Shown here in pieces: positions 1 through 64,000 of a stretch of DNA of 64,000 bases. The position numbers were made by a program, and so were the translations under genes. The number at the start of each line of letters is the position of its first letter. Position 1 is the stretch's first letter. The DNA comes from Pyrinomonadaceae bacterium (GTDB lineage Bacteria > Acidobacteriota > Blastocatellia > Pyrinomonadales > Pyrinomonadaceae), in contig DASZEN010000028.1 of the NCBI GenBank assembly GCA_035940775.1, positions 12,869 through 76,868 on the forward strand, in the 5' to 3' direction. Below the pieces are notes generated by a model, which saw nothing but the letters and a program-made list of their open reading frames with translations, was not told the origin of the DNA and did not search any database.

Positions 1-185
1 AAACGCGCTCCGGCGGGAGCATCGGCGACCGTCGCTGTGCTCTTGAATGGGTTGCCGTACTTCCAGACGTAGAGGCTCGCCACGCCGCCCACCACACTTA
101 AGCCGAGCAGAGTAATGATGAAGTAGATTTGCCGCTTCTCGATGATCCACCAGTCGAGATCGAAGCGACCGTGTTTAGTAGCCAT
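1..185 (-). CDS. hypothetical membrane protein, 5' part only (runs off window start)
   Basis: A minus-strand ATG at 185 opens a frame that stays open to position 1: MATKHGRFDLDWWIIEKRQIYFIITLLGLSVVGGVASLYVWKYGNPF... It has one clear hydrophobic helix. No family recognised. It is absent from the ORF track because it is truncated. Confidence 0.35.
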   Translation of the reverse strand, partial: MATKHGRFDLDWWIIEKRQIYFIITLLGLSVVGGVASLYVWKYGNPFKSTATVADAPAGAR

Positions 186-475
186 ACGTGTTTGTGAGAG
201 GTGAGACTAAATCCGTCGCGTGGGGCGAAAACCAGTTAGCGAACTGAAAGGGAACAGAAACAGCAGAAGCCGTCGGGTCTGAAACGGCGCGCCGCTCAGG
301 AGGCGCGGCGGCCAATTCCTAAAGCAGAAGGGGTTTTTCGGAAAACTCCCTCCTTAGTATCAGAAGTTAACACAGGCGTTTGATCCGTTCAAGCATCTTT
401 TACGATGTTGGCCAAAATGGTCGCGAAACCGCTAAATCAGGGCAAAAGGCGGGAAAAACCGGAGTGTTGAGGCTC

Positions 476-1513
476 TCAGCGGGGATTGCCCGTGCCCGTC
501 ATTTCGCTGTCGGTCTCGCTTTCGGCCGCCTCGACATCCTCGAATGGCCGCCCGAAATCCGGCGGCAGGTCAACGTCTATGTCTCTTTCGGAGTGGCGCG
601 GCCAGATGAGCGAGGCGGCGACGGAGCCGAGCAGCACGACGGCCACCACCCCGAGCGAGATGCCTATCGGGACGTGCAGTCCGGCGGCGACCAGTAGCAT
701 CTTCGCGCCGATGAAGGTGAGCACGATGGCGAGGCCGATCTTGAGATAGTGAAATTTCTCGACCACCCCGGCCAGCAGAAAGTAGAGCGAGCGCAGGCCC
801 AGAATGGCGAAGACGTTCGAGGTGTAGACGATAAAAGTGTCCGTGGTGATGGCAAAGATGGCCGGGATCGAATCGACGGCGAAGATCAGGTCTGTGACCT
901 CGACGATAATCAGAACCAGCAACAGTAGCGTCCCCTTCAGTCGCCCTTCGGAGCGCGTAAAGAAATTCTCGCCCTCGTACTGGTGCGTGATCGGGACGTA
1001 GCGCGTGACGAGCCGCACGATAGGGTTCTGCTCCGGGTGAATCTCCGTCTCCTCTTGCCGAAACATCTTGATACCCGTGTAGATCAGAAATGCGCCGAAG
1101 ACGTAGATTATCCAGTCGAACCTTGTGATGAGCGCCGCGCCCAGGAATATCATCGCCGCGCGCATCATGAGCGCGCCGAGCACGCCCCAAAAGAGCACGC
1201 GATGCTGGTACTTGGTCGGAACCTTGAAATAAGAGAATATGAGAAGGATGACGAACAGGTTATCGACCGAAAGCGATTTCTCGATCAGGTAGCCGGTCAG
1301 GTACTCCAACCCCTTCTGGTTACCCAGGTGCCAGAAGACGAGCCCGGCGAAGAGCAGCGCGAACGTAATCCAGACGATACTCCAGGCAGTCGCCTCCTTG
1401 TAGGTGATGGTGTGAGCCTTGCGATTGAAAACGCCCAGGTCTACAAAGAGCATGATAAGGATAAAGACATTAAAACCCACCCACGCCCACATTGAATGAT
1501 GCATCATGTCCAT
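476..1513 (-). CDS. TerC-family integral membrane protein
   Basis: ORF 476..1552 is a multi-pass membrane protein with TerC-like stretches (IEKSLSVDNLFVI, AVDSIPAIFAIT, TSNVFAILGLRSLYF). Start placed at MDMMHH (1513); the ORF-track start at 1552 is also possible. Confidence 0.8.
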   Translation of the reverse strand: MDMMHHSMWAWVGFNVFILIMLFVDLGVFNRKAHTITYKEATAWSIVWITFALLFAGLVFWHLGNQKGLEYLTGYLIEKSLSVDNLFVILLIFSYFKVPTKYQHRVLFWGVLGALMMRAAMIFLGAALITRFDWIIYVFGAFLIYTGIKMFRQEETEIHPEQNPIVRLVTRYVPITHQYEGENFFTRSEGRLKGTLLLLVLIIVEVTDLIFAVDSIPAIFAITTDTFIVYTSNVFAILGLRSLYFLLAGVVEKFHYLKIGLAIVLTFIGAKMLLVAAGLHVPIGISLGVVAVVLLGSVAASLIWPRHSERDIDVDLPPDFGRPFEDVEAAESETDSEMTGTGNPR

Positions 1514-1764
1514 TATCTGAATACGATAGCACCCGCGCCCGCGTGCAATCAACCGAGTGGTCGGGCGCGCGGCCCCTCTCTCACTCTGTGCGCGCCCGCG
1601 CCCGACCGGAGGCGGCCGCCCTCCGCTCCGGCAGGAGTTGCGGCCTCGCCTCGGTCTCCGCTACAATCCTCGATTTCCGGAGCAGCAGTTAACCGGCCAT
1701 AGAACTCATCGGCCGTTAACTTTATCGAAGGGCCATCCAAATTCTATTCAGGAAATAATCGAGC

Positions 1765-3780
1765 ATGCTGAAATTTTTTAGTCGTCAGGAACGGACGCGC
1801 AACTTGATACTGGTCGTCTTCGCCATCATCATGGCGGTCAGCCTCGTCATCTTCTATGCGCCGGGGCGCAATTCGGCCTCGGCGACGCCAGCCACGAACA
1901 CGGAAGTCCTCGCCCGTGTCGGCAGCGATGATGTCACGGTCGGCGATCTGCAATTAATCAAAGATAGCTACATGCAGATGTTCGGCGGCCAGATCAGCCT
2001 CGCGCAGTTGGGCGGCGACAAGCGTTTCCTGGACGGGCTTATTCGCGACCGCGTCATCGCGCAGGAGGCGGCTCGCCTCGGCCTCGCGGCATCCGACGCC
2101 GAGGTGGCCGATAAGATACGCAAACAGTTCAAAGACGCTTCGGGGAAATTCGTAGGCTTCGACCGCTACAAAGAGTCGGTCGTCTCGCGCTATGGCAGCA
2201 TCGAGCGTTTCGAGCGGCAGATACGCGATCAGGTCGCGGCCGAAAAGCTACAGGCTTTCGTCACCGCTGGCGTTCGCGTCTCGGAGACGGAGGTACAGGA
2301 CGATTATAAGCGCAAGAACAGCAGCTTTCAGTTGGTCTACGTTCCGGTGACGGCCGCCAAGCTCGCCGAAAAGATTCAACCCTCCGAGGAAGAGCTGCGC
2401 GCCTACTTCGACCAGCACAAAACGGAGTACCGTATTCTCGAATCGCAGAAGAAGGTTCGCTACCTCTTCATAGATCAGGCCAAAGCGGGCGAGAAGCTGC
2501 AAATATCGGATGATGATTTGCGCGCCGCCTACGACAGCCTCGCGCCGGATAAGAAACAGGCCGGAGTCCGTGTGCAGCAGATCGTTTTCAAGGTCGCGCG
2601 CCCCGACCTCGATCCGCAGGTGCGCGCCAAGGCCGAAACTCTGCTGACGCAGTTGCGCGGCGCGTCGGGCGGAAGCCCCGTCACGGAGGAAGCTTTCGCG
2701 ACCGCCGCAAAGGGGAACTCGGAAGATCCCGCGACGGCTAAAGGCGGCGGCTGGCTGCCTGTGCCCTTCAAGCGCGATCCGAACAAGGCCAATGAGCTTT
2801 ATGATCGGATGATGGACATGCAGGAGGGCGAGATGTCGGACGTGGTCAAGTTCGGCACTAACTATTACATCCTGCGCCGTGGCCCGTCGGTTCCGAAAAC
2901 CTTCGAGGCCGCCAAGCCGGAACTGCTCGCTTCGCAGCGCAATAGCCGCGCTTATGCCGTCGCCGCGCAGTTGGCGGCACGCGCCGAGACGCGCCTGAAG
3001 GAGACCAAAGATTTCCAGAAAGTGGCACAGGAGCTGGCGGCGGAAGCGAACATGGCTCCGGCCCAGATGGTCAAAGAGACGCCTTACATCAAACCCGGCG
3101 ACGATGTTCCGGAGATCGGCAGTAACCAGAAGTTTGAAGAAGCGATTGCGCCGCTTGAAAATCCGAACGATGTGGGCGTCCGCACGGGGGTTCGTAACGG
3201 TTTCGCCATCCCCATGCTGCTCGACAAGCGGGAGCCGCGCATCCCCGAATACGAAGAGGTCAGGGACAAGATCGCGCAGGCGCTCAAGCAGGAGCGCGCA
3301 AAATCGCAGCTTGAGCAGAGGGCCAACGAGTTGGCGACGAGCGCCGCGAGCGCGGGCGACCTGAAGACGGCCGCCGAAAAGATGGGCCTCGAAGCCAAGA
3401 CGGAAGAGGCTTACAAGATCGGCGCGCCGCTCGGCGAAGCCGGTACGGGCCCCGCCGCCGACGATGCCATCTATGCCCTGAAGGAGGGCGAGGTCACAAG
3501 GCCCGCGGTCAGGATCGGCGACAACTGGGTAGTCATCGGCGCGATCAAGCGCACCGAGGCAGACCTCGCAGAGTTTGCCAAGCAGCGCGACCAGCTCATG
3601 CAGACGGCGCTCTCGGCGCTCCGCAACCAGGTTTTCGACGACTACATCACGGCAGTCCAGGCGCGTATGCAACGCGAGGGGCGTATCACGATCAACAAGG
3701 AAGTACTCGCCAAGGTCTCGGAGGACGAGCCCGCCGCCGCACCCCCGCGCCGCGCCCCACGCATCCCCGGACAACAATAA
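1765..3780 (+). CDS. PpiD/SurA-like periplasmic chaperone with parvulin-type PPIase segment
   Basis: 671-aa ORF with an N-terminal signal anchor (LILVVFAIIMAVSLVIF). A long SurA/PpiD-like helical region is followed by a parvulin-like block (VRVQQIVFKV...GGGWLPVPF...YYILRRG). Confidence 0.75.
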   Translation: MLKFFSRQERTRNLILVVFAIIMAVSLVIFYAPGRNSASATPATNTEVLARVGSDDVTVGDLQLIKDSYMQMFGGQISLAQLGGDKRFLDGLIRDRVIAQEAARLGLAASDAEVADKIRKQFKDASGKFVGFDRYKESVVSRYGSIERFERQIRDQVAAEKLQAFVTAGVRVSETEVQDDYKRKNSSFQLVYVPVTAAKLAEKIQPSEEELRAYFDQHKTEYRILESQKKVRYLFIDQAKAGEKLQISDDDLRAAYDSLAPDKKQAGVRVQQIVFKVARPDLDPQVRAKAETLLTQLRGASGGSPVTEEAFATAAKGNSEDPATAKGGGWLPVPFKRDPNKANELYDRMMDMQEGEMSDVVKFGTNYYILRRGPSVPKTFEAAKPELLASQRNSRAYAVAAQLAARAETRLKETKDFQKVAQELAAEANMAPAQMVKETPYIKPGDDVPEIGSNQKFEEAIAPLENPNDVGVRTGVRNGFAIPMLLDKREPRIPEYEEVRDKIAQALKQERAKSQLEQRANELATSAASAGDLKTAAEKMGLEAKTEEAYKIGAPLGEAGTGPAADDAIYALKEGEVTRPAVRIGDNWVVIGAIKRTEADLAEFAKQRDQLMQTALSALRNQVFDDYITAVQARMQREGRITINKEVLAKVSEDEPAAAPPRRAPRIPGQQ

Positions 3781-3782
3781 AC

Positions 3783-3854
3783 AGGGCGGCAGCGATGAAT
3801 GATTGAATGAATAGTTAATTGACGCATTCACTCAACCCCTTTCATCCCTTCGTT
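3783..3854. repeat. copy A of mosaic palindromic intergenic repeat (GGGCGGCAGCGAT..GAATGATTGA..TTCATCCCTTCGTT)
   Basis: Lies between the convergent ppiD-like and transporter genes. It shares GGGCGGCAGCGAT, GAATGATTGA and TTCATCCCTTCGTT words with the copies at 35.8 and 43.9 kb. An internal hairpin TTGAATGAAT/ATTCACTCAA is present. Confidence 0.6.
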
Positions 3855-5376
3855 ACCACCACCGGAGCATCTTCCACCAGAGGGGGCCGAGGCTCATCCA
3901 GATCGAGATGTTGAGCAGGGAGACGACGAGGCCGAGCCACCACCACGTTCGTTGGTTGACGTAGCCCGCGCCGAACCAGATGGGCGCGGGCGTCGTTCCG
4001 TAGTGCGTCAGCGAGGCATCCAGGTTCGAGAAGTAAGCGAGCGAGAGTACGGCCAAGTAGGGCGGCGCACCGCTCGCGAGGATGACGACCAGGAAGGGCG
4101 TGTACATCGCCGTCGCATGGGCCGTAATGCTGGCGAACGCGTAGTGCGCGTAGAAGTAGACGAGCAGTAGCGCCGAGAGCGCGGCCCACCACGTCCACCC
4201 GTAAGTGAGACCGGCAGCCGTCTCCGCAAATCGTTTCGTAATTCCCGTTTCGCCCAGCGCCTCGGCCATGCGCACCAGCCCTCCATACCAGATGAAGACA
4301 TCCCACGCGCCGCGCTCCGCGATCACATCTTCCCAATCGAGCACTCTCGTCAGCAGCAGCACGCAGATACCAAAGAGCGCGACGACCGCGTAATGAACGG
4401 CACCGACGCGCCCGCCGGTCAAATACGCCAGCCGGTCGCCGATTATCCAGAGCGTCGCCACGATGCCGAAGACCGCCAGCATTACTTTCTCGGGCCAGCG
4501 CATTGGGCCAATACGTTTGAGTTCTTCGGCGGCGAACTCCGCTGCGGCGGGCGTGTGTCTGATCTCAGGCGGGAAAAGTCTATATAGCACGAGCGGCACG
4601 ACCAGAAGCGATGCCAGTCCGGGCACGATAGCGCCCAGGGCCCAACGGCTGTAGCTCAACTCGATGCCGGTCACCTGTTGCGCAAACTTCGCGATCAGGA
4701 CGTTCGATGCCTGGCCCGTCAGGAACATAGCGCAGACCACGACATCGCACTGGTAGAGGAGCACCATCAGGAAAGCTCCGAGCCGTCGGGCCGTCGCGCC
4801 CGGCTCGGACTCGTAAGCCTCCGCGAGGCTCTTGGCGATGGGGAAAATGATGCCGCCGGAGCGTGCGCCGTTCGAGGGAACGACCGATGCCAGCAGCATG
4901 TCCGTCGAGACGAGCGCGTAACCGAGGCCGAGCGAATGCCTGCCGATCGCGCGTATGAAAAGGAAGGCGATGCGCCGCCCGAGTCCCGTCTTAATCATCC
5001 CGCGCGAGATCATGAAGGCCGCCAGCACCAGCCATACGATCGGATCGCTGTAACCGCGAAGCGCATCGCCCACGGACATCGCGCCCGTCAACGCAAGCGC
5101 CGTCACCCCGAGCAACACCATCGCGCCGCCCGGCGCTGGCCGCAGGATGGAGCCGATGATGGTGGCGGCGAAGATCGCCAGCAGCCGCCACGATTGGGGT
5201 GCGATCCCTTCAGGAACGGGAGCAAACGCGATGGCTAAAGCGGAGGCCACGATAACGATCCACTTTATAATCCTGCTTCGGACGGCGGCGCGGCCCGCCT
5301 CATCAGTCTCGCCTTCGCCGTTCAAGGTAGCGGCGGCGACCGCCTCCTCCTCTTCCTTAGCGTCTCTGTCCGCCAT
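3853..5376 (-). CDS. DASS/anion-permease family transporter (dicarboxylate/citrate-type)
   Basis: 507-aa polytopic membrane protein. Two SN-hairpin motifs typical of SLC13/DASS carriers are present (VPSNGARSGGIIFPI and FSNLDASLTHYGTTPAP). Confidence 0.75.
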   Translation of the reverse strand: MADRDAKEEEEAVAAATLNGEGETDEAGRAAVRSRIIKWIVIVASALAIAFAPVPEGIAPQSWRLLAIFAATIIGSILRPAPGGAMVLLGVTALALTGAMSVGDALRGYSDPIVWLVLAAFMISRGMIKTGLGRRIAFLFIRAIGRHSLGLGYALVSTDMLLASVVPSNGARSGGIIFPIAKSLAEAYESEPGATARRLGAFLMVLLYQCDVVVCAMFLTGQASNVLIAKFAQQVTGIELSYSRWALGAIVPGLASLLVVPLVLYRLFPPEIRHTPAAAEFAAEELKRIGPMRWPEKVMLAVFGIVATLWIIGDRLAYLTGGRVGAVHYAVVALFGICVLLLTRVLDWEDVIAERGAWDVFIWYGGLVRMAEALGETGITKRFAETAAGLTYGWTWWAALSALLLVYFYAHYAFASITAHATAMYTPFLVVILASGAPPYLAVLSLAYFSNLDASLTHYGTTPAPIWFGAGYVNQRTWWWLGLVVSLLNISIWMSLGPLWWKMLRWW

Positions 5377-5508
5377 CTATCTCAGCCCCCGCGCTCCGCA
5401 AAAGTTTAAGAAGAGCATACGGCGGCGATACTACAGCTTTTTGAGCTTTATGCCTCGACGAAAATCGCCGGGCGGCCTCTTTTGATTTACAGGGGGGCGT
5501 CCGCTTCC

Positions 5509-5566
5509 ATAGAAAAGCGCGGGCTTCACACAAAACCCATCAGGGTCTTAGTTTGAAGCCCGCGCT
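5509..5566 (-). terminator. hairpin terminator downstream of 5726..6862 gene
   Basis: Perfect 13-bp stem AGCGCGGGCTTCA / TGAAGCCCGCGCT (5516-5528 / 5554-5566). On the minus strand it is followed by TTTCTAT. The loop is large (about 25 nt), so confidence is only moderate. Confidence 0.45.
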
Positions 5567-5725
5567 CTCTTGAAAGTAAGCGGTCTCGGGACGACTTACG
5601 AGCGGGTCTCTTTTTTAAGCCTGCGCCAATTTTTATGCGGTGAAGACTAAGAACGCGTCCTCCTGCGAAGGTTTCTCCGGGCAGGGGAGAGAGGCTGGGC
5701 GGAGGCGCTCAAAGTGTATGCCGCT

Positions 5726-6862
5726 CTAAAAGTGGCGCAGGAGCGGCGCGATGTCCGGCTGCGTGACGCTCAGCTTGATCTGGACTTCGTTATCCTGCGC
5801 CGTGACGGTCAGACCTTTGATAAGACTCGAAAATGCGTCGGCCTCAGCCTTGTTTGAGCCCCGGCCGATGCCCAGACCGCTGACGAGCTTTAGTCCGTTG
5901 AGCGCCTGGGCAATGTCGCGGGCCTGATCCGCATTCTCCGTGCGGGCGGCGAAGAGCGTTTCGGCGTTCGTCCCCACGGTGCTGAAAGAGCCGTAAACCT
6001 GCCGTATGGATTCGGCCAGCTTACTGACCTTAGCATCGCCGAACCCGAATCCCTTAGCCATTCCGGGCGGTACATTTCCAGCGAAGCCTGCGAAAGCGCC
6101 CGAAGTCCGCGTCGCTAACTCAACCAGGCTCTGGTCGACGCGCTCCGCGCCCGGATTGATGGTCGCGCGCACGCTCTCAAGATCGCCCATGACAATCGTG
6201 TTCGAGTCGAGTTCGGCGACGGCCATTCTTTGCGTATCGGCCTTGTCGGCCTTGAAGGCCGGAGCGCTGTCGCCAACACCAGCACCAGCGCCAGTACCAG
6301 CGCCAGTGCCAACGCCATCGCCGACGACGACGGCGGCGTCGGCGGCGACTACGTCGCGCGGTGAAGCCAGCACGTATATCTTCTTCCCTTCATAGACCTG
6401 CTCTTCGCGCTCGACCTTCTCCTTTTTCCTGACGGCCGCGAATCCTTTGTCGATCAAATCCGAGGCGACGAAGCTGCCGCGCGTGATGGCCACGAACCTG
6501 GAATGGCCGCTCCTTCGCGCCTGATCGAAGCGCAAGCCGATAGCGAGGCTGTCGAACGTGCGCGGGTCGATACCTGTCTCCTGCTGAAACTTGTCGAGCT
6601 TGGCGTTGATCTTCGCGAATAGAGTGGGGTCTCCGGCCAGAAAGTTCGGGAGCGTATCGGAGACGAGCTTCTGCGTGTCTACGAAGATGATGATGTCGGA
6701 TGCCGGAAGCTCGGCCAGCGCCGTGCCGGGCGCTACAACCGCCGCTCGGCTTGCAGCGTTAGTCTTCGCGACGACGCTCCGGCTCGCCTGGGCTACGATC
6801 AGGGCCATCGCCGCCAGCAGGATCGCCAGCGCGACGAGCGATGCTTGAAATCTCTTGTTCAT
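5726..6862 (-). CDS. secreted hypothetical protein (paralog A of tandem pair)
   Basis: 378-aa ORF with a signal peptide (LVALAILLAAMALIVAQA) and SD AAGAGG upstream. It is homologous end to end with the 7092..8135 product (LPASD..FVD.QKL..D.LP, RTFD..A.GLRF, ELATR, FA.NVPP). It carries a Gly-rich insertion, GDGVGTGAGTGAGAGVGD. Confidence 0.7.
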   Translation of the reverse strand: MNKRFQASLVALAILLAAMALIVAQASRSVVAKTNAASRAAVVAPGTALAELPASDIIIFVDTQKLVSDTLPNFLAGDPTLFAKINAKLDKFQQETGIDPRTFDSLAIGLRFDQARRSGHSRFVAITRGSFVASDLIDKGFAAVRKKEKVEREEQVYEGKKIYVLASPRDVVAADAAVVVGDGVGTGAGTGAGAGVGDSAPAFKADKADTQRMAVAELDSNTIVMGDLESVRATINPGAERVDQSLVELATRTSGAFAGFAGNVPPGMAKGFGFGDAKVSKLAESIRQVYGSFSTVGTNAETLFAARTENADQARDIAQALNGLKLVSGLGIGRGSNKAEADAFSSLIKGLTVTAQDNEVQIKLSVTQPDIAPLLRHF

Positions 6863-6987
6863 AATTTTTAACCTCTTAAATCTTCAAACAATCCTGGCCC
6901 CTTCTTAAAGAGCCTGCGGATTAATTCGGGGCCGATACTTCTCCTGCCCTGTAAAGACGACGAGGGCGCGACGACCGTTAACACGAA

Positions 6988-7018
6988 AGGCCATTTGTTC
7001 CTAAAGAACAAGTGGCCT
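6988..7018 (-). terminator. hairpin downstream of 7092..8135 gene
   Basis: AGGCCATTTGTTC ctaaa GAACAAGTGGCCT forms a 13-bp stem with one G-U pair. Only a weak T-run (TTCGTGTT) follows on the minus strand. Confidence 0.4.
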
Positions 7019-7091
7019 TATCAGTATTGCCCGGCTTCGGCTCGCATGGCAAGGGGGAAGTGACGCGCCCCCCGCTCCCGCGCGCCGCGCC

Positions 7092-8135
7092 CTAGAAAAT
7101 GCGTACCAGCGAGGCGATGTCCGTCTGAGCGATCTCCAAACGAATTTGCAGATCGCTCCCCTCGGTCGTCACCTTCAGATTGTCTATCACGCTCTGCGCG
7201 AGCTTGCCCTTGTCGGCCGGAAGCTGCGCGATCAGGAAGCCGCTGAACTGCCTCAGTGCGGCCAGCGAGTCGTTGAGGCTCCGTGCCTGCTCTGGCTTTT
7301 CCGTGTGCGCGACCATCAGCATGTCGAAGCCCGTGGCGGTCGTGCCGATTGAGCCGTAAGCCTGTCGAATCGAAGCGATGCTCCTGCTGATCTCCTCGTT
7401 GTCAATGCCGGAGGATTGGGCGACCGATGGCGGCACGTTGGCCGCAAAGCCTAAGATAGCGTTCGGATTGCGCGTCGCCAGTTGTACCAGCTCACCGCCG
7501 ATGCGCCCGCGTCCCTTGTGCGCATCGACCGCAGCCCGCACGACATCCAGATCGCCCAGCGCGAGCGTTTGCGCGTCGAGCGCCGCCACCGAAATGTCAC
7601 TCACCCGCATGTTCAAAAGCCCCAGCCACTTCATCCTGTCATTTACACTGAAGGTATAAATGGTCTGACCGGCATACTTCTGCTCCTGGTATTTGCCCTT
7701 CATGGCGATGCGCGCGGCGGCGATCATCGCGGGGGCATTGAAGCGACCCTGCGCGAGCGCGACGATGTCCGTGGTCACAACCGTCGGCGAGCGGCTGATG
7801 AAGCGCAATCCGACGGCGACGCGGTCAAACGTACGCACGTCCAGACCGTAGCGCGTTTTGAAGCTGTCTATGTCGGCATTGATCTGCGCCAGCCTCGGTT
7901 TATCTTCGGCGAGAGCGCGCGGCAAAGCATCATTCAATAGCTTCTGGACATCGACGAACATCGCCACGTCCGAGGCGGGCAGCGTCGGCAGCAATGCGTT
8001 GGCCGCCGGAGCCTGAGTAGTAGTCGTCGTCGCCGCCGTCGTCTTCGTCCTGGTCTGCGCGCTCGCAGCCGGAGCGATCAGGGCCGCGAGCGTGAGCCCG
8101 AGCATAATCAAAGAGGCGTAAATTTTCTTATTCAC
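7092..8135 (-). CDS. secreted hypothetical protein (paralog B of tandem pair)
   Basis: 347-aa ORF with a GTG start at 8135 preceded by AAAGGTGAG and a signal peptide ending AASAQT. It is collinear in similarity with the 5726..6862 product. Confidence 0.7.
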   Translation of the reverse strand: MNKKIYASLIMLGLTLAALIAPAASAQTRTKTTAATTTTTQAPAANALLPTLPASDVAMFVDVQKLLNDALPRALAEDKPRLAQINADIDSFKTRYGLDVRTFDRVAVGLRFISRSPTVVTTDIVALAQGRFNAPAMIAAARIAMKGKYQEQKYAGQTIYTFSVNDRMKWLGLLNMRVSDISVAALDAQTLALGDLDVVRAAVDAHKGRGRIGGELVQLATRNPNAILGFAANVPPSVAQSSGIDNEEISRSIASIRQAYGSIGTTATGFDMLMVAHTEKPEQARSLNDSLAALRQFSGFLIAQLPADKGKLAQSVIDNLKVTTEGSDLQIRLEIAQTDIASLVRIF

Positions 8136-8169
8136 TATTGATAGCTCACCTTTCAGGAAAGCAAGGGCT

Positions 8170-8248
8170 GTAAGGCCGCCGGGGATGAAATCTATAATTC
8201 GATAGTCTTGCGTGCTTTCACTTCATCCTCAAAATCTTCCGGCCTTAC
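8170..8248. repeat. palindromic element, possibly related to the GGGATGAA/TTCATCC repeat family; likely terminator of 8310..9218 gene
   Basis: Outer perfect 9-bp clamp GTAAGGCCG (8170-8178) / CGGCCTTAC (8240-8248) encloses GGGGATGAA ... CTTCATCC. Confidence 0.4.
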
Positions 8249-8309
8249 ACGTTAGTCCTCGCGGTTATCCGCCCACTTCGGATGCAAAGCCGGGCGGGCG
8301 GGGTTGGCT

Positions 8310-9218
8310 CTATTTTCTCCTGGCGCGACGGTTTTCTTCGCCGTCTCCGCCGAGCAGACCGGGCAGAGAGGGAAGCATCTGCGCCGTTATCTCGTCGGAG
8401 GTCACCTTCTTGTAATCCTTCGGCAGCTCGAAGAGCGACGCGTCAACCTCCTGCTTGATATCGCGCATCTCCATAGAGACCTTCGAGCCGCGCGCCGTCT
8501 CGCCCGTCGAAGTGGTCTCCGACTTGACGGGCATCCCGAGCGATTCGTCTATCCAGATGATGGTTTCAGTCTTTACACCGCGCGCCTCGTCGCCCCCGGC
8601 CGCAGTCGTCACTCTGTACTTGGTCGTCGCGCGCCCGTTGACCGTTTCCGTGCCGAGCTTTTCATAGTTGGCTCCGGGGTCGGATTCGTTAAGCAGCTTG
8701 TCGGGCGAAAAATCGGACGGAAGATTTTGGGCCATGCTTGACAGCGTGCCGCCCTCGCCGGGCTTGACCTCGGCGTAGAGCTTCTTTGAGTGAAGGAGCA
8801 CGTAATGTCCCGACGCGAGTTGCAGGTCGGACATCCTCGCCCCCGGAATCAACTCGTAATCGACGCGTCGCCGCTCTGCGTCGCGCGCAATCCTGATCTC
8901 GCGGCTCAATAGATTGCTGATGCCGGGGATAACAGGAGTGTCGCCGCCGAGGCTGCCCGTGACGACCATCGTCGCCGTGTAACGCTCCGGCTCTTTGGTC
9001 GAAAAGGGAGGCGTCCTGGAAGTGTTACCCGAGGCGTTGGAAGAGTTGCCGCCGCCCGCGCCGCTCGCCGCGCCGCCCGTATTGGCCTCTTCGCCGGAGC
9101 GTTTGCAGGCAGTAGTAGCGCCCGCGACGACCGTGAGCATAAGCGCGAGCGAGAGGACGAGCGCTCGCGGGCGCACCCGCTTCGCTTTCATTGATTCCGT
9201 CATGAATCGAAAAGGCAT
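8310..9218 (-). CDS. lipoprotein, LolA-like/DUF4412-like fold guess
   Basis: ORF 8310..9299 has a lipobox-like VVAGATTAC after a basic, hydrophobic N-terminus. The longest start would overlap the thiolase gene by 59 nt, so the start was moved to MPFRF (9218, AAGGAG upstream); 9191 is also possible. The fold guess rests only on general sequence pattern. Confidence 0.6.
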   Translation of the reverse strand: MPFRFMTESMKAKRVRPRALVLSLALMLTVVAGATTACKRSGEEANTGGAASGAGGGNSSNASGNTSRTPPFSTKEPERYTATMVVTGSLGGDTPVIPGISNLLSREIRIARDAERRRVDYELIPGARMSDLQLASGHYVLLHSKKLYAEVKPGEGGTLSSMAQNLPSDFSPDKLLNESDPGANYEKLGTETVNGRATTKYRVTTAAGGDEARGVKTETIIWIDESLGMPVKSETTSTGETARGSKVSMEMRDIKQEVDASLFELPKDYKKVTSDEITAQMLPSLPGLLGGDGEENRRARRK

Positions 9219-9240
9219 CGAAATTTTATTCTCCTTAACC

Positions 9241-10422
9241 TCAAACGCGCTCGACCAGCAGGGCCAGGCCCATCCCGCCGCTGACGCACAACGTTGCAAG
9301 TCCGCGCCGCGCCCTGCGCTTCTTCATCTCGTGCAGGAGCGTCACGCTGATGCGAACTCCGGTGCAGCCGATTGGATGGCCCAGGGCGATGGCCCCGCCG
9401 TTGACGTTCAAACGCTCGGCATCCAACCCGAGGTCGCGGTCGCAGGCGATGACCTGTGCCGCGAACGCCTCGTTGAGTTCCACCAGCTCTATATCGTCGA
9501 GCGTCAAGCGCTGCCGTTCGAGCAGCGCCCGCACGGCTGGCACGGGGCCAATGCCCATGATCTCAGGGGCGACGCCCGCGATCTCGTAATCGACGATGCG
9601 CGCCTCGGCTTCAGCGCCGGATTCCTTCAACGTCTCCTCGCTCATCAGCACGAGCGCCGCCGCTCCGTCCGTGATGCCGGAAGAATTACCCGCCGTCACC
9701 GTGCCGTCCCTGTTAAAGACGGGCGCGAGTTTGCCGAGCGCTTCGATTGTCGCCCCGGCCCTGTAGTGCTCATCGCGCGCAAATGTGACGGCCTCGCCTT
9801 TGCGGCCTTTGACCTCAAGCGGCAAAATCTCTGCATCGAAGCGACCGCCCTCGATGGCAGCTTCGGCGCGCTGCTGCGACCTCAATGCATACTCGTCCTG
9901 TTCGCGTCGCGAGACTTCATAGCGACGCGCCAGATTCTCAGCCGTCTCGCCCATCACCAGACCCGAGAGCGGATCGTTGAATCCGTCGCGGTACATACCG
10001 TCGACCAGTTCCATATTGCCGAGTCGAGCGCCCCAGCGCGCGCCCTCGGCATAATAGGGGACGCGCGACATGCTCTCGGAGCCGCCCGCGAGCACGGCCC
10101 GCGCACGCCCGAGCATGATCTCCTGCGCGCCCAGGATAATCGCCTTCAGTCCAGAGCCGCACGCCTGATTGACGGTGAAGGCGGGCACAGTTTCGGGCAC
10201 GCCCGCGCGATACGTAATCTGGCGGGCGACGTTCGGGCCGCCTCCGGCCTGACGTGCCGAACCCCAGATGGATTCCTGAATCTGTAAGGGTGAAATACGC
10301 GCCCGACGCAAGCTTTCCCGGGCCACCGCCGCGCCCATATCGGCCGCCGACCACCCGGCGAGCGTTCCGCCGAAACGTCCTATGGGCGTGCGCACGGAAC
10401 CCGTTAGATAGACATTCTTCAT
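9241..10422 (-). CDS. acetyl-CoA C-acetyltransferase (thiolase II)
   Basis: Thiolase motifs are present: VNQACGSGLKA (active Cys), NVNGGAIALGHPIGCTG and CVSGGMG. Start placed at MKNVYLTGSVRTPIGRFGG (10422). Confidence 0.9.
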   Translation of the reverse strand: MKNVYLTGSVRTPIGRFGGTLAGWSAADMGAAVARESLRRARISPLQIQESIWGSARQAGGGPNVARQITYRAGVPETVPAFTVNQACGSGLKAIILGAQEIMLGRARAVLAGGSESMSRVPYYAEGARWGARLGNMELVDGMYRDGFNDPLSGLVMGETAENLARRYEVSRREQDEYALRSQQRAEAAIEGGRFDAEILPLEVKGRKGEAVTFARDEHYRAGATIEALGKLAPVFNRDGTVTAGNSSGITDGAAALVLMSEETLKESGAEAEARIVDYEIAGVAPEIMGIGPVPAVRALLERQRLTLDDIELVELNEAFAAQVIACDRDLGLDAERLNVNGGAIALGHPIGCTGVRISVTLLHEMKKRRARRGLATLCVSGGMGLALLVERV

Positions 10423-10657
10423 TGCCACGCTGTCCTTAAATGGGAAATACTTATGGTGTCCGAATGACGTGTGATTGATGTAAGATGTTAACACATAGAA
10501 AAGCAGGGATGAAGGCGCAAGGATGAATTATAAAAGAGCAGCCGCGAATGCTTTGAATGCCGGATGCCGAATATTAGTCAGAGAGCCCGACACGCGCAGC
10601 TAAGATTCAGCGGCCGTCTTTTCATTCTCCGCCCTTACTTTTACGCCACCTCACCGG

Positions 10658-12211
10658 ATGCTCGAACGCCTCACCGACAGGGACGAAATAGCAGACGCCG
10701 CGCGGCGCATCGATGAATTGATCGCGGCGCACGGCGAGTGGGTCTACGCTCAAGCGTCAGCGGGCGGCGCTACGACGGCGCTGCGACGAAATGAGATAGA
10801 CATTCACGTCTCGCAGAATCGCCTGATCTTCTCCTGCTGGACTGAGAAGGGCGTGCGCACGTGGCGCGTCAGGGCATGGGAATGGACGGGCGAGAAGCTC
10901 CTGATGGACGCGACGCGCCGCGCCGGGGCGGAGCGCTCCCGGCTCGTGCTCGTGCCGCGTCTCTCGACCGAAACAGCAAATATAATCATCAGCGCCGCGC
11001 GTCGTGAACGCGCGCAACATCTGGCGCGTCTCGCCTCGGGCGTGATTGCCGGAGCCGCGACGGTCGAGCGGACGGCGCTCAGCGCGGGTGCTCGGCGCGG
11101 CCTGCCCGGACGATACGCACGCATACTGCTTCGCCTGCCGCAAGAGCGCATCGCCGTCACAGGAGTAGTCGCCCCCTTTCAAGCATACGATGTCGACGCT
11201 TTTCTATCCTCCACACTCATCTGGTTTACGCGCGCCCGTGAGCGAGCGCGCTTACCCCCCATACGCAAACTCTGGCTCATCGCCGACCATCGTCACACGG
11301 CTGCGATAGCCGCGCGCCTCGCGCTCCTCAATGAAGACTTGCGGCGGTCTATCTCTCTGTTTGTGATTGATGATGAATGGCGCGAGCTAAGTCGAGCGTC
11401 CCCCTTAGAGCAGGAGGAGCTATGGACGGCACGGCCCGCGCGTCTGCTTCGGCCCTCAAAAATCGAGCCGGGCGAATGGGCCGCACGAATCGTAGCCCTC
11501 GCGCCCGGTGCGATTGACGTGGTGAGCGCGCGCCGTGGCGAGACGCTGCGCTATCACGGACTCGCTTTCGCGCGTGTGCGGCGTGTGATGAGCGTCGAGC
11601 GCGTGTGGTTCGGCGTCGCGGGCGCGCCGCGCCGTTTGCTGGACGAGAGCACGGCCGAAGACCTGGACAAACTCTTACGCCAGTTGATAGAGCACCGTCG
11701 CGCCGATGCTGTTGATCGCCGCCACGCGCTCTACAGGCTTGCGCCCGAAGCCTGGCTCGAATCCATGCTCAGGCGCGACATCACGCACCTCGACCCAGGG
11801 CTTATCCTCTCGCCTCTCTACGCGCAGTTTCGCGCCGCGCAGGAGGAGGTAGCCCGGGGCGCTGCGGCGGCGCGTCCCATCGACCTGCTGGCGCTCAGGC
11901 GCGACGGTCGTCTCGTCGTCATCGAGCTGAAGGTTTCCGAAGATCGCGAGCACGTCTTGCAGGCGGCAGACTACTGGCGGCGCGTCGAGGCGCACAGGCG
12001 TTGTGGCAACCTGCGGCGCGCGCGTCTATTCGGTGACGCTCCCATCGCAGATGAATCCCCGCTCGTCTACCTGGTCGCGCCGACGCTCCGTTTTCATCGC
12101 TCCTTCGCCACGTTGGCCCGCGCCATCGACCCAAGAATCGAAACCTATCGCTTCGACCTCAACGAGGACTGGCGCGCTGGCATCCGCGTCATGCGACGCG
12201 TTGTGACTTAA
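10658..12211 (+). CDS. hypothetical protein with C-terminal PD-(D/E)xK (RecB/Cas4/NucS-like) nuclease motif
   Basis: 517-aa ORF. The C-terminal block reads PIDLLALRRDGRLVVIELKVSEDREHVLQAADYW, giving D409, E423-x-K425 and Q435xxxY439. The roughly 400-aa N-terminal part matches no family I recognise and has no Walker motif. Confidence 0.6.
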   Translation: MLERLTDRDEIADAARRIDELIAAHGEWVYAQASAGGATTALRRNEIDIHVSQNRLIFSCWTEKGVRTWRVRAWEWTGEKLLMDATRRAGAERSRLVLVPRLSTETANIIISAARRERAQHLARLASGVIAGAATVERTALSAGARRGLPGRYARILLRLPQERIAVTGVVAPFQAYDVDAFLSSTLIWFTRARERARLPPIRKLWLIADHRHTAAIAARLALLNEDLRRSISLFVIDDEWRELSRASPLEQEELWTARPARLLRPSKIEPGEWAARIVALAPGAIDVVSARRGETLRYHGLAFARVRRVMSVERVWFGVAGAPRRLLDESTAEDLDKLLRQLIEHRRADAVDRRHALYRLAPEAWLESMLRRDITHLDPGLILSPLYAQFRAAQEEVARGAAAARPIDLLALRRDGRLVVIELKVSEDREHVLQAADYWRRVEAHRRCGNLRRARLFGDAPIADESPLVYLVAPTLRFHRSFATLARAIDPRIETYRFDLNEDWRAGIRVMRRVVT

Positions 12212-12219
12212 CACGTTAA

Positions 12220-12928
12220 GCGGCAATTTCGTGCGTCGCAGAAGAGGCCAGTTCAGCTCATCCTGGCGGCAATTGGCTCAATAACGAGCACTGGCGGGCG
12301 CGCGCGTGGCTTCGCGACCGGAACGATAAAACTGCCGGTAATAGTGAGCCGCCAGGCACAAGCTCCGACTCCATTTGTGTCAAATACTACACAGACTTGA
12401 ATGATTATTTGAAAGATACAGATACAGGTCTCGTCAGTTGTATCTCAAAATCGCAGGAAGGAAATATGGTTTACAGGCATGGCCTTCCATATAACTTTAT
12501 CTGAGGGCGACACCGGAAAATTATTATTGAAAAAGCTGGCAGATGGGGTTAGCATTAAGGTCTTCATTTACGACCCGCCAGCCTCAACGTACCGCTGGTG
12601 GCGCAACAGTGGGGCAGAGAAGACGCAAATCATCTGCTCAGAGTGATTGCCGCGACCGGCATTAATATCTAACCGAGCTTTACGCGACCTCTAAAAGTAA
12701 AAACCTTAAGAAGTATGTGGGAATCGAATTGGATGGAGAAATTCCTCAATCATGTCTCTACATTTTTGATCGCCATGACCCCGGTAGAGTTATACCAATT
12801 TTATTCCTCACGCGGGTCAAAACAGATCCACCGAACTGACCGGATATCTTTTCCGCAACGACGAATGTCGCGACGCTATTATTAATTTATGGGATGGCCG
12901 CGAAGAGGTGGGCGTCAATTACGTTTGA
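12220..12928 (+). pseudogene. multi-frameshifted gene relic (resembles the C-terminal PLD-like domain of XRE-family regulators, DUF5919-type, from memory)
   Basis: No ORF of 60 aa or more exists here, but protein-like segments line up consecutively in three frames. They are ...ICVKYYTDLNDYLKDTDTGLVSCISKSQEG.. / MAFHITLSEGDTGKLLLKKLADGVSIKVFIYDPPAST.. / KKYVGIELDGEIPQSCLYIFDRH.. / IPHAGQNRSTELTGYLFRNDECRDAIINLWDGREEVGVNYV*. At least three frame changes or stops separate them. Confidence 0.4.
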
Positions 12929-13163
12929 AGCATGGAAGGATAAACCGGAGAGCAGGGAATGGCTGGCAGGCGGAAACATTAAAACTCAATGAGCTGCGTG
13001 AAGATAGCGGTTAACATAGGCATTGCCTGTCAGTCCATTTTAGATGATTGCGTTTGAGCTTGCCTCTCTTTTACTCATCTGGTCTGTAACTGTTTCTCAG
13101 CAGTTCAACTCCGGCTCCCTCGCTGGTCGGCTTCTAACCATAACAAAACAGTGGAGGTGAGAT

Positions 13164-13688
13164 ATGAATTATATGGCACTGGGCTTTGTCGGGGCTGGCT
13201 TCTTTCTGTCACTTATCGCCTTTATCCTTAGGGGGTTGAAAGCCAGAATAGACTGGGGCCTTGATTGCAAGTACTATAGCCTGCTAGGTCTCTCCGTATT
13301 AGGAAGCGTTCTGGCTTTTATCGGGTTCCTGAAGTTCTCGCATGGGATTCCTGATAAGGTGGACTACACACAAACCCTTACTGTTATGGCTCTTCTAACG
13401 TCAGGGATAATTGCGGGCTACTTCAACTTTACTTTTGACCAGGCGGCCGATGACGAAAAGTTTTTCCCCTCCGCCCTCTCGATCTGCTTTATCCTACTGT
13501 TCCATCTGGTGTTCGCTGCCATCAGCTTTTACATAGGAAAGAGCGAGCGGATCCATGAGGTCGAAGGAGCGAACGTCATCGCTCCTCTAATCATGCTGAT
13601 CCTTCTGGTGGCAATTGCCGTGCGCGAATTCTGGGACTACCGGAAAGGCCCAGCGGCTGGCGGGTCAGCGGGCACGATCACCCAGTAG
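13164..13688 (+). CDS. hypothetical 5-TM membrane protein (island gene)
   Basis: 174-aa ORF with a strong SD TGGAGGTGA 4 nt upstream of the ATG. Five hydrophobic helices are visible. It is AT-richer than the surrounding genes. No family recognised. Confidence 0.7.
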   Translation: MNYMALGFVGAGFFLSLIAFILRGLKARIDWGLDCKYYSLLGLSVLGSVLAFIGFLKFSHGIPDKVDYTQTLTVMALLTSGIIAGYFNFTFDQAADDEKFFPSALSICFILLFHLVFAAISFYIGKSERIHEVEGANVIAPLIMLILLVAIAVREFWDYRKGPAAGGSAGTITQ

Positions 13689-13883
13689 CGCCTCTTTCAT
13701 CTTTTGCCTGCTCCCATCAATCGTGCGTCACGCGGGCGGTTACTTCAATTGGAGCTATAGACTTCAAGCGGGTGAAAGCAGTTTTTAGTAGGCCCTCGTA
13801 CGCGCCGAGCCTGCTCCTCATCAACCCATCGCGACCATCGGCCAGCGCCTGAGAGGCCGCCCTTACCTGGAGGTGACCACACA

Positions 13884-15884
13884 ATGCAGACGAAATTGCA
13901 CTTGCTGTCTATGCCCTGGGCTAACCCGGAGTTGCCCTCGATTCAAACCGCAGTCCTCAAGTCATATATAGACTCCGTGCTGGGCGCGCGGGTCGTGACT
14001 CGAACGTATTCTGCCTTTGCCAGCATCCTGCTCGAACAGAATCACGGCGGCTACGTGGACTACTACGACAAGTATCAGGCCTTTGAGGAATACCCGTACT
14101 TCCTCATGTACTACAGACGTTTCCTGCCAGCCGACCGGCGACTGAGCCGCATCTCTGCCGAGAGACTGATAGAGAAGATCAATGACCGCGATACTGACTC
14201 GCCGCTCAGCTTGCGAAGAATCGCGCGCCTGGAAAACCGTACGCAACGTTACATAAGGGAGACCATAGCCCCCCAGTTGTCCCGGCGTGGCCTCAATGTT
14301 ATGGGCTTTACCCTCAACTACTATCAGCTCTATGCCTCGCTTTACTGTGCGCGATATTTGCAGGAGCGCTTCCCGGACTACAGGTACCTGTTTATCTTCG
14401 GCGGGGCGACCGTTATTTATCCGAAGGTGGCCGAGGTCTTGAAAGTTCTGGGAACCGAGGGCCTCTGCGTCATCGGCGAGGGCGAACATAAGCTGGAGCT
14501 TATTCTCAGAGAGATTCTGGCGACGCCTCCCGACAACTCGAATTTGATGGAGCGTCTGTCGTCGCTGCACGAAGGCATTTATGAGATACAACGCCGCACC
14601 ATCAACCTGTATGAGCCGACCCCGGCTGCGCTGCTCGACATGCAGATGCCTATGGAGAAGCTGCCGCTGCCGGATTTCGACGAGTACTATGCATCGCTGC
14701 GCGAGGTCTTTCCTGATAGCAGGCTGCACGCGAAATACAAGTCCGAGACGTGGCTCGCGCTTGAGGGGACGCGCGGCTGCTTCGCCCATTGCGATTTCTG
14801 CGACGTGCATACGAGCTGGTCTGGTTTCCGCAAGAGCACGCCGGAGCGAATCCTCGACAACGTGTCGGAGTTGACGCGCAAACATAAAAGCCCCAGGGTC
14901 AAGTTCATGGATAACGTATGCGATACGTGGGCGGAGAAGTACGCCGAACTTCTGATTGAACGCAAGTGTCGAATCACGTCCTTCATGGAATGCCGCGTGC
15001 ATCATCCGGAGGTCTTCTGGACGAAGCTCTCATTATCGGGCGTCGAACTCGTTCAGGTAGGCATAGAGGCGCTCTCCCCGACGCTGATACGTGCGATGAA
15101 TAAGGGTACGCGGGCCAAGCAGAACCTGCTCGTACAGAAGTGGCTCAAGGAACTGGGAATAGAATCTCTCTCGAATATCATCACCCACCACCCGAAATCG
15201 ACTCTCCGGCACGTCGAGGAGACGAAGCAGGTTATACGCCTGATACCGCACCTTGATCGCTTGTATTTCTCACCGCTGGCGCTACTCATCGGCAGCCCCC
15301 TGGACGAGCGCCTGCACCCGGAGGAAAAAAGGGAGTTGGAGGAGCGACAGCTTTTCGACTTGCCTAAGAGTTTAGACAAGTATTTCGTCCTCAAGGGCGA
15401 GTATGAGCCGCCCGACGATTGGTTCGACAGGGGAGTATCTGACGCCTGGGATAGGCTGGTCGAATGGGGCGAAGATTTTTTCCAGACCGCAGGCGAGGAG
15501 GCTTTTATGACCTCCACGCGTTACGGCCCCGAAGAGGTGATGATTAGCGACGGGCGCTACGGCAAGGTCGAGAAGTATTATCTGGCGGGCGACAGGGCAT
15601 GCATATACGACCTTTGCCATCAGGGGGCGACGATGGCGACGCTCAGCAGCCGCACGGAACTGCCGCCGACAACGATTGAAAGGAATCTGTCCTGGTTGAT
15701 GGATAGGCGATTGCTGGTGGAGTTGGACGGATTCTACATTGCGCTGGCGCTCAGACCGCGCGACGAACTAATACACAATTACGTCGAGCTGGCAACTCCG
15801 AAAAACTCGCCGCCGCCTAAAGTCATGGGGCTTTCGCTGCCGGTACATCAGGGCATGGAGACTGCGGGGGCCGGGCAACAGTAG
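13884..15884 (+). CDS. radical SAM enzyme with N-terminal B12-binding-like domain and C-terminal PqqD/RRE-like domain (RiPP-maturase-like)
   Basis: 666-aa ORF with the same SD TGGAGGTGA. The canonical cluster is LEGTRGCFAHCDFCDV, with C299-x3-C303-x2-C306. The N-terminus (LHLLSMPWANPELPSIQTAVLKSYI) and FRKSTPERILDNV...VKFMDNV resemble the bacteriocin/RiPP maturation rSAM family (TIGR03975-like, from memory). The C-terminal YYLAGDRACIYDLCHQGATMATLSSRTELPPTTIERNLSWLMDRRLLVELDG looks like a PqqD-type peptide-recognition element. Confidence 0.85.
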   Translation: MQTKLHLLSMPWANPELPSIQTAVLKSYIDSVLGARVVTRTYSAFASILLEQNHGGYVDYYDKYQAFEEYPYFLMYYRRFLPADRRLSRISAERLIEKINDRDTDSPLSLRRIARLENRTQRYIRETIAPQLSRRGLNVMGFTLNYYQLYASLYCARYLQERFPDYRYLFIFGGATVIYPKVAEVLKVLGTEGLCVIGEGEHKLELILREILATPPDNSNLMERLSSLHEGIYEIQRRTINLYEPTPAALLDMQMPMEKLPLPDFDEYYASLREVFPDSRLHAKYKSETWLALEGTRGCFAHCDFCDVHTSWSGFRKSTPERILDNVSELTRKHKSPRVKFMDNVCDTWAEKYAELLIERKCRITSFMECRVHHPEVFWTKLSLSGVELVQVGIEALSPTLIRAMNKGTRAKQNLLVQKWLKELGIESLSNIITHHPKSTLRHVEETKQVIRLIPHLDRLYFSPLALLIGSPLDERLHPEEKRELEERQLFDLPKSLDKYFVLKGEYEPPDDWFDRGVSDAWDRLVEWGEDFFQTAGEEAFMTSTRYGPEEVMISDGRYGKVEKYYLAGDRACIYDLCHQGATMATLSSRTELPPTTIERNLSWLMDRRLLVELDGFYIALALRPRDELIHNYVELATPKNSPPPKVMGLSLPVHQGMETAGAGQQ

Positions 15885-16104
15885 CTTGTCTCTCTTCGGT
15901 CATCTCACGGACGCAACCTACATCAGATCGCTTTGAGGATGAGCATTGATCCCTGCCCGCAAACTGTTTTCCTGAAGCGGAACAGGAAGGTGAACATCAC
16001 GCGCGATGCGGAGAGGGACGGGCGTGCGTGCCTGGAGGGCTCGGCTGCCAGAGTTTTATCGAGGCGGGTTTGGAGGGCTCTCTCTCGGATTGCTGTGAAG
16101 TGTT

Positions 16105-16686
16105 TTAGCGCCAGTCGGGGGGCTCTGCCGGGGGCACGTAGGCGGTCTCCAGGTCGTTCGAGGATAGCTCCTTGAACCGGCGCGAGACGGAGGCGGGGCC
16201 GAGCTTGCGGCGCAGCAGGCTACGGAAATTCGTCTCCTGATCGACGGCTGTAAAGGCGCGCTTCGGTATCACGGAGATCATGCCTTTGCCGTACACCAGC
16301 ACATAGAAACTCTCGTTTTCGAGCACCCTGTTGTAGAGGCTCCAGTTGAGGCGGGAGTCAAGCTGATCGGTCTTGAAATGGATTCCTTCTTCCGTGAACT
16401 CAAGGGAATATTCGTCCCGATACTTGGGATCGCTGCGGAATCGCTGGCGCGGAAAGATGAAGAAGAGCGCCAGCACGAAGGTAAAGAGAACCAGGCCCAT
16501 GCTCAACAGGAAGAGCGACATGACGACCTCGTTGATCGCGGCGAAGAGGACGAAGGCCAGCGCGAGAAGCATAAAAGCCACGCCGAAGCGGAGCAGCAGA
16601 CCGGGTTGACCTGTGATGTAGAGACGCGTCGCCGCGACCCATTCCTTCTCGGTATATTTGAAACGAAGGCGGACTGTTTCATCCAT
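16105..16686 (-). CDS. YcxB-like membrane protein
   Basis: ORF 16105..16713. Start placed at MDETV (16686), which has GGAGGG 8 nt upstream. Two adjacent TM helices are followed by a soluble domain ending ...VIPKRAFT, the YcxB-family pattern. It lies 4-30 nt downstream of the pilT stop and is probably co-transcribed. Confidence 0.6.
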   Translation of the reverse strand: MDETVRLRFKYTEKEWVAATRLYITGQPGLLLRFGVAFMLLALAFVLFAAINEVVMSLFLLSMGLVLFTFVLALFFIFPRQRFRSDPKYRDEYSLEFTEEGIHFKTDQLDSRLNWSLYNRVLENESFYVLVYGKGMISVIPKRAFTAVDQETNFRSLLRRKLGPASVSRRFKELSSNDLETAYVPPAEPPDWR

Positions 16687-16717
16687 CCCTTTTGCCCTCC
16701 ATCGAAAAAGCATTCGC

Positions 16718-17851
16718 TCAGGTATTGCTGACGCTGACGATGCGGTCGCGCTCCTGTGTGGTTTGTTCCATGCTCGATAGAATGCCGCTGATGCGCATCC
16801 TGAACTCGTCCGCGTTGGTCGCGTTCCTGAGCGCCTCTTCGAGCGAGATCAGCCCCGACTGGTATAGGTGAAAGAGCGATTGATCGAAGGTCTGCATGCC
16901 GTACTGAGTATTACCGACAGCGATGGCCTCGCGTATCTGCGAGGTCTTCTCCTCATTGATGATGCAATCGCGTATCAGGCCGGTCGAGACCAGAATCTCG
17001 ATGGCGGGCACACGACCCGCACCGCGCGCGGCGCGTACCAGTCGCATCGAGACGACGGCCTTGAGAATACCCGCGAGCTGTAGGCGCACCGATTTCTGCT
17101 GGTGCGCCGGAACCGAAGAGACGATGCGCGTGATCGTCTCCGTCGCGTCCAGCGTATGGAGTGTCGAGAGAACGAGGTGGCCCGTCTCGGCTGCCGCCAG
17201 CGCCGTCTCAATCGTCTCGTAATCGCGCATCTCGCCGACGAGGATAACGTCAGGATCTTGACGGAGCGCGCCGCGCAGCGCTTCGGCGAACGAGCGCGTA
17301 TCGACATCGACTTCGCGTTGCGAGATGAAGGATCGCTTGTCGCGGTGCAGGAACTCGATGGGGTCTTCGATGGTCACGATGTGGCCGCTGCGTGTGGCGT
17401 TGATGCGGTCGATCATGGCGGCGAGCGTGGTCGATTTGCCGGAGCCCGTCGCTCCCGTAACCAGTATCAGCCCGCGCCGCTCGTCTGTGATCCGTTCGAT
17501 GACGGGCGGCAGGCCCAGCTCGCTGCTCGTGCGTACCTGGTCGGGGATTACTCTGAGGACTATGGAGACCGTCCCGCGCTGCTGAAAGACGTTGGCGCGA
17601 AAACGGCCGACGCCCGGAATCCCGTAGGCGATGTCGGCTTCGTTGACCTCCTTGAAGCGCTGTTTCTGTCGGTTCGACATCATCGAGAAAGCCATGTCGA
17701 GCGTGTCTTCCTGTGTGAGCCGCACCGAATCGACGACGGGGCGAAGCTCGCCGCCCAGGCGCATGAAGGGGAATGAACCGGCTTTGATATGGAGGTCGGA
17801 AGCGCCGTGGGCGGCGACGTTTCTCAACAGATCGTCAATCTTGACTGGCAT
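16718..17851 (-). CDS. pilT: type IV pilus twitching-motility ATPase PilT
   Basis: 377 aa. Motifs: N-terminal ASDLHIKAGSFPFMRLGGEL, Walker A GATGSGKST, Walker B ILVGEMRD and TGHLVLSTLHT. Confidence 0.9.
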   Translation of the reverse strand: MPVKIDDLLRNVAAHGASDLHIKAGSFPFMRLGGELRPVVDSVRLTQEDTLDMAFSMMSNRQKQRFKEVNEADIAYGIPGVGRFRANVFQQRGTVSIVLRVIPDQVRTSSELGLPPVIERITDERRGLILVTGATGSGKSTTLAAMIDRINATRSGHIVTIEDPIEFLHRDKRSFISQREVDVDTRSFAEALRGALRQDPDVILVGEMRDYETIETALAAAETGHLVLSTLHTLDATETITRIVSSVPAHQQKSVRLQLAGILKAVVSMRLVRAARGAGRVPAIEILVSTGLIRDCIINEEKTSQIREAIAVGNTQYGMQTFDQSLFHLYQSGLISLEEALRNATNADEFRMRISGILSSMEQTTQERDRIVSVSNT

Positions 17852-18112
17852 GTGTAGCTTAAAGACCTTTCCGCGAGAGATTCGGGAAAAAGAGAACGGA
17901 CGAGGAGGGGCGCTTCAGTTTCGGGATTGGAGAATGCTTGCGGCGCTTCTGACGGGGAAGGCGCAAGGGGCGTGGCCGAACTTTGCGGGGCCCTTCAAGG
18001 GCGGCGCGCCACCGGAAGATTAAAGCCCGGAGACGCTCAAAAAGCATCATAGCCTGCGCGCTCCGTTGCGTCAACGATTTATCCGGAAAGCTTCGAAGGG
18101 CAAAGAATCTGA

Positions 18113-18150
18113 TAAAAGAATAGGGAGGAAGAGTTGATCTTCCTCCCTAT
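18113..18150 (-). terminator. intrinsic terminator of ilvE
   Basis: Perfect 13-bp stem ATAGGGAGGAAGA / TCTTCCTCCCTAT with a 5-nt loop. On the minus strand it is followed by TTCTTTTAT. Confidence 0.7.
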
Positions 18151-18164
18151 GCCTTTCCCTTCAC

Positions 18165-18238
18165 CACGGTTGACGAGGGCTCGGGTTTTGCCTCTCCTTG
18201 AATCGCTGTTTCCGGCTTTTCGACATCATCGAAAAGGC
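18165..18238 (-). pseudogene. short pilT-like gene fragment in the ilvE 3' UTR
   Basis: The minus strand reads AFSMMSKSRKQRFKE, versus AFSMMSNRQKQRFKE in the intact pilT. The 46-nt segments 18196..18241 and 17649..17694 match at about 38 of 46 positions by hand alignment. Confidence 0.35.
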
Positions 18239-18248
18239 GGGGGGGGGG
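18239..18248. repeat. G10/C10 homopolymer tract
   Basis: Ten consecutive G on the plus strand, 23 nt downstream of the ilvE stop and directly abutting the pilT-like fragment. Confidence 0.9.
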
Positions 18249-18270
18249 CGGATGCTCCCCGGCCTTTCTC

Positions 18271-19368
18271 TCAATCGGAGGCGGCGGCGTGATAATTGAC
18301 CAGGGGCTCGTCATTGACCGCACCCGTGGAGGCGGCGGGCTCAGTGACGTGGGCCGTGGTTTTGTGGCCGTTGTTGCCGGGCTGCGACTCCTGCTTCTGT
18401 TCGTTGACGAAGGTGAGCCAGTCTCCGGGCGCTTCGCGCTCGCCGGAGGTGATCTCGAAGAAGAGCTTTTGAATGCGCGCCGTAATCTCGCCGCGCTTTC
18501 CCGTGCCGACCGTGATGCGATCGACCGAGCGGATCGGCGTTATCTCGGCCGCCGTGCCCGAGAAGAATAGCTCGTCGGCCACGTAGAGCGCGGCGCGTTG
18601 AATGCCCGTTTCGGCGACCGGAATGCCAAGTTCGCGGCATATCTGTACGACGCTGTCGCGCGTGATGCCGGGCAGGATAGAGGATGAAAGCGGCGGTGTA
18701 ATCACCCTGCCGTCGTGAACCAGGAAGATGTTCTCGCCCGAGCCTTCCGAGACGAACCCGCGATCATCGAGCGCGATGCCCTCCGCGAAACCGTTCAGCA
18801 GAGCCTCCATCTTAATCAACTGCGAGTTCATGTAGTTGGCCCCGCTTTTGGCCATCGCGGGCATGGAGTTCGGCGTCAGGCGATTCCAGGTCGAAACCTG
18901 CACGTCGACGCCCTGCTCAAGAGCTTCGTCGCCGAGGTATTTTCCCCAATCCCACGCGCCGATGTAACACGCCAGCGGGTTCGGGAACGGGTTGACGCCG
19001 AATGCCGGATGCTCTTCGTCGAGGCTGCGAAAGATGATCGGGCGCAGATAACACTGTTCGAGTTTACTGCGGCGCACCAGCTCGACACAGGCGGCGGAAA
19101 GTTGTTCGCCCGTCCACCCGTGCTCCATACGATAAATCTTGGCCGAGTTTATGAGCCGCTGCATGTGCTCGCGCAGACGAAAGACGGCAGGGCCACGCTT
19201 CGTCTTATAACAGCGTATGCCCTCGAAGACGCTCGAACCGTAATGCAGGACGTGCGACATGACGTGGACGCGCGCATCCTCCCACTTGATGAACTCGCCA
19301 TTATGCCAGACCTCCGAGGCGATGCTCGGCGTGATTACGTCCTTCACTCTGCCGTCTTTAGAAAACAT
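18271..19368 (-). CDS. ilvE: branched-chain amino acid aminotransferase
   Basis: 365 aa of class IV aminotransferase type (VMSHVLHYGSSVFEGIRCY, AKSGANYMNSQL, PGITRDSV, SGTAAEITPI). An extra low-complexity C-terminal tail of about 50 aa is present. Confidence 0.85.
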   Translation of the reverse strand: MFSKDGRVKDVITPSIASEVWHNGEFIKWEDARVHVMSHVLHYGSSVFEGIRCYKTKRGPAVFRLREHMQRLINSAKIYRMEHGWTGEQLSAACVELVRRSKLEQCYLRPIIFRSLDEEHPAFGVNPFPNPLACYIGAWDWGKYLGDEALEQGVDVQVSTWNRLTPNSMPAMAKSGANYMNSQLIKMEALLNGFAEGIALDDRGFVSEGSGENIFLVHDGRVITPPLSSSILPGITRDSVVQICRELGIPVAETGIQRAALYVADELFFSGTAAEITPIRSVDRITVGTGKRGEITARIQKLFFEITSGEREAPGDWLTFVNEQKQESQPGNNGHKTTAHVTEPAASTGAVNDEPLVNYHAAASD

Positions 19369-19639
19369 GTTTTTGTTCTCCTTCGAGTACTTGTTTTGAG
19401 GGAAGCCGGGATAATTACAATTCTCCTTTACGTTCTAAGAAAACGATCAATAAGAGTAGGCTCCCACGGTCGCCTCGGCTCGCTGCTTGCTGGATAAGGC
19501 ACGATACCGTAAACGCGCGCCCGTTGGCAAGGCACGCTTTTGAGCGCTGCGCCGAACGGCCAAAGGCACAGCATGGTTTGCCACGGCCCCGATACGCGTG
19601 CAACGGCCCGGCAGACTCGCAGAAGAGGAATCGGCGACC

Positions 19640-19700
19640 GCCGTTTTGAAATCCGTTTTAATAGCGGTTTTGATGAATTTTGAAAGAAAATTTGAATATT
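19640..19700. promoter_or_regulatory. five phased (G/A)TTTTGA-like repeats in ilvE / beta-propeller divergent intergenic region
   Basis: GTTTTGA at 19643, GTTTTAA at 19655, GTTTTGA at 19667, ATTTTGA at 19677 and AATTTGA at 19689, giving spacings of 12, 12, 10 and 12 nt. This is the AT-richest patch of the 552-nt intergenic region. Confidence 0.35.
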
Positions 19701-19935
19701 CTTCTGCAACATAATCCGCCTTGCGCCTCGTATTACACGCACGGTCAAGCCGCGCAGAGAGCGAAAAAAGGGTCGGAGGAATCCTGACGCGCAACCAACG
19801 CGCGTCGCTGTCCCGAGACAGTCGTGAACGTCTGCCGAAGGGGCTTCACACGGCGCTAATCCTCGCCGCCGCGTCCTTAATCCGGCGTCACCCTTTGTTC
19901 AGTTTGATGAGAAAAATAGTATGAAGGAGATTTCG

Positions 19936-21417
19936 ATGACCATGAAACGATCATTCGCCGTGTGGCTGTCGGTGGTATTGCTGTGCGCAGGAATCGGTTC
20001 AATTGCCGGAACTCCGGGGCAGGCAGCGCCGGACGGCCTGCTCGGCACGTGGACTGGTCATGCGCGTTATGGCGATGAAAGCAAAGTGTTCTCGGTGCGA
20101 TTCGAGATGAACAAGGAGAACAAGCTCGTCATGTTCTTCAGCATCCCAGAGATGAGGTTTCGCAACCTCGGCCCCGCACCGCTCGCGCAGGAGGGGAACG
20201 AGTACAAGAACAAATATTTCAGCTTTCGCCTCGCGCCCGACCACCAGAGCATGACGGGCGGGATGTCTTTCGACGGCCATGATCTATCGCTCGAACTCAA
20301 GCGCGGCGAAGCGCCCGCAGACCCCGCGCCGCAACCCTTGCAGGGGCGCATAGCCCGGCCCGTCTGGACTTTTAAAAGCGGAGGCCCCGTCTGGTCTTCG
20401 CCCGCCGTGGCCGATAACACGGTCTATTTCGGCAGCAACGACGGCGTCATCTACGCCTTGAATGCTCAGTCGGGCAAGCCCCGCTGGCAATACAAGACCG
20501 GGGGGCGCGTCATGGGACGACCCACCCTCGATGGTCAATACCTGTATGCGCTCTCGGACGACGGGAATCTGTATAAGCTGAACCGGAAGTCGGCCAAACT
20601 CGTCTGGCAATTCGACACGCATGGCGGGGCTGTCGCACGCGATCTGCCCGGCCCCAAGTCCGAAGCCTACGACTATCAAACGTCTTCGGCCACGGTCGCC
20701 GCAGGCATCGTCTACATCGGCAGCGCCGACAAAAAACTTTATGCCATCGAGGCTGAGACCGGACGTGAGAAATGGCATTTCGACACGCAGGGCATCGTCC
20801 GCTCGACCCCGGCCGTGGCCTACGGATTGGTCTTCATTGGAAGCTACGATCACCACGTTTACGCCGTCGATGCCGGAAGCGGAGCGCCCCGCTGGAAGTA
20901 CGATACTCTTCAGGCCGTGGTGTCGTCGCCGCTCGTCGCCGACGGAACCGTTTATATAGGCAGCCGTAGCTCCGACCTCTTCGCATTGGACGCCGCCACC
21001 GGGCGCGTTAAATGGAAATATTTCTACTGGTCATCATGGGTAGAGTCGTCGGCCCGTATGCGCGATAGGGTTTTGTACGTGGGCTCGTCCGACTACCAGC
21101 GTATGTTCGCCATCGACGCCGCCAGCGGCAAACCCCTTTGGAACATGGGCACGGATGGTTCGGCGTGGTCTAGTCCGGCGGTCACCGACAAGTATGCGTA
21201 CATAGGCGTCGTCGGTGTCGTCCCCTACTTCATAGAACACCACGGCGCATTCCTGGCGGTTGAGAGCGCCACGGGAAAGATCGCCTGGCGCTTCCCTATG
21301 AGCGCGATTCCGGGCTCCGTAACCTATGGCGTAGCTTCGTCGCCCGCAGTCGCCGAAGGACTCGTCTTCTTCGGCGCTCTGGACGGGTCGTTCTATGCGT
21401 TCCGGACAGATGGATGA
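19936..21417 (+). CDS. PQQ-like beta-propeller repeat protein (BamB-like fold), secreted
   Basis: Repeated motifs VYFGSNDGVIYALNAQSGKPRW, YALSDDGNLYKLN, VYIGSADKKLYAIEAETGREKW, VFIGSYDHHVYAVDAGSGAPRW and others are present. It has a signal peptide. Start placed at MTMKRSF (19936, AAGGAG 6 nt upstream); the ORF begins at 19921. Confidence 0.8.
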   Translation: MTMKRSFAVWLSVVLLCAGIGSIAGTPGQAAPDGLLGTWTGHARYGDESKVFSVRFEMNKENKLVMFFSIPEMRFRNLGPAPLAQEGNEYKNKYFSFRLAPDHQSMTGGMSFDGHDLSLELKRGEAPADPAPQPLQGRIARPVWTFKSGGPVWSSPAVADNTVYFGSNDGVIYALNAQSGKPRWQYKTGGRVMGRPTLDGQYLYALSDDGNLYKLNRKSAKLVWQFDTHGGAVARDLPGPKSEAYDYQTSSATVAAGIVYIGSADKKLYAIEAETGREKWHFDTQGIVRSTPAVAYGLVFIGSYDHHVYAVDAGSGAPRWKYDTLQAVVSSPLVADGTVYIGSRSSDLFALDAATGRVKWKYFYWSSWVESSARMRDRVLYVGSSDYQRMFAIDAASGKPLWNMGTDGSAWSSPAVTDKYAYIGVVGVVPYFIEHHGAFLAVESATGKIAWRFPMSAIPGSVTYGVASSPAVAEGLVFFGALDGSFYAFRTDG

Positions 21418-21478
21418 TTAGAAAGGGGATGCGCCGCGAAGGGAGCGCCCGCTCCTGTCAAACAACTCTGTAATCCGT

Positions 21479-21543
21479 CAGTGGTTCGGGTTTGAGATTA
21501 AGGGACGAGGAATATCGTTCTTAATTTCCAACCCGAACCGCTG
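21479..21543. repeat. long imperfect hairpin (24-bp stem) between beta-propeller gene and dipeptidase gene
   Basis: CAGTGGTTCGGGTTTGAGATTAAG, a 17-nt loop, then CTTAATTTCCAACCCGAACCGCTG. By hand alignment 21 of 24 positions pair. Confidence 0.5.
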
Positions 21544-21651
21544 CGGTTTATACGGGCTGCCTTGATTCTTACTCGTGGGCCAGCGTACCATCATCGCGCT
21601 CTGCGAAATTCTATAGCATCAAGACCGTTTCCTGATTTACGGTTTTCCGAG

Positions 21652-22929
21652 ATGAATCTGCGCGCGCGCAAGAAGAAGAAGAAGAGACTGAACGCTTCGC
21701 TTCTCGTGCTCGCCGTCTCGCTTCTCTTTAATAATTGCCGCATGCTGGAAAAATCCGAATCCCCGCCGCCGACGGCTTCGCCCGCGCCGCGCGCGAGCGA
21801 TCCGCTCTCCATACACCGGCGCGCCATCGCCGTGGACATGCACGCCGATACGACGCAGCGATTGGTTGACGAACGCCTCGACATCAGCGGTCGCCTCGCG
21901 GACGGACATCTGGACGTGGTGCGCATGAGGGAAGGCGGGCTCGACGCGCAGTTCTTCTCCATCTGGGTCGAGCCGCAGCTTTACGGCGGCGGAGGCCAGA
22001 GCGCCGTCAAACGCGCCGACGATCAGATCATGGCCGTACGCGCACTCGCCGAAAAGCATCCCGACATCTGGGAGCTTGCGACGACCGCCGCAGACATCCG
22101 TCGCATCAGCGGCGAGGGAAAGCTGGCGGCGCTCATGGGCCTGGAAGGCGGCTATGCGATTGACGAGCGCATCGAAAATGTCGAGCGCTATTACAAACTG
22201 GGCGTGCGCTACATGTCGGCGGCCTGGAGCGTCTCGACGACGTGGGCCGGTTCGAGCGGCGACGAGGTGGGACGCACGCGCGGGCTGAACGATTTCGGCC
22301 GTCAGGTCATAGGCGAGATGAACCGCCTCGGCATCATGGTCGATGTCTCGCACGTCTCGGACAAAACCTTCTGGGACATCGTCAATACATCCAGGAGGCC
22401 CGTCATCGCTACGCATTCCGGGTGCCGCGCCATCGCCAATGTCCCGCGCAATCTGGATGACGAGATGCTGCGCGCTCTTGCACGGACGGGCGGCGTCTGC
22501 TGCGTCGTCTTTTATCCGGAGTTCCTTGAGCCCGGTTGGAGCGAGAAGAAGAAGCGAGTCGATGCCGAGATCGCGCCGCTCGTGCAACGCGCCTCGGAGG
22601 AAGAGACGCGCTCTCCGGCCTGGAAAAAGATCGCGCGCGACCGCGTGCGCATTAGAGAATACGCGCGCCGCCTGCCCGCCGTCGGCGTGGCGCGCATCGT
22701 CGATCACATAGATCACATAGTCAAACTCGTAGGCGTCGATGCGGTCGGCATCGGTTCCGATTTCGACGGCATTCAGGCCGTACCGCAAGACCTGCGGACG
22801 GTGGCCGAGCTTCCAAACCTGACGCAGGAACTCCTGCGGCGCGGCTACTCGGAAGAAGACATAGACAAAATCCTCGGCGGCAATATCCTGCGCGTCATGG
22901 AAGAGGTGGAGAAGGGAACCGGACGTTGA
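21652..22929 (+). CDS. membrane dipeptidase, peptidase family M19
   Basis: M19 motifs: AVDMHADT, DVSHVSDKTFWD, ATHSGCRA and GIGSDFDG. Start placed at MNLRARKKKKKRL (21652), which has a signal-like segment; the ORF-track start is 21562. Confidence 0.85.
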   Translation: MNLRARKKKKKRLNASLLVLAVSLLFNNCRMLEKSESPPPTASPAPRASDPLSIHRRAIAVDMHADTTQRLVDERLDISGRLADGHLDVVRMREGGLDAQFFSIWVEPQLYGGGGQSAVKRADDQIMAVRALAEKHPDIWELATTAADIRRISGEGKLAALMGLEGGYAIDERIENVERYYKLGVRYMSAAWSVSTTWAGSSGDEVGRTRGLNDFGRQVIGEMNRLGIMVDVSHVSDKTFWDIVNTSRRPVIATHSGCRAIANVPRNLDDEMLRALARTGGVCCVVFYPEFLEPGWSEKKKRVDAEIAPLVQRASEEETRSPAWKKIARDRVRIREYARRLPAVGVARIVDHIDHIVKLVGVDAVGIGSDFDGIQAVPQDLRTVAELPNLTQELLRRGYSEEDIDKILGGNILRVMEEVEKGTGR

Positions 22930-24038
22930 CGAAGGGCACGGCTGATAAAGAGAGCGGGCGGCGAAGTAAAGAGAGCGGGAAGCCGAGCGCCGCGACGATG
23001 CGCCGCAGCCACACGCGAGACGCGCGCCTGAATCACGCCGCATCGACCAGCGGCGACGGCAATGGTGCGAGCCGGTCGAACGCCGACGACGACGCCGCGC
23101 GTGTTGAGAGCGCTTTGCCGCCCGTCGGCCCATCGCCAGGGGCCGCGCGAAGAGAGTCGCCGGACGACCGACCCGCACCGCCATTGCCGCCGCCGCGCAT
23201 AGGCATTCACGCGCCCATCGCGGGCGGTTTGCAGAACGCTCTCTTGAAATCCAGTGAGCTTGGCTGCGACGCCGTGCAAATCTTTTCGCGCAACCCGCGC
23301 GGCTGGCAAGCCAAACCGCTCACGGACGAAGAGATCGAACGCTTTCGCGCCGTTCGCGCCGAGACGGGCATCACGCCGGTCGCCATACATTGCAACTACC
23401 TTGTCAACCTGGCCGCCGCCAGTCAAGACATACTTGAAAAATCGCGCGCCTCGTTCCGCGAAGAGGTCTTGCGCGGCATCTCGCTCGGCGCGGATTACCT
23501 GGTGGTTCATCCGGGCAGCGCCAGGGGCTCTTGCGAGTCGGACGCCATACGCGTCTGCGCCGAGAGTATAAGAATCGCCTGTGACGGCATAGACCTCGGC
23601 GCGTTTCGCATCCTGATTGAAAACACGGCCGGGCAGGGCGAATGCATAGGCCACCGCTTCGAGCACTTGCGCGAGATCATGGCCGATTGTACTGAGCTTG
23701 ATTTGGGCGTCTGCTTCGATACCGCTCACGCCTTCACAGCCGGATACGACCTGCGTGATGAGGACGGGTTGGCGGCGACCATCACAGCGCTTGAGAGAAA
23801 CGTCGGCGCTCGGAATGTGCGCGCCGTTCACTTCAACGATTCAAAGGCCGACTACAACTCGCGCGTAGATCGACACTGGCACATCGGCCGGGGCCACATC
23901 GGCGCTGAGGCCCTGCGCCGCATCGCGCGCCACCCCGATTTGGCCCAGGCCGCTTTTCTGCTCGAAACTCCGCAGGACGAGACGGGCGACGATGCGCGCA
24001 ATCTCTCCGTGCTGCGCGCCTTCATCGAAGATCGGTGA
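22926..24038 (+). CDS. nfo: endonuclease IV with about 90-aa low-complexity N-terminal extension (start uncertain)
   Basis: Nfo motifs: IGIHAPIAGG, VVHPGS, LIENTAGQG, CFDTAHAF and VHFNDSK...DRHWHIGRGHIG. The ORF starts with a TTG overlapping the dipeptidase stop (TTGA). In-frame alternatives are ATG 22998 and TTG 23184, the latter just before the catalytic domain. Confidence 0.85.
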   Translation: MTKGTADKESGRRSKESGKPSAATMRRSHTRDARLNHAASTSGDGNGASRSNADDDAARVESALPPVGPSPGAARRESPDDRPAPPLPPPRIGIHAPIAGGLQNALLKSSELGCDAVQIFSRNPRGWQAKPLTDEEIERFRAVRAETGITPVAIHCNYLVNLAAASQDILEKSRASFREEVLRGISLGADYLVVHPGSARGSCESDAIRVCAESIRIACDGIDLGAFRILIENTAGQGECIGHRFEHLREIMADCTELDLGVCFDTAHAFTAGYDLRDEDGLAATITALERNVGARNVRAVHFNDSKADYNSRVDRHWHIGRGHIGAEALRRIARHPDLAQAAFLLETPQDETGDDARNLSVLRAFIEDR

Positions 24039-24199
24039 CGGCAATCGAAGCGAGAGACTTGACGGGCGCGGCCCCTTTCAAAATAAGTATGGCGGCTTTA
24101 GGGCGAAGTCAGTATTATTCCGTCGCTCTCAAAAAAGGGCGTACTTCGCCTCTGAAACTCTTAACCCCTCGCTAACTCTTTCCAAAGGAGACCTCTATC

Positions 24200-25000
24200 A
24201 TGCCATTAAGAGTGCTACGCAAAGGAATGAAGGGTAAGGATGTCGAGCGGTGGCAGGTTTTCCTCATCGGTCGAGGGTTCAAGGACAAGCTTTTGACGGA
24301 CGGCGATTTCGGACAGAAGACGCACGACGCGACCGTCGAGTTTCAAAAGCAGATCGGCGTGCTGGCCGATGGCATCGTCGGTAACAAGACCTTCGCCAAG
24401 GCCATGGAACTCGGCTTTGAGCTGGTCGAAGATAAAGAGAATACTGCCAACACGGGCCCGAACTTTCCGCCGCCCCCGGACTTTCCGCCGCTGGTGAGCA
24501 ACGCGGCCCGCGAAAGAGTCTTCGGCAAAATCGAGTTCAGGTCAAAACCACTCCCCGGCAATGCCGAGCATATCGTCATCACCAACGGGTGGGACAGGGA
24601 GAACATTGAAAAAATCGTCATCCCGCAACTGGCGGGCGTCGCCGGAGCACCGCACGACGGCGCTATCTTCTTTCACAGGCTGGCGAGAAAACAGCTCCTC
24701 GATATGTGGGCCGGGTGGGAGAAGGCCGGGCTGCGTGATCGTATCCTGACGTGGGGCGGCTCCTACGTGCCGCGCTTCGTGCGCGGTTCGCGTTCGACCC
24801 TGAGCAACCACTGCTTCGGCTCGGCTTTTGACATTAACGTGCAGGAGAATTTCCTGGGCTCGATGCCCGCCCTGGTGGGCCGCCGAGGCTCCGTGCGCGA
24901 GCTGGTTAAGATCGCCAACGACAACGGCTTTTACTGGGGCGGCCACTTCCCCAGGCGCAAGGATGGCATGCACTTTGAAGTGGCACAGGTGCGGTCGTAA
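24200..25000 (+). CDS. peptidoglycan-binding domain + M15-family peptidase (endolysin-like)
   Basis: The N-terminal PG_binding_1-like repeat is GMKGKDVERWQVFLIGRGF...DGDFGQKTHDATVEFQKQIGVLADGIVGNKT. The C-terminal M15 motifs are SNHCFGSAFDI and FYWGGHF...DGMHFE. No signal peptide. SD AAAGGAGA is present. Confidence 0.8.
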   Translation: MPLRVLRKGMKGKDVERWQVFLIGRGFKDKLLTDGDFGQKTHDATVEFQKQIGVLADGIVGNKTFAKAMELGFELVEDKENTANTGPNFPPPPDFPPLVSNAARERVFGKIEFRSKPLPGNAEHIVITNGWDRENIEKIVIPQLAGVAGAPHDGAIFFHRLARKQLLDMWAGWEKAGLRDRILTWGGSYVPRFVRGSRSTLSNHCFGSAFDINVQENFLGSMPALVGRRGSVRELVKIANDNGFYWGGHFPRRKDGMHFEVAQVRS

Positions 25001-25072
25001 GTAAAAATGAGAGCGAGGATGAAACGACTACCCAACGTCTCGCAGGATGGATGATCCGCCCGACGGGCCCGC

Positions 25073-25109
25073 CGGAGGCCGAACACCCGCATCTCGTGTT
25101 CGGCCTCCG
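25073..25109 (+). terminator. GC-rich hairpin downstream of M15 peptidase gene (no U-tract)
   Basis: Perfect 14-bp stem CGGAGGCCGAACAC / GTGTTCGGCCTCCG with a 9-nt loop. Confidence 0.35.
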
Positions 25110-25502
25110 CCGTCCCGGTCTTGAAAACGCCGTCTCAAGCCCGAGACCCTCGCGGCACACGGCCCGACGTTTCCGGGCATCTCAGTAGCGGTGGACTTCT
25201 ACGGACGAGAGAGCGAAAGATTGTCTTGGCAAGAGGGCGCGACCTGCATTAATATGTCGGCCTGATAGAGCAAAACGCGGAACCGGAAAATATTGATGAG
25301 ACGTTTTCGACACCCCATTAAGCTCCTCCTTAAGTTGCCGCTCGGCGACCGTTGCTAGTCATACGGTGGGCGACGCGGCGAAACCTTCATCGCAAATAAA
25401 AAGCATCAAAATTGATCGCGGCTTCGGATGAAGCTTGAGAAAGCTTCGTGCGTGCTGTTAGTGTTTACCATTCCAGGTAAACAAGCCAAAGGTATGCGAA
25501 TC

Positions 25503-28085
25503 ATGGACGAAAAATATTACCCCGAAAAGATCGAAGAGAAATGGCAGAAGCACTGGGCCGACGCGGGCTCGTTCGAGGCCGACGAGCAGAGCGACCTGAC
25601 GCCCTTCTATTGCCTGGAGATGTTGCCCTACCCCTCCGGCTTCCTGCACATGGGCCACGTGCGCAACTATTCCATAGGCGACGCCCTCTCCTGGTACAAG
25701 CGGCTCTCGGGCTTCAACGTGCTGCACCCGATTGGCTGGGACAGCTTCGGCCAGCCCGCCGAGCAGGCCGCCATCAAGCGCGGCGTCAACCCGCGCGATT
25801 GGACGGAAGAGAACATCGCGCACATGCGCGGGCAGCTTCAGCGTCTCGGCATCAGCTACGACTGGCGGCGCGAGATCGCGGCGCATCGTCCGCAGTACTA
25901 CAAGTGGGATCAGTGGTTCTTCCTGAAGATGTTCGAGCAGGGACTGGCCTACAAACGGCTGTCTCCGATTAACTGGTGTCCGAAGGAGGAGACCGTTCTA
26001 TCGAACGAGCAATCTTCGGGCGGCGTCTGCTGGCGCTGTCAAACGGTGGTCGAGAAAAGAGAGCTGGAACAATGGTTCATACGCACGACCGCATATGTCG
26101 AGCAACTTCTGGCCGACATGCGCGAGATTGAAGGGGGCTGGCCCGAGCGCGTCCTGACGATGCAGCGCAACTGGATCGGTCAGAGCACGGGGGCGCACGT
26201 CGATTTCGCGATCAGGGAATCGAGCGCGAAAGTGCGCGTCTTCACCACGCGCATCGACACCATCTACGGCGCGACCGCCATCGTGCTCGCCGCCGAGCAT
26301 CCTCTGATCGCGGAGATTCCGGAGGGCTCCGCCCTGAAGGATGATGTCGCGCGCTTCGTCGAGCGCGTGCGCCGTGAGCGCAAAGGCCGCAACCCGGCGG
26401 CAGAAGGAGGCGGCGATACGGAGGAAGAGAAAGAGGGCGTCAATACGGGCCTCGTCGCTATCAATCCGTTCAGCGGTGAAGCCATTCCCGTGTGGGTCGC
26501 AAACTATGTCTTGATGGACTACGGCACGGGCGCTGTGATGAGCGTTCCGGCCCACGACGAGCGCGATTTCGAGTTCGCGCAGAAGTACAAGCTGCCCATT
26601 CGTCAGGTCATCGCGCCCCTTACGCACAGGGAAGAGCCGAGCGGTTTTGACCCGCGCCTCGGCGTCGATCAATCGACGGAGATGACTGCGGCCGCGACCG
26701 ATTACGGCATGCTCGTCAACAGCGGCGATTGGAGCGGCAAGCTCTCGGAAGACGCGATTCGAGAGATGACGCGCTTCGCCTCGGCCGGAGGGTTCGGCGA
26801 GGAGAAGGTCATGTATCGGCTGCGCGACTGGGGGATTTCGCGCCAGCGTTTCTGGGGCGCGCCGATCCCCGTAATCTACTGCGAGGCGTGCGGCATAGTG
26901 CCCGTGCCTGAGCGTGATTTGCCGGTTCTGTTGCCGGAGCACGCGGAGTTGACGGGCACGGGCCAATCGCCGCTGGCGAGCGTCGCCGAGTTCGTCAATA
27001 CGACGTGCCCGAAATGCAACGGCGCGGCGCGGCGCGAGACCGATACGATGGATACGTTCGTCGATTCCTCGTGGTACTTCTTTCGCTACTGCGACCCGCG
27101 CGACGACAATGCTCCCTTCGCGCGCGACAGGGCCGCGTACTGGACGCCCGTAGACCAGTACATAGGCGGTATCGAACACGCCGTCATGCACCTGCTTTAC
27201 ACGCGCTTCTGGACGAAGATGATGCGCGACATAGGGCTCGTCCCCTTTAACGAGCCGGTCAAAAAACTGCTCACGCAGGGGATGGTGACGAACGTAGTGG
27301 AGGGCACGGGCGAATGGAAGGCGATGTCGAAGAGCCTCGGCAACGGCGTCGACCCGGACGAGATGCTGACCGCCTACGGAGCCGACGCGGTGCGTCTCTT
27401 CATCCTGTTCGCCGCGCCGCCCGAGAACGAATTGCGCTGGCAGGAGACGGGCATAGAGGGCGCTGTGCGCTTCCTGCGGCGCGTCTACTCTATGGTCTGG
27501 CGGTGGAGCGAGCGCTTCGCCCGGAGCGCGGCGCGTCCGGGCGTTGAGCCGCGTGGTGAAGAGTTGACGGCGGGCGCACGCGCCCTGCGTCGCAAGACTC
27601 ACCAGACCATCGCGCGCATCACCCGCGACTTCGACGAGCTGCACTTCAATACGAGCGTCGCGGCCTTGATGGAACTCTCGAACGCGCTCGGCGATTTGAA
27701 CCTACAGCCCGCCGGGGCCAGCGAGGCGGACGCCTTTGCGGTGCGCGAGGCGCTCGAATCCCTAGTCATCATGCTGGCTCCGTTTGCGCCGCACATAGGC
27801 GAAGAGATGTGGGAGGGCCTGGGCCATGCGGGAGGTCTCCTCGGCGAAGGCCGGGCGCGTTGGCCCAGAGCGGACGAAGAACTGGCGCGCGCCGAAGAGT
27901 TGGAGATTCCCGTGCAGGTCAACGGCAAGCTGCGCTCGCGCATCAATGCGACGCCCGACACGCCGGAAGAGGAGCTTCGCGCCGCCGCTTTGGCCGACGA
28001 GCGAGTGCGCGGCTTCACCGAGGGCCACGAGCTGGTCAAAGTGATCGTCGTCCCGAAGCGCCTCGTCAACATCGTCGTGAAGTAA
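25503..28085 (+). CDS. leuS: leucine--tRNA ligase
   Basis: MDEKYYPEKIEEKWQKHW, the HIGH motif (HMGHVRNY) and the KMSKS motif (AMSKSLGNG) are present, and the length is about 860 aa. The ORF-track start at 25428 is probably too early. Confidence 0.95.
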   Translation: MDEKYYPEKIEEKWQKHWADAGSFEADEQSDLTPFYCLEMLPYPSGFLHMGHVRNYSIGDALSWYKRLSGFNVLHPIGWDSFGQPAEQAAIKRGVNPRDWTEENIAHMRGQLQRLGISYDWRREIAAHRPQYYKWDQWFFLKMFEQGLAYKRLSPINWCPKEETVLSNEQSSGGVCWRCQTVVEKRELEQWFIRTTAYVEQLLADMREIEGGWPERVLTMQRNWIGQSTGAHVDFAIRESSAKVRVFTTRIDTIYGATAIVLAAEHPLIAEIPEGSALKDDVARFVERVRRERKGRNPAAEGGGDTEEEKEGVNTGLVAINPFSGEAIPVWVANYVLMDYGTGAVMSVPAHDERDFEFAQKYKLPIRQVIAPLTHREEPSGFDPRLGVDQSTEMTAAATDYGMLVNSGDWSGKLSEDAIREMTRFASAGGFGEEKVMYRLRDWGISRQRFWGAPIPVIYCEACGIVPVPERDLPVLLPEHAELTGTGQSPLASVAEFVNTTCPKCNGAARRETDTMDTFVDSSWYFFRYCDPRDDNAPFARDRAAYWTPVDQYIGGIEHAVMHLLYTRFWTKMMRDIGLVPFNEPVKKLLTQGMVTNVVEGTGEWKAMSKSLGNGVDPDEMLTAYGADAVRLFILFAAPPENELRWQETGIEGAVRFLRRVYSMVWRWSERFARSAARPGVEPRGEELTAGARALRRKTHQTIARITRDFDELHFNTSVAALMELSNALGDLNLQPAGASEADAFAVREALESLVIMLAPFAPHIGEEMWEGLGHAGGLLGEGRARWPRADEELARAEELEIPVQVNGKLRSRINATPDTPEEELRAAALADERVRGFTEGHELVKVIVVPKRLVNIVVK

Positions 28086-28088
28086 ATA

Positions 28089-28126
28089 CAGCAGGGGCAG
28101 AAAGCCTTAGCTTTCTGCCCCTGCTG
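28089..28126 (+). terminator. perfect 17-bp hairpin immediately after leuS
   Basis: CAGCAGGGGCAGAAAGC ctta GCTTTCTGCCCCTGCTG. It is followed by TAAATG rather than a U-run, and it ends 3 nt before the next ORF's ATG. Confidence 0.45.
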
Positions 28127-28129
28127 TAA

Positions 28130-29500
28130 ATGCAGAGTTCGTCTTACACAGGCGACAGAGAAAAAGAGAGTATGACGGAACAATCGAGGCGCGCGCTGGT
28201 CATCTCGCTCGACGGATTGGACGCGCGCTATCTTCGGCGGCGCGACGAATACGGCCTGCGTATCCCGACGCTGCGACGATTGATGGCGGCGGGCGCAACC
28301 TCGCTCGATGTCGTCACGGTCTACCCTTCCGTAACCTACCCTGTTCATACTTCGATTGTGACGGGCGCGCTCCCGGCGCATCACGGCATCGTCGGCAACG
28401 AGCTGTTCATTCCATTGGGCGCGCCCGAGTGCGGCGAGTGGCACTGGTTCGCGCGCGACATCCGCGCCGAGACGTTGTGGGACGCGGCACGCGCGCGAGG
28501 GCTTTCGACGGGCATCGTATCGTGGCCGGTCGCGGGCGGCGCGGGCGATTACAACGTGCCGGAGATCAAGAAGCTCGGAGGGACTCCCAGAGAATCGCTC
28601 GCGCTGATGATCGAGCACGCGCGCCCCTTCGGAATTATTCAGGAGGTGGCGTCGCGCGACCCGCAGCTTTACGCACAGGCCAACGCCGACGAGCATGACG
28701 ATATGCGAACGCGCTTCGCCGAATACCTCATCACGGAGAAGCGCCCGCAGTTGATGCTCGTACACCTGTTCGACCTGGATCACTTTCAACACGACTACGG
28801 GCCTTTCACGCCGGAAGCGTTCGCTCTGCTGGAAAAGCTGGACGGCTACGTGGCGCGGCTGCTGGCCGCGACCGAGCGCGCCGGAACGCTGGCCGAGACG
28901 GATGTCTTCATCGTCAGCGATCACGGCTTTATGCCCATCTCAAGGCTGATTCATCCGGGCGTGCTGCTGCGGCGCGCTGGCCTCCTGAGCGTGACCGAGG
29001 AAAGGGATACGCTGGAGGGGCGCGCGCGCCTGTGCGTGACGGACTGGCGCGCGCTTCCCTCCGTCACGGGCGGCTCGTGCGCGATTATCCTGCGCGACGC
29101 GCTCGACCGCGAGGCTTTGGAAAAAGCACGCGGCGCATTCGACGGGCTGAGAAACGGAGCGGGCGGAGAGTTTGAGACGGGCGGCGCGCCCTTTAGCTTC
29201 ATCGACGCGGAAGAGGCGCGCGCGTTGGGCTCGCATCCGGAGGCGGCCTTTGTGCTCGAAGCCGCGGACGGATACGCCTTCGGCGCAGGCTACGAGGGCG
29301 ACGCCGTGACACGGAGCGTACAGCGCGGCCAGCACGGCTACCTGCCGTCTCGATACTTCACCTCCTTCATCGCTTCGGGGCCGGGCATCACCAGACGCGG
29401 CGAGCTGGGAGAGACGCGCATCATCGACATTGGCCCAACCATCGCGCGCTCCCTGGGCCTTACTCTAAGCGACGCCGACGGCCGGGCTCTGCGATTGTAA
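28130..29500 (+). CDS. alkaline-phosphatase-superfamily nucleotide pyrophosphatase/phosphodiesterase (NPP-type)
   Basis: Motifs VISLDGLDARY, TVYPSVTYPVHTSIVTG (Thr nucleophile context), HLFDLDHFQH and IVSDHGF. An alternative start is MTEQS at 28172. Confidence 0.8.
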   Translation: MQSSSYTGDREKESMTEQSRRALVISLDGLDARYLRRRDEYGLRIPTLRRLMAAGATSLDVVTVYPSVTYPVHTSIVTGALPAHHGIVGNELFIPLGAPECGEWHWFARDIRAETLWDAARARGLSTGIVSWPVAGGAGDYNVPEIKKLGGTPRESLALMIEHARPFGIIQEVASRDPQLYAQANADEHDDMRTRFAEYLITEKRPQLMLVHLFDLDHFQHDYGPFTPEAFALLEKLDGYVARLLAATERAGTLAETDVFIVSDHGFMPISRLIHPGVLLRRAGLLSVTEERDTLEGRARLCVTDWRALPSVTGGSCAIILRDALDREALEKARGAFDGLRNGAGGEFETGGAPFSFIDAEEARALGSHPEAAFVLEAADGYAFGAGYEGDAVTRSVQRGQHGYLPSRYFTSFIASGPGITRRGELGETRIIDIGPTIARSLGLTLSDADGRALRL

Positions 29501-29615
29501 AAGCCTGAAGCCGAAAGAGGAATGATCTGGAAGCGTGGATTATAAAGCGGGAACGATGCACGAAAGGCAAAAGCTTTTGATTATGCATGGCTGCGTTCCT
29601 GCTTCAACCCTCGAT

Positions 29616-30323
29616 TTATCCCTTCGCTCCGGTATTGCGATTGATGATCGACCAGAATCGAGCGGCGAGGCGCACACGCTGTTCGTCGTCGCGCGGCGGA
29701 CGAAAGCTTCTGCGCACTTTGATCTCCAGTCCGGGCGCAAGCTCTATCCATTCAACAGAAGCGCGCTCGGCGCGACGTGCCGATTCGACGGCCAGCGAGG
29801 CGAGCGGAGGCGGTGACGCGGGCGCGTCTGCTGCTGCTGCTGCTCCGCCTCGCGCCGGATCTGTAGTTTTGGCTGATGCAGCATCGTCTCGCGCGGCCGC
29901 CGCGACTGTGGCCGCTCTCTCTGCGGCGCTCCGCTCGGTCTCCGCTCTTTTCTGTGCGGCGCTCGCGGCTGACGCCTCAGAAAGGAGCGCACCGCCTACC
30001 AGTTGTTCGAGCGCGGTGATGTCCAGAGCCTTCATGAACTCCTTGATCTTGATGACCGACCAATGCTCTGCGAGCAGCTTTTTGACGGCCAGCAGGCGCA
30101 GCAGGTTGCCGTAGTTGAAGACCAAAGAGGTTCCGGACTGACCCGTGGGCTCGCCCAGCAGGTCTTCGCTCAGGTAGTGGCGCACGGTGCGCTCCGTGAT
30201 GCCGAGCCGCACATTGCCCCGCGCCGGTTCCGGGCTGTAACGCTCTATGAGCGTTGCGGCCGCGCGCGTCAACTCTTCGACTCCCCTGAACTCGCGCCCG
30301 CGATGACTCTCCAACGCATTCAT
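29616..30323 (-). CDS. MerR-like HTH protein with Ala-rich linker
   Basis: 235 aa. ITERTVRHYLSEDLLGEP followed by LLRLLAVKKLL fits a MerR-type HTH plus helix. The middle is Ala-rich, including A5 encoded by (GCA)5. It is divergent from the kinase gene. Confidence 0.5.
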   Translation of the reverse strand: MNALESHRGREFRGVEELTRAAATLIERYSPEPARGNVRLGITERTVRHYLSEDLLGEPTGQSGTSLVFNYGNLLRLLAVKKLLAEHWSVIKIKEFMKALDITALEQLVGGALLSEASAASAAQKRAETERSAAERAATVAAAARDDAASAKTTDPARGGAAAAADAPASPPPLASLAVESARRAERASVEWIELAPGLEIKVRRSFRPPRDDEQRVRLAARFWSIINRNTGAKG

Positions 30324-30436
30324 GCCGGAAATCTAGTCTTATCAATACCTGTTGTCAATAAAGCCGGGCCCCGCGCCCTCTCTGCCGCCCGAAGTCGCGG
30401 CGCGCCGCCATTGCATACGTCGAAGGCGGAGTCATC

Positions 30437-30463
30437 GGTCGGAAGCGCGACGCGCTTCCGACC
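30437..30463. promoter_or_regulatory. perfect 27-nt palindrome in MerR-like / kinase divergent intergenic region
   Basis: GGTCGGAAGCGCG A CGCGCTTCCGACC, with 13-nt arms perfectly complementary. Confidence 0.4.
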
Positions 30464-30853
30464 GGCGGGCCGGTCAAATTTCATGGCAAAGCGAGCGCTT
30501 CGGGTCGTCATCCCGGATGAAGCTTCTGAGTGTGCGCGATAGAGTGGCGAAAGGATGATTGCGGCGGTTGAGGGTTTGCGCCGCCGCGTTTCGTACAATA
30601 AATCTTTAATCACTTGCTTGAAGGGCCCGTTGTCGTTAAAATCAATGGGCGCGGTCGTTTCACAAACCTTTGTGCCGCCAGGCAGCACTACAAACTCCTG
30701 TGCTGCGTTTGAGACGCGCTGCGCCCGAAGATAGCTCCGCCGTCCGAGTCCGTTTCGGCGGAGGCTCTCTTGCCACCAAACGAGTGAGGCTGCCCCCCGG
30801 TCGCTAGTCGCCTGCGAGAAGTCTGTCGGGCCGCCCTTGGATCGAGCCGACCA

Positions 30854-33800
30854 ATGAAAGAATGTCCAGCTTGTCGACGCTGTTTTCCTGACCACGTCAA
30901 TCACTGCCCGAACGACGGTGATGCGACCGTGCATTCGATTGCGGGCGAGCCGATGCTCGACGGGCGCTATCAATTGGAGCGACGGCTCGGACACGGCGGC
31001 ATGGGCGTGGTCTTTCAGGCGCGTCACATCTTTCTCAAAACCGCTCACGCCATCAAGGTGATCCTGCCCGATCTGGTCGGCAACGACCCGATGCTGGTCA
31101 CGCGCTTTCGCCAGGAGGCGCTGGCGGCCGCCGCCATTCGCCACCAGAACATCATCGCCGTCACGGACTTCGGAGTGGCGCGCGGCACTATGCCCTTCCT
31201 CGTCATGGAGTTCGTCAAGGGCAAATCCCTGCACGACATACTGGCCGCCGAGGGGCCGCTCTCGCCCGCCCGCGCTTTAGAGATCATGGCGGCCGTCGGC
31301 TCGGGCGTGGCCGCCGCGCACCGTCAGAACATAGTTCATCGCGATTTGAAGCCCCTGAATATTATGCTTCAGGACGATATGCCGGTGAACGAGGGCGTCA
31401 AGGTTCTGGATTTCGGACTTGCCAAGATCAAGTCGGGCGAACTGCTCGGCTCGTTCGTTCAGGCGAAGACGAGCGGGCTGATGGGCTCGCCCTTCTACAT
31501 GGCTCCCGAGCAATGGTCGGATGAGGAGCCGGACGTTCGCGCAGACATCTACTCTCTGGGCGTGATCCTTTACCAGATGCTCGGCGGCGACGTGCCCTTC
31601 AAGGGCACAGGCATCCCCTCGATCATGAAGAAACACCTGACGAGCGCGCCGCCGACGCTCTCTTCGATGGGCGTGAGCGTCGCGCCGCAGATCGAGGCCG
31701 TGGTGCGTCATGCGCTCGAAAAGGATGCCGACAATCGCCCGCAGACGGTCGAGGCTTTCGTCGCGGAGCTGCGCGACGCCGTGGCCCAGACCTCGGCCTC
31801 GCTCGACCGCACCTACGTCGGGACGGTCGGCGTGCAGTCGGAGACCATCATCACCACCACGCCGTCGCGCCCGGCCATCTCCAGACCTCCGCAACATCAT
31901 CAGGAGACGACCCTAAGCATTCGCACGTCGCCCGCCTACTCGCGCGTCTATATCAATAACGTCTCCGTTGGCAAGAGCGATGGCTCGGGCCAACTGGTCG
32001 TTCAGGAAATCCAGCGCGGCGTGCATCGCGTGCGCGTCGTCCATGACGGCTACGCCGAGTGGGAGGGCCAGATAGAGTGCGACGGCGGCGAGTGTCGCGT
32101 CGATGCCGAGCTGCAAAGCCTGATGCAGACGAGTTTGCCGCAGTTGTCGGGCGATCAACTGGCGGGCACGATCACGGGCGCGCCCGACCAGATGCCGACC
32201 TCCTCGCACTCCATCGAAGCGCAGCGCTTACGCGCGCAGGCCGCAGCGCTCGAAGAGAAAGCGCGCCAGGAAGAGGCCGCGCGGCGTGAGCAGGAGCGCC
32301 GCGAGCAGGAGCGGCGCGAGATGGAAGAGCGCGACCGCATCGCTCGCGAGGAGATCGCGCGCGAAGAGGAAGCGTGCCGCGTCGCCGAAGAGGAACGCCT
32401 TCGCCTCGAAGCCGAAGAGCGCCGGAAGGCCGAGGAAGAGGAGCGACAGCGCGCCGCAGAGGCCGAACGTCTGCGGGTTGAAGAGGCCGAGCGTTTGCGC
32501 GCCGAAGCCGAAGCCGCGCGTAAACAGGCGGAAGCTGAAGCGCAAGAGCGTAAGCGACTGGAAGAAGAGCGAAAGCGGGCCGAGGCCGAAGCACGCGAAC
32601 GCGCCGAAGAGGAGAAGCGCCAGCGCGCCGAAGAGGAGGCCGCCCGCCGCAAGGCCGAAGAGGCGGCATCGCAAAAGCGCGCCGAGGAGGAGAAGCTCCT
32701 GCGTGCCGAGGCCGAGGCCGCGCGCAGGCGCGCCGAAGAGGAATCCGTCGCGCGCAAGGCCGCCGAAGAAGAGGCCGCTCGATTGCGCGCCGAGCAGGCG
32801 ACACGCAAGAAGGCGGACGAAGAGAGAGATCGCAAGCGCGCCGAAGAGGAACGCCTGCGCGCCGAGGAAGCAGACCGTCTTCGCGCCGAAGCGGAGGCCG
32901 CACGCAAGCAAGCGATAGCGGAAGCGCAAGAGCGCAAGCGCATCGAAGAGGAGCGAAAGCGGGTTGAAGCCGAAACGCAGCGTCGCATTGAAGAGGAACG
33001 AAAGCGCGCCGAGGCCGAAGCGCAGCGTCGTCTCGAAGAAGAGCGCCAGCGTTTAGAGAAAGAGAGGCTTGAGCGCGAGGAGAGGGAACGCGCCTCGGCT
33101 GCGGAGCGCGAACGTCTCGCGCGCGAGCTGAAAGAGCGTGACGAACAGATGGCGCGCATGGCCGCGACCAGCATCGCGCCCGATATGGACGCCACCCAGC
33201 AACAGCGGCGCGGCGTCGTCACCCAGCAGATGGGAGAAAACAGCCTCTCCGACGCCACCGTAGTGCCCTCCTGGCAGCAGCAACAGCAGCAGCAGAGCCA
33301 CCCCGGCCTGCATCAATCGGTCGCGCCGCCCTACGCTCCGGCAGAGGCTAAGAAGTCTTCGATGCCGATAATGCTGATTGCGGCGGTGCTCGCGCTGGTC
33401 GTCGCGGGCGGCGGCATCGGCGCCTATTTCATGCTCAGCTCCAAGCCCGCCGCCAGCGATCAGACGACACTGAAGACAGACCCGTCCAAGACCGGCGGTG
33501 GGACGAACAACTCGGATCAGAAGAGCCCCAGGGCAGAGATGATCGCCATTCCCGGCGGGACATTCCAGATGGGACGCAGCGACGGCCCCGCCCAGGAAGC
33601 TCCCGCTCATTCGGTCACCGTCAGTGATTTCCTGATGGATAAGACGGAAGTCACCAATGCCGAATACGCCGAGTTCGTCAACGAGACCAAGCGGACTCCG
33701 CCGAGCCATTGGCCCGAAGGCAAAGTACTTGCAGGGCAGGAGCAGTGGCCCGTCAATAACGTCTCGCTGGATGATGCCAAGGCGTTTGCCGCCTGGCGCT

Positions 33801-34219
33801 CAAAGAGAGATGGCGTAACGTACAGGTTGCCGACGGAAGAGGAATGGGAGTACGCGGCCCGAAACGGCGATCAGGGTAATCTATACCCGTGGGGAAACTC
33901 CTGGGCCAACGACAGCGCTATCGTCAAAGCGGTTTCGCCGCAGAGCGTGGGCACCATGCCGAACGGGAAAAATCGTTGGGGAGTACTGGATTTGATCGGC
34001 AACATCTGGGAGTGGACATCGTCGAAGGCTTCGATCTATCCAGGTAACGGAAGGCTGTCGGTTCCGGATCAGGACAAGGACTCGTATGTGATGCGAGGCG
34101 GGTCATACGCGAGCGAGCCTTCGGGAGAGCGCGCGATCACGGCGACGTTCCGCGACTGGGTTCCGGCGGCGACGAAGCATCCGACTCTGGGCTTCCGACT
34201 CGTGCGTGCCGGTTCCTGA
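30854..34219 (+). CDS. Zn-ribbon / Ser-Thr protein kinase / PEGA / long E-R-K-A helix / TM / FGE-sulfatase-domain protein
   Basis: 1121 aa. Domains in order: N-terminal MKECPACRRCFPDHVNHCPNDG; kinase motifs HRDLKPLNIM, DFGLAK and YMAPEQ; a PEGA-like segment (LSIRTSPAYSRVYINNVSVG...VHRVRVVHDGY). About 300 aa of E/R/A/K repeats follow, then Q7 and a TM helix (MPIMLIAAVLALVVAGGGIGAYFML). The C-terminal FGE/SUMF1 motifs are RLPTEEEWEYAAR, GNIWEWTSS and RGGSY. Confidence 0.9.
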   Translation: MKECPACRRCFPDHVNHCPNDGDATVHSIAGEPMLDGRYQLERRLGHGGMGVVFQARHIFLKTAHAIKVILPDLVGNDPMLVTRFRQEALAAAAIRHQNIIAVTDFGVARGTMPFLVMEFVKGKSLHDILAAEGPLSPARALEIMAAVGSGVAAAHRQNIVHRDLKPLNIMLQDDMPVNEGVKVLDFGLAKIKSGELLGSFVQAKTSGLMGSPFYMAPEQWSDEEPDVRADIYSLGVILYQMLGGDVPFKGTGIPSIMKKHLTSAPPTLSSMGVSVAPQIEAVVRHALEKDADNRPQTVEAFVAELRDAVAQTSASLDRTYVGTVGVQSETIITTTPSRPAISRPPQHHQETTLSIRTSPAYSRVYINNVSVGKSDGSGQLVVQEIQRGVHRVRVVHDGYAEWEGQIECDGGECRVDAELQSLMQTSLPQLSGDQLAGTITGAPDQMPTSSHSIEAQRLRAQAAALEEKARQEEAARREQERREQERREMEERDRIAREEIAREEEACRVAEEERLRLEAEERRKAEEEERQRAAEAERLRVEEAERLRAEAEAARKQAEAEAQERKRLEEERKRAEAEARERAEEEKRQRAEEEAARRKAEEAASQKRAEEEKLLRAEAEAARRRAEEESVARKAAEEEAARLRAEQATRKKADEERDRKRAEEERLRAEEADRLRAEAEAARKQAIAEAQERKRIEEERKRVEAETQRRIEEERKRAEAEAQRRLEEERQRLEKERLEREERERASAAERERLARELKERDEQMARMAATSIAPDMDATQQQRRGVVTQQMGENSLSDATVVPSWQQQQQQQSHPGLHQSVAPPYAPAEAKKSSMPIMLIAAVLALVVAGGGIGAYFMLSSKPAASDQTTLKTDPSKTGGGTNNSDQKSPRAEMIAIPGGTFQMGRSDGPAQEAPAHSVTVSDFLMDKTEVTNAEYAEFVNETKRTPPSHWPEGKVLAGQEQWPVNNVSLDDAKAFAAWRSKRDGVTYRLPTEEEWEYAARNGDQGNLYPWGNSWANDSAIVKAVSPQSVGTMPNGKNRWGVLDLIGNIWEWTSSKASIYPGNGRLSVPDQDKDSYVMRGGSYASEPSGERAITATFRDWVPAATKHPTLGFRLVRAGS
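32483..32984 (+). repeat. internal coding duplication (384-nt register) inside kinase E/R/K/A region
   Basis: The copy starting near 32483 encodes EAERLRAEAEAARKQAEAEAQERKRLEEERKRAEAEA. The copy near 32867 encodes EADRLRAEAEAARKQAIAEAQERKRIEEERKRVEAE. The CGT of the RLRAE motif sits at 32492 and 32876, exactly 384 nt apart. Confidence 0.8.
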
Positions 34220-34517
34220 AGGAAGTAATGAACTGAAGCCGCGGCGCGCCCGCGCTCGGAGACTGAAGTCGCCGGTCGGGCGTCGGTTCATCTTTACGGC
34301 AGATATATTCACGTTGTCGCGCGCCGTCGTCCGTGACGCTCTCTGCCCGCCACGCCTCAAGAGCTTTGTCTCAATGCGCGAGCCAGCCCGCGCCGCCGCC
34401 TCTGCGGACGCAATTCCTTCGGACTCGACGAGCGGCGTGCATCGAGAAGCGGCGACCGACGCAGAGGCCAAAGCGGCCGCCCGTTAGAAGTAATATGGTT
34501 TGATGAGAGGGAAAGCG

Positions 34518-35819
34518 ATGAAACCCTACACTTTTTGGCGCTCCTGCTCCTTGAGCATCGCGCTCGTAATCGGCGCGATGCTCACGACACCGCTGGCGCG
34601 CGCGCAGGATGTGGGCGGCGACCTGGGCGGAGCGGCGGGCATCTTCAGACCGAAGAACCCCGAGACGACGAGCAAACGGCGTGCGCCGGGGATTAAGCCG
34701 CCGACTAACAAGCCGCCCGCGACGACCGCGGCCCGGCGGCCCGGCGGCGGCGGTGGCGGTGGCGGCGGACGACCTGCGGGTTCGGCTGCTTCGGCTGCGG
34801 CTCTGGAAGAGCGAGTCGAGGATGCGCTCGACGAGGGCAACGAGGCGCGCGACGCGCGTCGTTACTCGGAGGCCGAGCGGCTCTATCGCGGCGCTTTACA
34901 GATGAAGGCGCGTGAATGGCGCGCCGCCTACGCGCTCGGCAATATTTATACGGATCAGCAGCGTTGGGAAGAGGCGGAGAAATCCTACCGTCAGGCCGTA
35001 GAATGGAACGTACTGTCGGCCGATGCGCAGCTCGCCCTCAGCTTCGTGCTCGTTCAGCCCCGCACGGGCGGCAATAATGCCAAGCGGCTGGCCGATGCCG
35101 AACAGGCCGCGCGCCGCGCCATCCAGCTTCAAGCGTCGAACCCGATTGCCTATGACCGTCTTGGCGCGGCGCTCGAAGCGCGCGGCGTATTGACGGGCGA
35201 CACCGAAGCGGCTTACCGTCGTGCCGTCGAGCTTGACCCGCAATCGGCAATCGCGCACGTACACCTGGGCCACCTTTTAAGAAAGATGAGCCGCGCGAGC
35301 GAGGCCGATCCGTTTTACCAGCGCGCGATAGAGCTGGCGCGCGATGCGCCGACGCTCGTCCTGATCGCCGAGACCTTGCAGACCGAGAATCGCTTCGATG
35401 ATTCCGAGCCGCTGCTGCGCCGCGCGCTCGAAATGGATGCGCGTAACCCGAGCGCGAACTACTTTCTGGGTCGCTCGCTCGTTTTGAAGAAGCGCTACGC
35501 GGAGGCCGAGCCGCTCCTGAAGGCGACCATAGAGGTGAGCCCGCGCAGCTTCGCGCCCTACTACGTGCTCGGCTCGGCCTACCTGAGAGCCGAGCGCCTG
35601 GAAGACGCCGAGGCCATTCTCAATCGCGCCGCCGAGTTTGCATCCACCGGAGACCGTAAGCTGTTGGCAGGCTCTTACGGTTTGAGCGGCGTCGGCGACG
35701 CTTACATCAAAGCCGGACGCGCGAAGGATGCCGTGCGCGCCTACCAGCGCGCCGTCGCACTCGACCCGGCTAATACGGAACTGCAAAGCAAGCTGGCCGA
35801 CGCCAAAACGAAGGGATGA
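34518..35819 (+). CDS. secreted TPR-repeat protein
   Basis: Signal peptide MKPYTFWRSCSLSIALVIGAMLTTPLARAQ, a Gly/Pro/basic linker, then about 8 TPR-like units (AYALGNIY, AYDRLGAALE, AHVHLGHLL, ANYFLGRSL, PYYVLGSAY...). The last four codons plus stop lie inside repeat copy B. Confidence 0.8.
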   Translation: MKPYTFWRSCSLSIALVIGAMLTTPLARAQDVGGDLGGAAGIFRPKNPETTSKRRAPGIKPPTNKPPATTAARRPGGGGGGGGGRPAGSAASAAALEERVEDALDEGNEARDARRYSEAERLYRGALQMKAREWRAAYALGNIYTDQQRWEEAEKSYRQAVEWNVLSADAQLALSFVLVQPRTGGNNAKRLADAEQAARRAIQLQASNPIAYDRLGAALEARGVLTGDTEAAYRRAVELDPQSAIAHVHLGHLLRKMSRASEADPFYQRAIELARDAPTLVLIAETLQTENRFDDSEPLLRRALEMDARNPSANYFLGRSLVLKKRYAEAEPLLKATIEVSPRSFAPYYVLGSAYLRAERLEDAEAILNRAAEFASTGDRKLLAGSYGLSGVGDAYIKAGRAKDAVRAYQRAVALDPANTELQSKLADAKTKG

Positions 35820-35950
35820 ACGAAGGGATGAAGGCTGAGGGCGGAGGGATGAGGGATAAAAGAGGCTGAGTGACGGATTCACTCTCGTAGTGATTCAGTC
35901 ATTCATCCCTGCGGCCCTCGTCCCTTCGTTCCGCCCTTCGAGGACGAACC
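35808..35950. repeat. copy B of mosaic palindromic repeat
   Basis: Left arm ACGAAGGGATGAA CGAAGGGATGAA GGCTGAGGGCGGAGGGATGAGGGAT. Right arm TCATTCATCCCTGCGGCCCTCGTCCCTTCGTTCCGCCCTTCG, about 27 of 33 complementary by hand. An internal GAGTGAcggaTTCACTC hairpin is present, and it shares TCAGTCATTCATCCCT with copy C. Confidence 0.65.
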
Positions 35951-35953
35951 ATT

Positions 35954-37135
35954 ATGCAGCGATGCCAGAAATGCGGGCGCACTTACCAGGACGATAAACA
36001 GAAGTTTTGCACCTTCGACGGCGGACGCCTCGAAGGCGCTTCCGGTTCTGAGAGCGCGCCCACAGTTATTGATCTGAACCAGACCTTGCAGTCGAACCTG
36101 CCTCCGGGGCCGGGCTCGACCGCGCCCATCGTTCCGCCCGATCTCAACAGGACTATCGCCGGGGGGCCGCCCACACCGACCTCCGAATTTCAGACGCAAC
36201 CGACGGGGCCGACGAACGGGCCGACCTCGTCGCCCTTGCCGACCGTCTCGGCGTCCCTGCCCGCGACCCCCTCAGCGCCGCTAATGCCGCCGCCGCCACA
36301 GCAGCCGCAGTCGCAGCCATTGGCCCAAGCGGCTGCTCAACCTGCGAAGAAGTCCAGCAAGCTGCCTTGGATTTTGGGTGGGATCGCGGCGCTCCTGTTG
36401 CTCGCTCTGGGCGCGGGAGGCGTCCTCGTCTGGTTTGTGACCACCAAATCGCAGAAGCCCGGCGGCGGCACGGCCATCAATAGCGGCGCGGACAACAACG
36501 CTAATTCAAGCGCGAATGCCAACGACAAAGCGACGACCGCCAACACGAGCCCGAGCCCCACACTGACGCCGCCGCCCAACGCGACGCAGTTCGTCAACAC
36601 TCGCCGTAATTTGAACGCATTGCTCACGGAGCATTACGCGGATTTCTCATTCTATTATCCGAGGACGTGGGAGCTGGACACGAAAGCCGGGAGCGAGGGC
36701 TCCAGCAACTTCGTCAAGGTCGAGAGAAGGCTGCCTCCCGATTATACGCAGGAGAACTTCGCCGTCGGTTACTACGAGAGCCACGGCACGGTCGACGCCG
36801 ACCGTCCGATCTTCCCGAGCCTCGTCAAGTCTTTCGATTCAAAGTTCAACTCCAGCTTTCCCGAATACCGGAAAATTTCCGAGGGCGAGACCAGCATCAA
36901 TTCGATCAGCGGTTACGAGTTCCGCTTCCAGAGCGTCTCGCGCGGAACGGAGAAGGGCGACATCACCATCTGGGGGCGCATAGTCCTGCTGCCTCCGGGC
37001 GTCGAAGGCGATAAGCGCGGAGTGACGTTGTTGATGCTGGCGACCTCAGTCGCGCCGGAGTTGAAGAGCATAGATGATGTCGGCGTGCGTGGCGAATTGC
37101 CCGTGATCTTAAACTCATTCAAGCTGGGCCAATGA
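35954..37135 (+). CDS. Zn-ribbon / Pro-rich linker / TM / C-terminal globular domain protein
   Basis: 393 aa. N-terminal MQRCQKCGRTYQDDKQKFCTFDGGRL, a Pro/Ser/Thr-rich linker, a TM helix (LPWILGGIAALLLLALGAGGVLVWFV), an Asn/Ala/Thr-rich spacer and a 190-aa domain. A PsbP/DcrB-like fold for that domain is only a guess. Confidence 0.7.
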   Translation: MQRCQKCGRTYQDDKQKFCTFDGGRLEGASGSESAPTVIDLNQTLQSNLPPGPGSTAPIVPPDLNRTIAGGPPTPTSEFQTQPTGPTNGPTSSPLPTVSASLPATPSAPLMPPPPQQPQSQPLAQAAAQPAKKSSKLPWILGGIAALLLLALGAGGVLVWFVTTKSQKPGGGTAINSGADNNANSSANANDKATTANTSPSPTLTPPPNATQFVNTRRNLNALLTEHYADFSFYYPRTWELDTKAGSEGSSNFVKVERRLPPDYTQENFAVGYYESHGTVDADRPIFPSLVKSFDSKFNSSFPEYRKISEGETSINSISGYEFRFQSVSRGTEKGDITIWGRIVLLPPGVEGDKRGVTLLMLATSVAPELKSIDDVGVRGELPVILNSFKLGQ

Positions 37136-37280
37136 GCCGGAGCGCACCCGTGAAGTATGAGCGCTGGCGGGCTCTCGAAAGCTTAAGGTTTCAAAAGCTT
37201 CGGGCTTTGAGTTCTGCCGACGAGCCCTTCGACTCGAAACCGTAAAACCCGAAACCCAAAAACATCTAAGGTAGAGTCCC

Positions 37281-40200
37281 ATGAAGATAGTTCTAGCAGA
37301 AGAGAGCAACGGGCAACAGAAGCCCGAACGCTCATACGAACGCCCCGTCGTAAAAATCGGACGCGATCCGGCAGAGTGCCAGGTCGTCTTCAACCAGACG
37401 GAATGGCCCATGGTCTCGCGCCGTCACGCCGAGATTCGCTTAAAGGACGGGCGCTATCTGCTCGTCGATACCAATTCGAGCTTCGGCACTTTTCTTGACG
37501 GCCAGCGCATCGCCGAGCCCGCGGAGTTGCGCCAGGGCGCGCGCGCGCAGTTCGGCGCGGGCGGCCCCGTCATGCTCATCGTGCGCATCGAGCGGGAGCA
37601 GTCCAAACCCGCTCCCGTCGACTTTGCGGATATGGAGACGCGGCGCGACATGATGACGGAAGAGCGTCCCGCCGCGCCGACGCCCATTCCCACAACATCT
37701 CCTGCACCGCCAGCAGCCCCGAAGGCCGCTACACCGCAACAGCCGCCGCAGCCGCCGCCGCCCGTCGCGCAGCAGCAGCAGCAGCCCGCCGCTCCCGTTG
37801 CCGCACAACCACCGCCGTCGCCTCCTCCTCAGCGAAGCGCAGCCCCTCCTGCGCCGTCGCAGCCAGCCTTCATAGAGATAGTACGCAGCGCGACCGGCCA
37901 GCTCGAACGCATACAGGTCACGAAGGATGTGATGATGCTCGGACGCGACCCGGCGACCGACGTGGCGATAGAGGCATCGGCTGCCGTCGTCTCGCGTCGT
38001 CACGCCGAGGTGCAACGCCGCGACGGCCAGTTCGTTCTGGTCGATAAAGGCAGCTTCAACGGCACGCTCCTTAACGACCAGCGCATCACCACGCCGACGC
38101 CTCTCTATGACGGAGACCGCATCCAGCTTGGCATGGGTGGGCCCATACTGCGCTTCGTCGCTCCGTCGCATCCGGCCCCGGCCGGAGCGCAGCACGCCGG
38201 GCAGCGCGCCCTCGCCGGGGCGGGTGCACCGGCCGTCGCACCCGTCGCGCCCGTTTCGGGGCCGCTCGCCGAGGTCGCCGGGATGCACACGATGGTCGTC
38301 AAGTCCGGCTCCGGCTCCCTGCAACAGCAGAAGCCAGCCATCGGCGCGGGCGGTGGCGTCGCGGGCCAGCCGCAGTTGCTGATGCAGCTCGGCTTCAACG
38401 GCAAGCAGCAGCTCACCATAGGCCGCGCGCCCGACAACGATATTCACCTTGACGGATTGCAAATCTCCAACCATCACGCGCGGCTGCTGAACGCCTCGGG
38501 CCAGATCATCATAGAGGATGTCGGCTCGACCAATGGCGTCTACGTCAACGGCGCGCGCATCACGGGGCGTCGCCCCGTCCAGAACCGCGATATTGTGCAG
38601 GTCGGCCCGTTCGTCTTGCAGGCAGACCCGCAGCGCGGCGTCGCCATCTTCGACACCCGCTCGAAGACGCGCATCGATGTCATAGACATCACCAAAGAGG
38701 TCTCGAACCGTTCGGGCGGCGGGATGATTAAGCTCCTGGATGATGTCGACCTGACGATTCAGCCCAACGAGTTCGTCGGCCTCCTGGGCCCATCGGGCGC
38801 GGGCAAATCGACGCTCATGGATTCGATGAACGGCATGCGGCCCGCCACGGCCGGACACGTGCTGATTAATAATCTAGACCTCTACCAGCACCTGGATTCC
38901 CTCAAACAGTCAATCGGTTATGTCCCGCAGGACGACATCATTCACCGCGAGCTGACCGTCTACCGCACGCTCTATTACGTCGCCCGCCTCAGGCTTTCTC
39001 GCGACGTGTCGACGCAGGAGATAGACCAGATCGTGGGCGAGGTGATGGACGTGACGGGACTTTCGGAGCGCAGGGACGTGCCGGTGGGCCAACTCTCCGG
39101 CGGACAGCGCAAGCGCGTCTCCATCGCCGTCGAGCTGATTACCAAGCCCTCGGTCATCTTCCTGGACGAGCCGACTTCGGGGCTCGACCCGGCGACCGAA
39201 GAGAAGATCATGAAGCTGTTCCGGCAGATCGCGGAATCGGGCCGAACCGTCATCCTGACGACGCACGCGATGGAGAACGTCAAGCTCTTCGACAAGATCG
39301 TCGTCATGATGAGGGGCAAGCTGGTCTTCTACGGTGCGCCGCAGGAGGCGCTCGCGCACGTTCAGGCCGACAGCTTCAAAGACCTCTACGACAAGCTGGA
39401 AGCCCCCATCGAAGATCAGATCGCGAAGCTGCCCCCTTTGCCGCCCAATGCGACCAAGGAGCAGAAGTCCGCATTCAAAAAGCAGAAGGAGCAGATCGCC
39501 GAGGCGGTCGCCGAGGAATGGAAGCGGCGCTTTCAACGCACGCCGCAATACCAGCGCAATATCGTGCAGCCCCTGAGCGGCCTGCGGCGTGACCAGCAGG
39601 TGGTGGCGCCCGTCAAGCGGCGTCCGACCGTGACGGATGCGCTGCGCCAGTGGGCGACGCTCGCGCGCCGCTACATGGAGGTGCTCGGGCGCGACCGCTT
39701 CAATCTTCTGATCCTGTTCGGACAAGCCCCAATCGTGGCCTTTCTTCTTTATCTGGTGGTGGGCCGCGACGTTCCGCGCGACTTTCCGTTCTTCGTGCTC
39801 GCGCTCGTCGCCGTCTGGTTCGGCACTTCGGTCGCGGCGCGCGAGATCATACGCGAGCGCGCCGTCTATAATCGCGAGCGCATGGTCAACCTCGGGCTTC
39901 TGCCCTACGTCGGCTCAAAACTCTTCGTGCTCTCGATGATCGTCGGCGTACAGTGCGTCCTGCTCTTCGGGACGATCAAGCTCTTTGACCTCGCCGGGAT
40001 GATGAAGTTTCAGGGTTTATGGGTGGGCATCCCGCAGTTGATAATCATGATTATGACGGGAATCGTCGGCATCGCGCTCGGCCTCTTCGTCTCGGCCGTG
40101 GTCAAGACATCCGAGATGGCGACGAGCCTCGTGCCGCTCATACTGATTCCGCAGATCCTCTTCTCGGGACTCGTCGGCGTGCCGCAGGGCACCTCGAAGC

Positions 40201-40670
40201 TCGTCGGCCTGATTATGCCTGCGACCTGGTCTTTCGACGAGATGAAACGCCTGTCGGGACTCGATACGCTGCGCGAGGAGGGCTCGGAGAAGGCCGGGAC
40301 GAACGAGGGGCGCGGCCTCTACAAACACGTAGAGGACTTGAACGACGAGAACATCACGCGCGCGCGCCGCGACATAGAAAACTACAAGAAGACGGCCGAG
40401 GATAATCAGGCCGACTTCGAGAAGAAGATGAACGATTTCGTCGCCAGGTTGAAGCAGGGCGATACGTCGGCCGTTCAGCCCGAAGCGCCGAAACTCGGCG
40501 ACGCACCGACCGTGCCCGAGGCCGAGAGGATACCCGACGATCTGAGCAACTACGTGGACTTTCTGCACCCGTGGGGCCATATCCTTTTGAACCCCATCGT
40601 GCTCCTGATAATGTTCTTCGGTCTGATGGTTGCGACCATCATGGCGCTCAGATCGCAGGACATCGGGTGA
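37281..40670 (+). CDS. triple-FHA-domain ABC transporter (FHA x3 + ATPase + ABC-2-type permease fused)
   Basis: 1129 aa. The three FHA cores are VVKIGRDP..VSRRHAEIRLKDGRYLLVDTNSSFGTFLDG, VMMLGRDP..VSRRHAEVQRRDGQFVLVDKGSFNGTLLND and LTIGRAPDNDIHL..ISNHHARL..IIEDVGSTNGVYVNG. ABC motifs are Walker A GPSGAGKST, signature LSGGQRKRV and Walker B VIFLDEPTSGLD. Six or more TM helices follow, with a charged insert of about 120 aa before the last helix. Confidence 0.9.
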   Translation: MKIVLAEESNGQQKPERSYERPVVKIGRDPAECQVVFNQTEWPMVSRRHAEIRLKDGRYLLVDTNSSFGTFLDGQRIAEPAELRQGARAQFGAGGPVMLIVRIEREQSKPAPVDFADMETRRDMMTEERPAAPTPIPTTSPAPPAAPKAATPQQPPQPPPPVAQQQQQPAAPVAAQPPPSPPPQRSAAPPAPSQPAFIEIVRSATGQLERIQVTKDVMMLGRDPATDVAIEASAAVVSRRHAEVQRRDGQFVLVDKGSFNGTLLNDQRITTPTPLYDGDRIQLGMGGPILRFVAPSHPAPAGAQHAGQRALAGAGAPAVAPVAPVSGPLAEVAGMHTMVVKSGSGSLQQQKPAIGAGGGVAGQPQLLMQLGFNGKQQLTIGRAPDNDIHLDGLQISNHHARLLNASGQIIIEDVGSTNGVYVNGARITGRRPVQNRDIVQVGPFVLQADPQRGVAIFDTRSKTRIDVIDITKEVSNRSGGGMIKLLDDVDLTIQPNEFVGLLGPSGAGKSTLMDSMNGMRPATAGHVLINNLDLYQHLDSLKQSIGYVPQDDIIHRELTVYRTLYYVARLRLSRDVSTQEIDQIVGEVMDVTGLSERRDVPVGQLSGGQRKRVSIAVELITKPSVIFLDEPTSGLDPATEEKIMKLFRQIAESGRTVILTTHAMENVKLFDKIVVMMRGKLVFYGAPQEALAHVQADSFKDLYDKLEAPIEDQIAKLPPLPPNATKEQKSAFKKQKEQIAEAVAEEWKRRFQRTPQYQRNIVQPLSGLRRDQQVVAPVKRRPTVTDALRQWATLARRYMEVLGRDRFNLLILFGQAPIVAFLLYLVVGRDVPRDFPFFVLALVAVWFGTSVAAREIIRERAVYNRERMVNLGLLPYVGSKLFVLSMIVGVQCVLLFGTIKLFDLAGMMKFQGLWVGIPQLIIMIMTGIVGIALGLFVSAVVKTSEMATSLVPLILIPQILFSGLVGVPQGTSKLVGLIMPATWSFDEMKRLSGLDTLREEGSEKAGTNEGRGLYKHVEDLNDENITRARRDIENYKKTAEDNQADFEKKMNDFVARLKQGDTSAVQPEAPKLGDAPTVPEAERIPDDLSNYVDFLHPWGHILLNPIVLLIMFFGLMVATIMALRSQDIG

Positions 40671-40717
40671 AGTCCGAAAAGGCTCGAACTCTCGCCCTCG
40701 GCTAAAAGCGCTCAAAA

Positions 40718-40753
40718 TTGCAGCCCACGGCGCGCCGCGTCCGTGGGCTGCAA
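40718..40753 (+). terminator. hairpin terminator after FHA-ABC gene
   Basis: Perfect 13-bp stem TTGCAGCCCACGG / CCGTGGGCTGCAA with a 10-nt loop, followed by GGTTTATGG. Confidence 0.5.
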
Positions 40754-40812
40754 GGTTTATGGGGTCTTTACCCGCTCGGGTACGCTCACGGGCGAAGACT
40801 TGGCGCGCCGCC

Positions 40813-40841
40813 TTGACTTGGCGGCGTCAAGTCACGATATT
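40813..40841 (+). promoter_or_regulatory. candidate sigma70-type promoter for 40902 gene
   Basis: TTGACT (40813-40818), a 17-nt spacer, then GATATT (40836-40841), located 60 nt upstream of the ATG. Pattern match only. Confidence 0.35.
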
Positions 40842-40901
40842 TAGCTTTCGGTTAAGCCGGAGGCGGGCTATGCGCTTTGGCCCATCGCTCTTTCGGGGGA
40901 C

Positions 40902-41534
40902 ATGACGAAATTGAGAAAGCCAGTGTGGACATCGCTCGCGGCGCTTGCGCTTTGTCTCGCGCACCACCACCTCGCGTGGGGGGCCAGCTCTTTCGCCCTG
41001 CCCGTTCACGGTCAACCCGAGCGCGCGCCGCAACAGCAGCAGCAGCAAACTTTCCCGGCCCCGCCCGCAGACCGCACGCTCGTCTACGTCGCGGACGAGA
41101 CGGGGGCGCTCGCGGCGCTGCCGTTTGAAGCGGGGGCGACGCCTATTAAAACCGATGAGGTGGCCAAGAGCGATAAGATCAGCTATGTCGAAGTGAAGGG
41201 CGCGAGCGCCGCGACGACCGTTAGAGGGGACGAGCCGCGCCTCTACGTTTTCGTGCCGGATAAGACGGAGGCGCATCCTCCGTTTCTCGTACGTCTCGAA
41301 GCAAAGCGCGGGGCGCGGCGTGTGACGGCCGTTACGCAGCGCGGGTTGCGCGGCTACGCCATCGCTTCCGAAGAGATAGTCAAGCCGCGCTATCGCGTGC
41401 TGGCGCGCGACGGCCAGCAGGTTTACATGGAGATACGCCCGCGCGAGCCGCTTCTGCCCGGCGAATATGCTATCGTTGGCACAGACCTTCAGCGCATCGC
41501 GACGTTTCGAGTCGCCGGGGCCTTTATCCCTTAG
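40902..41534 (+). CDS. secreted hypothetical protein
   Basis: 210 aa with a signal-like N-terminus (VWTSLAALALCLAHHHLAWG) and a Q6 tract. No family recognised. Confidence 0.6.
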   Translation: MTKLRKPVWTSLAALALCLAHHHLAWGASSFALPVHGQPERAPQQQQQQTFPAPPADRTLVYVADETGALAALPFEAGATPIKTDEVAKSDKISYVEVKGASAATTVRGDEPRLYVFVPDKTEAHPPFLVRLEAKRGARRVTAVTQRGLRGYAIASEEIVKPRYRVLARDGQQVYMEIRPREPLLPGEYAIVGTDLQRIATFRVAGAFIP

Positions 41535-41567
41535 ATTGGCGGTTTAAGAAAAGGAAGATTTGACTAA

Positions 41568-42248
41568 ATGACTTCTCCAACACAGCCGAGCGCGCGCGTG
41601 CCTAAAAAATTCTGGACTACGGGTCGCATGGCTTTTACCTTTGTCGTGCTGGCGCTCGTCGCTGCCTTTGGAGCTTCGAGCTGTAATCAGGCTACGGAGG
41701 TGGCGATAAGCAATCAGGGCGCGACGCAGACCGGCGGCGGCGCTGGTGCACCGCAGGCGGCGGGCGGCCCGGCCGTCCCTGCGGCCCTGCCTCCGCTGCC
41801 AGCGAACTTGATGACGACCGAGCTAAAGACGCTCGACGGAAAGAGCATCAAGCTCGCGGATTACGCTGGAAAAGTCGTCATCGTCAACTTGTGGGCGACG
41901 TGGTGCGGGCCGTGCCGGATAGAGATTCCACACCTGATCGACATCGCCAACGAGTATCGAGGGCGCGTCGAGTTGATCGGTCTGACCAATGAAGACCCCG
42001 TCGCCGATGCGGAGAAGGTCAACGAGTTCGTGCGCGAGCAGAAAATCAATTACACCGTCGGCTGGGCGTCACAGGAATTTGCGCTCGGGTTGATGCAGGG
42101 ACAGATACGAAATTCTATCCCGCAAAGCTTCGTTATCTCGCGCGAGGGTCGCGTCGTAAAGCGCTTCGTCGGCTTCAGTCCCGTGCAGACGCCGCCGCAG
42201 ATGCGCCAGGCCGTCGAGCAGGCCGTCAACGAAAAGAGCGGAACCTGA
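41568..42248 (+). CDS. TlpA/ResA-like thiol-disulfide oxidoreductase (membrane-anchored thioredoxin fold)
   Basis: N-terminal TM helix, then VVIVNLWATWCGPCRIEIPHL (WCGPC active site) and a typical redoxin C-terminal half. Confidence 0.85.
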   Translation: MTSPTQPSARVPKKFWTTGRMAFTFVVLALVAAFGASSCNQATEVAISNQGATQTGGGAGAPQAAGGPAVPAALPPLPANLMTTELKTLDGKSIKLADYAGKVVIVNLWATWCGPCRIEIPHLIDIANEYRGRVELIGLTNEDPVADAEKVNEFVREQKINYTVGWASQEFALGLMQGQIRNSIPQSFVISREGRVVKRFVGFSPVQTPPQMRQAVEQAVNEKSGT

Positions 42249-42472
42249 AGAACCCATTAAGAAGGCCTTCCAGGCCGCTCTCGCGCCCGCGCAACGCCGA
42301 CAGAGACCAGTGAGAGAGCGAGCGAGCGCCGGGAGCGACGCCGGTGAAAAGCCGCAGGGTCGGGCGTGCTCGTCCCTGAGTTTGCTGCAATCGCGCCTCA
42401 AGATCATCTTCAAGCCCTCACCACGGAAAGAGTTTTGCGGCGCGTCGCGACCGTGATGACCGGAGGCATAGG

Positions 42473-43933
42473 ATGAAACGCTGCCCCGCCTGTGACCGCA
42501 CCTACTCGGATGAACACGAGCTAAACTTTTGCCTGGATGACGGCGCGCCGCTGCTGCGCGTCGAATCGCCCTCGTTCGGTTCGCAAGAGACGCTGCGCAT
42601 CCCTGCGGCGCGCGAGACGGAGCAGGGGCGCACCGATATTTTGTACCCGCAAGCGCCCCCCTTCAATCCGCCCAGGCAGGCATACGGGCCCACACCTTAC
42701 TCCCCGCTGCCCGGAGGCTATGGGCAGAGCGCGACACCGCTCGCTCGAAAGCGGAGCCCCTGGCCCTGGATCATCGCCTCGGCTGTCGTCCTGGCCCTGG
42801 GCGTCGCCGCCATCGCCGCCTTCGTCGCCTACAGAATGCTAAGGACGCAGACCATCACGGTCTCGAAGGGTGGCGGCGGCGAGTACACGACAATCGCAGA
42901 GGCCATCAAAAAGGCGGAGCCGGGCGCGCGCATCATGGTGCGACCGGGCCTCTACAACGAGAGCTTAACGATAGACAGGCAGGTGGAGATCATCGGCGAC
43001 GGGCCGCTGCGTGACATCGTCGTTGAGAGCCGGGACACCAACTGCATGCGTATGCAGACGGAGAGCGCGACCGTCAGGGGCCTGACCTTGCGCGCCCGTA
43101 CTTCGCCCAAAGAATTTTTCGCAGTTGATATACCGCGCGGTCAGTTGACCATTGAGGATTGCGATATTACTTCGGACACGCTCGCTTCGGTGGCGGTTCA
43201 CGGCTCGATGGCCGACGCCGTCATTCGTCGGACGCGCATCCACGACGGAAAGGCTGGCGGCGTCTTCATCTTCGATCACGGCAAGGGAACCATTGAGGAT
43301 TGCGACATCTACGGCAACGTCAACGCCGCCGTCGAGATTAAGGACGGCAGTAATGCGACGGTGCGCCGCTCGAAGCTCTACGACAATAAGGCGAGCGGCG
43401 TCTACGTCTGGAAGAACAGCAAGGGCAATATCGAGGAGTGCGACATCTACGGCAACGAGTATGCCGGAATCACCATCGGCGAATACGCCAGCCCGACCAT
43501 CACCAAATGCCGAATCCATAACGCCAAAGCGGGCGGCATCTTTATTTACGATCACGGCAAGGGAACCATTGAGGATTGCGAAATCTCCGTCACGGTCTAT
43601 GCCGGAATCGAGATCAAGGACGACAGCGACCCGGTCGTTCGCCGCTGCAGGATTTCCGAGAGCAAAGTGAGCGGCGTCTTCGTCTGGAAAAACAGCAAGG
43701 GCGTGATTGAGGATTGCGAGATTTTCAAGAACGCCTACGCGGGGGTGGCGACCTCGGAGGCCGGAAACCCTGTCGTCCGGCGCTGCAAGATCAATGACAA
43801 TGGTTATCAGGCGATATGGGCCTATAACAACGGGGCGGGAACCGTCCAGGACTCCGATCTGACGGGCAATGATCGCGGCCCCTGGCTCATAGAGACGGGC
43901 AGCTCCGTCAGCCGCAGCGGAAACACGGAATAA
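42473..43933 (+). CDS. Zn-ribbon / TM / right-handed parallel beta-helix repeat protein
   Basis: 486 aa. N-terminal MKRCPACDRTYSDEHELNFCLDDGAPL, a TM helix (WPWIIASAVVLALGVAAIAAFVAY), then pectate-lyase-like PbH1 coils with repeated IEDCDI...V(R/T)RC(R/K)I units. Confidence 0.8.
   Translation: MKRCPACDRTYSDEHELNFCLDDGAPLLRVESPSFGSQETLRIPAARETEQGRTDILYPQAPPFNPPRQAYGPTPYSPLPGGYGQSATPLARKRSPWPWIIASAVVLALGVAAIAAFVAYRMLRTQTITVSKGGGGEYTTIAEAIKKAEPGARIMVRPGLYNESLTIDRQVEIIGDGPLRDIVVESRDTNCMRMQTESATVRGLTLRARTSPKEFFAVDIPRGQLTIEDCDITSDTLASVAVHGSMADAVIRRTRIHDGKAGGVFIFDHGKGTIEDCDIYGNVNAAVEIKDGSNATVRRSKLYDNKASGVYVWKNSKGNIEECDIYGNEYAGITIGEYASPTITKCRIHNAKAGGIFIYDHGKGTIEDCEISVTVYAGIEIKDDSDPVVRRCRISESKVSGVFVWKNSKGVIEDCEIFKNAYAGVATSEAGNPVVRRCKINDNGYQAIWAYNNGAGTVQDSDLTGNDRGPWLIETGSSVSRSGNTE
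43151..43843 (+). repeat. five tandem 46-47-codon coding repeats (138-nt period, 276-nt super-period) in beta-helix gene
   Basis: ATTGAGGA(T/G)TGCGA recurs at 43151, 43292, 43430, 43568 and 43706. Segments 43263-43307 and 43539-43583 are nearly identical (...GATCACGGCAAGGGAACCATTGAGGATTGCGA...). Confidence 0.85.
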
Positions 43934-43934
43934 C

Positions 43935-44059
43935 AACGAAGGGATAAGGGGCGGCAGTGTGAGGGATGAAATGGGTTGAATAAAGGATTCAGGCGAGCCC
44001 GGACTCAATCATTCATCCCTTATCGCTGCCGCCCTTCGTTCATCCCTCATCCCTTCGTT
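43935..44059. repeat. copy C of mosaic palindromic repeat
   Basis: Left arm AACGAAGGGATAAGGGGCGGCAGTGTGAGGGATGAAATGGGTTGA. Right arm TCAATCATTCATCCCTTATCGCTGCCGCCCTTCGTTCATCCCTCATCCCTTCGTT. It lies between the convergent beta-helix and CsbD-like genes and overlaps the last four codons plus stop of the latter. Confidence 0.65.
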
Positions 44060-44289
44060 TTTCCCTCTTGATCTTCGCGGTTTTCTTGTTCCAGTTCGCG
44101 TTTGCCCTCTTCTTTCAGCTCGCGGCCCTCGCGCTCCAATTCGGCATCCTCAAGGCCGTGCGCGACGCGCTCTTTGGCGCGCCCTTCGGCCCGCTTCATC
44201 TCGGCCTCGACGCGACCCTCGACCTCGTCAATCGGAGCGGGCTCGTCCAGCTCTTCCTGTGTCACGATCTTTTCCTTCTCAATCTCCAT
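44047..44289 (-). CDS. small acidic CsbD-like stress protein (tentative)
   Basis: 80 aa: MEIEKEKIVTQEELDEPAPIDEVEGRVEAEMKRAEGRAKERVAHGLEDAELEREGRELKEEGKRELEQENREDQEGKTKG. SD GGGAGG lies 8 nt upstream of the ATG at 44289. The 229-aa ORF-track version (to 44736) overlaps the GH3 gene and is rejected. Confidence 0.5.
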   Translation of the reverse strand: MEIEKEKIVTQEELDEPAPIDEVEGRVEAEMKRAEGRAKERVAHGLEDAELEREGRELKEEGKRELEQENREDQEGKTKG

Positions 44290-44446
44290 GATTCCAGCCT
44301 CCCAATAAGATTTTATGACGCGACGCGTGCATCGTCTCACCATTGGCGGCGGGCGGTCAAACGATGCGCAGGAATCTGTAAGCTCCCGAGTGCGACTAAA
44401 TTCATTCCATGCTCCGCCTCTCCGACGCTTTCTTCTCGCTTGCGCT

Positions 44447-46150
44447 CTAACCGGGCGGGAGGCGTATGGGCGCGCGACCTCGTGCCGGAATGTCCCCGGC
44501 GATGACACGCATCGCCGCCTCTTCGGATTCGGCCACGGACTCGAACGTAAGGAGCGTGGTCGCGCGCTCGGGCACGCGCGGCAGGACATAAGGATTGCCG
44601 AAGATGGCGGCGATGATGGGCACGCCAGCGTCATCGAGCGAGCGTAAGACCTCGGCGTGCGCGTGTGCGAGCGAGACGCTCCCCTTATAGGCGGCGACGC
44701 GCGCGCAGACCGCCACAATCGCCACGTCGCAATCACTCGTCGCCGCCCTTATCTGTTCCATATCAGCCGCCTCCGCGCTCGACTCTATGACGCGCGCGTG
44801 AAACCGCGCCACCGCCTCGCGCGAGAATGGCAACCCCGCTGGCTCTCGCAAAACGTGGGCCCAGACGGGCACGGAATCCTTCAGGATGATCGCCGTGACC
44901 CGCTTGTTCCTGAGCGGAAGCAGTCCGCGCGGGTCGCGTATGAGCGTGACGGCGTGCTCGAAAAGCTCGCGCGCCGTCGCCGTGTGCGCCGGGCTGGCGA
45001 GCGTGTCCCAGACGCCTTCGAGCGAAACCTCGCGCGCGCGCTGTAGATCGCACCAGGCTTTCGCACTCAGGATGCGCCGCACCGACGCGTCCACGCGTTC
45101 CGGCTTGAGCCGTCCCCGTACGACCGCCTCGCACAGCGACGCGTGCGCCTGCTCCGCATCCACCGGATGTAGAATCACGTCGCATCCGGCCAGGACGGCG
45201 CGCACGGCGGCCTCGCCCGGCTCGTAGCGGTCTGCGACTGCGCCCATCGAAAGCGCATCGGTAAAGATGAGCCCGTCGAAGCCAAACTCACGGCGTAATA
45301 TTCCGTCAACGAGAGCGGGCGAGAGCGTCGCCGGTCGCGCCTCCGGTGCTTCCGCGTCGAGCGAGGGTACGCTGATGTGCGCCGTCATTACGGCGCGCAC
45401 GCCCCTGCGGACGGCGTCGCGAAATGGGGCAAGCTCGATCTGCTCCAACCGCTCGCGCGTCATGTCGAGCGTCGGCAATAGTATGTGCGAGTCGAGCGCC
45501 GTATCGCCGTGGCCCGGAAAATGTTTGGCCGTCGCGAGCTGCCCCTCGTCCTGCGCGGCGCGTATAAAGGCCGCGCCCCATTGCGCGACCACTTCGGGGT
45601 CGTCGCTGAAGGCGCGCGTGTTGATGATCGGGTTGGCGGGGTTATTGTTCACGTCCATGACCGGATAAAAGTTGACGTGAACGCCGATGGCGCGCCCCTC
45701 GCGCGCCGTGATGCGAGCGGCCTCTGCGGCGGACTCCGTATCTCCTGTTGCCGCCAGCGCCATCGCACGCGGCAGGCGCGTCCCGCCGCGCAGTTGCATG
45801 CCGACGCCTCCCTCGAAGTCTGAGGCGAAGAGCAGCGGAACGCGCGCGCGGCGCTGTAAGCGGTTGACGAGCGCGGCGGTCGTAAAAGCATCGCCGTTGT
45901 AGATGATGAAGCCGCCGACGCCGAGGCGCTCTATGAAGCGAACGAGCCGCGCGTAATGCTCGCTTCCCTCGTGTATGAGCGTCCCGGTCAAATCCGGCAT
46001 CAATAATTGGCCGACGCGCTCTTCAATCGTCAACTCGCTCAGGGTCTGCTCGACCCACGCGGACTGCTCCTGCTGCTGCTGCTGTTCCGACGCTTCCTGC
46101 AAAATGGGCTTGCCTCTCCTTCGCCAGGTCTGCGGCGCATGGTAACACAC
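44447..46150 (-). CDS. glycoside hydrolase family 3 (NagZ-like beta-N-acetylhexosaminidase) with C-terminal extra domain
   Basis: Motifs RVGQLLMPDL, FASDFEGG, KHFPGHGDT and IFTDALSMGA. A Q-rich N-terminus is encoded by (CTG)5 on the plus strand. Confidence 0.85.
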   Translation of the reverse strand: MCYHAPQTWRRRGKPILQEASEQQQQQEQSAWVEQTLSELTIEERVGQLLMPDLTGTLIHEGSEHYARLVRFIERLGVGGFIIYNGDAFTTAALVNRLQRRARVPLLFASDFEGGVGMQLRGGTRLPRAMALAATGDTESAAEAARITAREGRAIGVHVNFYPVMDVNNNPANPIINTRAFSDDPEVVAQWGAAFIRAAQDEGQLATAKHFPGHGDTALDSHILLPTLDMTRERLEQIELAPFRDAVRRGVRAVMTAHISVPSLDAEAPEARPATLSPALVDGILRREFGFDGLIFTDALSMGAVADRYEPGEAAVRAVLAGCDVILHPVDAEQAHASLCEAVVRGRLKPERVDASVRRILSAKAWCDLQRAREVSLEGVWDTLASPAHTATARELFEHAVTLIRDPRGLLPLRNKRVTAIILKDSVPVWAHVLREPAGLPFSREAVARFHARVIESSAEAADMEQIRAATSDCDVAIVAVCARVAAYKGSVSLAHAHAEVLRSLDDAGVPIIAAIFGNPYVLPRVPERATTLLTFESVAESEEAAMRVIAGDIPARGRAPIRLPPG

Positions 46151-46308
46151 CGAAAAGCTATTCCTTCGGGATACCGCTCACGGCCGGAAAGCCACGGTCG
46201 ACAGCTTTGAAAGACCATTTGACAGCTTAACGGCTTATAAAATCTGTGTCCGAATGGTAAACTGGCTTCGCCTTTGCGGGCATCAAAAGGGGTTCGCGCT
46301 GTCCGACT

Positions 46309-46818
46309 ATGCGTCGTCAATTCTCATTAATCGTCATTCTGCTGTGGGCGCTCAACGTGAGCGGCTGGGGAGGCGTGCTTGCCGCCGCCCTGTGCCCGCA
46401 CGCGGCGCAGATGGCGGCGGCAAAAGGGCCTGCGGCATCTCCTTTGAAGACGAAAGAGCACGCTTCCTGCCATGCGAAGGCTGACCAGAGCGCGTCTCAG
46501 AGCAGCATGGCCTCTTCGCATGAAGCGAATGCTGATGGCAAAGCGCCCTCTTCGACAAGAGAAGCGGGGCCGCTGGCGCTCACAGAGCCTGCGAGATCGT
46601 GCCAGCATTGCGTCTCTCACAGGGGGCTTCCGACCGAGCCGGTCAAGACGCGCGATTCGCAGCCGGGCAGAACTGATGCCGGAAACCTCTATTCGCCGGA
46701 TGCGAAGACGATTGCGCCGCCCGTCTTTGAGTTCGCGCAGGCCGTCGTCCCGACACAGGGCGCGCCGCCCGGCAGGCAGGCCCGCAGACATCTACTCCTC
46801 AGCGTCTTCCTTATCTAA
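46309..46818 (+). CDS. secreted Cys/His-motif protein, hypothetical
   Basis: 169 aa with a signal-like N-terminus. Motifs are LCPHAAQM, HASCHAK and SCQHCVSH. It sits directly upstream of the Met/His-rich protein gene. No family recognised. Confidence 0.5.
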   Translation: MRRQFSLIVILLWALNVSGWGGVLAAALCPHAAQMAAAKGPAASPLKTKEHASCHAKADQSASQSSMASSHEANADGKAPSSTREAGPLALTEPARSCQHCVSHRGLPTEPVKTRDSQPGRTDAGNLYSPDAKTIAPPVFEFAQAVVPTQGAPPGRQARRHLLLSVFLI

Positions 46819-46992
46819 ACCCCCCTCTTCGGACGTTTCGGTTCAACTGAGAACCGGACGCACATGTGTGTGCGTTTCCGGAAAACCTTAATTTCAGGCC
46901 GACGGCAGGGAAAGCCCGGAGAGAAGAGCGCGAGCGCACGAGTCGCGTCTCTCTCTCTAGTCGCCGAGACCGATATTTCCTGAAGGGGAATC

Positions 46993-48918
46993 ATGGGAAG
47001 CCATAACTTAAAAAAGAAACTTTATACGATAGTCCTTATAGCAGCCCTTTGGGGCTTAAGCGGGGAACTTCTGCCCGGCCATGTCGCGCGCGCCCAGCAC
47101 GAGGGGCACGACATGAGCACCATGCCGAAGGCGAGCAAGCCGAAGCCGAAAGCGCCGAAGAAAAAGGCCGCCCCACGAAAGAGAGCTTCGACTTCGCGCG
47201 CGCCGCAGACCACTACTACAGCGCCGCCCGAGAGAGATGATGCGCCGGAGGGGCGCGATATGCCGGGCATGAACATGCCTCCTGCGGCATCGCCCTCGCC
47301 AGCCGCGACTCCTTCAGACGCGCAGCCTGAGACTGAAGAGACGGCCGCGCCGTCGAATCACGATACGCACACCGAAACGGCCTCGCCGCCTCATCCTACT
47401 CCAGCGCCGTCGCCCGCCGCTTCTTCGTCGCCGGAGTCGAACACGGAGACGCCCGCCGGGGCGAGCCCGCAATCCACAGGAGGCGAAGCGCCGCCGCCAG
47501 CGGCCGCGCCGCACGGGCACGACGGCCATGACATGGGGAACACGGGTGCGGCCGGAGGCGAAGCGCCACCAGCGCAACCTCCGGGCACAATGCCGGGCAT
47601 GGATATGAGCGGCGGCAAGTCTTCCGGGATGGGACGCATGGATACGGACTTGATGGAGATGACGGGCGAGCAGATGAACATACGCCTGCGCCCGAACGTG
47701 AACAGCCGCAATACGATTGCGATGGGCCAGATGGGCTCCGGCACGTCCTGGCAGCCCGCCACCACGCCCATGTTCATGTGGTACAAAAAGGCTGGCCGCT
47801 GGCTCCTCTTTCTTCACGGCGATATGAAGCTCGGCGTCAACGCTCAGGGTGGGCCCAGGGGCGTCGCCAAATTCGAGTCGTCGAACTGGATTATGCCGAT
47901 GGCCTTTACTCGCGTAGGGCCCGGCACGCTGCAACTTCGCGGGATGTTCAGCTTCGAGCCGTTCACGTTTCCGCAGGGCGGTTCCGGGCTCCTGTTCCAG
48001 ACGGGCGAGACCTACAAGGGCCGTCCCATCATAGATGCACAGCACCCGCACGACCTTTTCATGGAATTATCGGCTACGTATACAGTGCCGCTCGGCGAGC
48101 GCGCGACGTGGTTCACCTACGTGGGTTTTCCGGGCGAGCCCGCGCTTGGGCCAACGGCCTTCATGCACCGCTGGTCGGCCTCTGAAAACCCGAGCGCGCC
48201 GCTCTCGCATCACTTGCAGGACTCGACGCACATCTCTTTCGGCGTCTTCACGACGGGCTTTACCTACCGCTGGTTCAAACTCGAAGGCTCTCTTTTCAAC
48301 GGGCGCGAGCCGGACGAGAATCGCTATAACTTAGAGTTCAATCCGTGGAACTCGCGCTCCGTCAGGCTCTCATTTGCGCCCAACGATAACTGGGCCATGC
48401 AGGCGAGCTACGGCCTGCTGAAGAATCCGGAGGCGCTCTCGCCCGGAGACATTCGGCGCGCGACCGCCTCCGTCAGCTACAATAAGCGCTTCTCGCGCGG
48501 CAACTGGGCGTCGAGCCTGATCTGGGGACGCAATCAGGAGGCTCACGGCGGGGCCGTCTTCAAATTGAACAGCTACGTGGCCGAATCGACCCTTAATTTC
48601 TTCGACAGGAACTATCTGTACACGCGGCTCGAACTGGTGGATAAGAGCAATCTGCTGCGCGATGAAGACCTGCACCGCCTCGGCCTGACGCACGCGCAGC
48701 ACCCGCAGTTTCGCATCGGCGCATATACCTTCGGCGCGGCGCGCGACCTGTGGAACACGGAGCGGCTGTCGGTCGCCCTGGGCGGAGACTTCACCTTTTA
48801 TTCAAAGCCCGCACGGCTCGATCCCATCTATGGCGACAACCCGACCTCTTATCGTCTCTTCATACGGCTGCGACCGGGCCGCATGAGCATGAGCGGCCAC
48901 GGGCACACGGGCCATTGA
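46993..48918 (+). CDS. Met/His-rich N-terminal region + about 400-aa putative outer-membrane beta-barrel domain
   Basis: 641 aa with a signal peptide and a Lys/Pro-rich tract. Metal-type motifs are HEGHDMSTM, DMPGMNMPP, HGHDGHDMG and TMPGMDMSGGKSSGMGRMD, plus a C-terminal MSMSGHGHTGH. The remainder shows an alternating amphipathic strand pattern. Confidence 0.65.
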   Translation: MGSHNLKKKLYTIVLIAALWGLSGELLPGHVARAQHEGHDMSTMPKASKPKPKAPKKKAAPRKRASTSRAPQTTTTAPPERDDAPEGRDMPGMNMPPAASPSPAATPSDAQPETEETAAPSNHDTHTETASPPHPTPAPSPAASSSPESNTETPAGASPQSTGGEAPPPAAAPHGHDGHDMGNTGAAGGEAPPAQPPGTMPGMDMSGGKSSGMGRMDTDLMEMTGEQMNIRLRPNVNSRNTIAMGQMGSGTSWQPATTPMFMWYKKAGRWLLFLHGDMKLGVNAQGGPRGVAKFESSNWIMPMAFTRVGPGTLQLRGMFSFEPFTFPQGGSGLLFQTGETYKGRPIIDAQHPHDLFMELSATYTVPLGERATWFTYVGFPGEPALGPTAFMHRWSASENPSAPLSHHLQDSTHISFGVFTTGFTYRWFKLEGSLFNGREPDENRYNLEFNPWNSRSVRLSFAPNDNWAMQASYGLLKNPEALSPGDIRRATASVSYNKRFSRGNWASSLIWGRNQEAHGGAVFKLNSYVAESTLNFFDRNYLYTRLELVDKSNLLRDEDLHRLGLTHAQHPQFRIGAYTFGAARDLWNTERLSVALGGDFTFYSKPARLDPIYGDNPTSYRLFIRLRPGRMSMSGHGHTGH

Positions 48919-48935
48919 GAGCGGGGCAAAAAAGG

Positions 48936-48970
48936 GGGGCGGGCGTATGAAAATGCTCGCCCCTTCTTTT
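48936..48970 (+). terminator. intrinsic terminator after 46993..48918 gene
   Basis: Stem GGGGCGGGC / GCTCGCCCC (one G-U pair) with a 10-nt loop, followed by TTCTTTTGTC. Confidence 0.55.
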
Positions 48971-49217
48971 GTCTATGTACGCTAAGCGCGCAGGCCCGGA
49001 CGCGGGGACGCGCCCGCGCGCCAGTCGTGCGCGCACCCTTCGGCTTCCTGTTTCCACTTACATTTATCGCGCGATCAGGTGTAATATTGGGCCGCTCTAA
49101 AAGCACGGTACAATCATTGCTTCCTGGCTCTTGTCAATATTTGGACGTGTGCTCTCCTCTCGCATTTGTTCACACGTATAATTCCGGGGAAGTCATTCAG
49201 GGAGGAACGAAAGTAGT

Positions 49218-49964
49218 ATGAAGCCTTCGGTTCTGAAGTATGCCTTGAGGGGCGCGCTTTTGATGGCGCTCGCGCTCTCGCTCTCGGGCGTCGCGCCCGC
49301 GCAGACCGGTAACAGAAAGAAGATCAACGAGGCCGCCCGGCAGTCGCAGAAGGCCGCCAAGGTTTTCAACGATATTATGTCGGCCCCGGACAAGGCGATT
49401 CCGCGCGACCTGCTGGCGAGAGCCGAGGCGGTCGCCATATTCCCGGACGTTATCAAAGCCGGTTTCATCGTCGGCGGGCGCGGCGGGCGCGGCGTCATCA
49501 GCCGTCGCGTCAGAGGCGGGTGGAGCGCGCCCGCATTCTTTAATCTCGGCGGCGGCAGCATTGGCCTGCAAATCGGCGCATCTTCGACCGACTTCGTGCT
49601 TCTATTTATGAACCAGGAGGCGATCCAGGGTCTGCTTGAGGACAAGTTCGAGATCGGCGGTGAGGGAAGCGTAGCGGCGGGCCCCGTCGGGCGCGCGGCC
49701 GCCGCTTCTACGAACGCGACGCTGGACGCGGGCATCCTTTCATACTCGCGCAGCAAGGGATTGTTCGCCGGGCTGGAACTGAAGGGAACGGTCATCAATC
49801 CGGACAACGATGACAACGAAGCCGTTTATGGAATGAAGGCGGACGATATTCTGACGGGCAGACGCAAGATCGACATGAAGCGCATGCCGCCGGGCGTCCG
49901 CATTCTTCCGCAAACGCTGGCTCGCTATTCTGTCCGCTCCGTCCGCCGCCAGGGCGCCAAGTGA
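49218..49964 (+). CDS. SYLF (Ysc84-like) lipid-binding domain protein, secreted (paralog 1)
   Basis: 248 aa with a signal peptide. SYLF-like blocks are IPRDLLARAEAVAIFPDVIKAGFIVGGRGGRGV, GGGSIGLQIGASSTDFVLLFMN and SYSRSKGLFAGLELKG. Confidence 0.8.
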   Translation: MKPSVLKYALRGALLMALALSLSGVAPAQTGNRKKINEAARQSQKAAKVFNDIMSAPDKAIPRDLLARAEAVAIFPDVIKAGFIVGGRGGRGVISRRVRGGWSAPAFFNLGGGSIGLQIGASSTDFVLLFMNQEAIQGLLEDKFEIGGEGSVAAGPVGRAAAASTNATLDAGILSYSRSKGLFAGLELKGTVINPDNDDNEAVYGMKADDILTGRRKIDMKRMPPGVRILPQTLARYSVRSVRRQGAK

Positions 49965-50039
49965 CGGCCGCGCAATGGTTTTAAGCGAAAAGTTTTAAGC
50001 TAAATGAGGGTTTCAACTACAGTGAGGAGGAGAAGAGGT

Positions 50040-50756
50040 ATGAAGCATAGTTTGCAGCAGCGCACCGTTTACGCGCTCGGCGTGGTGGCTTTACTGTGTC
50101 TGAGCGCAATGGTCGCGCCCGCGCAGGATAATAAGAAGAGGTTGAAGGATGCCGCGCGCCATTCGAGCGCCGCGGCGAAGGTTTTTAAACAGATCATGGG
50201 CGCGCCGGATCAGGGGATTCCAAAAGAGTTGCTCGACAAGGCCGAAGCGATAGTGGTCTTTCCGGGCGTCAAAAAAGCTGCTTTCATCATCGGCGGCAGC
50301 GGCGGCCAGGGCGTCGTCAGTCGTCGCGCGCCAGGCGGGTGGAGCGAGCCCGCGTTCCTAAATCTCGGCGGCGGCAGCATCGGGGCGCAGATCGGCGCGT
50401 CTTCCACAGACTATGTGCTGTTGATTATGAACCAGGAAGGTTTGAACGGTCTGCTCGAAGACAAGTTTGAGATGGGCGGCGAGGCGAGCGTCGCGGCGGG
50501 CCCCGTCGGGCGCACGGCGGCGGCCACCACCAACGCGACTTTGGACGCGGGCATCCTTTCATACTCGCGCAGCAAGGGAGCGTTCGCCGGGGTCTCGCTC
50601 AAGGGCGCCGTCATCGGTCATGACAACGATCTGAATCAGGCTGTCTATGGAAAGAACGCGCACGAGTTGTTGACGGGCACTGCGATGTCGCTCAATCAGA
50701 TGCCCCCGGCCGTGCAAATCTTTCCGCGCACGCTCAGTATGTACTCGAAGCGCTAG
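50040..50756 (+). CDS. SYLF (Ysc84-like) lipid-binding domain protein, secreted (paralog 2)
   Basis: Start placed at MKHSLQQ (50040), with GAGGAGGAG upstream. It is collinear with paralog 1 and includes an identical 36-nt stretch, GACGCGGGCATCCTTTCATACTCGCGCAGCAAGGGA. Confidence 0.8.
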   Translation: MKHSLQQRTVYALGVVALLCLSAMVAPAQDNKKRLKDAARHSSAAAKVFKQIMGAPDQGIPKELLDKAEAIVVFPGVKKAAFIIGGSGGQGVVSRRAPGGWSEPAFLNLGGGSIGAQIGASSTDYVLLIMNQEGLNGLLEDKFEMGGEASVAAGPVGRTAAATTNATLDAGILSYSRSKGAFAGVSLKGAVIGHDNDLNQAVYGKNAHELLTGTAMSLNQMPPAVQIFPRTLSMYSKR

Positions 50757-50833
50757 AGCGTAACTCCGGCCGAAGCGTCTGTAGGTCTGAGGTCTGACGC
50801 ATGAGCATCAAAGGGGCGCGCCCGAGAAGAAGC

Positions 50834-50863
50834 TTGACGCTTTGGCGAGCGCGCCTTTATGAT
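50834..50863 (+). promoter_or_regulatory. candidate lexA promoter
   Basis: TTGACG (50834-50839), a 17-18-nt spacer, then TTATGAT (50857-50863), about 85 nt upstream of the lexA ATG. Confidence 0.4.
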
Positions 50864-50868
50864 GCCGA

Positions 50869-50887
50869 CTCGGAACACTTGTACGAG
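50869..50887. promoter_or_regulatory. candidate LexA operator (imperfect dyad CTCGGAACACTTGTACGAG)
   Basis: Lies just downstream of the candidate -10 element. It contains GAAC-N4-GTAC, one mismatch from the GAAC-N4-GTTC core of Cheo-type SOS boxes, flanked by CTCG/CGAG symmetry. Confidence 0.3.
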
Positions 50888-50945
50888 CGCTCCATTCGGC
50901 TGCTGCGGTAGTCCCACCCGTGTCCCCGTGAACCGGAGAGGTATT

Positions 50946-51569
50946 ATGCTGCCACGCACACAACGCCAGAAAGAGATACTGGACTACATCACGCGCTTCA
51001 TCGCGCGTCACGGTTACGAGCCTTCCTATGCGCAGATCGCGCGTCACTTCGGCGTCTCCTCCAAGGCCACCATCGCCAAGCATATCGCGGCGCTTGAGCG
51101 GCGCGGGCTGCTTTCGCGGCGGCGCGAGGACGGCGCTTTCAACCTCGCCGTCACCGTCGAAGACTCGCCGACGGACGCGACCTGTGAAGTGCCGCTGCTG
51201 GGCCGCATCGCCGCTGGCGCTCCCATTGATGCCGTCGAGGATGCACAGCCGATCAGCGTGCCTCGTTTCCTGCTGGGGCGTGTGCGGCCCGAGCGCGTCT
51301 ATGCGCTCAGGGTCAAGGGCGACTCGATGATTGACGAGCACATCTGCGACGGCGACATCGCGCTCATAGAGAATCGCACGGAGGCGCGCGACGGCGAGAT
51401 CGTCGTCGCTCTGGTCGAGGGCACGCGCGCGACCCTTAAGCGGCTCTACCGCTTCGGCCACGAAGTGGAGCTGCGACCGGCCAATTCACAACTGGCTCCG
51501 ATGCGCCTTCGTGCCTCGCAGGTGACGGTGCAGGGAATCTTTCGCGGGCTGCTGCGCCCGAGCGTGTAG
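50946..51569 (+). CDS. lexA: LexA repressor
   Basis: The wHTH region is QKEILDYITRFIARHGYEPSYAQIARHFGV. The Ala-Gly cleavage site is in LLGRIAAGAPI. The catalytic Ser is in VKGDSMID and the catalytic Lys in ATLKRLY. SD GGAGAGG is present. Confidence 0.9.
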   Translation: MLPRTQRQKEILDYITRFIARHGYEPSYAQIARHFGVSSKATIAKHIAALERRGLLSRRREDGAFNLAVTVEDSPTDATCEVPLLGRIAAGAPIDAVEDAQPISVPRFLLGRVRPERVYALRVKGDSMIDEHICDGDIALIENRTEARDGEIVVALVEGTRATLKRLYRFGHEVELRPANSQLAPMRLRASQVTVQGIFRGLLRPSV

Positions 51570-51627
51570 ACGCCTCCGAAGGCTCTTCAGGAAGCGAGCC
51601 CGCTCTCGCACACACACACTCTCTCTA

Positions 51628-52434
51628 TCACTTGAACCCGCCGTCAAGGCTTGCCCCGACGATGTCGAAGTGCGTGACGTGCGGCGGCCCCTCGTATCCT
51701 CTCAAAACTTCGATCAGGATGACGGCGATCCGGGGCTCGAAGGGGCTCCTCAAATATCCAAGCACTTTCATGTCCAGCGGCAGCGCCTCGTCCGGCTTGG
51801 AGGTCTGCTCGAAGATCGTCTTCCGTCCCCTTTGCTTCGAGGCGAGCTGAAGGACGGCCCCATTGATAATGCCGTAGTCCCTGTCGCCCTGCGTCTCTGT
51901 CGTCTTGAGGTCTGCCGTCAGTTGGTCGCCCATGTAGTTTGCCGGGAAGAGCAGGAACGCGAATCGCCTCTGCGGAATAATCCCGTGCTCCCTGAGCTTG
52001 CTTGAGAACAGTTCCCGCTTGTATCTCCAGAGAGAGGGAAGCGATTCGGGAGTCCTCTTTTTCAGCCTGTCCTGCAATTCGCTGCTGTCGTAGTCGAATT
52101 GCCATAGAACGGCATCGCTCTTGAGGTCTTTGATGGCCAGCCGGGCAAAGTAGCAGCCGCACGCCTCGTCGCCCGGCTCCAGATAGTAGGCGAGTTTTCC
52201 GTCCTTAGACCATCCCACGGGATAAAGCTTTTCGACGATCAATACTTCCCCCGGAAAACTTTTTCCATAGAAATCCGGAAAACGTCTTCTTATCAACCGC
52301 TCCAGTTTCACTTCCGCCGGGGGACGATAGAGCGTCTTACGCCCCGCGTTTTGAGCGCTTGCGACGGGGCTTGCCATAGTGAGATAGGCGGCGACCGTGA
52401 GGATGATCGAGACGAGCGATTTTCCTGAAATCAT
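51628..52434 (-). CDS. secreted hypothetical protein
   Basis: Start placed at MISGKSLVSIILTVAAYLTMASPVASAQ, which gives a signal peptide. It is somewhat AT-richer than its neighbours. No family recognised. Confidence 0.6.
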   Translation of the reverse strand: MISGKSLVSIILTVAAYLTMASPVASAQNAGRKTLYRPPAEVKLERLIRRRFPDFYGKSFPGEVLIVEKLYPVGWSKDGKLAYYLEPGDEACGCYFARLAIKDLKSDAVLWQFDYDSSELQDRLKKRTPESLPSLWRYKRELFSSKLREHGIIPQRRFAFLLFPANYMGDQLTADLKTTETQGDRDYGIINGAVLQLASKQRGRKTIFEQTSKPDEALPLDMKVLGYLRSPFEPRIAVILIEVLRGYEGPPHVTHFDIVGASLDGGFK

Positions 52435-52640
52435 GGGCCGATCCCTTTCATGCTGAATTAAAGAGCGAGTCCTATGGCCCGGGCCATCGCCTGGGCCATA
52501 CACAGGGAAGAGCGATGAGGAGTATACTAAGCGCCAGAGCTTTCGTACCAGCTTCAGTTATCATGCACGGGCGCGGGCGGCGATCAGGCGGTTCATTTTC
52601 ATCATTGCAAACTTTATCAGGCGACGGAGATTCCAACGCT

Positions 52641-53471
52641 ATGGAAGAAAACCGGGAGGTAGTGCTGCGCAGCATCTACGTCTACCCCGTGAAATCGCTG
52701 AAGGGCATGGCGCTCGAAGAGGCCAGGGTCGAGCCGCGCGGTTTGCAATACGACCGCAGGTGGATGCTCGTCGATAAGGGCAACACGTTCATCACCCAGC
52801 GCGAGCGCCCGCGCATGGCGATGATCTCAGTCCGCCCGGAAGCGGAAGGCTTGAGGGCCAGCGCCGGTGGGATGGAGGATTTATTGATACCCTATGAGCC
52901 GGAACAGTCTTCGGCGCGCGTGCAGGTCAAGGTATGGAGAAGCGTCTGCGGAGCGCTCGTCGCCGGACGCGAGGTCAACGAATGGTTCAGCCGCTTTCTA
53001 CAGCTTCCGTGCAGGCTGGTCTACATGCCTGACGACGTTCGGCGCGCCGTCAATCCGGTCTATGCGGTCAATCGCAGCATCGTCAGTTTCGCCGACGGGT
53101 ATCCCTTCCACGTGTTCGGTGAAGCGTCGCTCGCAGACCTCAACGAGCGGCTGGACGCGCCCGTTCCCGTCAATCGCTTTCGCCCCAACTTCGTGCTTTC
53201 GGGCGCGGCGGCCTTCGCCGAGGACGATTGGAAGAGAATCAAGATCGGCGACACGCTCTTTCACGTCGTCAAGCCGTGTGATCGCTGCGTCATAACGACG
53301 ACCGACCAGGAGAGAGGCGTGCCGACCGGCAGGGAGCCTCTGAAGACGCTGGCGACATACCGCACCGTGAGCAACAAGGTTCTATTCGGCCAGTACCTCG
53401 TCGCCGAGAGATACGGCGGCCAACTTCGCATCGGAGACAGAGTGGAAATCATCTCTCGGAAAGGGCAGTAG
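52641..53471 (+). CDS. MOSC-domain protein (YcbX-like: MOSC_N + MOSC)
   Basis: Motifs IYVYPVKSLKGMALEEARVEPRGLQYDRRWMLVD, RFRPNFVL and VKPCDRCVITTTDQ (conserved Cys). Confidence 0.85.
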   Translation: MEENREVVLRSIYVYPVKSLKGMALEEARVEPRGLQYDRRWMLVDKGNTFITQRERPRMAMISVRPEAEGLRASAGGMEDLLIPYEPEQSSARVQVKVWRSVCGALVAGREVNEWFSRFLQLPCRLVYMPDDVRRAVNPVYAVNRSIVSFADGYPFHVFGEASLADLNERLDAPVPVNRFRPNFVLSGAAAFAEDDWKRIKIGDTLFHVVKPCDRCVITTTDQERGVPTGREPLKTLATYRTVSNKVLFGQYLVAERYGGQLRIGDRVEIISRKGQ

Positions 53472-53492
53472 GGTTTTCCTTTGGCGTTCACA

Positions 53493-54326
53493 ATGAATAA
53501 GAATGAAGAGACAGTTGTCGAGCAGGAATACGTCCTCGGGACGGACGATGACGAGCTGGTTCGTCTCGGCCTTCAGCACCAGTTATGGTTGGAGCAGGCG
53601 GCGCGCAGTTGGGAGCGCGCGGGCTTTGGGCCCGGCGATACGCTGCTCGACGTGGGCTGCGGCCCCGGTTACGTGAGCTTTGAGTTGTCACGCCTCGTCG
53701 GCACCGAGGGCCGCGTGATCGCCGTCGACGTGTCGCAGCGCTTCATCAATTACCTGCGCTCGCAGATAGAGACGCGCCGCGTCGGCAACATCACGACCAG
53801 AGTGGGCGATGTGGTGCATTTGGAGCTGGCCGAGGAAAGCCTCGACGGAGCATACGCGCGCTGGGTGCTCTGCTTCGTAGAGGAGCCGGAAGCTGTCGTC
53901 GCGGCGGTGGCGCGCGCGCTCAGGCCCGGAAAATCCTTCGTCGTCCAGGACTACTTCAATTACGAGGCCGCCGTCATCGCCCCCAGAGACGAGATTTTCG
54001 ACCACATCTTCAGGGTCGTCGGCGAATCCTTTCGGATACGCAAAGGCAGTCCTGAGGTCGGAAGCGACGTCCCATCCATGATGGCTCGGTGCGGGTTGCG
54101 GGTCAAAGAGATCAACCCGCTCATACGTATCGCCAGGCCCGGCACGGCGCTCTGGCAGTGGCCCGCGACCTTTTTCAAAAACTATCTTCCGGTGCTTTTA
54201 GAGACGGGGATGATTGACGAAACGGAGAAGGAGACGTTTGAGAGGAAGTGGGAGGAACGCACAAGGGATGCCGGAGCCTTTTTCTGTACGCCACCGATGG
54301 CCGAGATCATAGGGGTCAAAAGCTAG
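53493..54326 (+). CDS. class I SAM-dependent methyltransferase
   Basis: Motif I is LLDVGCGPGYVSFEL, with downstream VIAVDVS and LRPGKSFVVQD. The ATG at 53493 is preferred; the TTG at 53481 is possible. Confidence 0.8.
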   Translation: MNKNEETVVEQEYVLGTDDDELVRLGLQHQLWLEQAARSWERAGFGPGDTLLDVGCGPGYVSFELSRLVGTEGRVIAVDVSQRFINYLRSQIETRRVGNITTRVGDVVHLELAEESLDGAYARWVLCFVEEPEAVVAAVARALRPGKSFVVQDYFNYEAAVIAPRDEIFDHIFRVVGESFRIRKGSPEVGSDVPSMMARCGLRVKEINPLIRIARPGTALWQWPATFFKNYLPVLLETGMIDETEKETFERKWEERTRDAGAFFCTPPMAEIIGVKS

Positions 54327-54350
54327 AGGGCCGCACGACCCATTGGCGCG

Positions 54351-54851
54351 ATGAGAATAGTCAGGGATACGGGAAGCCACTTTGAGCTGGATGACGAGCG
54401 CTCGCTGGCGCTGATGAATGGGCTGCTCGCGCGGCCGCTCTTCGCGCATCTGGCGACCGCCTCCGAGCTTGGCCCGAGGGAATCGCCCGTCTGGTTTTTG
54501 TGGGAGGATGAAGCGCTCTGGATCATCGGAAACTATCGCACGGATAGTTTCCCGGCGCGCATCGAGCGCGACGCGCGCTGCGCCGTCGGCATCGTAGACT
54601 TCGACGCGGGCGCGGGCCTGGTTCAGCACCTGGGCTTTCGCGGTCGCGCCCGTCTTGTGCCCCTCGACCGGCAGAGAATGAAGCGCCTGTTGAGCCGGTA
54701 TCTGGGCGAAGAAACTTCTGCGTGGGATCAGCGCTTCGTCGAGATACTTGACGACGCGGATTTTGTTTTCGTCCGCTTCGAGCCGGAGACGGCGGTCGTC
54801 CGCGACCAGTCATACCTTGTCACTGAAAGCGCCCGCGCTTCTGAAAGGTAA
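54351..54851 (+). CDS. pyridoxamine 5'-phosphate oxidase-family (split-barrel flavin-binding) protein
   Basis: 166 aa. FAHLATASELGPRESPVWFLWEDEALWIIG is the typical PPOX-class pattern. Confidence 0.7.
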   Translation: MRIVRDTGSHFELDDERSLALMNGLLARPLFAHLATASELGPRESPVWFLWEDEALWIIGNYRTDSFPARIERDARCAVGIVDFDAGAGLVQHLGFRGRARLVPLDRQRMKRLLSRYLGEETSAWDQRFVEILDDADFVFVRFEPETAVVRDQSYLVTESARASER

Positions 54852-54910
54852 ATCCAAGCGTGCCCCGCCGCAGCGATTTTTTGCGGGAACGCCTTTAAGC
54901 GAGGTTCCAG

Positions 54911-55417
54911 ATGAGCACAGCAACGGGAGCATCCGGTTTGAGAATCGAAGAGGCGCGCGAGGTGGATGTCCCTTTGATTCTCTCTTTCATCAAAGAGCTG
55001 GCAGAGTATGAGCGCATGGCGCATGAAGTCAGGGCGACCGTGGAGCTGCTGCGGGAGTCGTTATTCGGTGAGCGGGCGATGGCCGAGGTTCGTATCGCTT
55101 ACGACGACGAGCGCGCGGTCGGCTTCGCCCTCTTTTTTCATAACTTCTCGACCTTCATGGGTCGGCCCGGAATCTATCTCGAAGACCTTTACGTGCAGCC
55201 GCACGCGCGCGGCAAGGGCGTCGGGCGCGCTCTTCTGGCCGATCTCGCGCGACTGGCGAAGGAGCGCGGCTGCGCTCGTCTGGAATGGGCCGTGCTCGAC
55301 TGGAACGAACCGGCGATCAACTTTTATAAGGGTCTCGGGGCCGTTCCGATGGACGAGTGGACGATCTTTCGGGTCACGGGCGACTCGCTCGACGCTCTGG
55401 CCGCGAAGGCTCGTTGA
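54911..55417 (+). CDS. GNAT-family N-acetyltransferase
   Basis: 168 aa. Acetyl-CoA motif YVQPHARGKGVGRALL, with C-terminal FYKGLGA. Confidence 0.85.
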   Translation: MSTATGASGLRIEEAREVDVPLILSFIKELAEYERMAHEVRATVELLRESLFGERAMAEVRIAYDDERAVGFALFFHNFSTFMGRPGIYLEDLYVQPHARGKGVGRALLADLARLAKERGCARLEWAVLDWNEPAINFYKGLGAVPMDEWTIFRVTGDSLDALAAKAR

Positions 55418-55541
55418 ATGAGGGCTGTGGATGCGCGCGAGCGCGGTCTGGAATCTGTAAGCGCGCTCTCTACAGCGCGCCGCCGGGAACTTCAGGAGCG
55501 CGCCGCGCGTAGTCCCACGCCTTTAAAAAAGGAGCTTTGAA

Positions 55542-56546
55542 GTGAAGCTAACAGTCCTGATTCTTTGCGCGCTGCTTCAGGCGATGATTCTGTCCGTCGG
55601 CGGCGGCCAAAACGCGCGCCCTGCGTGGCCGGGCCCGTCCGCCTTGAAAGACAAAACCGCGACCGGCATCCGTTTCGTTCCGCTCAACAAAGACGCCTTG
55701 AATGACGCGCTCCGGCAACCGGAAGGAATGCTCAGGGTGGGCTTGATGCCCGTCGCGCAAAGAGCGTCGACGCAGACCGCCTCACAGAAATGTCCCCAAC
55801 TGGTCATCGCCTGCCCGCTCTACATCGTAGAGCAGGACACACAACTCAGATTCTCAGCGCTGGTCGCCGGGCGCGATCCCCAATCGGAACTGGCCTACAC
55901 CTGGAAGCTTTCGAGCGGCACGATCAACGACGGACAGGGAACAGCTTCGATCACAGTCAACACGGTGGGACTGGCCGGACGGCGCATCATCGCGACCGTA
56001 AAGGTCAACGGGCTCAGTCGAGAATGCCAGAACACGGTCTCTTGCGATGTGGAGGTTGCGAGGCAGCGGCGGGCGCGCCAGCAGCCGGACACCGGGACGG
56101 AGGCGCGTCAACCAGAGATGATGGAAGTACGCCCTTCCGATACCGCCGAAGTGCGCCCGCCCGAGATGATGGAGGTACGCCCGTCCGATTCGACAGCTTC
56201 GACGGCAGCGGTGCGTCGCCTGGATGTTTACGGCGACCTTCTCTTCGAGGCGGAGAAGACGCGGCTCGCGGGCTTCGCCAGGCAGCTACGCAGGGAGCCG
56301 GACGCGCAAGGGTACATAATCGTTTACGGCGGACAATGCAGCTCCGAGACGCAGGCACGCGAACGCGCCGAGCGCGCCAAAGAATGGCTCATTAACCGGC
56401 ATGAGATAGACGCCAGCCGCATCGTCATCATCGACGGCGGATACCGCGAAAAATGGACGACGGAGATTTTCATAGGGCCTATCGACGCGGCTTTGCCGGA
56501 ACTGACGGCCTCCGTCCGGCCGCTCGATCAATCGCGCTGCAAGTGA
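55542..56546 (+). CDS. secreted hypothetical protein with Ig-like region and 16-aa tandem repeat
   Basis: GTG start with AAGGAG 7 nt upstream, and a signal peptide. The repeat reads PEMMEVRPSDTAEVRP / PEMMEVRPSDSTASTA. The C-terminal block is GYIIVYGGQCSSETQARERAERAKEWLINRHEIDASRIVIIDGGY. Confidence 0.6.
   Translation: MKLTVLILCALLQAMILSVGGGQNARPAWPGPSALKDKTATGIRFVPLNKDALNDALRQPEGMLRVGLMPVAQRASTQTASQKCPQLVIACPLYIVEQDTQLRFSALVAGRDPQSELAYTWKLSSGTINDGQGTASITVNTVGLAGRRIIATVKVNGLSRECQNTVSCDVEVARQRRARQQPDTGTEARQPEMMEVRPSDTAEVRPPEMMEVRPSDSTASTAAVRRLDVYGDLLFEAEKTRLAGFARQLRREPDAQGYIIVYGGQCSSETQARERAERAKEWLINRHEIDASRIVIIDGGYREKWTTEIFIGPIDAALPELTASVRPLDQSRCK
56112..56189 (+). repeat. 48-nt tandem coding repeat
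   Basis: CCAGAGATGATGGAAGTACGCCCTTCCGAT at 56112 and CCCGAGATGATGGAGGTACGCCCGTCCGAT at 56160. Confidence 0.85.
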
Positions 56547-56689
56547 TAATCGTACGCGGTGGGCCAATGCGGATATGACTCTCCGCCAACGGCGCATCAG
56601 GCGAGGGCGAACGTAAAAGAGCGGCGAGGTGTGATTCTCGCCGCTCTTTTACGCAGACCGTGTGCGTGCCAAAATGCTTCGCGCCGCTG

Positions 56690-57199
56690 CTATTCAACCT
56701 GGGCTGTGCCCTTACCGTTTTCGTAGTGCAGGGTGACCTTTGAGATTTCGAGCAGGTTGAGATTCTCCCATTCGATGGCGTTGCCCTTGGAATCCTCAAC
56801 CCTCAAGTCCCACAGGGGAGCCTTCTCGCTGCGATTAAACTTGATATCGACGCTCTCGCCGCTCGGCAGCGTATCGCGACCGAGGATGTCTTCCTCCCAA
56901 TCGTCAACGCCGTGCGGGGAGATGTAAAGCTTATCGATCTCCACGCCCGTCGCATTAACCAGGGTGAAGTCCTGTGCTGCTCCCGCCGTACTCGAAGTGT
57001 TCGAGGTGTTCGCGGCAGCCGTGTTTGAAGTTGCCGTGTTGGCTGTATTAGTGGCCGGTGGAGTCGTCCTGTTGGACGTGTTCGATGTCGTGCTGGTTGT
57101 GCTCGTGTTCGTCGTCTGGTTGGCCGTGCCGGGTGACGTGCAGGCTCCGGCTACGAATAGGGCGACGACCAGGCCGCACAGTAGTGCCTTGTTCTTCAT
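56690..57199 (-). CDS. lipoprotein with Thr/Asn/Ser-rich linker
   Basis: 169 aa: MKNKALLCGLVVALFVAGAC (lipobox), a low-complexity linker of about 50 aa (NTSTTSTTSNTSN...), then a 100-aa globular domain. Confidence 0.7.
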   Translation of the reverse strand: MKNKALLCGLVVALFVAGACTSPGTANQTTNTSTTSTTSNTSNRTTPPATNTANTATSNTAAANTSNTSSTAGAAQDFTLVNATGVEIDKLYISPHGVDDWEEDILGRDTLPSGESVDIKFNRSEKAPLWDLRVEDSKGNAIEWENLNLLEISKVTLHYENGKGTAQVE

Positions 57200-57572
57200 T
57201 TATTGTTCTCGCTTTCCTTAAACAGAATAGTTCTTAGTGGTCGGGTTCGGTTCAGAGTTTCGCCCCTCATAGCCTTTTCCTTACGGTCGCCATAGCTCCG
57301 GCTCAAGACCAATCCAAAGGCGTATCGGCCCCAACACCTCTGAAGTCAAACGAGGTGCTAAAAACACTGGGACATAAAAGGCCGCTCGGTGATATTTTCC
57401 AATTGTCGGACTCGAAGAGCTTGCAGACTCTAAGCCAGATAGGGCGAGAAGTCAACTCTGCTCCCCGAGAGTAGCACTCGCTATTGATTTGTCTCATACT
57501 TACAGGCCGGTCATACTCGCTACAGTCGGGGGCGCGTGCGCGCTCTCTCTACCGGCTGCGCCGCCCGTCGTA

Positions 57573-58346
57573 ATGGAGAAGCTGTGGATGCAACTTGAAG
57601 GCAAATCGAGACGCCTGCGCGAACGCCTGGAGATGCCTCTGCCCGTCCGCGTTCATTGTCGGGAGAGCGCAGATCACGGCTGGGTCGAGAAGACGCGGCT
57701 GATTGACATCACCCCCTTCGGCGCGCGCCTCACCATCGGGCGGCCTACGGAGACGGGCCGACTCCTGCACCTGACCATGCCCTTGCCGAGTCAGCTTCGC
57801 TCGTTCGATTACGGGGACGAGCAATATAACGTCTGGTCTCTCGTCCGCCATGCCGCGCCGCTCGCGTCCCAGGGCGGGCGACTGCCGCGCTTTGAGATCG
57901 GCGTCGCATTCATCGGCAAACAAGCGCCGCTCAGCTTTGAAACAGACCCTTCGCAGCGTTACGAGATAGCGGGCGCTCCGGCGGCGGAAAAACTCTGGCA
58001 CATGCGCGAGCGGTTTGAGGCCGAGGCGACGAGCGCTCCATACGGCGAACGACGGGCGGATGCGCGCCGCGTGCTGGCCGTCGATGTCCTGATCGAAGTC
58101 TACGACGAGAACGGAAAAGTGTTCGCCACCGAGGAGACCGCGACCGAGAATATCAGTCGTCGCGGGATGGCCGTCACGACCCGGCTCAATATCGTGCGCG
58201 GACGGTATGTGAGAGTCAGCAGCGCGCACTACGATATAGCCGTCTTCGCCGCCGTCCGCAGGCTGCGCAAAGGGGCGGACGGCCTCGCGCGCCTGCACCT
58301 TGAGTTTGTAGACAAACAATGGCCACCTCTCGAAGAAAGCCCTTGA
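57573..58346 (+). CDS. tandem PilZ-domain protein
   Basis: There are two PilZ-like halves. The second carries canonical RRADARR ... ENISRRGMAV (RxxxR / DxSxxG type). The first has SRRLRERL ... DITPFGARL. The start is uncertain (57489 TTG, 57573 ATG or 57588 ATG). Confidence 0.7.
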   Translation: MEKLWMQLEGKSRRLRERLEMPLPVRVHCRESADHGWVEKTRLIDITPFGARLTIGRPTETGRLLHLTMPLPSQLRSFDYGDEQYNVWSLVRHAAPLASQGGRLPRFEIGVAFIGKQAPLSFETDPSQRYEIAGAPAAEKLWHMRERFEAEATSAPYGERRADARRVLAVDVLIEVYDENGKVFATEETATENISRRGMAVTTRLNIVRGRYVRVSSAHYDIAVFAAVRRLRKGADGLARLHLEFVDKQWPPLEESP

Positions 58347-58405
58347 TAATAAGGGAGCCCTGAGCATTATAAAAAGAATCCGCGTCGAAACTACGAGCGC
58401 AATAA

Positions 58406-58682
58406 AGCGACATTCATAGAAACCGGCTGTGGCTTTATAGCTTCCTTAAAACGAAACAATGTGAATGGGAAGGGTGTACCGTTAATGACCCTGACATGCT
58501 CATGCTCGACCATATAAAACCTGCTGAAAAACGAAACCATGTCAGTAGTACGGTACACGCCTCATTCAGCCTGAAAAAGCATTCAGGAAGAGGTGGCGAA
58601 GCGTCGTGTATTGCGCGCCCGTCATCACCACGTACATACTATTCAGCAGTTCGGTTATAAGAAATGGCTCGTTGAAGATTGA
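58406..58682 (+). pseudogene. HNH endonuclease relic (frameshifted, Zn-Cys residues lost)
   Basis: Frame 1 reads ...LYSFLKTKQCEWEGCTVNDPDMLMLDHIKPAEKRNHVSS... After a -1 shift it continues SIQEEVAKRRVLRARHHHVHTIQQFGYKKW*. This matches the C..C-LEFDH-K...EI.KC.VLCANCHR.HT layout of small HNH nucleases, with three Cys replaced by R, R and H. It ends 55 nt from the tRNA-Thr 3' end. Confidence 0.45.
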
Positions 58683-58736
58683 AGCTCAAAGGAGTTTGCC
58701 GTATAACTGATGAACAGCTATACGGCAACTAAAATT

Positions 58737-58812
58737 TGGAGCCACCTTGCGGACTTGAACCGCAGACCTGTCGATTACGAATCGACTGCTCTACCAACTG
58801 AGCTAAGGTGGC
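58737..58812 (-). tRNA. tRNA-Thr: tRNA-Thr (anticodon CGU), CCA encoded
   Basis: The minus strand reads GCCACCTTAGCTCAGTTGGTAGAGCAGTCGATTCGTAATCGACAGGTCTGCGGTTCAAGTCCGCAAGGTGGCTCCA. It has a 7-bp acceptor stem, D-arm GCTC/GAGC, anticodon stem GTCGA/TCGAC with loop TTCGTAA, and T-arm TGCGG/CCGCA with TTCAAGT. Confidence 0.95.
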
Positions 58813-58904
58813 CTGTGATGTAAGGCGAATATACGAATGCGCGGCGCTCACTGTCAAGCAGCGAGGCCGTGACGCGCGGTGACACGAGGAGGAATGTAAA
58901 AGGG

Positions 58905-59396
58905 ATGCCCAAAGATAAGAACCTGGCAAAGCATAAGAGCCGTTTCGAGGTGCGCGGCGGTGTCATCAACGAGTTCGATTTCAACCAGAATCAGGGCGCG
59001 CTGGCCGAGGAAGAGAAGGATCGCTTCGCGCGGCGGGAAGAGGAGCGACAACTGCGTGAGGGAGAGACAGAATCGCCCGCGCCGCAAGCCGAGGCCGAGC
59101 GTATACAGCAGTTGACGGCAGAGGTTCACGAGCAAGTCCAACAGCGCAGGGAGAAGGAATCCGATAAGGGATCAACGCAAGGCGCGTCTCGGGGAGCGCG
59201 ACGCGGCGGTGGCGGCGGTGGTGCGAAGAAGGCGGCGAAGTCGGCTGCCAAAGGAAGAACGGCGGGCGCGAGTAAAAAGGGTGCGGCGAAGAAATCGGCC
59301 GCCGGGAAGGGCGCTGCCGGAAAATCCACGGTCAGAAAGGCCGCAGCGGGTAAGGACGGGACGCGCGCGACGCGAAAATCCTCGCGGGCACGCTAG
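58905..59396 (+). CDS. hypothetical protein with histone H1-like Lys/Ala/Gly-rich C-terminal tail
   Basis: MPKDKNLAKHKSRFEVRGGVINEFDFNQNQ... is followed by an acidic/Gln helix. The tail reads GGGGGGAKKAAKSAAKGRTAGASKKGAAKKSAAGKGAAGKSTVRKAAAGK. AGGAGG lies upstream. Confidence 0.6.
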   Translation: MPKDKNLAKHKSRFEVRGGVINEFDFNQNQGALAEEEKDRFARREEERQLREGETESPAPQAEAERIQQLTAEVHEQVQQRREKESDKGSTQGASRGARRGGGGGGAKKAAKSAAKGRTAGASKKGAAKKSAAGKGAAGKSTVRKAAAGKDGTRATRKSSRAR

Positions 59397-59476
59397 TCTT
59401 CTCTAATCCTCGCGGGCGCGCTGGTCGTCTGTAACATTGACTTGGAGCTTAACGCATGACACAGCGGAGGAAAGGT

Positions 59477-59641
59477 ATGAGCGAAACGGCGCAGGAGAAC
59501 GCGGGCGGCGCGGGTGCTGACAAAAGCAGAGACGATGAGGAGAACGAGCTGGAAGCCGAACAGGAATCGGCGGCGGCGATGGACGCGGACGTGCCCCAGC
59601 CGCCCGACGCAGACCAGACCACAGAAGGCCAGCCATCCTAA
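59477..59641 (+). CDS. small highly acidic hypothetical protein
   Basis: 54 aa: MSETAQENAGGAGADKSRDDEENELEAEQESAAAMDADVPQPPDADQTTEGQPS. SD GGAGGA lies 5 nt upstream of the ATG. The composition is low complexity, so coding status is uncertain. Confidence 0.4.
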   Translation: MSETAQENAGGAGADKSRDDEENELEAEQESAAAMDADVPQPPDADQTTEGQPS

Positions 59642-59921
59642 GACCACGCGCACAGAGAGAGAGCCGAAGTGGCGGAGAACCCGAAGGGCAGGGTCGTGCC
59701 GGAGGCGGAAGGCGGAGAGGGGCGTGCACAGGTTTTTGCTGGCTTCCGCTTTACGCCTTTCGTTTTCTATTAGGGCGCGAGCCCGAGCGGGCTGCGGAAT
59801 CGAAGCCCGCTCGGGGACGGGCAACGCCACGCCGAGGAAACCCAACCAATAGGAAGCACGTAAGGAGCTATTGAAAGCGACAGCGCAAGTGCAATCGTGC
59901 CCTCGTCCTGAGCGAAATCTA

Positions 59922-61286
59922 ATGAGCGAAGAGGAAGTAGTAATTATCGGCGGCGGTCTGGCCGGAGTGGAAGCGGCATGGCAGGCGGCGCGCGCAGGCG
60001 CTCGCGTGCGCCTCTACGAGATGCGGCCCGTCCGCCAGACGCCCGCTCATCGCACGGACAGGCTCGCCGAGATCGTCTGCTCCAACTCGCTCAAGTCGGA
60101 CGAGCGTGGAACCGCGCCGTATCTCTTGAAAGAAGAGTTGCGCCGCGCCGGTTCCATCGTCATGGAGGCCGCCGAGGCGACGCGCGTTCCGGCGGGCGCG
60201 GCGCTCGCAGTTGACCGCCAGCGCTTCGCCGATTACGTCACGGAGCGCATCGCGTCGCACCCGAGCATTACGCTCGTGCGCGAGGAGGTGACGCGCCTCG
60301 CCGAAGATGGTATTACGGTCATCGCTACGGGGCCGCTTACGTCCGATGCTCTGACCGCGGAGATCATGCGCCTGACGGGCGACGATCAGCTCTATTTCTA
60401 CGACGCCATAGCTCCCGTCATCGCCGCCGATTCCGTTAATGAAGAGATAGCTTTTCGCGCCGCTCGCTACAATAAGGGCGGCGACGATTATTTGAATTGC
60501 CCGTTTGACGAGGAGCAGTACGCGCGCTTTTACGAGGCGCTCGTCGAGGCCAGGAGCGTCCCCCTACAGCGTTTTGAAGAGACGCGCTGGTTTGAAGCCT
60601 GCCTGCCCATCGAAGAGCTGGCCCGGCGCGGGCGTGATACTTTGCGCTATGGGCCGATGAAGCCGGTCGGGCTCGTTGATCCGCGAACCGGGCGCGAGCC
60701 CTACGCCGCCGTCCAGCTACGCCAGGAGAATCTGATGGCCGACGCCTACAGCCTCGTCGGCTTCCAGAATCACCTGCGCTATGGCGAGCAGGCGCGCATC
60801 CTACGTCTCATCCCCGGCCTCGAACAGGCAGAGGTCTTGCAGTACGGACAAATTCATCGTAATACTTATATCTGTGGGCCGAGAGTGCTTGCGGCGACGA
60901 TGCAGATGCGCGAGCGCCCGCGCGTCTTCTTCGCCGGGCAGATCAGCGGCGTCGAAGGATACGTGGAATCGGTCGCGACGGGCTGGCTGGCCGGGCTCAA
61001 TGCGGCACGCCTGAGCGCGGGCGAGAGTTTGGTAAGCGCACCGACAAAGAGCGCGACCGGCGCGCTGGCACGCTACGTTTCCAGCGCCGGAACAAAAAAC
61101 TACCAGCCCGTCAATATTACTTTCGCATTGCTTGAACCGCTCGGCGAGGAACATCGTCGGCGCGTCCGGCGCAAACGCGAACGCCATCAATTGCAGGTCG
61201 AACTCGCACTCAAGGAATGGGACACTTGGCTTCACACAATCCTGAAGGAGAGGGCCGAGCCAACGCGCAGCGCCGCCGTGCGTTGA
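59922..61286 (+). CDS. trmFO: methylenetetrahydrofolate--tRNA-(uracil54-C5)-methyltransferase TrmFO
   Basis: Motifs VVIIGGGLAGVEAAWQAARAG, AEIVCSNSLKS, FFAGQISGVEGYVES and NYQPVNITFALL. Start placed at MSEEE (59922). Confidence 0.9.
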   Translation: MSEEEVVIIGGGLAGVEAAWQAARAGARVRLYEMRPVRQTPAHRTDRLAEIVCSNSLKSDERGTAPYLLKEELRRAGSIVMEAAEATRVPAGAALAVDRQRFADYVTERIASHPSITLVREEVTRLAEDGITVIATGPLTSDALTAEIMRLTGDDQLYFYDAIAPVIAADSVNEEIAFRAARYNKGGDDYLNCPFDEEQYARFYEALVEARSVPLQRFEETRWFEACLPIEELARRGRDTLRYGPMKPVGLVDPRTGREPYAAVQLRQENLMADAYSLVGFQNHLRYGEQARILRLIPGLEQAEVLQYGQIHRNTYICGPRVLAATMQMRERPRVFFAGQISGVEGYVESVATGWLAGLNAARLSAGESLVSAPTKSATGALARYVSSAGTKNYQPVNITFALLEPLGEEHRRRVRRKRERHQLQVELALKEWDTWLHTILKERAEPTRSAAVR

Positions 61287-62605
61287 GGTGGCCGCCGGGC
61301 CTCTTCAAAGCGGAGGGGAAGGCTTGCGCGCGGCCTCTTCTCTGCGCGCTGCTCGGACTGGCGCTCGCCCTGACGCCGCTCGCATCGGGCGCGTGGCTGC
61401 ATGCGCAGTCCGGACGTAATCAAAAGAAGACTTCGACGACGAAGCGACAGCCAGCTTCGACACAGACGCCCGCAGCGCCGTCGTCGTCTTCACGCCCCAG
61501 ACGCGCGGCTGCCGAGACGCCGACGCCGCGTCCGAGTCCGGCTCAGCGTACGGGCGCCCCGCAGGAACGCATCCCTTCAGACCCAGCGCTTCTGGGCGAG
61601 CCCCCGGCGTGGCCCACGCGGACGCCGCAGCCTTCGCCGCCCGCCGCCGCAGGAGCGACCCCAAACGCCGCTCAACCTTCAGCCGCTCAACCCGCAGCGG
61701 GCGAAGAGGTTGACGCGGAGGATGTCGTTCGCATCAACTCGAATCTGGTGACCGTGCCCACCTCGGTTCTAGACGCGCAGGGCAGGCCCGTCACAGACCT
61801 CAAGCTGGAAGATTTCGAGCTGCGTGTTGACGGCCAGCCGAAACCGATCAGCGAGCTTGGAAGCAGCGAGACGCCCGTCATCCTGGCGCTTCTGTTCGAC
61901 AACAGCTCCAGCCTGACGGCGGCGCGCGAGTTTGAGAAGCATGCCGCGATCCGCTTCTTTCGCAGCGTCATGCGTCCCGTCGATCAGGCGGCGATCTATT
62001 CCGTCTCGACCTATCCGGTGCTCGAACAGCCTTTGACGGGCGACGTGCGCACCCTCGTCCGCACCATCGAGCGATTCGGCAAACCCGAAGGCGCGACCGC
62101 ACTCTTCGATGCCGTCGTCCAGGCGGCTAATTACCTGCGCCCCTTCCAGCAGGGACGAAAGGTGATCGTGATTGTCTCGGACGGCTCCGACACGATCAGC
62201 GATACGGATTTCGACTCGGCGTTACAGCGCGCGCAGGCCGCCGATTGCCAGATTTACGCCGTGCAGACCGGACACATAGAGAATGCGAATCTGCGCGATC
62301 TGGCTGCCGAAAGGCGCTTGCAGGATTTTTCAGGACAGACGGGCGGGGCCGTCTACGCGCCCCGGGGGGCGAGCGAGTTGGATGCGGCCTTCGCGCAAAT
62401 CTCAGCCGACTTGGCCCAGCAATATGTCTTGAGCTATTACCCGAGCGACGAGCGGCGTGACACACTTTTTCGCACCATCAGCGTCCGCATCGTCACGCGC
62501 CCGAACCTGCGCGTGCGCGCACGCAAAGGCTACTACCCGCGACGCACAGAGAGGTTCAGCGGCAACTCTCAGCCCGACGTACAAACACGACCCAAAACGC
62601 CATGA
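61283..62605 (+). CDS. VWA-domain protein of the Acidobacteria-type VWFA family
   Basis: A signal-like segment and a Pro/Ala-rich linker are followed by INSNLVTVPTSVLDAQGRPVTDLKLEDFELRVDGQPKPI, ILALLFDNSSS and IVIVSDGSDT (TIGR03436-like, from memory). A TTG start overlapping the trmFO stop (TTGA) is preferred over the ORF-track ATG at 61217, which would overlap trmFO by 70 nt. Confidence 0.75.
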   Translation: MRWPPGLFKAEGKACARPLLCALLGLALALTPLASGAWLHAQSGRNQKKTSTTKRQPASTQTPAAPSSSSRPRRAAAETPTPRPSPAQRTGAPQERIPSDPALLGEPPAWPTRTPQPSPPAAAGATPNAAQPSAAQPAAGEEVDAEDVVRINSNLVTVPTSVLDAQGRPVTDLKLEDFELRVDGQPKPISELGSSETPVILALLFDNSSSLTAAREFEKHAAIRFFRSVMRPVDQAAIYSVSTYPVLEQPLTGDVRTLVRTIERFGKPEGATALFDAVVQAANYLRPFQQGRKVIVIVSDGSDTISDTDFDSALQRAQAADCQIYAVQTGHIENANLRDLAAERRLQDFSGQTGGAVYAPRGASELDAAFAQISADLAQQYVLSYYPSDERRDTLFRTISVRIVTRPNLRVRARKGYYPRRTERFSGNSQPDVQTRPKTP

Positions 62606-62738
62606 CGGAAATTCAGGAGGATGGAAGGGACAGGAAGAGCGGAAGCGGAACGTCACGCGGCCATGATTTCTGTTTTGTCCCTTGTACCCTGGCTTGAATC
62701 CGCTTTGAGTTAGCTGCCGGTTTAATCCGGGAACGCCT

Positions 62739-63665
62739 ATGATCGAACAACTACTCGGACAGTTTTTCGAGCACCTGCGTTACGAGCGTAACGTCAGCGA
62801 GCATACCTTGCGTAATTATGCGAGCGACCTCGGGCAGTTCTACGATTACATAGCGCCCGCCGACCCGAAAGACCCTGGCGTGCGCCGCGAAGTCGACATA
62901 CGCCAGATCGACCACATCACGATTCGGGAATGGCTCTCGACGCTGCACGCGGCGCAGAAGAAGAAGACCTCTGTGGCGCGCAAGCTCGCCGCGCTTCGCA
63001 CCTTCTTTCAATTCCTGGTGCGCGAGGGGGCGGTCGAGTTGAACCCTGCAAAGCTCGTCTCGACGCCGCGTCTGGAAAAGAAGCTTCCCAACCACCTCTC
63101 TATAGAAGACGCGATCCGCTTTATCGAAACGCCCGACCTCGAAACAGACCTCGGAAAACGTGACCGCGCCATCCTCGAGCTGCTCTACGGCACGGGCGTG
63201 CGCGTCTCCGAGCTGACCAAACTCGATCTGGGCGACGTGGACTTCCAGAACAAGCTGGTCAAAGTCACCGGCAAACGCCGCAAACAGAGAATCGTGCCCT
63301 TTGGCGATCCGGCGCTCCACGCCCTGATGATCTACCTCTCCGTGCGCAACGCTTTTTTGCAGAACGCGCCGCTGGCCGAACGCGACACACAGGCGCTCTT
63401 TCTGAACTATCAGGGGACGCGCATCACGACGCGCTCGGTGGGAAGGATGGTCGATAAATACATAACCATTTGCGCGGGCATACACAACATCAGCCCTCAT
63501 AGCCTGCGCCATTCCTTTGCCACGCATCTTCTGGACAGCGGCGCAGACCTGCGCGACATACAGGAGCTACTGGGCCACGCGCGTCTCTCCACCACGCAAA
63601 TCTATACTCATGTTTCGATGGAAAAGCTGATCGAGGTCTACGACAAAACGCACCCCAAGGCATAA
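62739..63665 (+). CDS. xerC: tyrosine site-specific recombinase, XerC/XerD type
   Basis: The N-terminal SAM-like domain is [22 protein letters not shown]. The catalytic residues lie in [21 protein letters not shown] and [16 protein letters not shown] cannot discriminate XerC from XerD by eye. Confidence 0.85.
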
Positions 63666-63739
63666 AAAAAGGGAGCGATGACAGAGCAGGTGAAGGGAAA
63701 GAACCGGGCGGCTCTCTTGCTCTCTGGTCGCTAACCAGC

Positions 63740-63788
63740 GGAATAGGTTTCATGACCCTCCCGGCGAGAGGATTATGAAACCTATTCC
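63740..63788. terminator. bidirectional hairpin between convergent xerC-type and dksA/traR-type genes
   Basis: Perfect 14-bp stem GGAATAGGTTTCAT / ATGAAACCTATTCC with a 21-nt loop that can itself pair (CCTC..GAGG). Confidence 0.55.
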
Positions 63789-63819
63789 AGCCACTTCTTC
63801 TCTGCCTGTCACTCTGCTT

Positions 63820-64000
63820 TTAGAGCGTGGGGTTGTCGTCCGTGCCCCGGCTGGCTTCGATTGCCGCCTGACAGGCAGCATCGTAGCGCGCGGTCGGCAT
63901 GGCTTCGAGCCGTCGCTCGTCAATCGGCTTGCCGCAGCGTGCGCATATGCCGTAAGTACCCTCGTCAATCCTCATCAACGCCTGGTCTATGTCGGCCACC
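63820..64000 (-). CDS. DksA/TraR-family zinc-finger protein, C-terminal part (runs off window end)
   Basis: The minus-strand frame reads ...VADIDQALMRIDEGTYGICARCGKPIDERRLEAMPTARYDAACQAAIEASRGTDDNPTL*, with the stop at 63820-63822. This is the typical DksA C-terminal pattern, but the second Cys pair is reduced to one Cys. The ORF-track entry 63750..63968 is a different frame and is rejected. Confidence 0.7.
   Translation of the reverse strand, partial: VADIDQALMRIDEGTYGICARCGKPIDERRLEAMPTARYDAACQAAIEASRGTDDNPTL

Follow-up and report, generated by a model that had tools for sequence, protein, structure and literature searches.

A 3.7-kb accessory islet carrying a membrane protein and radical SAM enzyme module between convergent core genes in Pyrinomonadaceae

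We found that the spacer between two convergent units, the p517 gene and the pilT–ycxB operon, is occupied by an AT-richer islet of 3,719 nt in the window, by which we mean the whole 64-kb stretch of DNA that was analysed. The islet contains an AT-rich spacer, a leader and two intact genes, which encode a membrane protein (mem174) and a radical SAM enzyme (Table 1). The p517 protein on the left matched no Pfam or NCBIfam family and no PDB sequence. Its homologues occur at 80 metagenome loci, with a thiolase gene upstream at nearly all of those that extend far enough. Residues 358–443 of p517 weakly match the PADLOC candidate family PDC-S11, and its motif IDLLALRRDGRLVVIELKVSED, judged by sequence, resembles PD-(D/E)xK. 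On the right, the ycxB-like gene follows pilT after 4 nt; its 139 homologues are mostly from Pyrinomonadaceae. The pilT–ycxB adjacency is kept in the related contigs L119, L120 and L121, and pilT is syntenic with an ilvE-like gene in many relatives; ycxB and pilT are core genes.

Table 1. Features of the islet and its flanks (positions in the window)
Feature	Position	Strand	Remarks
p517 (left flank)	10658..12211	+	517 aa; core; thiolase gene adjoins in nearly all relatives reaching that far
AT-richer islet	12212..15930		G+C 0.535; absent from syntenic site of closest relatives
AT-rich spacer	12212..12964		G+C 0.48; 'decayed gene' of the preliminary description, unsupported
Non-coding leader of module, including SD	12965..13163	+	74–80% nucleotide identity to L117 and L002
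Strong SD TGGAGGTGA, first copy	13152–13160	+	Upstream of membrane gene
mem174	13164..13688	+	174 aa; predicted five-helix membrane protein, unnamed family; GC3 0.623
Strong SD TGGAGGTGA, second copy	13868..13876	+	Upstream of radical SAM gene
Radical SAM enzyme	13884..15884	+	666 aa; Pfam Radical_SAM, E = 2.9e-14
Core intergenic spacer, ycxB–p517	15931..16104		Outside islet; aligns with L119/L120 right after p517 stop
ycxB-like (right flank)	16105..16713	−	Core; Pfam YcxB; GC3 0.759, host-like composition
pilT	16718..17851	−	Type IVa pilus retraction ATPase family; TIGR01420, 464 bits, above cut-off

The closest relatives, the Pyrinomonadaceae contigs L119 and L120, have flanks of 81–85% nucleotide identity and lack the islet at the syntenic site. 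Their gene order is ilvE-like, pilT, ycxB, a 514-residue p517 homologue and thiolase, with 150 nt between ycxB and the p517 homologue. The p517 gene and the ycxB/pilT operon thus abut directly, which is the arrangement that the preliminary description of this DNA had proposed looking for in close relatives. L119 aligned with window positions 6355–12198 at 81.7% identity and with 15931–18095 at 85.1%, and the gap between the two alignments measures 16 nt in L119. At the empty site of both contigs, TAA is followed directly by CTTTGAGGAT, and in the window the same TAA and CTTTGAGGAT are separated by the 3,719 nt of the islet. The left junction is the stop codon of p517, with the first islet base directly after TAA, in agreement with the left edge originally given for a block of 12212–16104; the right edge had been placed too far out, because alignment with the empty site picks up again at 15931.

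The same site is filled differently in other relatives. We observed other cargo between p517 and ycxB in L121, L034, L041, L051, L058 and L086, and at least nine relatives that are more distant have an empty site of 98–225 nt; in all, at least 15 relatives have alternative cargo or an empty spacer. The cargo includes a Uma2-like endonuclease and a 772-residue metallophosphoesterase-like protein, as well as metabolic or regulatory genes (an oxidoreductase, an MFS protein, and a sigma factor with a kinase). The p517–ycxB spacer of Pyrinomonadaceae (Acidobacteriota) is thus a site where cargo recurs, and the p517 stop codon could serve for mining the accessory genes of this family. We found no direct, inverted or terminal repeats and no target-site duplication at the islet borders, and the direct repeats that the preliminary description had suggested looking for there were not found. 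No integrase or transposase gene lies inside the islet or at its borders, nor is there a tRNA gene at the borders, the sole tRNA gene of the window being at 58737.

The islet also stands out in base composition. The G+C content of the window is 0.611, and the block 12212–16104, at 0.537, is its lowest 3.9-kb stretch (0.15th percentile). Lines of 60 nt average 0.534 inside 12212–15930, compared with 0.616 outside (Mann–Whitney p = 2e-13), and the tetranucleotide distance of the block, 0.328 against a median of 0.161, makes it the top outlier of the window. A sharp drop had been reported from four 60-nt spot counts; these were exact (0.783, 0.483, 0.567 and 0.45) and the low G+C holds, but the contrast is smaller over full lengths. 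The dip is uneven, with G+C rising from 0.48 in the spacer and 0.47 in the leader to 0.512 in the membrane gene and 0.563 in the radical SAM gene. Codon usage followed the G+C and tetranucleotide results only in part: the spacer and the membrane gene deviate, and the radical SAM gene is host-like. The GC3 of the membrane gene is 3.8 s.d. below that of the other 40 genes (0.753 ± 0.034). By contrast, the radical SAM gene has a GC3 of 0.729, its synonymous codon use differs by no more than 0.3 s.d. from that of the window's genes, and its low G+C sits at codon positions 1 and 2 (0.570 and 0.391); this host-like usage points to an old gene or to a close donor. Two other genes of the window, at 476–1552 and 62739–63665, have a similar overall G+C.

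The preliminary description had placed a decayed gene at the start of the block. We found no support for this candidate in 12212–12964, which has 6–16 stops in each frame and a G+C profile that is flat across codon positions, with no third-position periodicity; tblastx against the related loci gave no match, and neither did Pfam at E ≤ 1. Nor could the region be aligned with its counterpart in L117. The leader that follows is conserved upstream of the membrane gene, and compared with L117 and L002 it has indels whose lengths are not divisible by three. The claim that both intact genes carry an identical strong Shine–Dalgarno (SD) sequence was confirmed: TGGAGGTGA occurs exactly twice in the 64 kb when both strands are searched, and the predicted anti-SD duplex energies of these two sites (−15.2 and −15.4 kcal/mol) are the two strongest among 42 genes, the next being −10.9. 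The context cTTAC(T/C)TGGAGGTGAC around the second SD is kept in 6/6 module-bearing loci. Pairing of the leader SD with CCUCUCUUUU as an anti-SD partner is possible, with no covariation and a fold z-score of −0.25.

The mem174 gene and the radical SAM gene occur as a pair in five contexts besides the window, six in all. In L117 both genes directly follow p517 (66% amino acid identity), and only the left flank is common with the window. Elsewhere the pair lies beside integrase and DyP genes (L002), Fic and DinB genes (L114 and L006), AAA/Pvc16 genes (L116) or a MacB ABC gene (L118). The closest copy of the radical SAM gene is the non-syntenic one in L002 (86% amino acid and 84.5% nucleotide identity), where the two genes are just 22 nt apart; the syntenic copy in L117 is 83% and 81.3% identical, respectively. 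The G+C of the radical SAM gene stays at about 53–56%, whereas that of the hosts spans 50–62%. The earlier suggestion of a non-core system holds in so far as the two genes travel together within a narrow clade, but distant homologues of each occur alone: distant mem174 relatives lack the enzyme, and the clade of the enzyme at 66–70% identity lacks mem174.

These observations bear out the proposal that the block is horizontally acquired accessory DNA, given the empty site in L119 and L120, the other cargo at the site and the unrelated contexts of the module. The islet is genuine accessory DNA, yet of an ordinary kind. In common with variable-cargo islets between convergent core genes, it shows exact presence and absence, differing cargo and deviant composition. 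Among the hallmarks of genomic islands, we observed absence at the syntenic site, deviant composition and unrelated contexts, and no mobility signatures; unlike a classical genomic island with an att site, the islet has no integrase, tRNA, or direct or inverted repeats. Its value as an islet is that a variable-cargo site between convergent core genes is resolved to the base, in a soil phylum that has been little studied. Our overall explanation, to which we assign a probability of roughly 0.8, is that the islet is an acquired spacer with a module of leader, mem174 and radical SAM gene whose function would be radical modification. The cargo comprises the AT-rich non-coding spacer and these three further elements, the latter forming a compact module that keeps its own strong ribosome-binding sites and its own enzyme-gene G+C whatever the G+C of the host. 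The module most likely arrived by recombination from a relative of lower G+C, without a dedicated mobility gene.

Two other accounts of the origin have to be weighed against acquisition. The block could be ancestral to this group and have been lost from the lineages of L119/L120 and of L034, which would make the empty sites secondary and the window the old state; because L117 has the module at the same left junction, it may also have been acquired earlier and then lost in those contigs. The position of both module genes in L117, directly after p517 as in the window, and the resemblance of the radical SAM gene to the host in GC3 and codon use are consistent with an ancestral block. However, the empty site is scarless, with TAA followed by the sequence at 15931 and no repeats that would promote precise excision, and no alignment could be made between the AT-rich spacers of L117 and the window. 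In addition, the nearest radical SAM copy (L002) sits in an unrelated context beside an integrase, the site is empty or occupied by other genes in more distant outgroups, and the spacer and membrane gene are still compositionally foreign. We therefore regard an ancestral block as unlikely. It is extremely improbable that no horizontal transfer took place and that the low G+C merely reflects non-coding DNA and the amino acid make-up of both proteins. The confinement of the radical SAM gene's G+C deficit to codon positions 1 and 2 and the two window genes of similar G+C would fit this reading, but the empty-site alignment already contradicts it, and it leaves unexplained the presence and absence at an exact junction, the GC3 deficit of the membrane gene and the unrelated contexts of the module.

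The radical SAM enzyme consists of a Rossmann-like N-terminal domain (residues 1–215), a radical SAM core and a winged-helix C-terminal domain (residues 540–637). All three cysteines of the triad C299-x3-C303-x2-C306 (CxxxCxxC) are invariant, as is a GEGE motif that aligns with the GEGE of MgmA. The enzyme matched TIGR03975 (rSAM_ocin_1) end to end, residues 6–623 aligning with positions 2–606 of 606, and the two are alike in their three-part build, Cys triad and C-terminal extension, with a B12-type fold in the islet enzyme. The score of this match, 205.2 bits (E = 1.7e-60), nevertheless lies below the cut-off of 281.85. All of the diverse relatives that we tested (27/27; best E = 9.7e-66) also fall below it, which indicates at the level of sequence that the family stands apart from the RiPP radical SAM C-methyltransferases of TIGR03975 as an uncurated sister clade. 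In contrast to TIGR03975 loci, the islet has no NHLP or Nif11 precursor, cyclodehydratase or other RiPP gene adjacent to the enzyme gene, and in the sister clade that gene is solo or paired with the five-helix membrane protein. The class B radical SAM C-methyltransferases described for RiPP pathways include PoyB, PoyC and TsrM (PMC11285071); we use PoyB/PoyC-type class B methyltransferases as a functional reference only, without placing them within TIGR03975.

We also examined an AlphaFold model of the enzyme (pLDDT 89, pTM 0.87). The top 16 Foldseek matches were all cobalamin-type radical SAM enzymes (OxsB, MgmA, CysS, TsrM and TokK) or the related AprD4 (best E 5e-17), and the family profile matched only OxsB and MgmA among PDB sequences. 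The modelled fold is of the class B (cobalamin-dependent) radical SAM type, with an N-terminal Rossmann domain and a barrel. This likeness to OxsB (5UL2-4), MgmA (9CCB), CysS (9N1B-D), TsrM (6WTE) and TokK (7KDX) extends over the N-terminal domain and barrel at E = 5e-17 to 3e-11, although identity is 12–15% and TM is about 0.45–0.49. Unlike these enzymes, the islet enzyme has a helical insertion of about 90 residues in its N-terminal domain (residues 44–130 of the model), no Pfam B12-binding match (PF02310 was not detected in residues 1–219 at E ≤ 10) and a C-terminal domain that resembles generic winged helices only. In the model the latter domain has strands at 542–548, 551–556 and 563–568 and helices at 569–580, 584–591 and 595–607 (pLDDT > 90), giving a beta3-alpha3-wing order; searched alone with Foldseek, it retrieved nothing but generic winged helices of the MarR/IclR type, at E = 2.5e-3 or weaker. 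The three strands followed by three helices (residues 542–607) recall a PqqD-like RiPP recognition element (PF05402), and a free-standing PqqD protein adjoins a distant enzyme homologue in L016. The domain differs from such an element in its extra beta-hairpin wing and in the absence of significant similarity to PqqD, which gave no match even at E ≤ 10.

The enzyme family comprises at least 205 proteins from Acidobacteriota, Myxococcota, Bdellovibrionota and Proteobacteria, and we found no relatives on viral contigs or plasmids. Distant members adjoin genes for SPASM radical SAM enzymes, PqqD and B12-radical SAM enzymes. No conserved small open reading frame (ORF) adjoins the radical SAM gene in 30 loci, none of the window's 117 small ORFs belongs to a precursor family (NHLP, Nif11 or other), and the islet encodes no protease or ABC exporter. 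A RiPP precursor may be encoded elsewhere in the genome. The partner protein, mem174, is predicted from its sequence to have five helices and matched no Pfam or NCBIfam family and no transporter signature. Word and profile searches yielded 10 relatives and 53 representatives, respectively; the motifs FYxGKS and FWDYR are conserved, and the C-terminal tail is variable.

The enzyme would use a [4Fe-4S] cluster and SAM, together with its B12-type N-terminal domain, to act on an unactivated carbon, with methylation as the most likely reaction. Its target would be a peptide or protein whose gene lies outside the islet and which the winged-helix domain possibly docks. We expect mem174 to be not the substrate but a clade-specific accessory partner with a role in localisation, export or immunity. 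A self-contained RiPP cluster, in which a short ORF in 12212–13163 or in the intergenic spacers encodes a precursor that is matured by the enzyme and exported by mem174, seems to us improbable. The full-length alignment with TIGR03975, the C-terminal beta3-alpha3 order typical of peptide-recognition elements, the PqqD and SPASM neighbours of distant homologues and several ORFs of 35–56 codons within 12397–13160 would all accord with it. None of these ORFs is conserved in L117, L002, L116, L114 or L118, however, the sole conserved upstream stretch has frame-breaking indels, and the spacer between the two genes shrinks to 22 nt in L002. The lack of a precursor family, protease, ABC exporter and transporter signature in mem174 also argues against it. 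It is very unlikely that the islet is a module for anti-phage defence or another conflict, placed in a defence-type hot spot beside a nuclease-like gene. Such a role could be read into the Uma2-like endonuclease and metallophosphoesterase-like protein among the varied cargo, the weak PDC-S11 match of p517 and the Fic and integrase neighbours elsewhere; but neither islet protein matches a PADLOC defence model, viral and plasmid relatives of the enzyme are lacking, the other cargo is metabolic or regulatory, and p517 is core and not variable.

More speculatively, mem174 and a stand-alone B12-type radical SAM enzyme with a fused winged helix that resembles a peptide-docking domain may be a new self-sufficient two-gene cassette that moves between Pyrinomonadaceae chromosomal hot spots without a mobility gene. 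At the membrane, it would modify a protein encoded by the host, or a lipid-linked substrate, by radical chemistry, a reading that we consider doubtful. If it were true, this sister clade of TIGR03975 would have departed from the classical RiPP chemistry that is linked to a precursor. As an uncurated sister family of RiPP radical SAM C-methyltransferases, often with no visible precursor, the clade offers enzyme discovery a concrete target.

The window lies on a metagenome-assembled contig of Pyrinomonadaceae (Acidobacteriota). We reached its nearest relatives through the ycxB product (83% identical in the metagenome loci L119 and L120, 73% in L121) and found that all but the last 174 nt of the AT-richer block 12212-16104 is absent from L119 and L120. 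In both, the gene order is PQQ-propeller, ilvE-like, pilT, ycxB, a 514-aa homologue of p517 (the 517-aa left-flank gene of the window) on the opposite strand, and thiolase; the gap between ycxB and the 514-aa gene is only 150 nt, and the p517 homologue thus abuts the ycxB-pilT core. Window positions 6355-12198 and 15931-18095 aligned to L119 at 81.7% and 85.1% nucleotide identity, respectively, with just 16 unaligned bases between the two aligned blocks in L119. The empty site reads GGTGAATTAA followed directly by CTTTGAGGATCAGG. The window reads TGTGACTTAA followed by CACGTTAAGC at the left junction and CAGATCG followed by CTTTGAGGATGAGC at the right. These alignments place the islet at 12212-15930 (3,719 nt), starting at the first base past the p517 stop codon. 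The right edge had been put at 16104 in the preliminary description, and the last 174 nt of that block are native intergenic spacer. The empty site, for which the preliminary description had itself proposed looking, supports the proposal that the block is horizontally acquired accessory DNA, and we put the probability that it is such an islet, an ordinary kind of feature, at roughly 85%.

The names given to the right-flank genes were borne out by family matches. In more distant relatives, p517 abuts pilT across a gap of 98-225 nt without ycxB, which at first made ycxB a suspected member of the islet; we dropped this idea because pilT-ycxB is conserved in the nearer clade (L119, L120 and L121). 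The p517 protein had no Pfam, NCBIfam or PDB match. Residues 358-443 gave only weak matches to the PADLOC candidate family PDC-S11; they surround a motif, IDLLALRRDGRLVVIELKVSED, that resembles the PD-(D/E)xK nuclease signature, which makes the description as nuclease-like plausible. The p517 gene is core: homologues occur in 80 related metagenome loci, and where the contig extends far enough nearly all have it divergently paired with a thiolase gene.

The drop in composition is real. Four 60-nt spot counts made earlier were exact (0.783 at 11041; 0.483, 0.567 and 0.45 inside the block), and over full lengths the difference was smaller than these suggest, yet significant: G+C was 53.7% for 12212-16104 against a window average of 61.1%, and the mean of 60-nt lines was 0.534 inside and 0.616 outside (Mann-Whitney p = 2e-13). 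This is the lowest-G+C 3.9-kb stretch of the window (0.15th percentile). It is also the strongest tetranucleotide outlier (distance 0.328, median 0.161), with all of the top eight sliding windows overlapping it. The G+C signal was uneven across the block. The first 950 nt past p517 have about 48% G+C; the membrane gene has a GC3 of 0.623, 3.8 sd under the other 40 genes (0.753 +/- 0.034), and synonymous codon use that is 2.7 sd atypical. The anticipated deviation in codon usage thus held for the membrane gene but not for the radical SAM gene, whose codon use is typical (GC3 0.729) and whose lower G+C arises at codon positions 1 and 2. The observation that both intact genes share an identical strong Shine-Dalgarno (SD) sequence is sharper than was stated: a search of both strands located exactly two copies of TGGAGGTGA in the window, and their predicted pairing energies with the 16S tail (-15.2 and -15.4 kcal/mol) exceed in strength those of every other gene among the 42 compared, of which the best reaches -10.9.

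Pyrinomonadaceae relatives repeatedly carry cargo from the first base past the p517 stop codon, and the cargo differs from locus to locus. L117 and L034 are close (83% nucleotide identity across p517, 88% on the right flank), and L117 carries membrane and radical SAM genes at the junction where L034 carries its 6.9-kb cargo. These two genes, which with the leader upstream we call the module, are adjacent in the window, L117, L002, L114/L006, L116 and L118, with different neighbours each time.

Features of the window and of related loci
Locus	Position	Feature
Window	10658-12211 (+)	p517
Window	12207-12220	near-palindrome CTTAACACGTTAAG
Window	12212-15930	islet
Window	12212-12964	stretch described earlier as a decayed gene
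Window	13053-13163	leader
Window	13064-13073	leader tract CCUCUCUUUU
Window	13152; 13868	SD TGGAGGTGA
Window	13153-13157	SD GGAGG
Window	13164-13688	membrane gene, 174 aa
Window	13884-15884	radical SAM gene, 666 aa
Window	15931-16104	native intergenic spacer
Window	16105-16713 (-)	ycxB
Window	16718-17851 (-)	pilT
Window	30854-34219	1,122-aa ORF
Window	32001-33500	strand asymmetry
Window	58001-60000	G+C dip
Window	58737-58812 (-)	tRNA-Thr, sole tRNA of the window
L121	10617-11312	cargo: DUF4386 gene
L034	8796-15661	cargo, 6.9 kb: AT-rich start, cytochrome-c-like, 2Fe-2S and molybdo-oxidoreductase subunits, MFS transporter
L041	11528-12388	cargo: Uma2-like protein
L058	2368-5188	cargo: 772-aa metallophosphoesterase-like protein
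L051	8592-12657	cargo: ECF sigma factor, Ser/Thr kinase, transglycosylase
L086	11486-13000	cargo: two small secreted or membrane proteins
L117		cargo: unrelated AT-rich spacer (46% G+C), membrane gene, radical SAM gene
L002		module neighbours: tyrosine integrase, DyP-type protein
L114/L006		module neighbours: Fic, DinB
L116		module neighbours: AAA ATPase, Pvc16-like protein
L118		module neighbours: MacB-type ABC transporter
L004/L015	10161-11023	fragment of a second B12-binding/radical SAM gene
L009 and L011	8001-9977	radical SAM copies in high-G+C hosts
L016	3721-7959	paralogue pair
L018	7953-13446	paralogue pair
L019	4979-9893	paralogue pair
L021	713-4641	paralogue pair
L022	6-3319	paralogue pair
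L023	3137-11537	paralogue pair
L030	3358-12263	paralogue pair

The unit common to the module loci extends from 110-200 nt upstream of the membrane gene to the radical SAM stop codon, and all six retain the strong SD context cTTAC(T/C)TGGAGGTGAC ahead of the radical SAM gene. The radical SAM gene has 53-56% G+C and the membrane gene 43-51%, while the host flanks span 50-62%; this steadiness fits a module that circulates among lower-G+C relatives and entered a 62% host. Judged from the identity of shared genes, the likely grouping pairs the window with L119/L120 and L117 with L034. One member of each pair carries the module, which implies either two gains at the hot spot or one gain followed by two scarless losses. 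We favour gain: the empty junction is exact and lacks repeats through which a precise excision could occur, the AT-rich spacer of the window does not align with that of L117, and the site in outgroups is empty or differently filled. In addition, the closest radical SAM copy is that of the non-syntenic L002 (86% amino acid and 84.5% nucleotide identity), with the syntenic L117 lower (83% and 81.3%). An older acquisition with later loss would account for the same distribution, and we consider it unlikely.

A search for border direct repeats, which the preliminary description had envisaged (seeds of 8 nt, 11900-16400), returned chance-level short matches, none spanning the junctions. The islet borders showed neither direct nor inverted repeats and had no integrase, transposase or tRNA gene, and direct inspection of the junctions and six module ends revealed no common termini. 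A near-palindrome straddles the left junction (stop codon plus the first 9 islet nt); neither the right junction nor any other locus with the module has a counterpart. Phage or plasmid origin was considered and rejected, as searches of viral contigs and plasmids gave no relatives. We likewise rejected a defence system, neither islet protein matching PADLOC.

The reading of the first part of the islet as a decayed gene was without support: stops occur in all six frames, codon-position G+C is flat, and neither Pfam at E <= 1 nor tblastx against about 120 related loci gave a match. The leader is conserved among three loci: the window, L117 and L002. Its tract CCUCUCUUUU is able to pair with the SD of the membrane gene, which suggests SD sequestration. 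The consensus fold had zero covariation among the three sequences and a stability no better than shuffles (z = -0.25), and Rfam at E <= 1 returned a single spurious miRNA match; an RNA element was rejected on these grounds. Promoter and terminator scans were at or under shuffle expectation.

The radical SAM gene product matched the Pfam radical SAM family (E = 2.9e-14; C299-x3-C303-x2-C306) and gave a full-length alignment to TIGR03975 ('RiPP maturation radical SAM C-methyltransferase'), whose score of 205 bits is under the curated cut-off of 281.85. The family has at least 205 members, with identities from 86% down to 30%, in Acidobacteriota, Sorangium and other Polyangiaceae, Bdellovibrionota, Paracoccaceae and others. 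TIGR03975 was the best match of all 27 diverse members tested, each under the cut-off (best E = 9.7e-66), so by sequence the family is an uncurated sister clade of TIGR03975. The AlphaFold model was confident (pLDDT 89, pTM 0.87), and its best structural matches were all radical SAM enzymes that depend on cobalamin, or AprD4, which is related to them; the closest folds were OxsB, MgmA, CysS, TsrM and TokK (E 5e-17 to 3e-11, TM about 0.45-0.49). OxsB and MgmA were also the only PDB sequence matches of the family. The N-terminal domain had no Pfam B12-binding match. In the predicted model, the C-terminal domain (residues 540-637) consists of three strands, three helices and a beta-hairpin wing, an order of elements known from PqqD-like peptide-recognition domains, but sequence and structure searches matched them to generic winged helices only. 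Class B radical SAM C-methyltransferases of RiPP pathways have been reviewed (PMC11285071).

Distant family members adjoin SPASM radical SAM enzymes, a PqqD protein, a canonical B12-radical SAM enzyme and glycosyltransferases, which supports a peptide-maturation ancestry. Within the Pyrinomonadaceae clade, the gene is solo in the group at 66-70% identity and paired with the membrane protein in the group at 76% or more. When ORFs of 25 aa or longer, lying up to 4 kb from the radical SAM gene in 30 loci, were clustered all against all, no recurrent small ORF emerged outside the gene itself. An NCBIfam scan of the 117 small ORFs in the window gave no known precursor family. By our reading, the membrane gene encodes a five-helix membrane protein, whose family has no name (53 representative clusters in a profile search). 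We rejected this protein as the enzyme's substrate: its C-terminal tail is not conserved and both distant relatives inspected have no radical SAM neighbour, which makes it an unlikely substrate and not an obligate partner. A tentative joint reading, which we hold at clearly less than even odds, is that a B12-type radical SAM enzyme would modify an unactivated carbon of a peptide or protein whose gene lies outside the islet, methylation being the likeliest reaction, and that the membrane protein would act as a clade-specific accessory. The islet has modest interest through its cargo, which belongs to a sister clade, so far unstudied, of a known enzyme family.

At seven loci, distant radical SAM members occur as tandem or nearby paralogue pairs, with neighbours that also include a TonB-dependent receptor; they have the look of RiPP-type clusters that are still uncharacterised. 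In L004/L015, the solo radical SAM gene is directly followed by a fragment of a second B12-binding/radical SAM gene (55-aa and 242-aa pieces), which may be a decayed tandem paralogue. The copies in L009 and L011 are 67-68% identical to that of the window, in hosts of about 69% G+C, and their GC3 of 0.88-0.93 indicates a gene fully adapted to very different hosts. One contig of this pair carries an Eremiobacterota label, which may mean either that the gene moves between phyla or that the bin was mislabelled.

Elsewhere in the window, the most extreme strand asymmetry (AT skew +0.48 to +0.51, G+C 67-68%) lies within the 1,122-aa ORF. G+C falls to 0.54 beside the tRNA-Thr gene, and past this dip both GC skew and AT skew rise, making the region a candidate for another variable region. 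One of the 117 small intergenic ORFs, the sole match in the NCBIfam scan, matches DksA/yteA-family zinc-finger regulators (best E = 5e-16) and is probably a real gene that had gone unlisted.

Follow-up and report, generated by a model that had tools for sequence, protein, structure and literature searches.

A predicted class-B-type radical SAM enzyme that stands alone in Acidobacteriota and may modify a peptide or protein in trans

A 64-kb stretch of Pyrinomonadaceae DNA (the window, i.e. the whole stretch analysed) encodes a 666-aa radical SAM (rSAM) protein which, judged by its modelled fold, is a class-B-type enzyme, i.e. one with a cobalamin-binding-domain fold. By its sequence, the protein belongs to an uncurated sister subfamily of TIGR03975 and not to TIGR03975 itself, and its own clade is a derived stand-alone lineage under purifying selection. 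The gene is an orphan, as it is throughout the acidobacterial clade. We propose a class-B-type enzyme that acts in trans to modify a peptide or protein, and we lean slightly towards this reading as a whole, comprising a functional enzyme, a docking domain and an accessory membrane protein. The system is not new in kind, and the mechanism set out below is a proposal.

The gene, its protein domains and the surrounding DNA

The features of the locus, in window coordinates and with the evidence for each, are as follows.

12250..13052, no strand assigned: AT-rich stretch (45-48% GC) without a credible gene (composition profile)
13053..13163, + strand: conserved upstream leader of the two-gene module, with the Shine-Dalgarno sequence GGAGGTGAGA (homology to locus L001 starts here)
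13164..13688, + strand: gene for a 174-aa membrane protein, the lineage-specific upstream partner (ORF, hydropathy, synteny)
13689..13840, + strand: window-specific intergenic insertion, about 150 bp long (alignment; no counterpart in L001 or L004)
13841..13883, + strand: conserved ribosome-binding region of the rSAM gene, TTGGAGGTGAC (alignment)
13884..15884, + strand: rSAM gene, 666 aa (ATG-start ORF, TIGR03975 alignment, dN/dS)
13884..14693, + strand: predicted N-terminal Rossmann-like domain of cobalamin-binding-domain type, residues 1 to about 270 (AF2, Foldseek)
14754..15383, + strand: radical SAM core, about residues 291-500 (Pfam PF04055, AF2 model)
14778..14801, + strand: CxxxCxxC [4Fe-4S] motif, C299, C303 and C306 (invariant in 47 homologues)
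15504..15794, + strand: predicted C-terminal beta-sheet and winged-helix domain, residues 541-637 (AF2 domain model)
15795..15884, + strand: variable C-terminal tail and stop codon (pLDDT <50, unconserved in the alignment)

An earlier note on this DNA had described a 666-aa ORF with a three-part architecture, and this description held: the ORF is present, the AF2 model of the whole protein has a pLDDT of 91.7, and its best Foldseek matches are cobalamin-rSAM enzymes. A GGAGGTG Shine-Dalgarno sequence precedes the ORF. The public JGI gene call on the contig starts 31 codons too late, giving 635 aa; the N-terminal MQTKLHLxSMPW segment is kept in homologues. About 200 homologues were found, of which 47 were aligned for the analysis of invariance, while a metagenome scan used an 11-sequence alignment. 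The three cysteines of the CxxxCxxC cluster, also named in the earlier note, are invariant in 47/47 homologues, and residues 295-449 match Pfam Radical_SAM (PF04055) with E 2.9e-14 and 54 bits, where the cutoff is 29.5; by motif and domain, the protein is a member of the radical SAM superfamily. Besides this triad only C346 and C578 are conserved cysteines; the C-terminal Cys-rich auxiliary Fe-S motif of SPASM/twitch peptide maturases was not seen, and neither Pfam nor NCBIfam gave a SPASM match. All 26 subfamily-invariant residues are retained, those of the C-terminal domain included. The dN/dS is 0.12 against L001, at a dS of 0.64 (range of comparisons 0.07-0.18), so the gene is functional; it is intact and under purifying selection. 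Residues 641-666 (pLDDT <50) are predicted to be disordered.

The best Foldseek matches of the protein were OxsB, MgmA, TsrM, CysS and TokK (E 3e-17 to 8e-12), with the protein glutamine methylase MgmA ranking fourth, and the Rossmann-like cobalamin-binding-domain fold that characterises class B was found ahead of the rSAM barrel. The AF2 secondary structure has a helical insertion at about residues 44-131, plus a linker, in the N-terminal domain, where the alignment has invariant GG (G173/G174) and GEGE (198-201) motifs. The B12-binding-type domain assigned earlier is seen in the fold (AF2, Foldseek) but not in the sequence match: Pfam B12-binding (PF02310) gave no match to the query at E ≤ 1, and it matched only 1/47 subfamily members (E 0.002). 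AprD4, which also matched, has the same fold without B12, so the fold alone does not decide cobalamin binding. The domain, as modelled, probably holds cobalamin.

The C-terminal segment cited in the earlier note is present and conserved subfamily-wide, and it lies within the span of the TIGR03975 model. Its AF2 domain model (pLDDT 94.8) has the order b1 b2 b3, a1 a2 a3, beta-hairpin, a4 (in domain-model numbering E7-13, E16-21, E28-33, H34-45, H49-56 and H60-72, then hairpin and helix), and from this model we are confident that the domain is a winged helix. Its sub-threshold Pfam matches are to the winged helix-turn-helix (wHTH) families TrmB, MarR and IclR, and 148 clusters at 50% identity carry the domain at E ≤ 1e-10, some of these being fragments or other winged-helix proteins. 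The proposed label of a PqqD-type RiPP recognition element (RRE) was not supported in that form. PqqD (PF05402) matched 0/33 subfamily members at E ≤ 0.1, and hhalign against eight real PqqD sequences gave 7.8% probability over 27 columns. The best 50 PDB matches listed by Foldseek were all generic wHTH proteins (E ≥ 6.7e-3), with no entry named PqqD or RiPP enzyme among them. The order of three strands followed by three helices is the only structural feature compatible with an RRE. O-methyltransferase dimerisation wHTH domains are also among the fold matches, so the domain could be a dimerisation or structural module instead of an RRE.

The gene pair lies in a low-GC island from 12250 to about 15900, of which the AT-rich stretch is the left part; that stretch holds only short unconserved ORFs and has no similarity to any fetched locus. 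A 2.8-kb module (13053-15854 in the window) matches L001 at 5315-7977. The conserved leader at its start is a probable promoter/5'UTR, and the 38-codon ORF at 13044-13160 is not conserved, since the leader alignment contains an indel. Rfam returned no match for the insertion at 13689..13840, and a riboswitch or other upstream RNA was rejected after a scan of 12000-16300 (E ≤ 1) gave only a chance miRNA match. The insertion and the AT-rich spacer were also considered as repeated mobile elements, but both are unique by blastn, and the search for flanking repeats or att sites around the island found only short chance repeats.

Relatives, neighbours and the missing precursor

The kinship to RiPP maturation rSAMs proposed in the earlier note was supported by an end-to-end alignment to the TIGR03975 HMM (model 2-606 of 606 onto residues 6-623, E 1.7e-60). 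The score of 205.2 bits, however, lies below the curated cutoff of 281.85 bits, and for this reason we place the protein in a sister subfamily. Nine further subfamily members scored 177-222 bits, against 361.5 bits for a genuine TIGR03975 member, P0120, used as a positive control; P0120 is only 30% identical to the query and is likewise without an obvious precursor neighbour. We found no literature mentioning TIGR03975 that characterises the family, and one group considered antiSMASH calls that rest on the TIGR03975 rule to be probable false positives (PMC9426513).

The kinship is also seen in the distant subfamily members (34-44% identity), which are RiPP tailoring enzymes by gene context. 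Their clusters hold precursor-like ORFs, paralogous rSAMs, MNIO, JmjC and C39-ABC proteins. A double-glycine-leader precursor family is conserved in L014, L033, L034, L044 and L051, with paired rSAM paralogues in L014 and L033 and a C39-ABC transporter in L014; the precursor next to the enzyme in L014 and L033 has the pattern KLxIKDLxGKxV...KVKGG | VRxICYS.... The L003 cluster of Sorangium atrum contains a repeat precursor, an MNIO, an MNIO partner, a glycosyltransferase and a 2OG oxygenase. L015, L016 and L063 are RiPP-like clusters too, and the rSAM paralogues in L063 do match Pfam B12-binding.

The query's acidobacterial clade (54-86% identity) is terminal in the NJ tree and nested among RiPP-cluster enzymes. 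In at least 15 loci the rSAM gene stands alone with unrelated neighbours, and no clade-wide conserved neighbour was found in the window locus, L001, L004-L012, L018 or L022-L027. Apart from ORFs common only to close syntenic genomes, no ORF of at least 30 aa within 5 kb was common to related loci besides the rSAM and the membrane protein. The only non-coding DNA that is conserved (13053-13163 and 13841-13883) has no conserved reading frame. Searching by tblastn with five precursor types of the related clusters found none of them in the window or the acidobacterial loci, and of 99 intergenic small ORFs inspected by eye across the window none was leader-core-like. Nor were RiPP export or protease genes seen near the rSAM gene in the window. 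The earlier note had found no convincing precursor ORF beside the gene, and the comparison of loci bears this out. Of the three explanations offered there, an adjacent micro-ORF is effectively excluded by the same comparison, and a substrate encoded elsewhere is the best remaining.

The neighbour described as a 5-TM protein does exist at 13164..13688, although hydropathy shows four segments of strong and one of weaker hydrophobicity, i.e. 4-5 predicted TM helices. As for the suggested co-occurrence, its gene adjoins the rSAM gene, directly upstream, in 5/5 independent loci whose rSAM has 73.5% identity or more (the window, L001, L004/L018, L022 and L023), but it was not found in any locus with an rSAM at or below 70% identity. 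The pairing is real but narrow, and in most of the clade the rSAM clearly functions with no such membrane partner. The gap between the genes is 22-50 bp in relatives (about 22-32 bp in L001 and L004). Among 5.8 billion proteins the membrane family is represented by only 10 clusters; the dN/dS of the protein is 0.37, and an FWDYR motif after the last TM helix is invariant. Against Pfam, NCBIfam, PADLOC and the PDB it gave only noise-level hydrophobic matches (E ≥ 0.001). An ECF S-component or transporter identity, raised by a weak Hpre_diP_synt_I match, was rejected as noise by a PDB profile search and member-wise Pfam searches. Equally, the C-terminal tail was ruled out as a core peptide, being unconserved beyond FWDYR, and so was a defence-system role, as PADLOC gave no match for either the rSAM or the membrane protein.

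Proposed mechanism and rival readings

In the mechanism that we propose, the [4Fe-4S] cluster would reductively cleave SAM to a 5'-deoxyadenosyl radical, which would take a hydrogen atom from an unactivated carbon in the substrate, be it a peptide or a protein. Next, the N-terminal domain, probably with cobalamin, would deliver a methyl group or, alternatively, support other C-C chemistry as in BipD or OxsB; methylation cannot be assumed for the query because BipD, a B12-dependent rSAM, forms the biaryl bond of biphenomycins (PMC12707348). The C-terminal winged-helix domain would dock a recognition segment of the substrate. Since its substrate is not encoded next to it, the enzyme would act in trans, on a peptide or protein whose gene lies at another place in the genome. 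Within the innermost sub-clade, the rSAM would be co-transcribed with the lineage-specific 4-5 TM protein, an accessory that may serve as membrane tether or in export or immunity; it would be dispensable for the core function, since most of the clade is without the membrane gene.

It is possible, though we think it doubtful, that the clade has left its RiPP cluster and now modifies a cellular protein or a lipid or cofactor intermediate. The unrelated neighbours of the stand-alone gene, set beside dN/dS values that stay low, agree with such a change of function, as do the rank of MgmA among the fold matches and the lack of nearby RiPP export or protease genes in the window; a parallel is the methylation of methyl-coenzyme M reductase by the B12-rSAMs Mmp10 and MgmA. 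However, the protein has its place in the tree among enzymes of RiPP clusters and has lost none of the subfamily-invariant residues, those of the C-terminal domain included, while the variable genomic locations and the low-GC island suggest a mobile accessory gene and not a housekeeping one. Precursors encoded away from their maturases, moreover, are known for NHLP/Nif11 systems, as reportedly described by Haft in 2010. A related and tentative idea, which we would not expect to prove correct, is that Acidobacteriota (Pyrinomonadaceae/Blastocatellia) have domesticated a RiPP-born rSAM, which would now stand alone, move horizontally and serve as a post-translational modifier of a non-RiPP substrate. 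The target would be a protein of the cell or, for the inner sub-clade, the private membrane partner. If true, this enzyme would be to bacteria what the B12-rSAMs decorating methyl-coenzyme M reductase are to archaea.

That the two genes form a self-contained system, with the membrane protein as substrate or as recruiter to a membrane component, is unlikely. Such a system would account for the strict same-strand adjacency in all five inner sub-clade loci, the joint transfer of both genes as a 2.8-kb module (window versus L001), the occurrence of the membrane family nowhere else and its invariant FWDYR motif. Yet rSAM orthologues at 54-70% identity are without the membrane gene, which rules the membrane protein out as the general substrate. 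Its C-terminal tail, too, is not conserved, it is under weaker constraint than the rSAM, and searches matched it to no family, whether transporter, ECF S-component or other. We consider it very improbable that an unannotated micro-ORF next to the rSAM gene encodes a precursor. A gene caller did put a 55-aa ORF at 12479-12646, and several short ORFs lie within 12250-13160, but these are unconserved in L001, L004, L018, L022 and L023, and none resembles the precursors of related clusters. The 13689-13883 gap, too, is mostly the window-specific insertion and shrinks to about 22 bp in L001, and the indel in the conserved 110-bp leader breaks the frame. Hardly any weight falls on a decaying remnant of a lost gene cluster, without current function, in spite of the isolated gene, its low-GC island and the roughly 900 bp of gene-less AT-rich DNA alongside: the 666-codon frame is intact with 26/26 invariant residues, many genomes keep the gene in this same stand-alone state, and the selection analysis effectively refutes decay. 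A trans-acting modifying enzyme is the likeliest reading.

Significance and comparison with known systems

Some of the most difficult steps in the biosynthesis of peptide natural products are the work of class-B radical SAM enzymes, few of which, to our knowledge, have known substrates. The subfamily defined here is sizeable and is missed by current curated models. One of its branches has an obvious candidate precursor family; another, found widely among soil Acidobacteriota, no longer has any cluster context but has stayed under strong selection. For genome mining, this means that rules keyed on such enzymes call 'RiPP clusters' without a precursor. The clade is also a tractable case of either trans-encoded precursors or a RiPP enzyme re-used for another target.

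TIGR03975 itself (rSAM_ocin_1, 'RiPP maturation radical SAM C-methyltransferase'), which we take to be the PoyB/PoyC type of proteusin pathways, has the same length and three-domain architecture as the query, and a radical SAM with a cobalamin-domain-type N-terminus is common to both; the query differs in having no adjacent precursor. PoyB and PoyC occur as a paralogue pair, and the subfamily relatives in RiPP clusters are likewise often paired paralogues, whereas the query motif is the canonical CxxxCxxC and that of PoyC is reported as Cx7Cx2C (PMC11285071).

The closest structures, OxsB (5UL3), TsrM (6WTE), TokK (7KDX), CysS (9N1D) and MgmA (9CCB), have the Rossmann-like N-terminus and rSAM barrel in common with the query and align over 520-780 columns, but with only 12-16% identity and TM-scores of 0.39-0.50. 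Unlike them, the query has no Pfam B12-binding match and carries an extra N-terminal helical insertion of about 90 residues, and its C-terminal winged helix replaces their C-terminal domains. With PqqD-type RREs this winged helix has in common that it is a small three-strand/three-helix domain fused to a peptide-modifying enzyme, and the two resemble each other locally in the motif L-x-G/N-x-x-A-x-I-x-x-x-C-x-G; it differs in its additional canonical beta-hairpin wing and fourth helix.

Finally, BipD (628-640 aa) is similar in size to the query, and the enzyme set of the bip cluster (an MNIO and its partner, a JmjC hydroxylase and the B12-rSAM) is also found beside subfamily members in L003, L016 and L063. 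BipD is annotated as B12-binding-domain-containing, whereas the query is without that annotation, and the two are likened by size, annotation and gene context only (PMC12707348).

The radical SAM gene and the fold of its product

The analysis concerns two adjacent genes:

13164-13688 (+), membrane protein, 174 aa
13884-15884 (+), radical SAM (rSAM) protein with an ATG start, 666 aa (the query)

The earlier note had described the second as a 666-aa rSAM enzyme with a CxxxCxxC cluster, as was confirmed: Pfam Radical_SAM matched residues 295-449 (E = 2.9e-14), and the triad C299/C303/C306 is invariant in a 47-sequence alignment, where C346 and C578 are the only other conserved cysteines. No SPASM or twitch cysteine motif was found in the query. 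A GGAGGTG ribosome-binding site precedes the gene and is kept in relatives. The JGI call (Ga0334906_000073, P0001) starts 31 codons late, giving 635 aa and leaving out 13884-13976. Since the N-terminal MQTKLHLxSMPW is conserved among homologues, 13884 is the true start, and the annotated product therefore lacks a conserved N-terminal strand, MQTKLHLLSMPW.

Comparison with TIGR03975, the NCBIfam model of RiPP maturation rSAM C-methyltransferases, had been suggested. The alignment is end to end (model positions 2-606 of 606, E = 1.7e-60), but the score of 205 bits is under the curated cutoff of 281.85. Nine more homologues (31-68% identity) reached 177-222 bits, and P0120, the most distant match (30% identity), is a true member at 361 bits. 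Because the query and these nine score below the cutoff and P0120 above it, we place the query, on sequence scores, in a sister subfamily of TIGR03975 that is alike in architecture and covered by no curated model.

An AlphaFold2 model of the query, built on 47 homologues (pLDDT 91.7, pTM 0.89), gave OxsB, MgmA, TsrM, CysS, TokK and AprD4 as best PDB matches (E = 3e-17 to 7e-11, 12-16% identity). The first five are cobalamin-dependent radical SAM enzymes and AprD4 has that fold without B12; the N-terminal domain is therefore predicted to be Rossmann-like, a divergent example of the cobalamin-binding type, and the enzyme may use cobalamin. The B12-binding-type domain proposed earlier is thus upheld as a fold, but Pfam B12-binding did not match the query and matched only one of 47 subfamily members. 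The motifs GG (173-174) and GEGE (198-201) are invariant in this domain, which in the model contains a helical insertion of ~90 residues.

Residues 541-637 fold as a winged helix in the domain model (pLDDT 94.8), with three beta-strands, three helices, a beta-hairpin and a fourth helix in that order. The domain is conserved subfamily-wide and is also part of the TIGR03975 model. Its profile had 148 matches at E ≤ 1e-10 among 1.84 billion representative proteins, almost confined to the C-terminus of 620-690-aa proteins of the query's type, or fragments. The label of PqqD-type RiPP recognition element (RRE) is not supported. Sequence-family searches gave TrmB, MarR, IclR, HVO_A0261_N and others below threshold and PqqD not at all; hhalign against eight genuine PqqD proteins from annotated plasmids gave 7.8% probability over 27 columns; and Foldseek, among the matches listed, gave generic winged-helix proteins only (best E = 6.7e-3), including the T4 MotA activation domain, IclR/PcaR, Sso10a, MarR and O-methyltransferase dimerisation domains. 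RREs have a strand-strand-strand-helix-helix-helix order, and because this order recurs here peptide docking can reasonably be proposed; the domain could equally well be structural or serve dimerisation. Separately, five proteins of 346-1330 aa (P0195, P0217, P0241, P0215, P0234) carry 5-10 tandem stretches matching the profile; this repeat arrangement has no relation to the rSAM family.

Genomic setting and the membrane partner

As the earlier note had reported, no precursor gene is visible beside the rSAM gene, either by locus comparison or by window-wide ORF inspection. The gap at 13689-13883 is mostly a window-specific insertion of ~150 bp (13689-13840), unique within the window and with no Rfam match or terminator-like hairpin; the gap is ~22 bp in locus L001 and ~32 bp in L004. 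In the conserved 110-bp leader 5' of the membrane gene an indel breaks the sole ORF, and most of this leader is missing from L004. The short ORFs of AT-rich 12250-13052, including a JGI-called 55-aa ORF, have no counterpart in related loci, and nothing downstream of the rSAM gene is common to them. Across the 64-kb window there was no ORF resembling the precursors of related clusters, no leader-core-like peptide among 99 intergenic small ORFs, and no C39 exporter or RiPP protease; the rest is ordinary acidobacterial chromosome.

The neighbour had been called an uncharacterised 5-TM protein. It is a genuine ORF without a match among known families and structures, but with four strong hydrophobic segments and one weaker it is predicted to have 4-5 TM helices. 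Its family comprises 10 clusters only among 5.8 billion proteins, with an invariant FWDYR motif followed by an unconserved tail. Several of the 10 come from contigs that match, in length, contigs bearing close rSAM homologues. Wherever the rSAM shares 73.5% identity or more with the query (the window, L001, L004/L018, L022, L023), a homologue lies directly upstream on the same strand, but none was found in loci at 70% or below, so the co-occurrence raised by the earlier note holds only at close range. Its dN/dS of 0.37 marks a weaker constraint than on the rSAM. The membrane protein is an accessory of recent, lineage-specific origin and does not hold the key to enzyme function.

The window and L001 are homologous at the DNA level over window positions 13053-15854, a 2.8-kb two-gene module with unrelated flanks; in L001 an integrase and a DyP-type protein lie upstream. 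Around the module, GC content drops to 45-58% over 12250-15900, from 63-68% outside. Within this low-GC island, the stretch 12250-13052 (~800 bp, 45-48% GC) holds no credible gene, resembles none of the fetched loci and may be a remnant of the element that introduced the gene pair. Just left of the island, 10658-12211 (+) encodes a 517-aa protein with no Pfam match, whose C-terminal region weakly matches the PADLOC candidate defence family PDC-S11 (E = 6e-8) and NucS endonuclease (E = 0.06). The sole tRNA of the window, tRNA-Thr (CGT) at 58737-58812 (-), is distant.

The query's clade was followed through more than 15 independent loci whose rSAMs share 54-86% identity with the query; their annotations are Pyrinomonadaceae, Blastocatellia, other Acidobacteriota and, for one MAG, 'Eremiobacteraeota'. 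Except for local synteny between very close genomes, none of the neighbouring genes is conserved. The rSAM is solitary also in L013 and L062 (43-48% identity). A neighbour-joining tree rooted on the TIGR03975 member places this clade terminally, inside branches with RiPP-cluster members, so its solitary state is derived. The rSAM dN/dS is 0.12 against L001 (dS 0.64) and 0.07-0.18 in other comparisons, where dS is near saturation. All subfamily-invariant residues are retained, and by these measures the gene is not decaying.

Several further features were recorded. L045:104-7600 holds a ~3.6-kb tandem duplication of a truncated 457-aa subfamily rSAM and its three neighbours. The 55-aa ORF directly 3' of the rSAM at L012:12161-12328 (MGNLGLGYLASVLRKEGYKVEVLDF...) looks like the N-terminal piece of some other B12-binding-domain protein. 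The orphan rSAM of L013 adjoins a 1286-aa TIR-nSTAND-FGE-sulfatase fusion (2829-6689), and the window encodes a 1121-aa Ser/Thr kinase-PEGA-FGE-sulfatase fusion at 30854-34219 (+); the common FGE-sulfatase domain is probably coincidence.

Relatives within RiPP-like clusters

Subfamily rSAMs 34-44% identical to the query occur within RiPP-like clusters.

Loci with subfamily rSAMs in RiPP-like clusters (identity to the query in brackets)
L014 (41%): C39-peptidase ABC exporter, HlyD-type protein, rotamase, S9 peptidase; two query-family paralogues and a third rSAM; 52-aa ORF with double-glycine leader, ...KLEIKDLGGKEVDKQETRKVKGG/VRVICYSGGSSGGVKPK
L033, L034, L044, L051 (39-41%): L014-type precursor family again adjoins the rSAM
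Precursor-family peptides: L014:6763-6921; L033:2752-2913; L034:10407-10550 (-); L044:179-289 (-); L051:116-265 (-)
L003 (42%; Sorangium atrum JAQNDK010000001.1), 1007-7983: JmjC protein, MNIO (MbnB/TglH family) with 214-aa partner, glycosyltransferase, 2OG oxygenase, subfamily rSAM; 57-aa peptide with tandem repeat, PKPAASAHVCRHDPTP x2
L063 (44%), 4523-13172: three tandem ~670-aa rSAMs, two JmjC/cupin-8 proteins, ABC transporter nearby; 47-aa ORF, MAKKTKQKKRIKKKSDCGLTTSTTTTIGGRPVSTTKKIVNPGVNNQI
L015, L016 (34-35%): other RiPP-like cluster variants

The precursors of the first five loci (~45-53 aa) share a Lys-rich start, a KLxIKDLxGKxV motif and a KVKGG double-glycine site followed by a short core, VRxICYS...SGGVxP[KR] or KPRxTCLSGRK, and look like an uncharacterised RiPP class. 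In both L014 and L033 paired rSAM paralogues lie near this family. Pfam B12-binding matched two of the three tandem L063 rSAMs; the third, the query homologue P0049, matched Radical_SAM only.

P0120 itself lies at L020/L021:6139-12724, between an overlapping 286-296-aa gene of no assigned family and two dynamin-like GTPases. No obvious precursor was found at this locus, and TIGR03975 membership is therefore no guarantee of a RiPP cluster.

Interpretation and comparison with known systems

We lean towards the query being a functional class-B-type rSAM that acts in trans, on a peptide or protein whose gene lies elsewhere. Its reaction would, by analogy, be C-methylation or some other radical formation of a C-C bond, and the C-terminal winged helix would probably serve for docking. 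We consider it distinctly less probable that, as the main rival has it, the solitary clade was turned to a non-RiPP target. A self-contained system of rSAM and membrane protein would suit the shared module of the window and L001, but the membrane gene is absent from most of the clade, which weakens this reading and leaves it improbable. A precursor in an adjacent micro-ORF is effectively excluded, as is a dead relic; the locus comparisons and the selection estimates respectively bear on these two.

What is new is a sister subfamily, not yet curated, to a known RiPP rSAM family; its solitary lifestyle is derived, and it has a membrane partner of its own. This is of moderate relevance to genome miners and radical SAM enzymologists; it is unsurprising in kind and opens no long-standing question. 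In one paper, cluster calls made by the antiSMASH TIGR03975 rule were already discarded as likely false positives (PMC9426513). The biphenomycin cluster combines MNIO, JmjC and B12-rSAM enzymes, and its rSAM BipD forms a biaryl bond rather than methylating (PMC12707348), so the family name gives no reading of the chemistry. The L003 enzyme set is similar to that of biphenomycin, whereas its core peptide differs and has Cys; BipD is compared with the subfamily through the accompanying enzymes.

What the first reader, a model, noticed from the sequence alone, without database searches (positions are those of the whole stretch)
30854..43933. Kinase / triple-FHA ABC exporter neighbourhood: a candidate phospho-Thr-gated export module
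Seven same-strand genes lie within 13 kb. They encode a Zn-ribbon Ser/Thr kinase, a TPR protein, a Zn-ribbon-TM protein and an ABC exporter carrying three N-terminal FHA (phosphothreonine-binding) domains. A secreted protein, a TlpA-like periplasmic thiol oxidoreductase and a Zn-ribbon-TM-beta-helix protein complete the set. The established precedent is Mycobacterium tuberculosis Rv1747, an ABC exporter with two FHA domains regulated by the adjacent kinase PknF. This locus has three FHA domains, a very different kinase, and extra extracytoplasmic partners (thioredoxin-fold, beta-helix). That suggests an expanded, uncharacterised version in which kinase output recruits or gates the exporter. 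The cargo is unknown.
Basis: partly seen in the sequence, partly recalled or inferred. Interest (0 to 1): 0.65.

Follow-up and report, generated by a model that had tools for sequence, protein, structure and literature searches.

The report
Kinase-linked triple-FHA ABC exporter module
A soil acidobacterium (Pyrinomonadaceae) keeps a membrane receptor kinase, the remnant of a second dead kinase, a phosphothreonine-reading ABCG-type exporter and a periplasmic thioredoxin side by side; this is a conserved elaboration of the known M. tuberculosis PknF/Rv1747 scheme, and its cargo is unknown.

Summary

- The kinase also carries a PEGA domain, a ~320-aa E/R/K-rich helix, a TM helix and a periplasmic Cys-less FGE-like domain.
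- The 'Zn-ribbon-TM protein' (g3) ends in a PsbP/Mog1-like periplasmic domain. It is the kinase-less descendant of a receptor pseudokinase still intact in deeper relatives.

Across 80 Pyrinomonadaceae loci, the block kinase - TPR - g3 - 3xFHA-ABC - TlpA-like thioredoxin is conserved down to ~53% ABC identity while its flanks change. ABC paralogs sit next to other kinases in different arrangements.

One threonine in the linker before the NBD-proximal FHA domain (T337, 'T[MI]V') is invariant in 46/46 orthologues and recurs in most paralogues. Similar T-hydrophobic-x-hydrophobic islands follow the Zn-ribbons of g3, g7 and a paralogous partner.

The transmembrane domain is ABCG-like.

Triple FHA is not special: 59 of 109 complete relatives have three. 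g5 and g7 are lineage-specific.

Verdict: a real, conserved, uncharacterised variant of the Rv1747/PknF type. Phosphorylation, FHA binding and cargo remain inferred.

The parts
30854..34219 (+). g1 / STK1: receptor Ser/Thr kinase, 1121 aa. Zn-ribbon-like CxxC..CxxDG motif (nt 30863-30919); Hanks kinase domain (30968-31756); PEGA (31907-32116); E/R/K/A-rich helix of ~320 aa (32261-33223); TM helix (33368-33424); periplasmic Cys-less FGE-like domain (33533-34207).
   Evidence: Pfam. Catalytic motifs GxGGMG, AIK, HRDLKPLN, DFG and APE are intact in the window and in the full-length orthologues, with DYG in place of DFG in many clade A2 proteins. TM helix. No Cys at the FGE catalytic site, and 25/36 orthologue domains are Cys-free. 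The E/R/K segment holds 0 residues in clade A2 and 50-330 in clade A1.
34500..35819 (+). g2: TPR protein with an N-terminal signal/anchor and a Gly-rich linker, predicted periplasmic.
   Evidence: Pfam TPR families. Hydrophobic N-terminus. Found between STK1 and g3 in most group-A loci.
35954..37135 (+). g3: Zn-ribbon-like motif (35963-36022), then a P/T-rich disordered tail with conserved Thr islands APTVID, DLNQTLQ and DLNRTIAG (36056-36163), a TM helix (36383-36439) and a periplasmic PsbP/Mog1-like domain (36566-37132). It is the kinase-less descendant of a receptor pseudokinase.
   Evidence: Alignment with orthologues that carry a kinase-like domain with a degenerate G-loop, beta3 K->R/Q and HRD->HRN/HRS. 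AF2 model pLDDT 93.3. Foldseek hits to 3lyd, Mtb Apa, PsbP and MTC28 at E 2e-6 to 1e-3. No Pfam or NCBIfam family.
37281..40670 (+). g4: 3xFHA-ABC exporter, 1129 aa. FHA1 (37281-37595); linker 1 with METRRD, T120 (37632-37649); FHA2 (37860-38171); linker 2 with the invariant T337 in MHTMVV (38283-38300); FHA3 (38355-38636); NBD (38736-39350); ABCG-like TMD (39705-40649) including a ~135-aa periplasmic TM5-TM6 loop (40182-40592).
   Evidence: Pfam. FHA domain counts. Walker A GPSGAGKST, signature LSGGQ and Walker B IFLDEPTSG are intact. Thr conservation. Topology. AF2 pLDDT 83 with a 46-residue periplasmic helix. ABCG5/G8, ABCG25, ABCG1 and ABCG2 are the best fold matches.
40718..40753 (+). Perfect 13-bp hairpin, 48 nt after the g4 stop codon, followed by a T-containing tract. 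A sigma70-like site lies at 40813-40841, upstream of g5.
40902..41534 (+). g5: small protein with a signal-peptide-like N-terminus and no family match. Lineage-specific insert between the ABC and thioredoxin genes.
   Evidence: No Pfam or NCBIfam hit. Present only in clade A1 loci. g5->Trx gap has a median of 20.5 nt.
41568..42248 (+). g6: membrane-anchored periplasmic TlpA/ResA-like thioredoxin; CGPC at nt 41904-41915.
   Evidence: Redoxin/AhpC-TSA. ResA and TlpA are the best NCBIfam hits, below cutoff. WxxWCGPC in 37 of 42 thioredoxin-like genes in the loci. It lies directly after the ABC gene with a median gap of 11.5 nt in 22 loci.
42473..43933 (+). g7: Zn-ribbon-like motif (42482-42544), cytoplasmic tail with QETLRI (42584-42601), TM helix (42770-42826) and a periplasmic right-handed beta-helix (42854-43930). 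Not a conserved member of the block; possibly another client of the same signalling system.
   Evidence: Pfam Beta_helix/NosD. Found at this position only in L001 and L005. Shares the Zn-ribbon and T-hydrophobic-R-hydrophobic tail with g3 and with the c28 family next to two-FHA paralogues.
29616..30323 (-). MerR-family regulator divergent from STK1 (a possible regulator; membership uncertain).
   Evidence: Pfam MerR_1, 5.3e-7. Its cluster c23 lies upstream of STK1 in L003, L004, L005 and L017. Sigma70-like site at 30358-30330.

Best explanation
This is a receptor-kinase-controlled ABCG-type (ABC-2 / type V) exporter module of Pyrinomonadaceae.

The conserved core is STK1, a periplasmic TPR protein, g3, the 3xFHA-ABC half-transporter and a TlpA-like periplasmic thioredoxin.

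Proposed mechanism:
1. STK1 is an active Hanks kinase. It senses something in the periplasm through a non-catalytic FGE-like domain. g3, with its PsbP-like periplasmic domain, probably acts as a co-sensor or scaffold; g3 descends from a receptor pseudokinase.
2. STK1 phosphorylates conserved T-hydrophobic-x-hydrophobic islands. These lie in the exporter's own disordered inter-FHA linkers (invariant T337; T120 in the window's clade) and perhaps in the cytoplasmic tails of the Zn-ribbon single-pass proteins g3 and g7.
3. The three FHA domains read these phosphothreonines, in cis or in trans. This switches, clusters or assembles the exporter, as shown for M. tuberculosis Rv1747/PknF.
4. The cargo is unknown. 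The ABCG-like membrane domain favours a lipid or other hydrophobic envelope component. The tight coupling to a CGPC thioredoxin points to envelope or periplasmic redox maintenance.

Shown here: the domain content, intact catalytic motifs, conserved and recurrent gene linkage, conserved Thr islands and the folds.

Inferred: every phosphorylation and binding step, the direction of regulation and the cargo.
For: - Domains.
- Block conservation: STK1 - TPR - g3 - ABC - Trx is conserved in about 45 of 80 loci, down to 53% ABC identity, while the outer flanks differ. It also appears in a 42%-identical relative, L081.
- Kinase density: about 1 kinase gene per 10 kb within 6 kb of the ABC gene, against 0.05-0.09 per 10 kb at 6-10 kb. 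The 64-kb window holds a single kinase, and FHA domains only in g4.
- Independent kinase arrangements at paralogues: a small Zn-ribbon kinase overlapping the ABC start by 4 nt in L056; a divergent adjacent kinase in L033; two kinases plus a Zn-ribbon protein downstream of two-FHA paralogues; extra kinases inserted downstream in seven A1 loci.
- Distant relatives sit in FHA/STK/PP2C operons (L084) or near kinases (L086, L083).
- STK1 catalytic motifs are intact in the window and in the full-length orthologues, whereas the g3 kinase-like domain is degenerate.
- All three FHA domains keep the GR and SxxH phosphate-binding residues.
- T337 is invariant in 46/46 orthologues, and the motif is present in most paralogue linkers.
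- Thr islands follow the Zn-ribbons of g3, g7 and c28.
- Short same-strand gaps: medians of 61, 80, 126 and 11.5 nt.
- The NBD motifs are intact, and the TMD fold is ABCG-like.
- Precedent: PknF phosphorylates two linker threonines of Rv1747; the FHA domains bind them, and phosphorylation activates the transporter (PMC3138270; PMC8339232). Phosphorylation also drives clustering (PMC9312465).
Against: - No phosphorylation, binding or transcript data exist for this organism. No RNA runs were found.
- Synteny within one bacterial family is partly inertia: LeuRS upstream is conserved too.
- Several A2 lineages keep ABC-Trx without the upstream kinase block (L069-L072, L078).
- Two of seven distant relatives have no kinase or phosphatase within 8 kb.
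- No PP2C phosphatase lies in the window locus.
- In the window, a strong hairpin and a promoter-like site separate g4 from g5-g6, so the seven genes are probably not one transcript.
- FHA1 lacks the canonical Asn of the NG motif (SSFGT) and may not bind pThr normally.
- The conserved Thr islands could be conserved for reasons other than phosphorylation.
Confidence: 0.6

Rival explanations
1. The ABC protein is mainly a signalling or sensing partner rather than a cargo pump. Its ATPase cycle or periplasmic loop would report an envelope condition. Its FHA domains would scaffold the active kinase, the pseudokinase-derived g3 and other Zn-ribbon clients into a membrane signalling hub, with the output elsewhere in the cell. 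Known analogues are BceAB-type flux sensing, and the TagTS ABC transporter that acts upstream of PpkA in the Pseudomonas T6SS threonine-phosphorylation pathway (both from my own knowledge).
For: - No cargo-biosynthesis genes (glycosyltransferases, peptide or lipid synthesis) lie in any group-A locus.
- The neighbours are sensor-like periplasmic domains: FGE-like, PsbP-like, TPR and beta-helix.
- A pseudokinase partner is typical of signalling scaffolds.
- Paralogues sit beside other signalling proteins: a receiver domain, WD40, caspase-TPR and FHA proteins.
Against: - FHA domains are readers of phosphothreonine, which places the ABC protein downstream of a kinase.
- No output domain or transcription factor is conserved in the block. 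MerR occurs in only five loci.
- The NBD and an ABCG-like TMD are fully conserved, as expected of a working transporter.
- The characterised relative Rv1747 behaves as a kinase-activated transporter.
Confidence: 0.15
2. The functional unit is ABC + TlpA-like thioredoxin, an envelope redox or maturation system. The exporter would deliver a reductant or a thiol-containing or Cys-dependent substrate to the periplasm, where the CGPC thioredoxin acts. The kinase would be only a loosely attached regulator or a bystander.
For: - The thioredoxin gene is the most constant neighbour. It follows the ABC gene with a median gap of 11.5 nt, even where the kinase block is absent (L070, L071, L074, L078).
- CGPC is conserved in 37 of 42 thioredoxin-like genes in the loci.
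- The pair persists in a 42%-identical relative.
Against: - The exporter is ABCG-like, not the CydDC type known to export thiols.
- No CcdA/DsbD-type electron donor or cytochrome-maturation gene lies in the locus.
- Three conserved FHA domains and the invariant linker Thr show that phospho-signalling is built into the transporter itself.
- This reading is compatible with, rather than exclusive of, the main explanation.
Confidence: 0.15
3. The genes are neighbours by inherited gene order only, with no functional coupling between kinase and exporter.
For: - Housekeeping LeuRS is conserved upstream of STK1 in many loci.
- Intergenic gaps between g1-g2-g3-g4 in the window are 134-280 nt.
- A hairpin follows g4.
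- All 80 loci come from one family.
Against: - Kinases recur next to paralogous and distant FHA-ABC genes in unrelated arrangements.
- There is a steep distance decay of kinase density.
- FHA domains need a Thr kinase, and the only kinase in 64 kb is in this block.
- The Zn-ribbon motif is shared by g1, g3 and g7 and is absent elsewhere in the window.
- g3 derives from a kinase-family protein.
Confidence: 0.07

Closest known systems
Mycobacterium tuberculosis Rv1747 (FHA-FHA-NBD-TMD ABC exporter) with its operon partner, the receptor Ser/Thr kinase PknF
   Same: - N-terminal FHA domains joined by disordered linkers and fused to an ABC-2-type half-transporter.
- A single-pass receptor Hanks kinase encoded next to it on the same strand.
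- Conserved Thr residues in the inter-FHA linker (Rv1747: T150/T208, numbered T152/T210 in later work).
- The Rv1747 FHA-1 and FHA-2 structures are among the best PDB matches of the window's FHA domains (6ccd 9.5e-9, 6cah 2.8e-7).
- Literature: PMC3138270, PMC8339232, PMC9312465.
   Different: - Three FHA domains and two linkers instead of two and one.
- The kinase carries a Zn-ribbon-like N-terminus, PEGA, a long E/R/K helix and an FGE-like ectodomain.
- A second receptor (pseudo)kinase or its kinase-less remnant, a periplasmic TPR protein and a TlpA-like thioredoxin are conserved parts of the block.
- The exporter has a ~135-aa periplasmic TM5-TM6 insert with a 46-residue helix.
- The phylum differs (Acidobacteriota, diderm).
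- Orthology of the transporter core to Rv1747 was not tested, because no full-length Rv1747 sequence was available.
Eukaryotic/bacterial ABCG-type (ABC-2, type V) half-transporters (ABCG5/G8, ABCG1, ABCG2, AtABCG25)
   Same: - NBD-then-TMD order, six TM helices and a large extracytoplasmic loop between TM5 and TM6.
- Best fold matches (E 3e-5 to 1e-3, TM ~0.45).
- Best NCBIfam whole-transporter model is TIGR00955, the White/ABCG subfamily, below its cutoff.
   Different: - Sequence identity is only 11-17%.
- The FHA array is absent from those proteins.
- The periplasmic loop here is a long helix rather than the compact disulfide-bonded EL3.
Type VI secretion threonine-phosphorylation pathway (PpkA kinase, Fha1/TagH reader, TagQRST with the TagTS ABC transporter) of Pseudomonas aeruginosa
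   Same: - A membrane Hanks kinase, an FHA reader, an ABC transporter and periplasmic accessory proteins work together at the envelope (PMC7817224, PMC10482370; listed).
- TIGR03354 (TagH) hits the FHA array at the FHA-domain level.
- My recollection that TagR is FGE-like could not be confirmed in the papers searched (0 occurrences of 'formylglycine').
   Different: - No T6SS genes are seen among the neighbours.
- The ABC transporter there is a MacB/LolCDE-like protein acting upstream of the kinase and lacking FHA domains. Here the FHA reader is fused to an ABCG-like exporter.
Receptor kinase / pseudokinase pairs
   Same: In clade A2 an active receptor kinase (STK1) and a receptor with a degenerate kinase-like domain are encoded two genes apart and share the same N-terminal Zn-ribbon-like motif.
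   Different: - The pairing is inferred from gene order only.
- In the window's clade the pseudokinase domain has been deleted outright, leaving the Zn-ribbon, a P/T-rich tail, the TM helix and the PsbP-like ectodomain.

Membership tests
FHA-domain ABC exporter regulated by an adjacent Ser/Thr kinase (Rv1747/PknF type) | FHA domain(s) fused N-terminally to an NBD-TMD ABC-2 half-transporter | tested here: met
   Three FHA stretches plus ABC_tran and ABC2_membrane. The same architecture is found in nearly all full-length homologues.
FHA-domain ABC exporter regulated by an adjacent Ser/Thr kinase (Rv1747/PknF type) | Disordered inter-FHA linker carrying conserved phospho-acceptor threonine(s) | tested here: met
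   T337 is invariant in 46/46 orthologues and the motif recurs in paralogues. T120 (METRRD) is present in 26/46. Presence is shown; phosphorylation is not.
FHA-domain ABC exporter regulated by an adjacent Ser/Thr kinase (Rv1747/PknF type) | Catalytically competent Hanks kinase encoded in the same neighbourhood, conserved across relatives | tested here: met
FHA-domain ABC exporter regulated by an adjacent Ser/Thr kinase (Rv1747/PknF type) | The kinase phosphorylates the transporter, and the FHA domains bind the phospho-sites | not testable with these tools
   Needs biochemistry or phosphoproteomics. No RNA or protein data exist for this organism.
FHA-domain ABC exporter regulated by an adjacent Ser/Thr kinase (Rv1747/PknF type) | Orthology of the transporter core to Rv1747 | not tested
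   Only the Rv1747 FHA domains are in the PDB (6ccd, 6cah). No full-length sequence was available for comparison.
ABCG-like / ABC-2 (type V) exporter | NBD N-terminal to a six-helix TMD; intact Walker A, Walker B and signature motifs; ABCG-like fold | tested here: met
Formylglycine-generating enzyme (FGE) | Catalytic cysteine pair in the C-terminal active site | tested here: not met
   The aligned site reads RGGSYASEPSGERAITATFRD with no Cys, and 25/36 orthologue domains have no Cys at all. It is an FGE-like fold only (Pfam PF03781).
TlpA/ResA/DsbE-type periplasmic thiol-disulfide oxidoreductase | Thioredoxin fold with a CxxC motif, exported or membrane-anchored | tested here: met
   Redoxin/AhpC-TSA. 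ResA and TlpA are the best NCBIfam hits, below equivalog cutoffs. CGPC is conserved. N-terminal TM helix at 21-39.
PsbP/Mog1/DcrB-like fold (g3 C-terminal domain) | Alpha-beta sandwich fold similarity to PsbP-family structures | tested here: met
   AF2 pLDDT 93.3. 17 PDB hits at E<=1e-3, including 3lyd, Apa, PsbP and MTC28, with TM 0.45-0.6. There is no sequence-family match.
T6SS threonine-phosphorylation pathway (PpkA/Fha1/TagQRST) | Linkage to type VI secretion structural genes | tested here: not met
   No T6SS families were found among the neighbours searched in the window or in related loci.

The most novel reading that the evidence does not exclude
The three FHA domains may work as a phospho-dependent docking array. 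STK1 would phosphorylate a shared short motif, T-hydrophobic-x-hydrophobic, that lies just after a shared Zn-ribbon-like module on several single-pass membrane proteins. These proteins carry a PsbP-like, a beta-helix or another periplasmic domain. The exporter would then recruit different periplasmic 'clients' through these phospho-tails and assemble a switchable trans-membrane machine. The pseudokinase-to-tail decay of g3, together with the parallel growth of the E/R/K spacer in STK1, would record how such a client evolved from a kinase paralogue.
Probability: 0.2. Interest if true: 0.75.

Novelty: new variant of a known kind. Interest (0 to 1): 0.55.

Why it matters
Ser/Thr-kinase control of transporters through FHA domains has been worked out in essentially one case, Rv1747/PknF of M. 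tuberculosis, and its cargo is still debated.

This analysis adds four points:
- The principle is widespread. There are 8,991 relatives at E<=1e-30, and three FHA domains is the commonest state among the nearest ones.
- One soil lineage has built a richer, conserved module around it: an active receptor kinase, a pseudokinase-derived partner, a TPR protein and a thioredoxin.
- An invariant linker threonine and shared tail motifs give precise, cheap mutational targets.
- Acidobacteria are abundant in soil and poorly understood. A kinase-gated envelope exporter tied to periplasmic redox would be a concrete handle on how they sense and remodel their envelope.

Tried and rejected
- A full-length ABC query in the search for homologous proteins timed out. 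I used the TMD instead.
- An exact look-up of the window's ABC protein found nothing; the genome is not in that collection.
- The PDB sequence search with the TMD alone gave no significant hit. The fold search was needed.
- Pfam at E<=10 found no model for the Zn-ribbon-like N-termini or for g5.
- A search with the g7 N-terminal tail found only five close fragments, so the spread of the Zn-ribbon tail module beyond these loci is unknown.
- No RNA-seq runs hold the locus. The DNA runs are soil metagenomes, so operon structure could not be tested.
- The promoter/terminator consensus scan was at chance level.
- Cluster look-up gave no taxonomy for distant relatives.
- I considered LeuRS part of the block and rejected it as housekeeping.
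- The genes after the thioredoxin in clade A2 (NFACT, RDD, NYN, DUF2203, SpoU) are unrelated, and the first four lie on the opposite strand.
- My recollection that TagR of the T6SS pathway is FGE-like could not be confirmed in the literature search and is not used as evidence.
- My single-linkage clustering merged STK1 and g3 into one cluster, and I re-labelled them by domain. Their shared Zn-ribbon-like N-terminus and the kinase-like domain of clade A2 g3 proteins are shown.

Full report
**Observation**

The seven + strand ORFs are present at the coordinates given. Pfam and NCBIfam confirm the following:
- g1 (30854-34219): a Hanks-type kinase.
- g2 (34500-35819): a TPR protein.
- g4 (37281-40670): an ABC protein with three FHA stretches, ABC_tran and ABC2_membrane.
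- g6 (41568-42248): a Redoxin/TlpA/ResA-like protein.
- g7 (42473-43933): a right-handed beta-helix protein.
- g3 (35954-37135) and g5 (40902-41534): no family match.

The N-terminal CxxC...CxxDG motif occurs in g1, g3 and g7 and nowhere else in the 64-kb window. No Pfam model recognises it, and g3 and g7 have only three Cys. 'Zn-ribbon' is therefore a reasonable but unproven label.

It carries a PEGA domain, a ~320-residue segment that is 77% E/R/K/A, one TM helix and a periplasmic FGE-sulfatase-like domain. That domain has no Cys at the FGE catalytic site, so it is a binding or sensor module, not an enzyme.

A hydropathy scan places part of most products outside the cytoplasm:
- g1, g3, g6 and g7 each have a single TM helix.
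- g2 has a hydrophobic N-terminus read as a signal peptide.
- g4 has TM1-5, a ~135-aa loop and TM6.
- The scan found no hydrophobic segment above threshold in g5. Its signal-like N-terminus is read from the translation only.

**Organism and relatives**

Homologues of the exporter's membrane domain come from Pyrinomonadaceae and Blastocatellia (Acidobacteriota) MAGs. The DNA is found in soil metagenomes.

A scan of one genome per species returned more than 590 relatives. The best 80 loci (49-90% identity in the TMD) were kept with up to 10-kb flanks, where the contig allowed.

**Conserved linkage**

I used tblastn of the window's proteins against the 80 loci and an ORF, clustering and domain-labelling pass.

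The order is STK1 - TPR - g3 - 3xFHA-ABC - (g5) - thioredoxin. It is kept in about 45 loci in two deep clades:
- A1, which includes the window.
- A2, with 53-58% ABC identity to the window.

The outer flanks differ between clades:
- In A2 the genes after the thioredoxin are NFACT, RDD, NYN, DUF2203 and SpoU. The first four lie on the opposite strand.
- LeuRS is often upstream of STK1. This is a warning that synteny within one family is partly inertia.

Stronger evidence for a functional link comes from recurrence:
- Kinase genes occur at about 1 per 10 kb within 6 kb of the ABC gene. At 6-10 kb the rate is 0.05-0.09 per 10 kb. The 64-kb window has a single kinase. These counts are not phylogenetically independent.
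- Paralogous FHA-ABC genes carry kinases in unrelated arrangements:
  - a 344-aa Zn-ribbon kinase whose stop overlaps the ABC start by 4 nt (L056);
  - a divergent adjacent Zn-ribbon kinase (L033);
  - two kinases plus a Zn-ribbon protein three genes downstream of the two-FHA paralogues (L036, L038, L042, L045, L049);
  - extra kinases inserted right after the ABC gene in seven A1 loci.

Seven more distant relatives (36-44% identity) were looked up:

| Locus | Context |
|---|---|
| L081 | Same block: kinase-PEGA-FGE, ABC, Redoxin |
| L084 | Operon of FHA proteins, two kinases and a PP2C phosphatase |
| L086 | Kinase two genes away |
| L083 | Kinase about 6 kb away |
| L082 | PP2C nearby |
| L085, L087 | Neither kinase nor phosphatase |

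g7 is at this position in only two other loci, and g5 only in clade A1. Neither is a core part.

The most constant neighbour is the thioredoxin. It follows the ABC gene with a median gap of 11.5 nt (n=22). It persists where the kinase block is absent, and it keeps WxxWCGPC in 37 of 42 thioredoxin-like genes in the loci.

Median gaps for STK1->TPR, TPR->g3 and g3->ABC are 61, 80 and 126 nt.

In the window itself, a perfect 13-bp hairpin (40718-40753) and a sigma70-like site (40813-40841) lie between g4 and g5. This suggests at least two transcription units. No RNA data are available.

**What g3 is**

Aligning g3 with its positional orthologues shows the same Zn-ribbon-like N-terminus, TM helix and C-terminal domain throughout.

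In clade A2 the protein is 750-876 aa and contains a kinase-like domain. That domain has:
- no glycines in the G-loop (IGQDETSIS);
- Arg or Gln in place of the beta3 lysine in most members (a few keep Lys);
- HRN, HRS or HRA in place of HRD.

It is a predicted pseudokinase. Three lineages have acidic low-complexity sequence in its place. The window's clade has a P/T-rich tail. STK1, by contrast, keeps every catalytic motif in the window and in the full-length orthologues.

The C-terminal domain folds with high confidence (pLDDT 93.3) into a PsbP/Mog1-like sandwich. Its matches include 3lyd, M. tuberculosis Apa and MTC28, and PsbP, at E 2e-6 to 1e-3.

The E/R/K-rich helix of STK1 is absent in clade A2. 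It has 50-330 residues in clade A1, the same clade that lost the pseudokinase domain. I cannot explain this correlation.

**The exporter**

- All three FHA domains keep the Gly-Arg and Ser-x-x-His phosphate-binding residues. FHA1 has Phe or Tyr where the canonical Asn of 'NG' sits.
- Walker A, signature and Walker B motifs are intact.
- An AF2 model of the membrane domain (pLDDT 83) shows six TM helices. It also shows a 46-residue helix in the periplasmic TM5-TM6 loop.
- Its best structural matches are ABCG5/G8, ABCG25, ABCG1 and ABCG2. These are lipid, sterol and small-hydrophobic exporters.

The linkers between FHA domains are otherwise variable, but they contain conserved islands:
- T337 (MHTMVV) is invariant in 46/46 group-A proteins. 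A T[MI][VML] motif sits at the same place in most paralogues.
- T120 (METRRD, a TxxD motif) is conserved in the window's clade, in 26/46 proteins.

The tails after the Zn-ribbons of g3, g7 and the paralogue-associated c28 family carry similar islands: ETVRI, ETIRL, ETLRI, ATMRY, KTVQF, APTVID and DLNxT[VI]. In Rv1747 two linker threonines are the PknF targets and FHA ligands (PMC3138270; PMC8339232).

**How common is triple FHA?**

An exhaustive profile-free search found 8,991 proteins at E<=1e-30. Among the 109 best representatives with a complete NBD and TMD, the FHA counts were:

| FHA domains | Proteins |
|---|---|
| 3 | 59 |
| 2 | 42 |
| 1 | 5 |
| 4 | 3 |

Three FHA domains is therefore ordinary for this family.

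**Mechanism**

The best-supported reading is a receptor-kinase-gated ABCG-type exporter that works like Rv1747/PknF:
1. STK1 senses a periplasmic cue, probably together with g3 and the TPR protein.
2. STK1 phosphorylates the linker threonines, and perhaps the Zn-ribbon tails.
3. The FHA array reads them and activates, clusters or assembles the pump.
4. The cargo is unknown. The fold favours a hydrophobic envelope component, and the tight thioredoxin coupling suggests an envelope-redox role.

Rivals are:
- a mainly signalling role for the ABC protein;
- an ABC-thioredoxin redox unit with the kinase peripheral;
- mere inherited gene order.

The last is disfavoured by the recurrence data.

All phosphorylation and binding steps are inferred.

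**Comparison and novelty**

A full-text search for 'FHA domain', 'ABC transporter', 'Acidobacteria' and 'kinase' found one paper holding all four terms, on polymorphic toxin systems. I did not read it.

The system works like Rv1747/PknF and meets the testable defining features of that type. Orthology of the core was not tested. It differs in five ways:
- the receptor kinase architecture;
- the pseudokinase-derived partner;
- the TPR and thioredoxin partners;
- the periplasmic insert;
- the shared Zn-ribbon and Thr-motif tails.

I rate it a new variant of a known kind, of moderate interest.

Noticed in passing
window 32261-33223 (g1 aa ~470-790): A ~320-residue segment that is 77% E/R/K/A, lying between the PEGA domain and the TM helix of the kinase. 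It looks like a single-alpha-helix spacer and is built of imperfect 15-45-nt tandem repeats. Its length is 0 residues in clade A2 orthologues and 50-330 in clade A1, the clade in which g3 lost its pseudokinase domain. I have no explanation for the correlation.
   Followed up: partly
L052, L054, L055, L059, L062, L063, L065, L066, L067, L076, L079 (gene just upstream of the ABC gene): The positional orthologue of g3 is a 750-876-aa receptor with a degenerate kinase-like domain (no G-loop glycines, beta3 K->R/Q, HRD->HRN/HRS). It is a predicted receptor pseudokinase sharing the N-terminal Zn-ribbon-like motif with the active kinase two genes upstream.
   Followed up: yes
window 29616-30323 (- strand): A MerR-family regulator divergent from the kinase gene, with a sigma70-like site at 30358-30330. 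Its cluster recurs upstream of STK1 in four related loci. A MerR-TPR fusion also sits near the two-FHA paralogues (L049 19574-20392).
   Followed up: partly
L022, L023, L025, L027, L032 (downstream of a paralogous FHA-ABC): Paralogue group B1 is followed by a small unknown protein, a 1,116-aa WD40 protein, a DUF4384 protein and a TPR-caspase (Peptidase_C14) protein. This is a signalling- or conflict-system-like neighbourhood, different from the window's.
   Followed up: partly
L056 358-1392 / 1389-4547: A 344-aa Zn-ribbon kinase (HLD instead of HRD, i.e. non-RD) overlaps the start of a triple-FHA ABC gene by 4 nt. This is the tightest kinase-exporter coupling seen.
   Followed up: partly
protein database hits P0001-P0240: Public gene calls for the ABC, and probably for g3, are often truncated even on long contigs. 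ABC proteins are called at 480-790 aa instead of ~1,100. g3 hits, retrieved with a C-terminal query, are 190-350 aa against the ~390-550 aa read here for clade A1. The g3 calls probably start after the low-complexity P/Q/T-rich linkers, but I did not inspect their N-termini. If so, the FHA array and the Zn-ribbon tails would be under-annotated in databases.
   Followed up: no
window 12001-14000: GC content drops to 0.52 against 0.60-0.65 elsewhere in the window. Not examined.
   Followed up: no
window 58737-58812 (- strand): A single tRNA-Thr(CGT). The surrounding 58-60 kb stretch has unusually high GC skew (0.13) and AT skew (0.26). Not examined further.
   Followed up: no
window 46993-48918 (+), 29587-30114 (+): A 641-aa ORF conserved in related loci (59-74% identity in L001, L003 and L004) has no Pfam family. 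The 175-aa ORF 29587-30114 overlaps the MerR gene on the other strand. tblastn matched it in related loci, which may only reflect conservation of the overlapping MerR gene, so it may be spurious.
   Followed up: no
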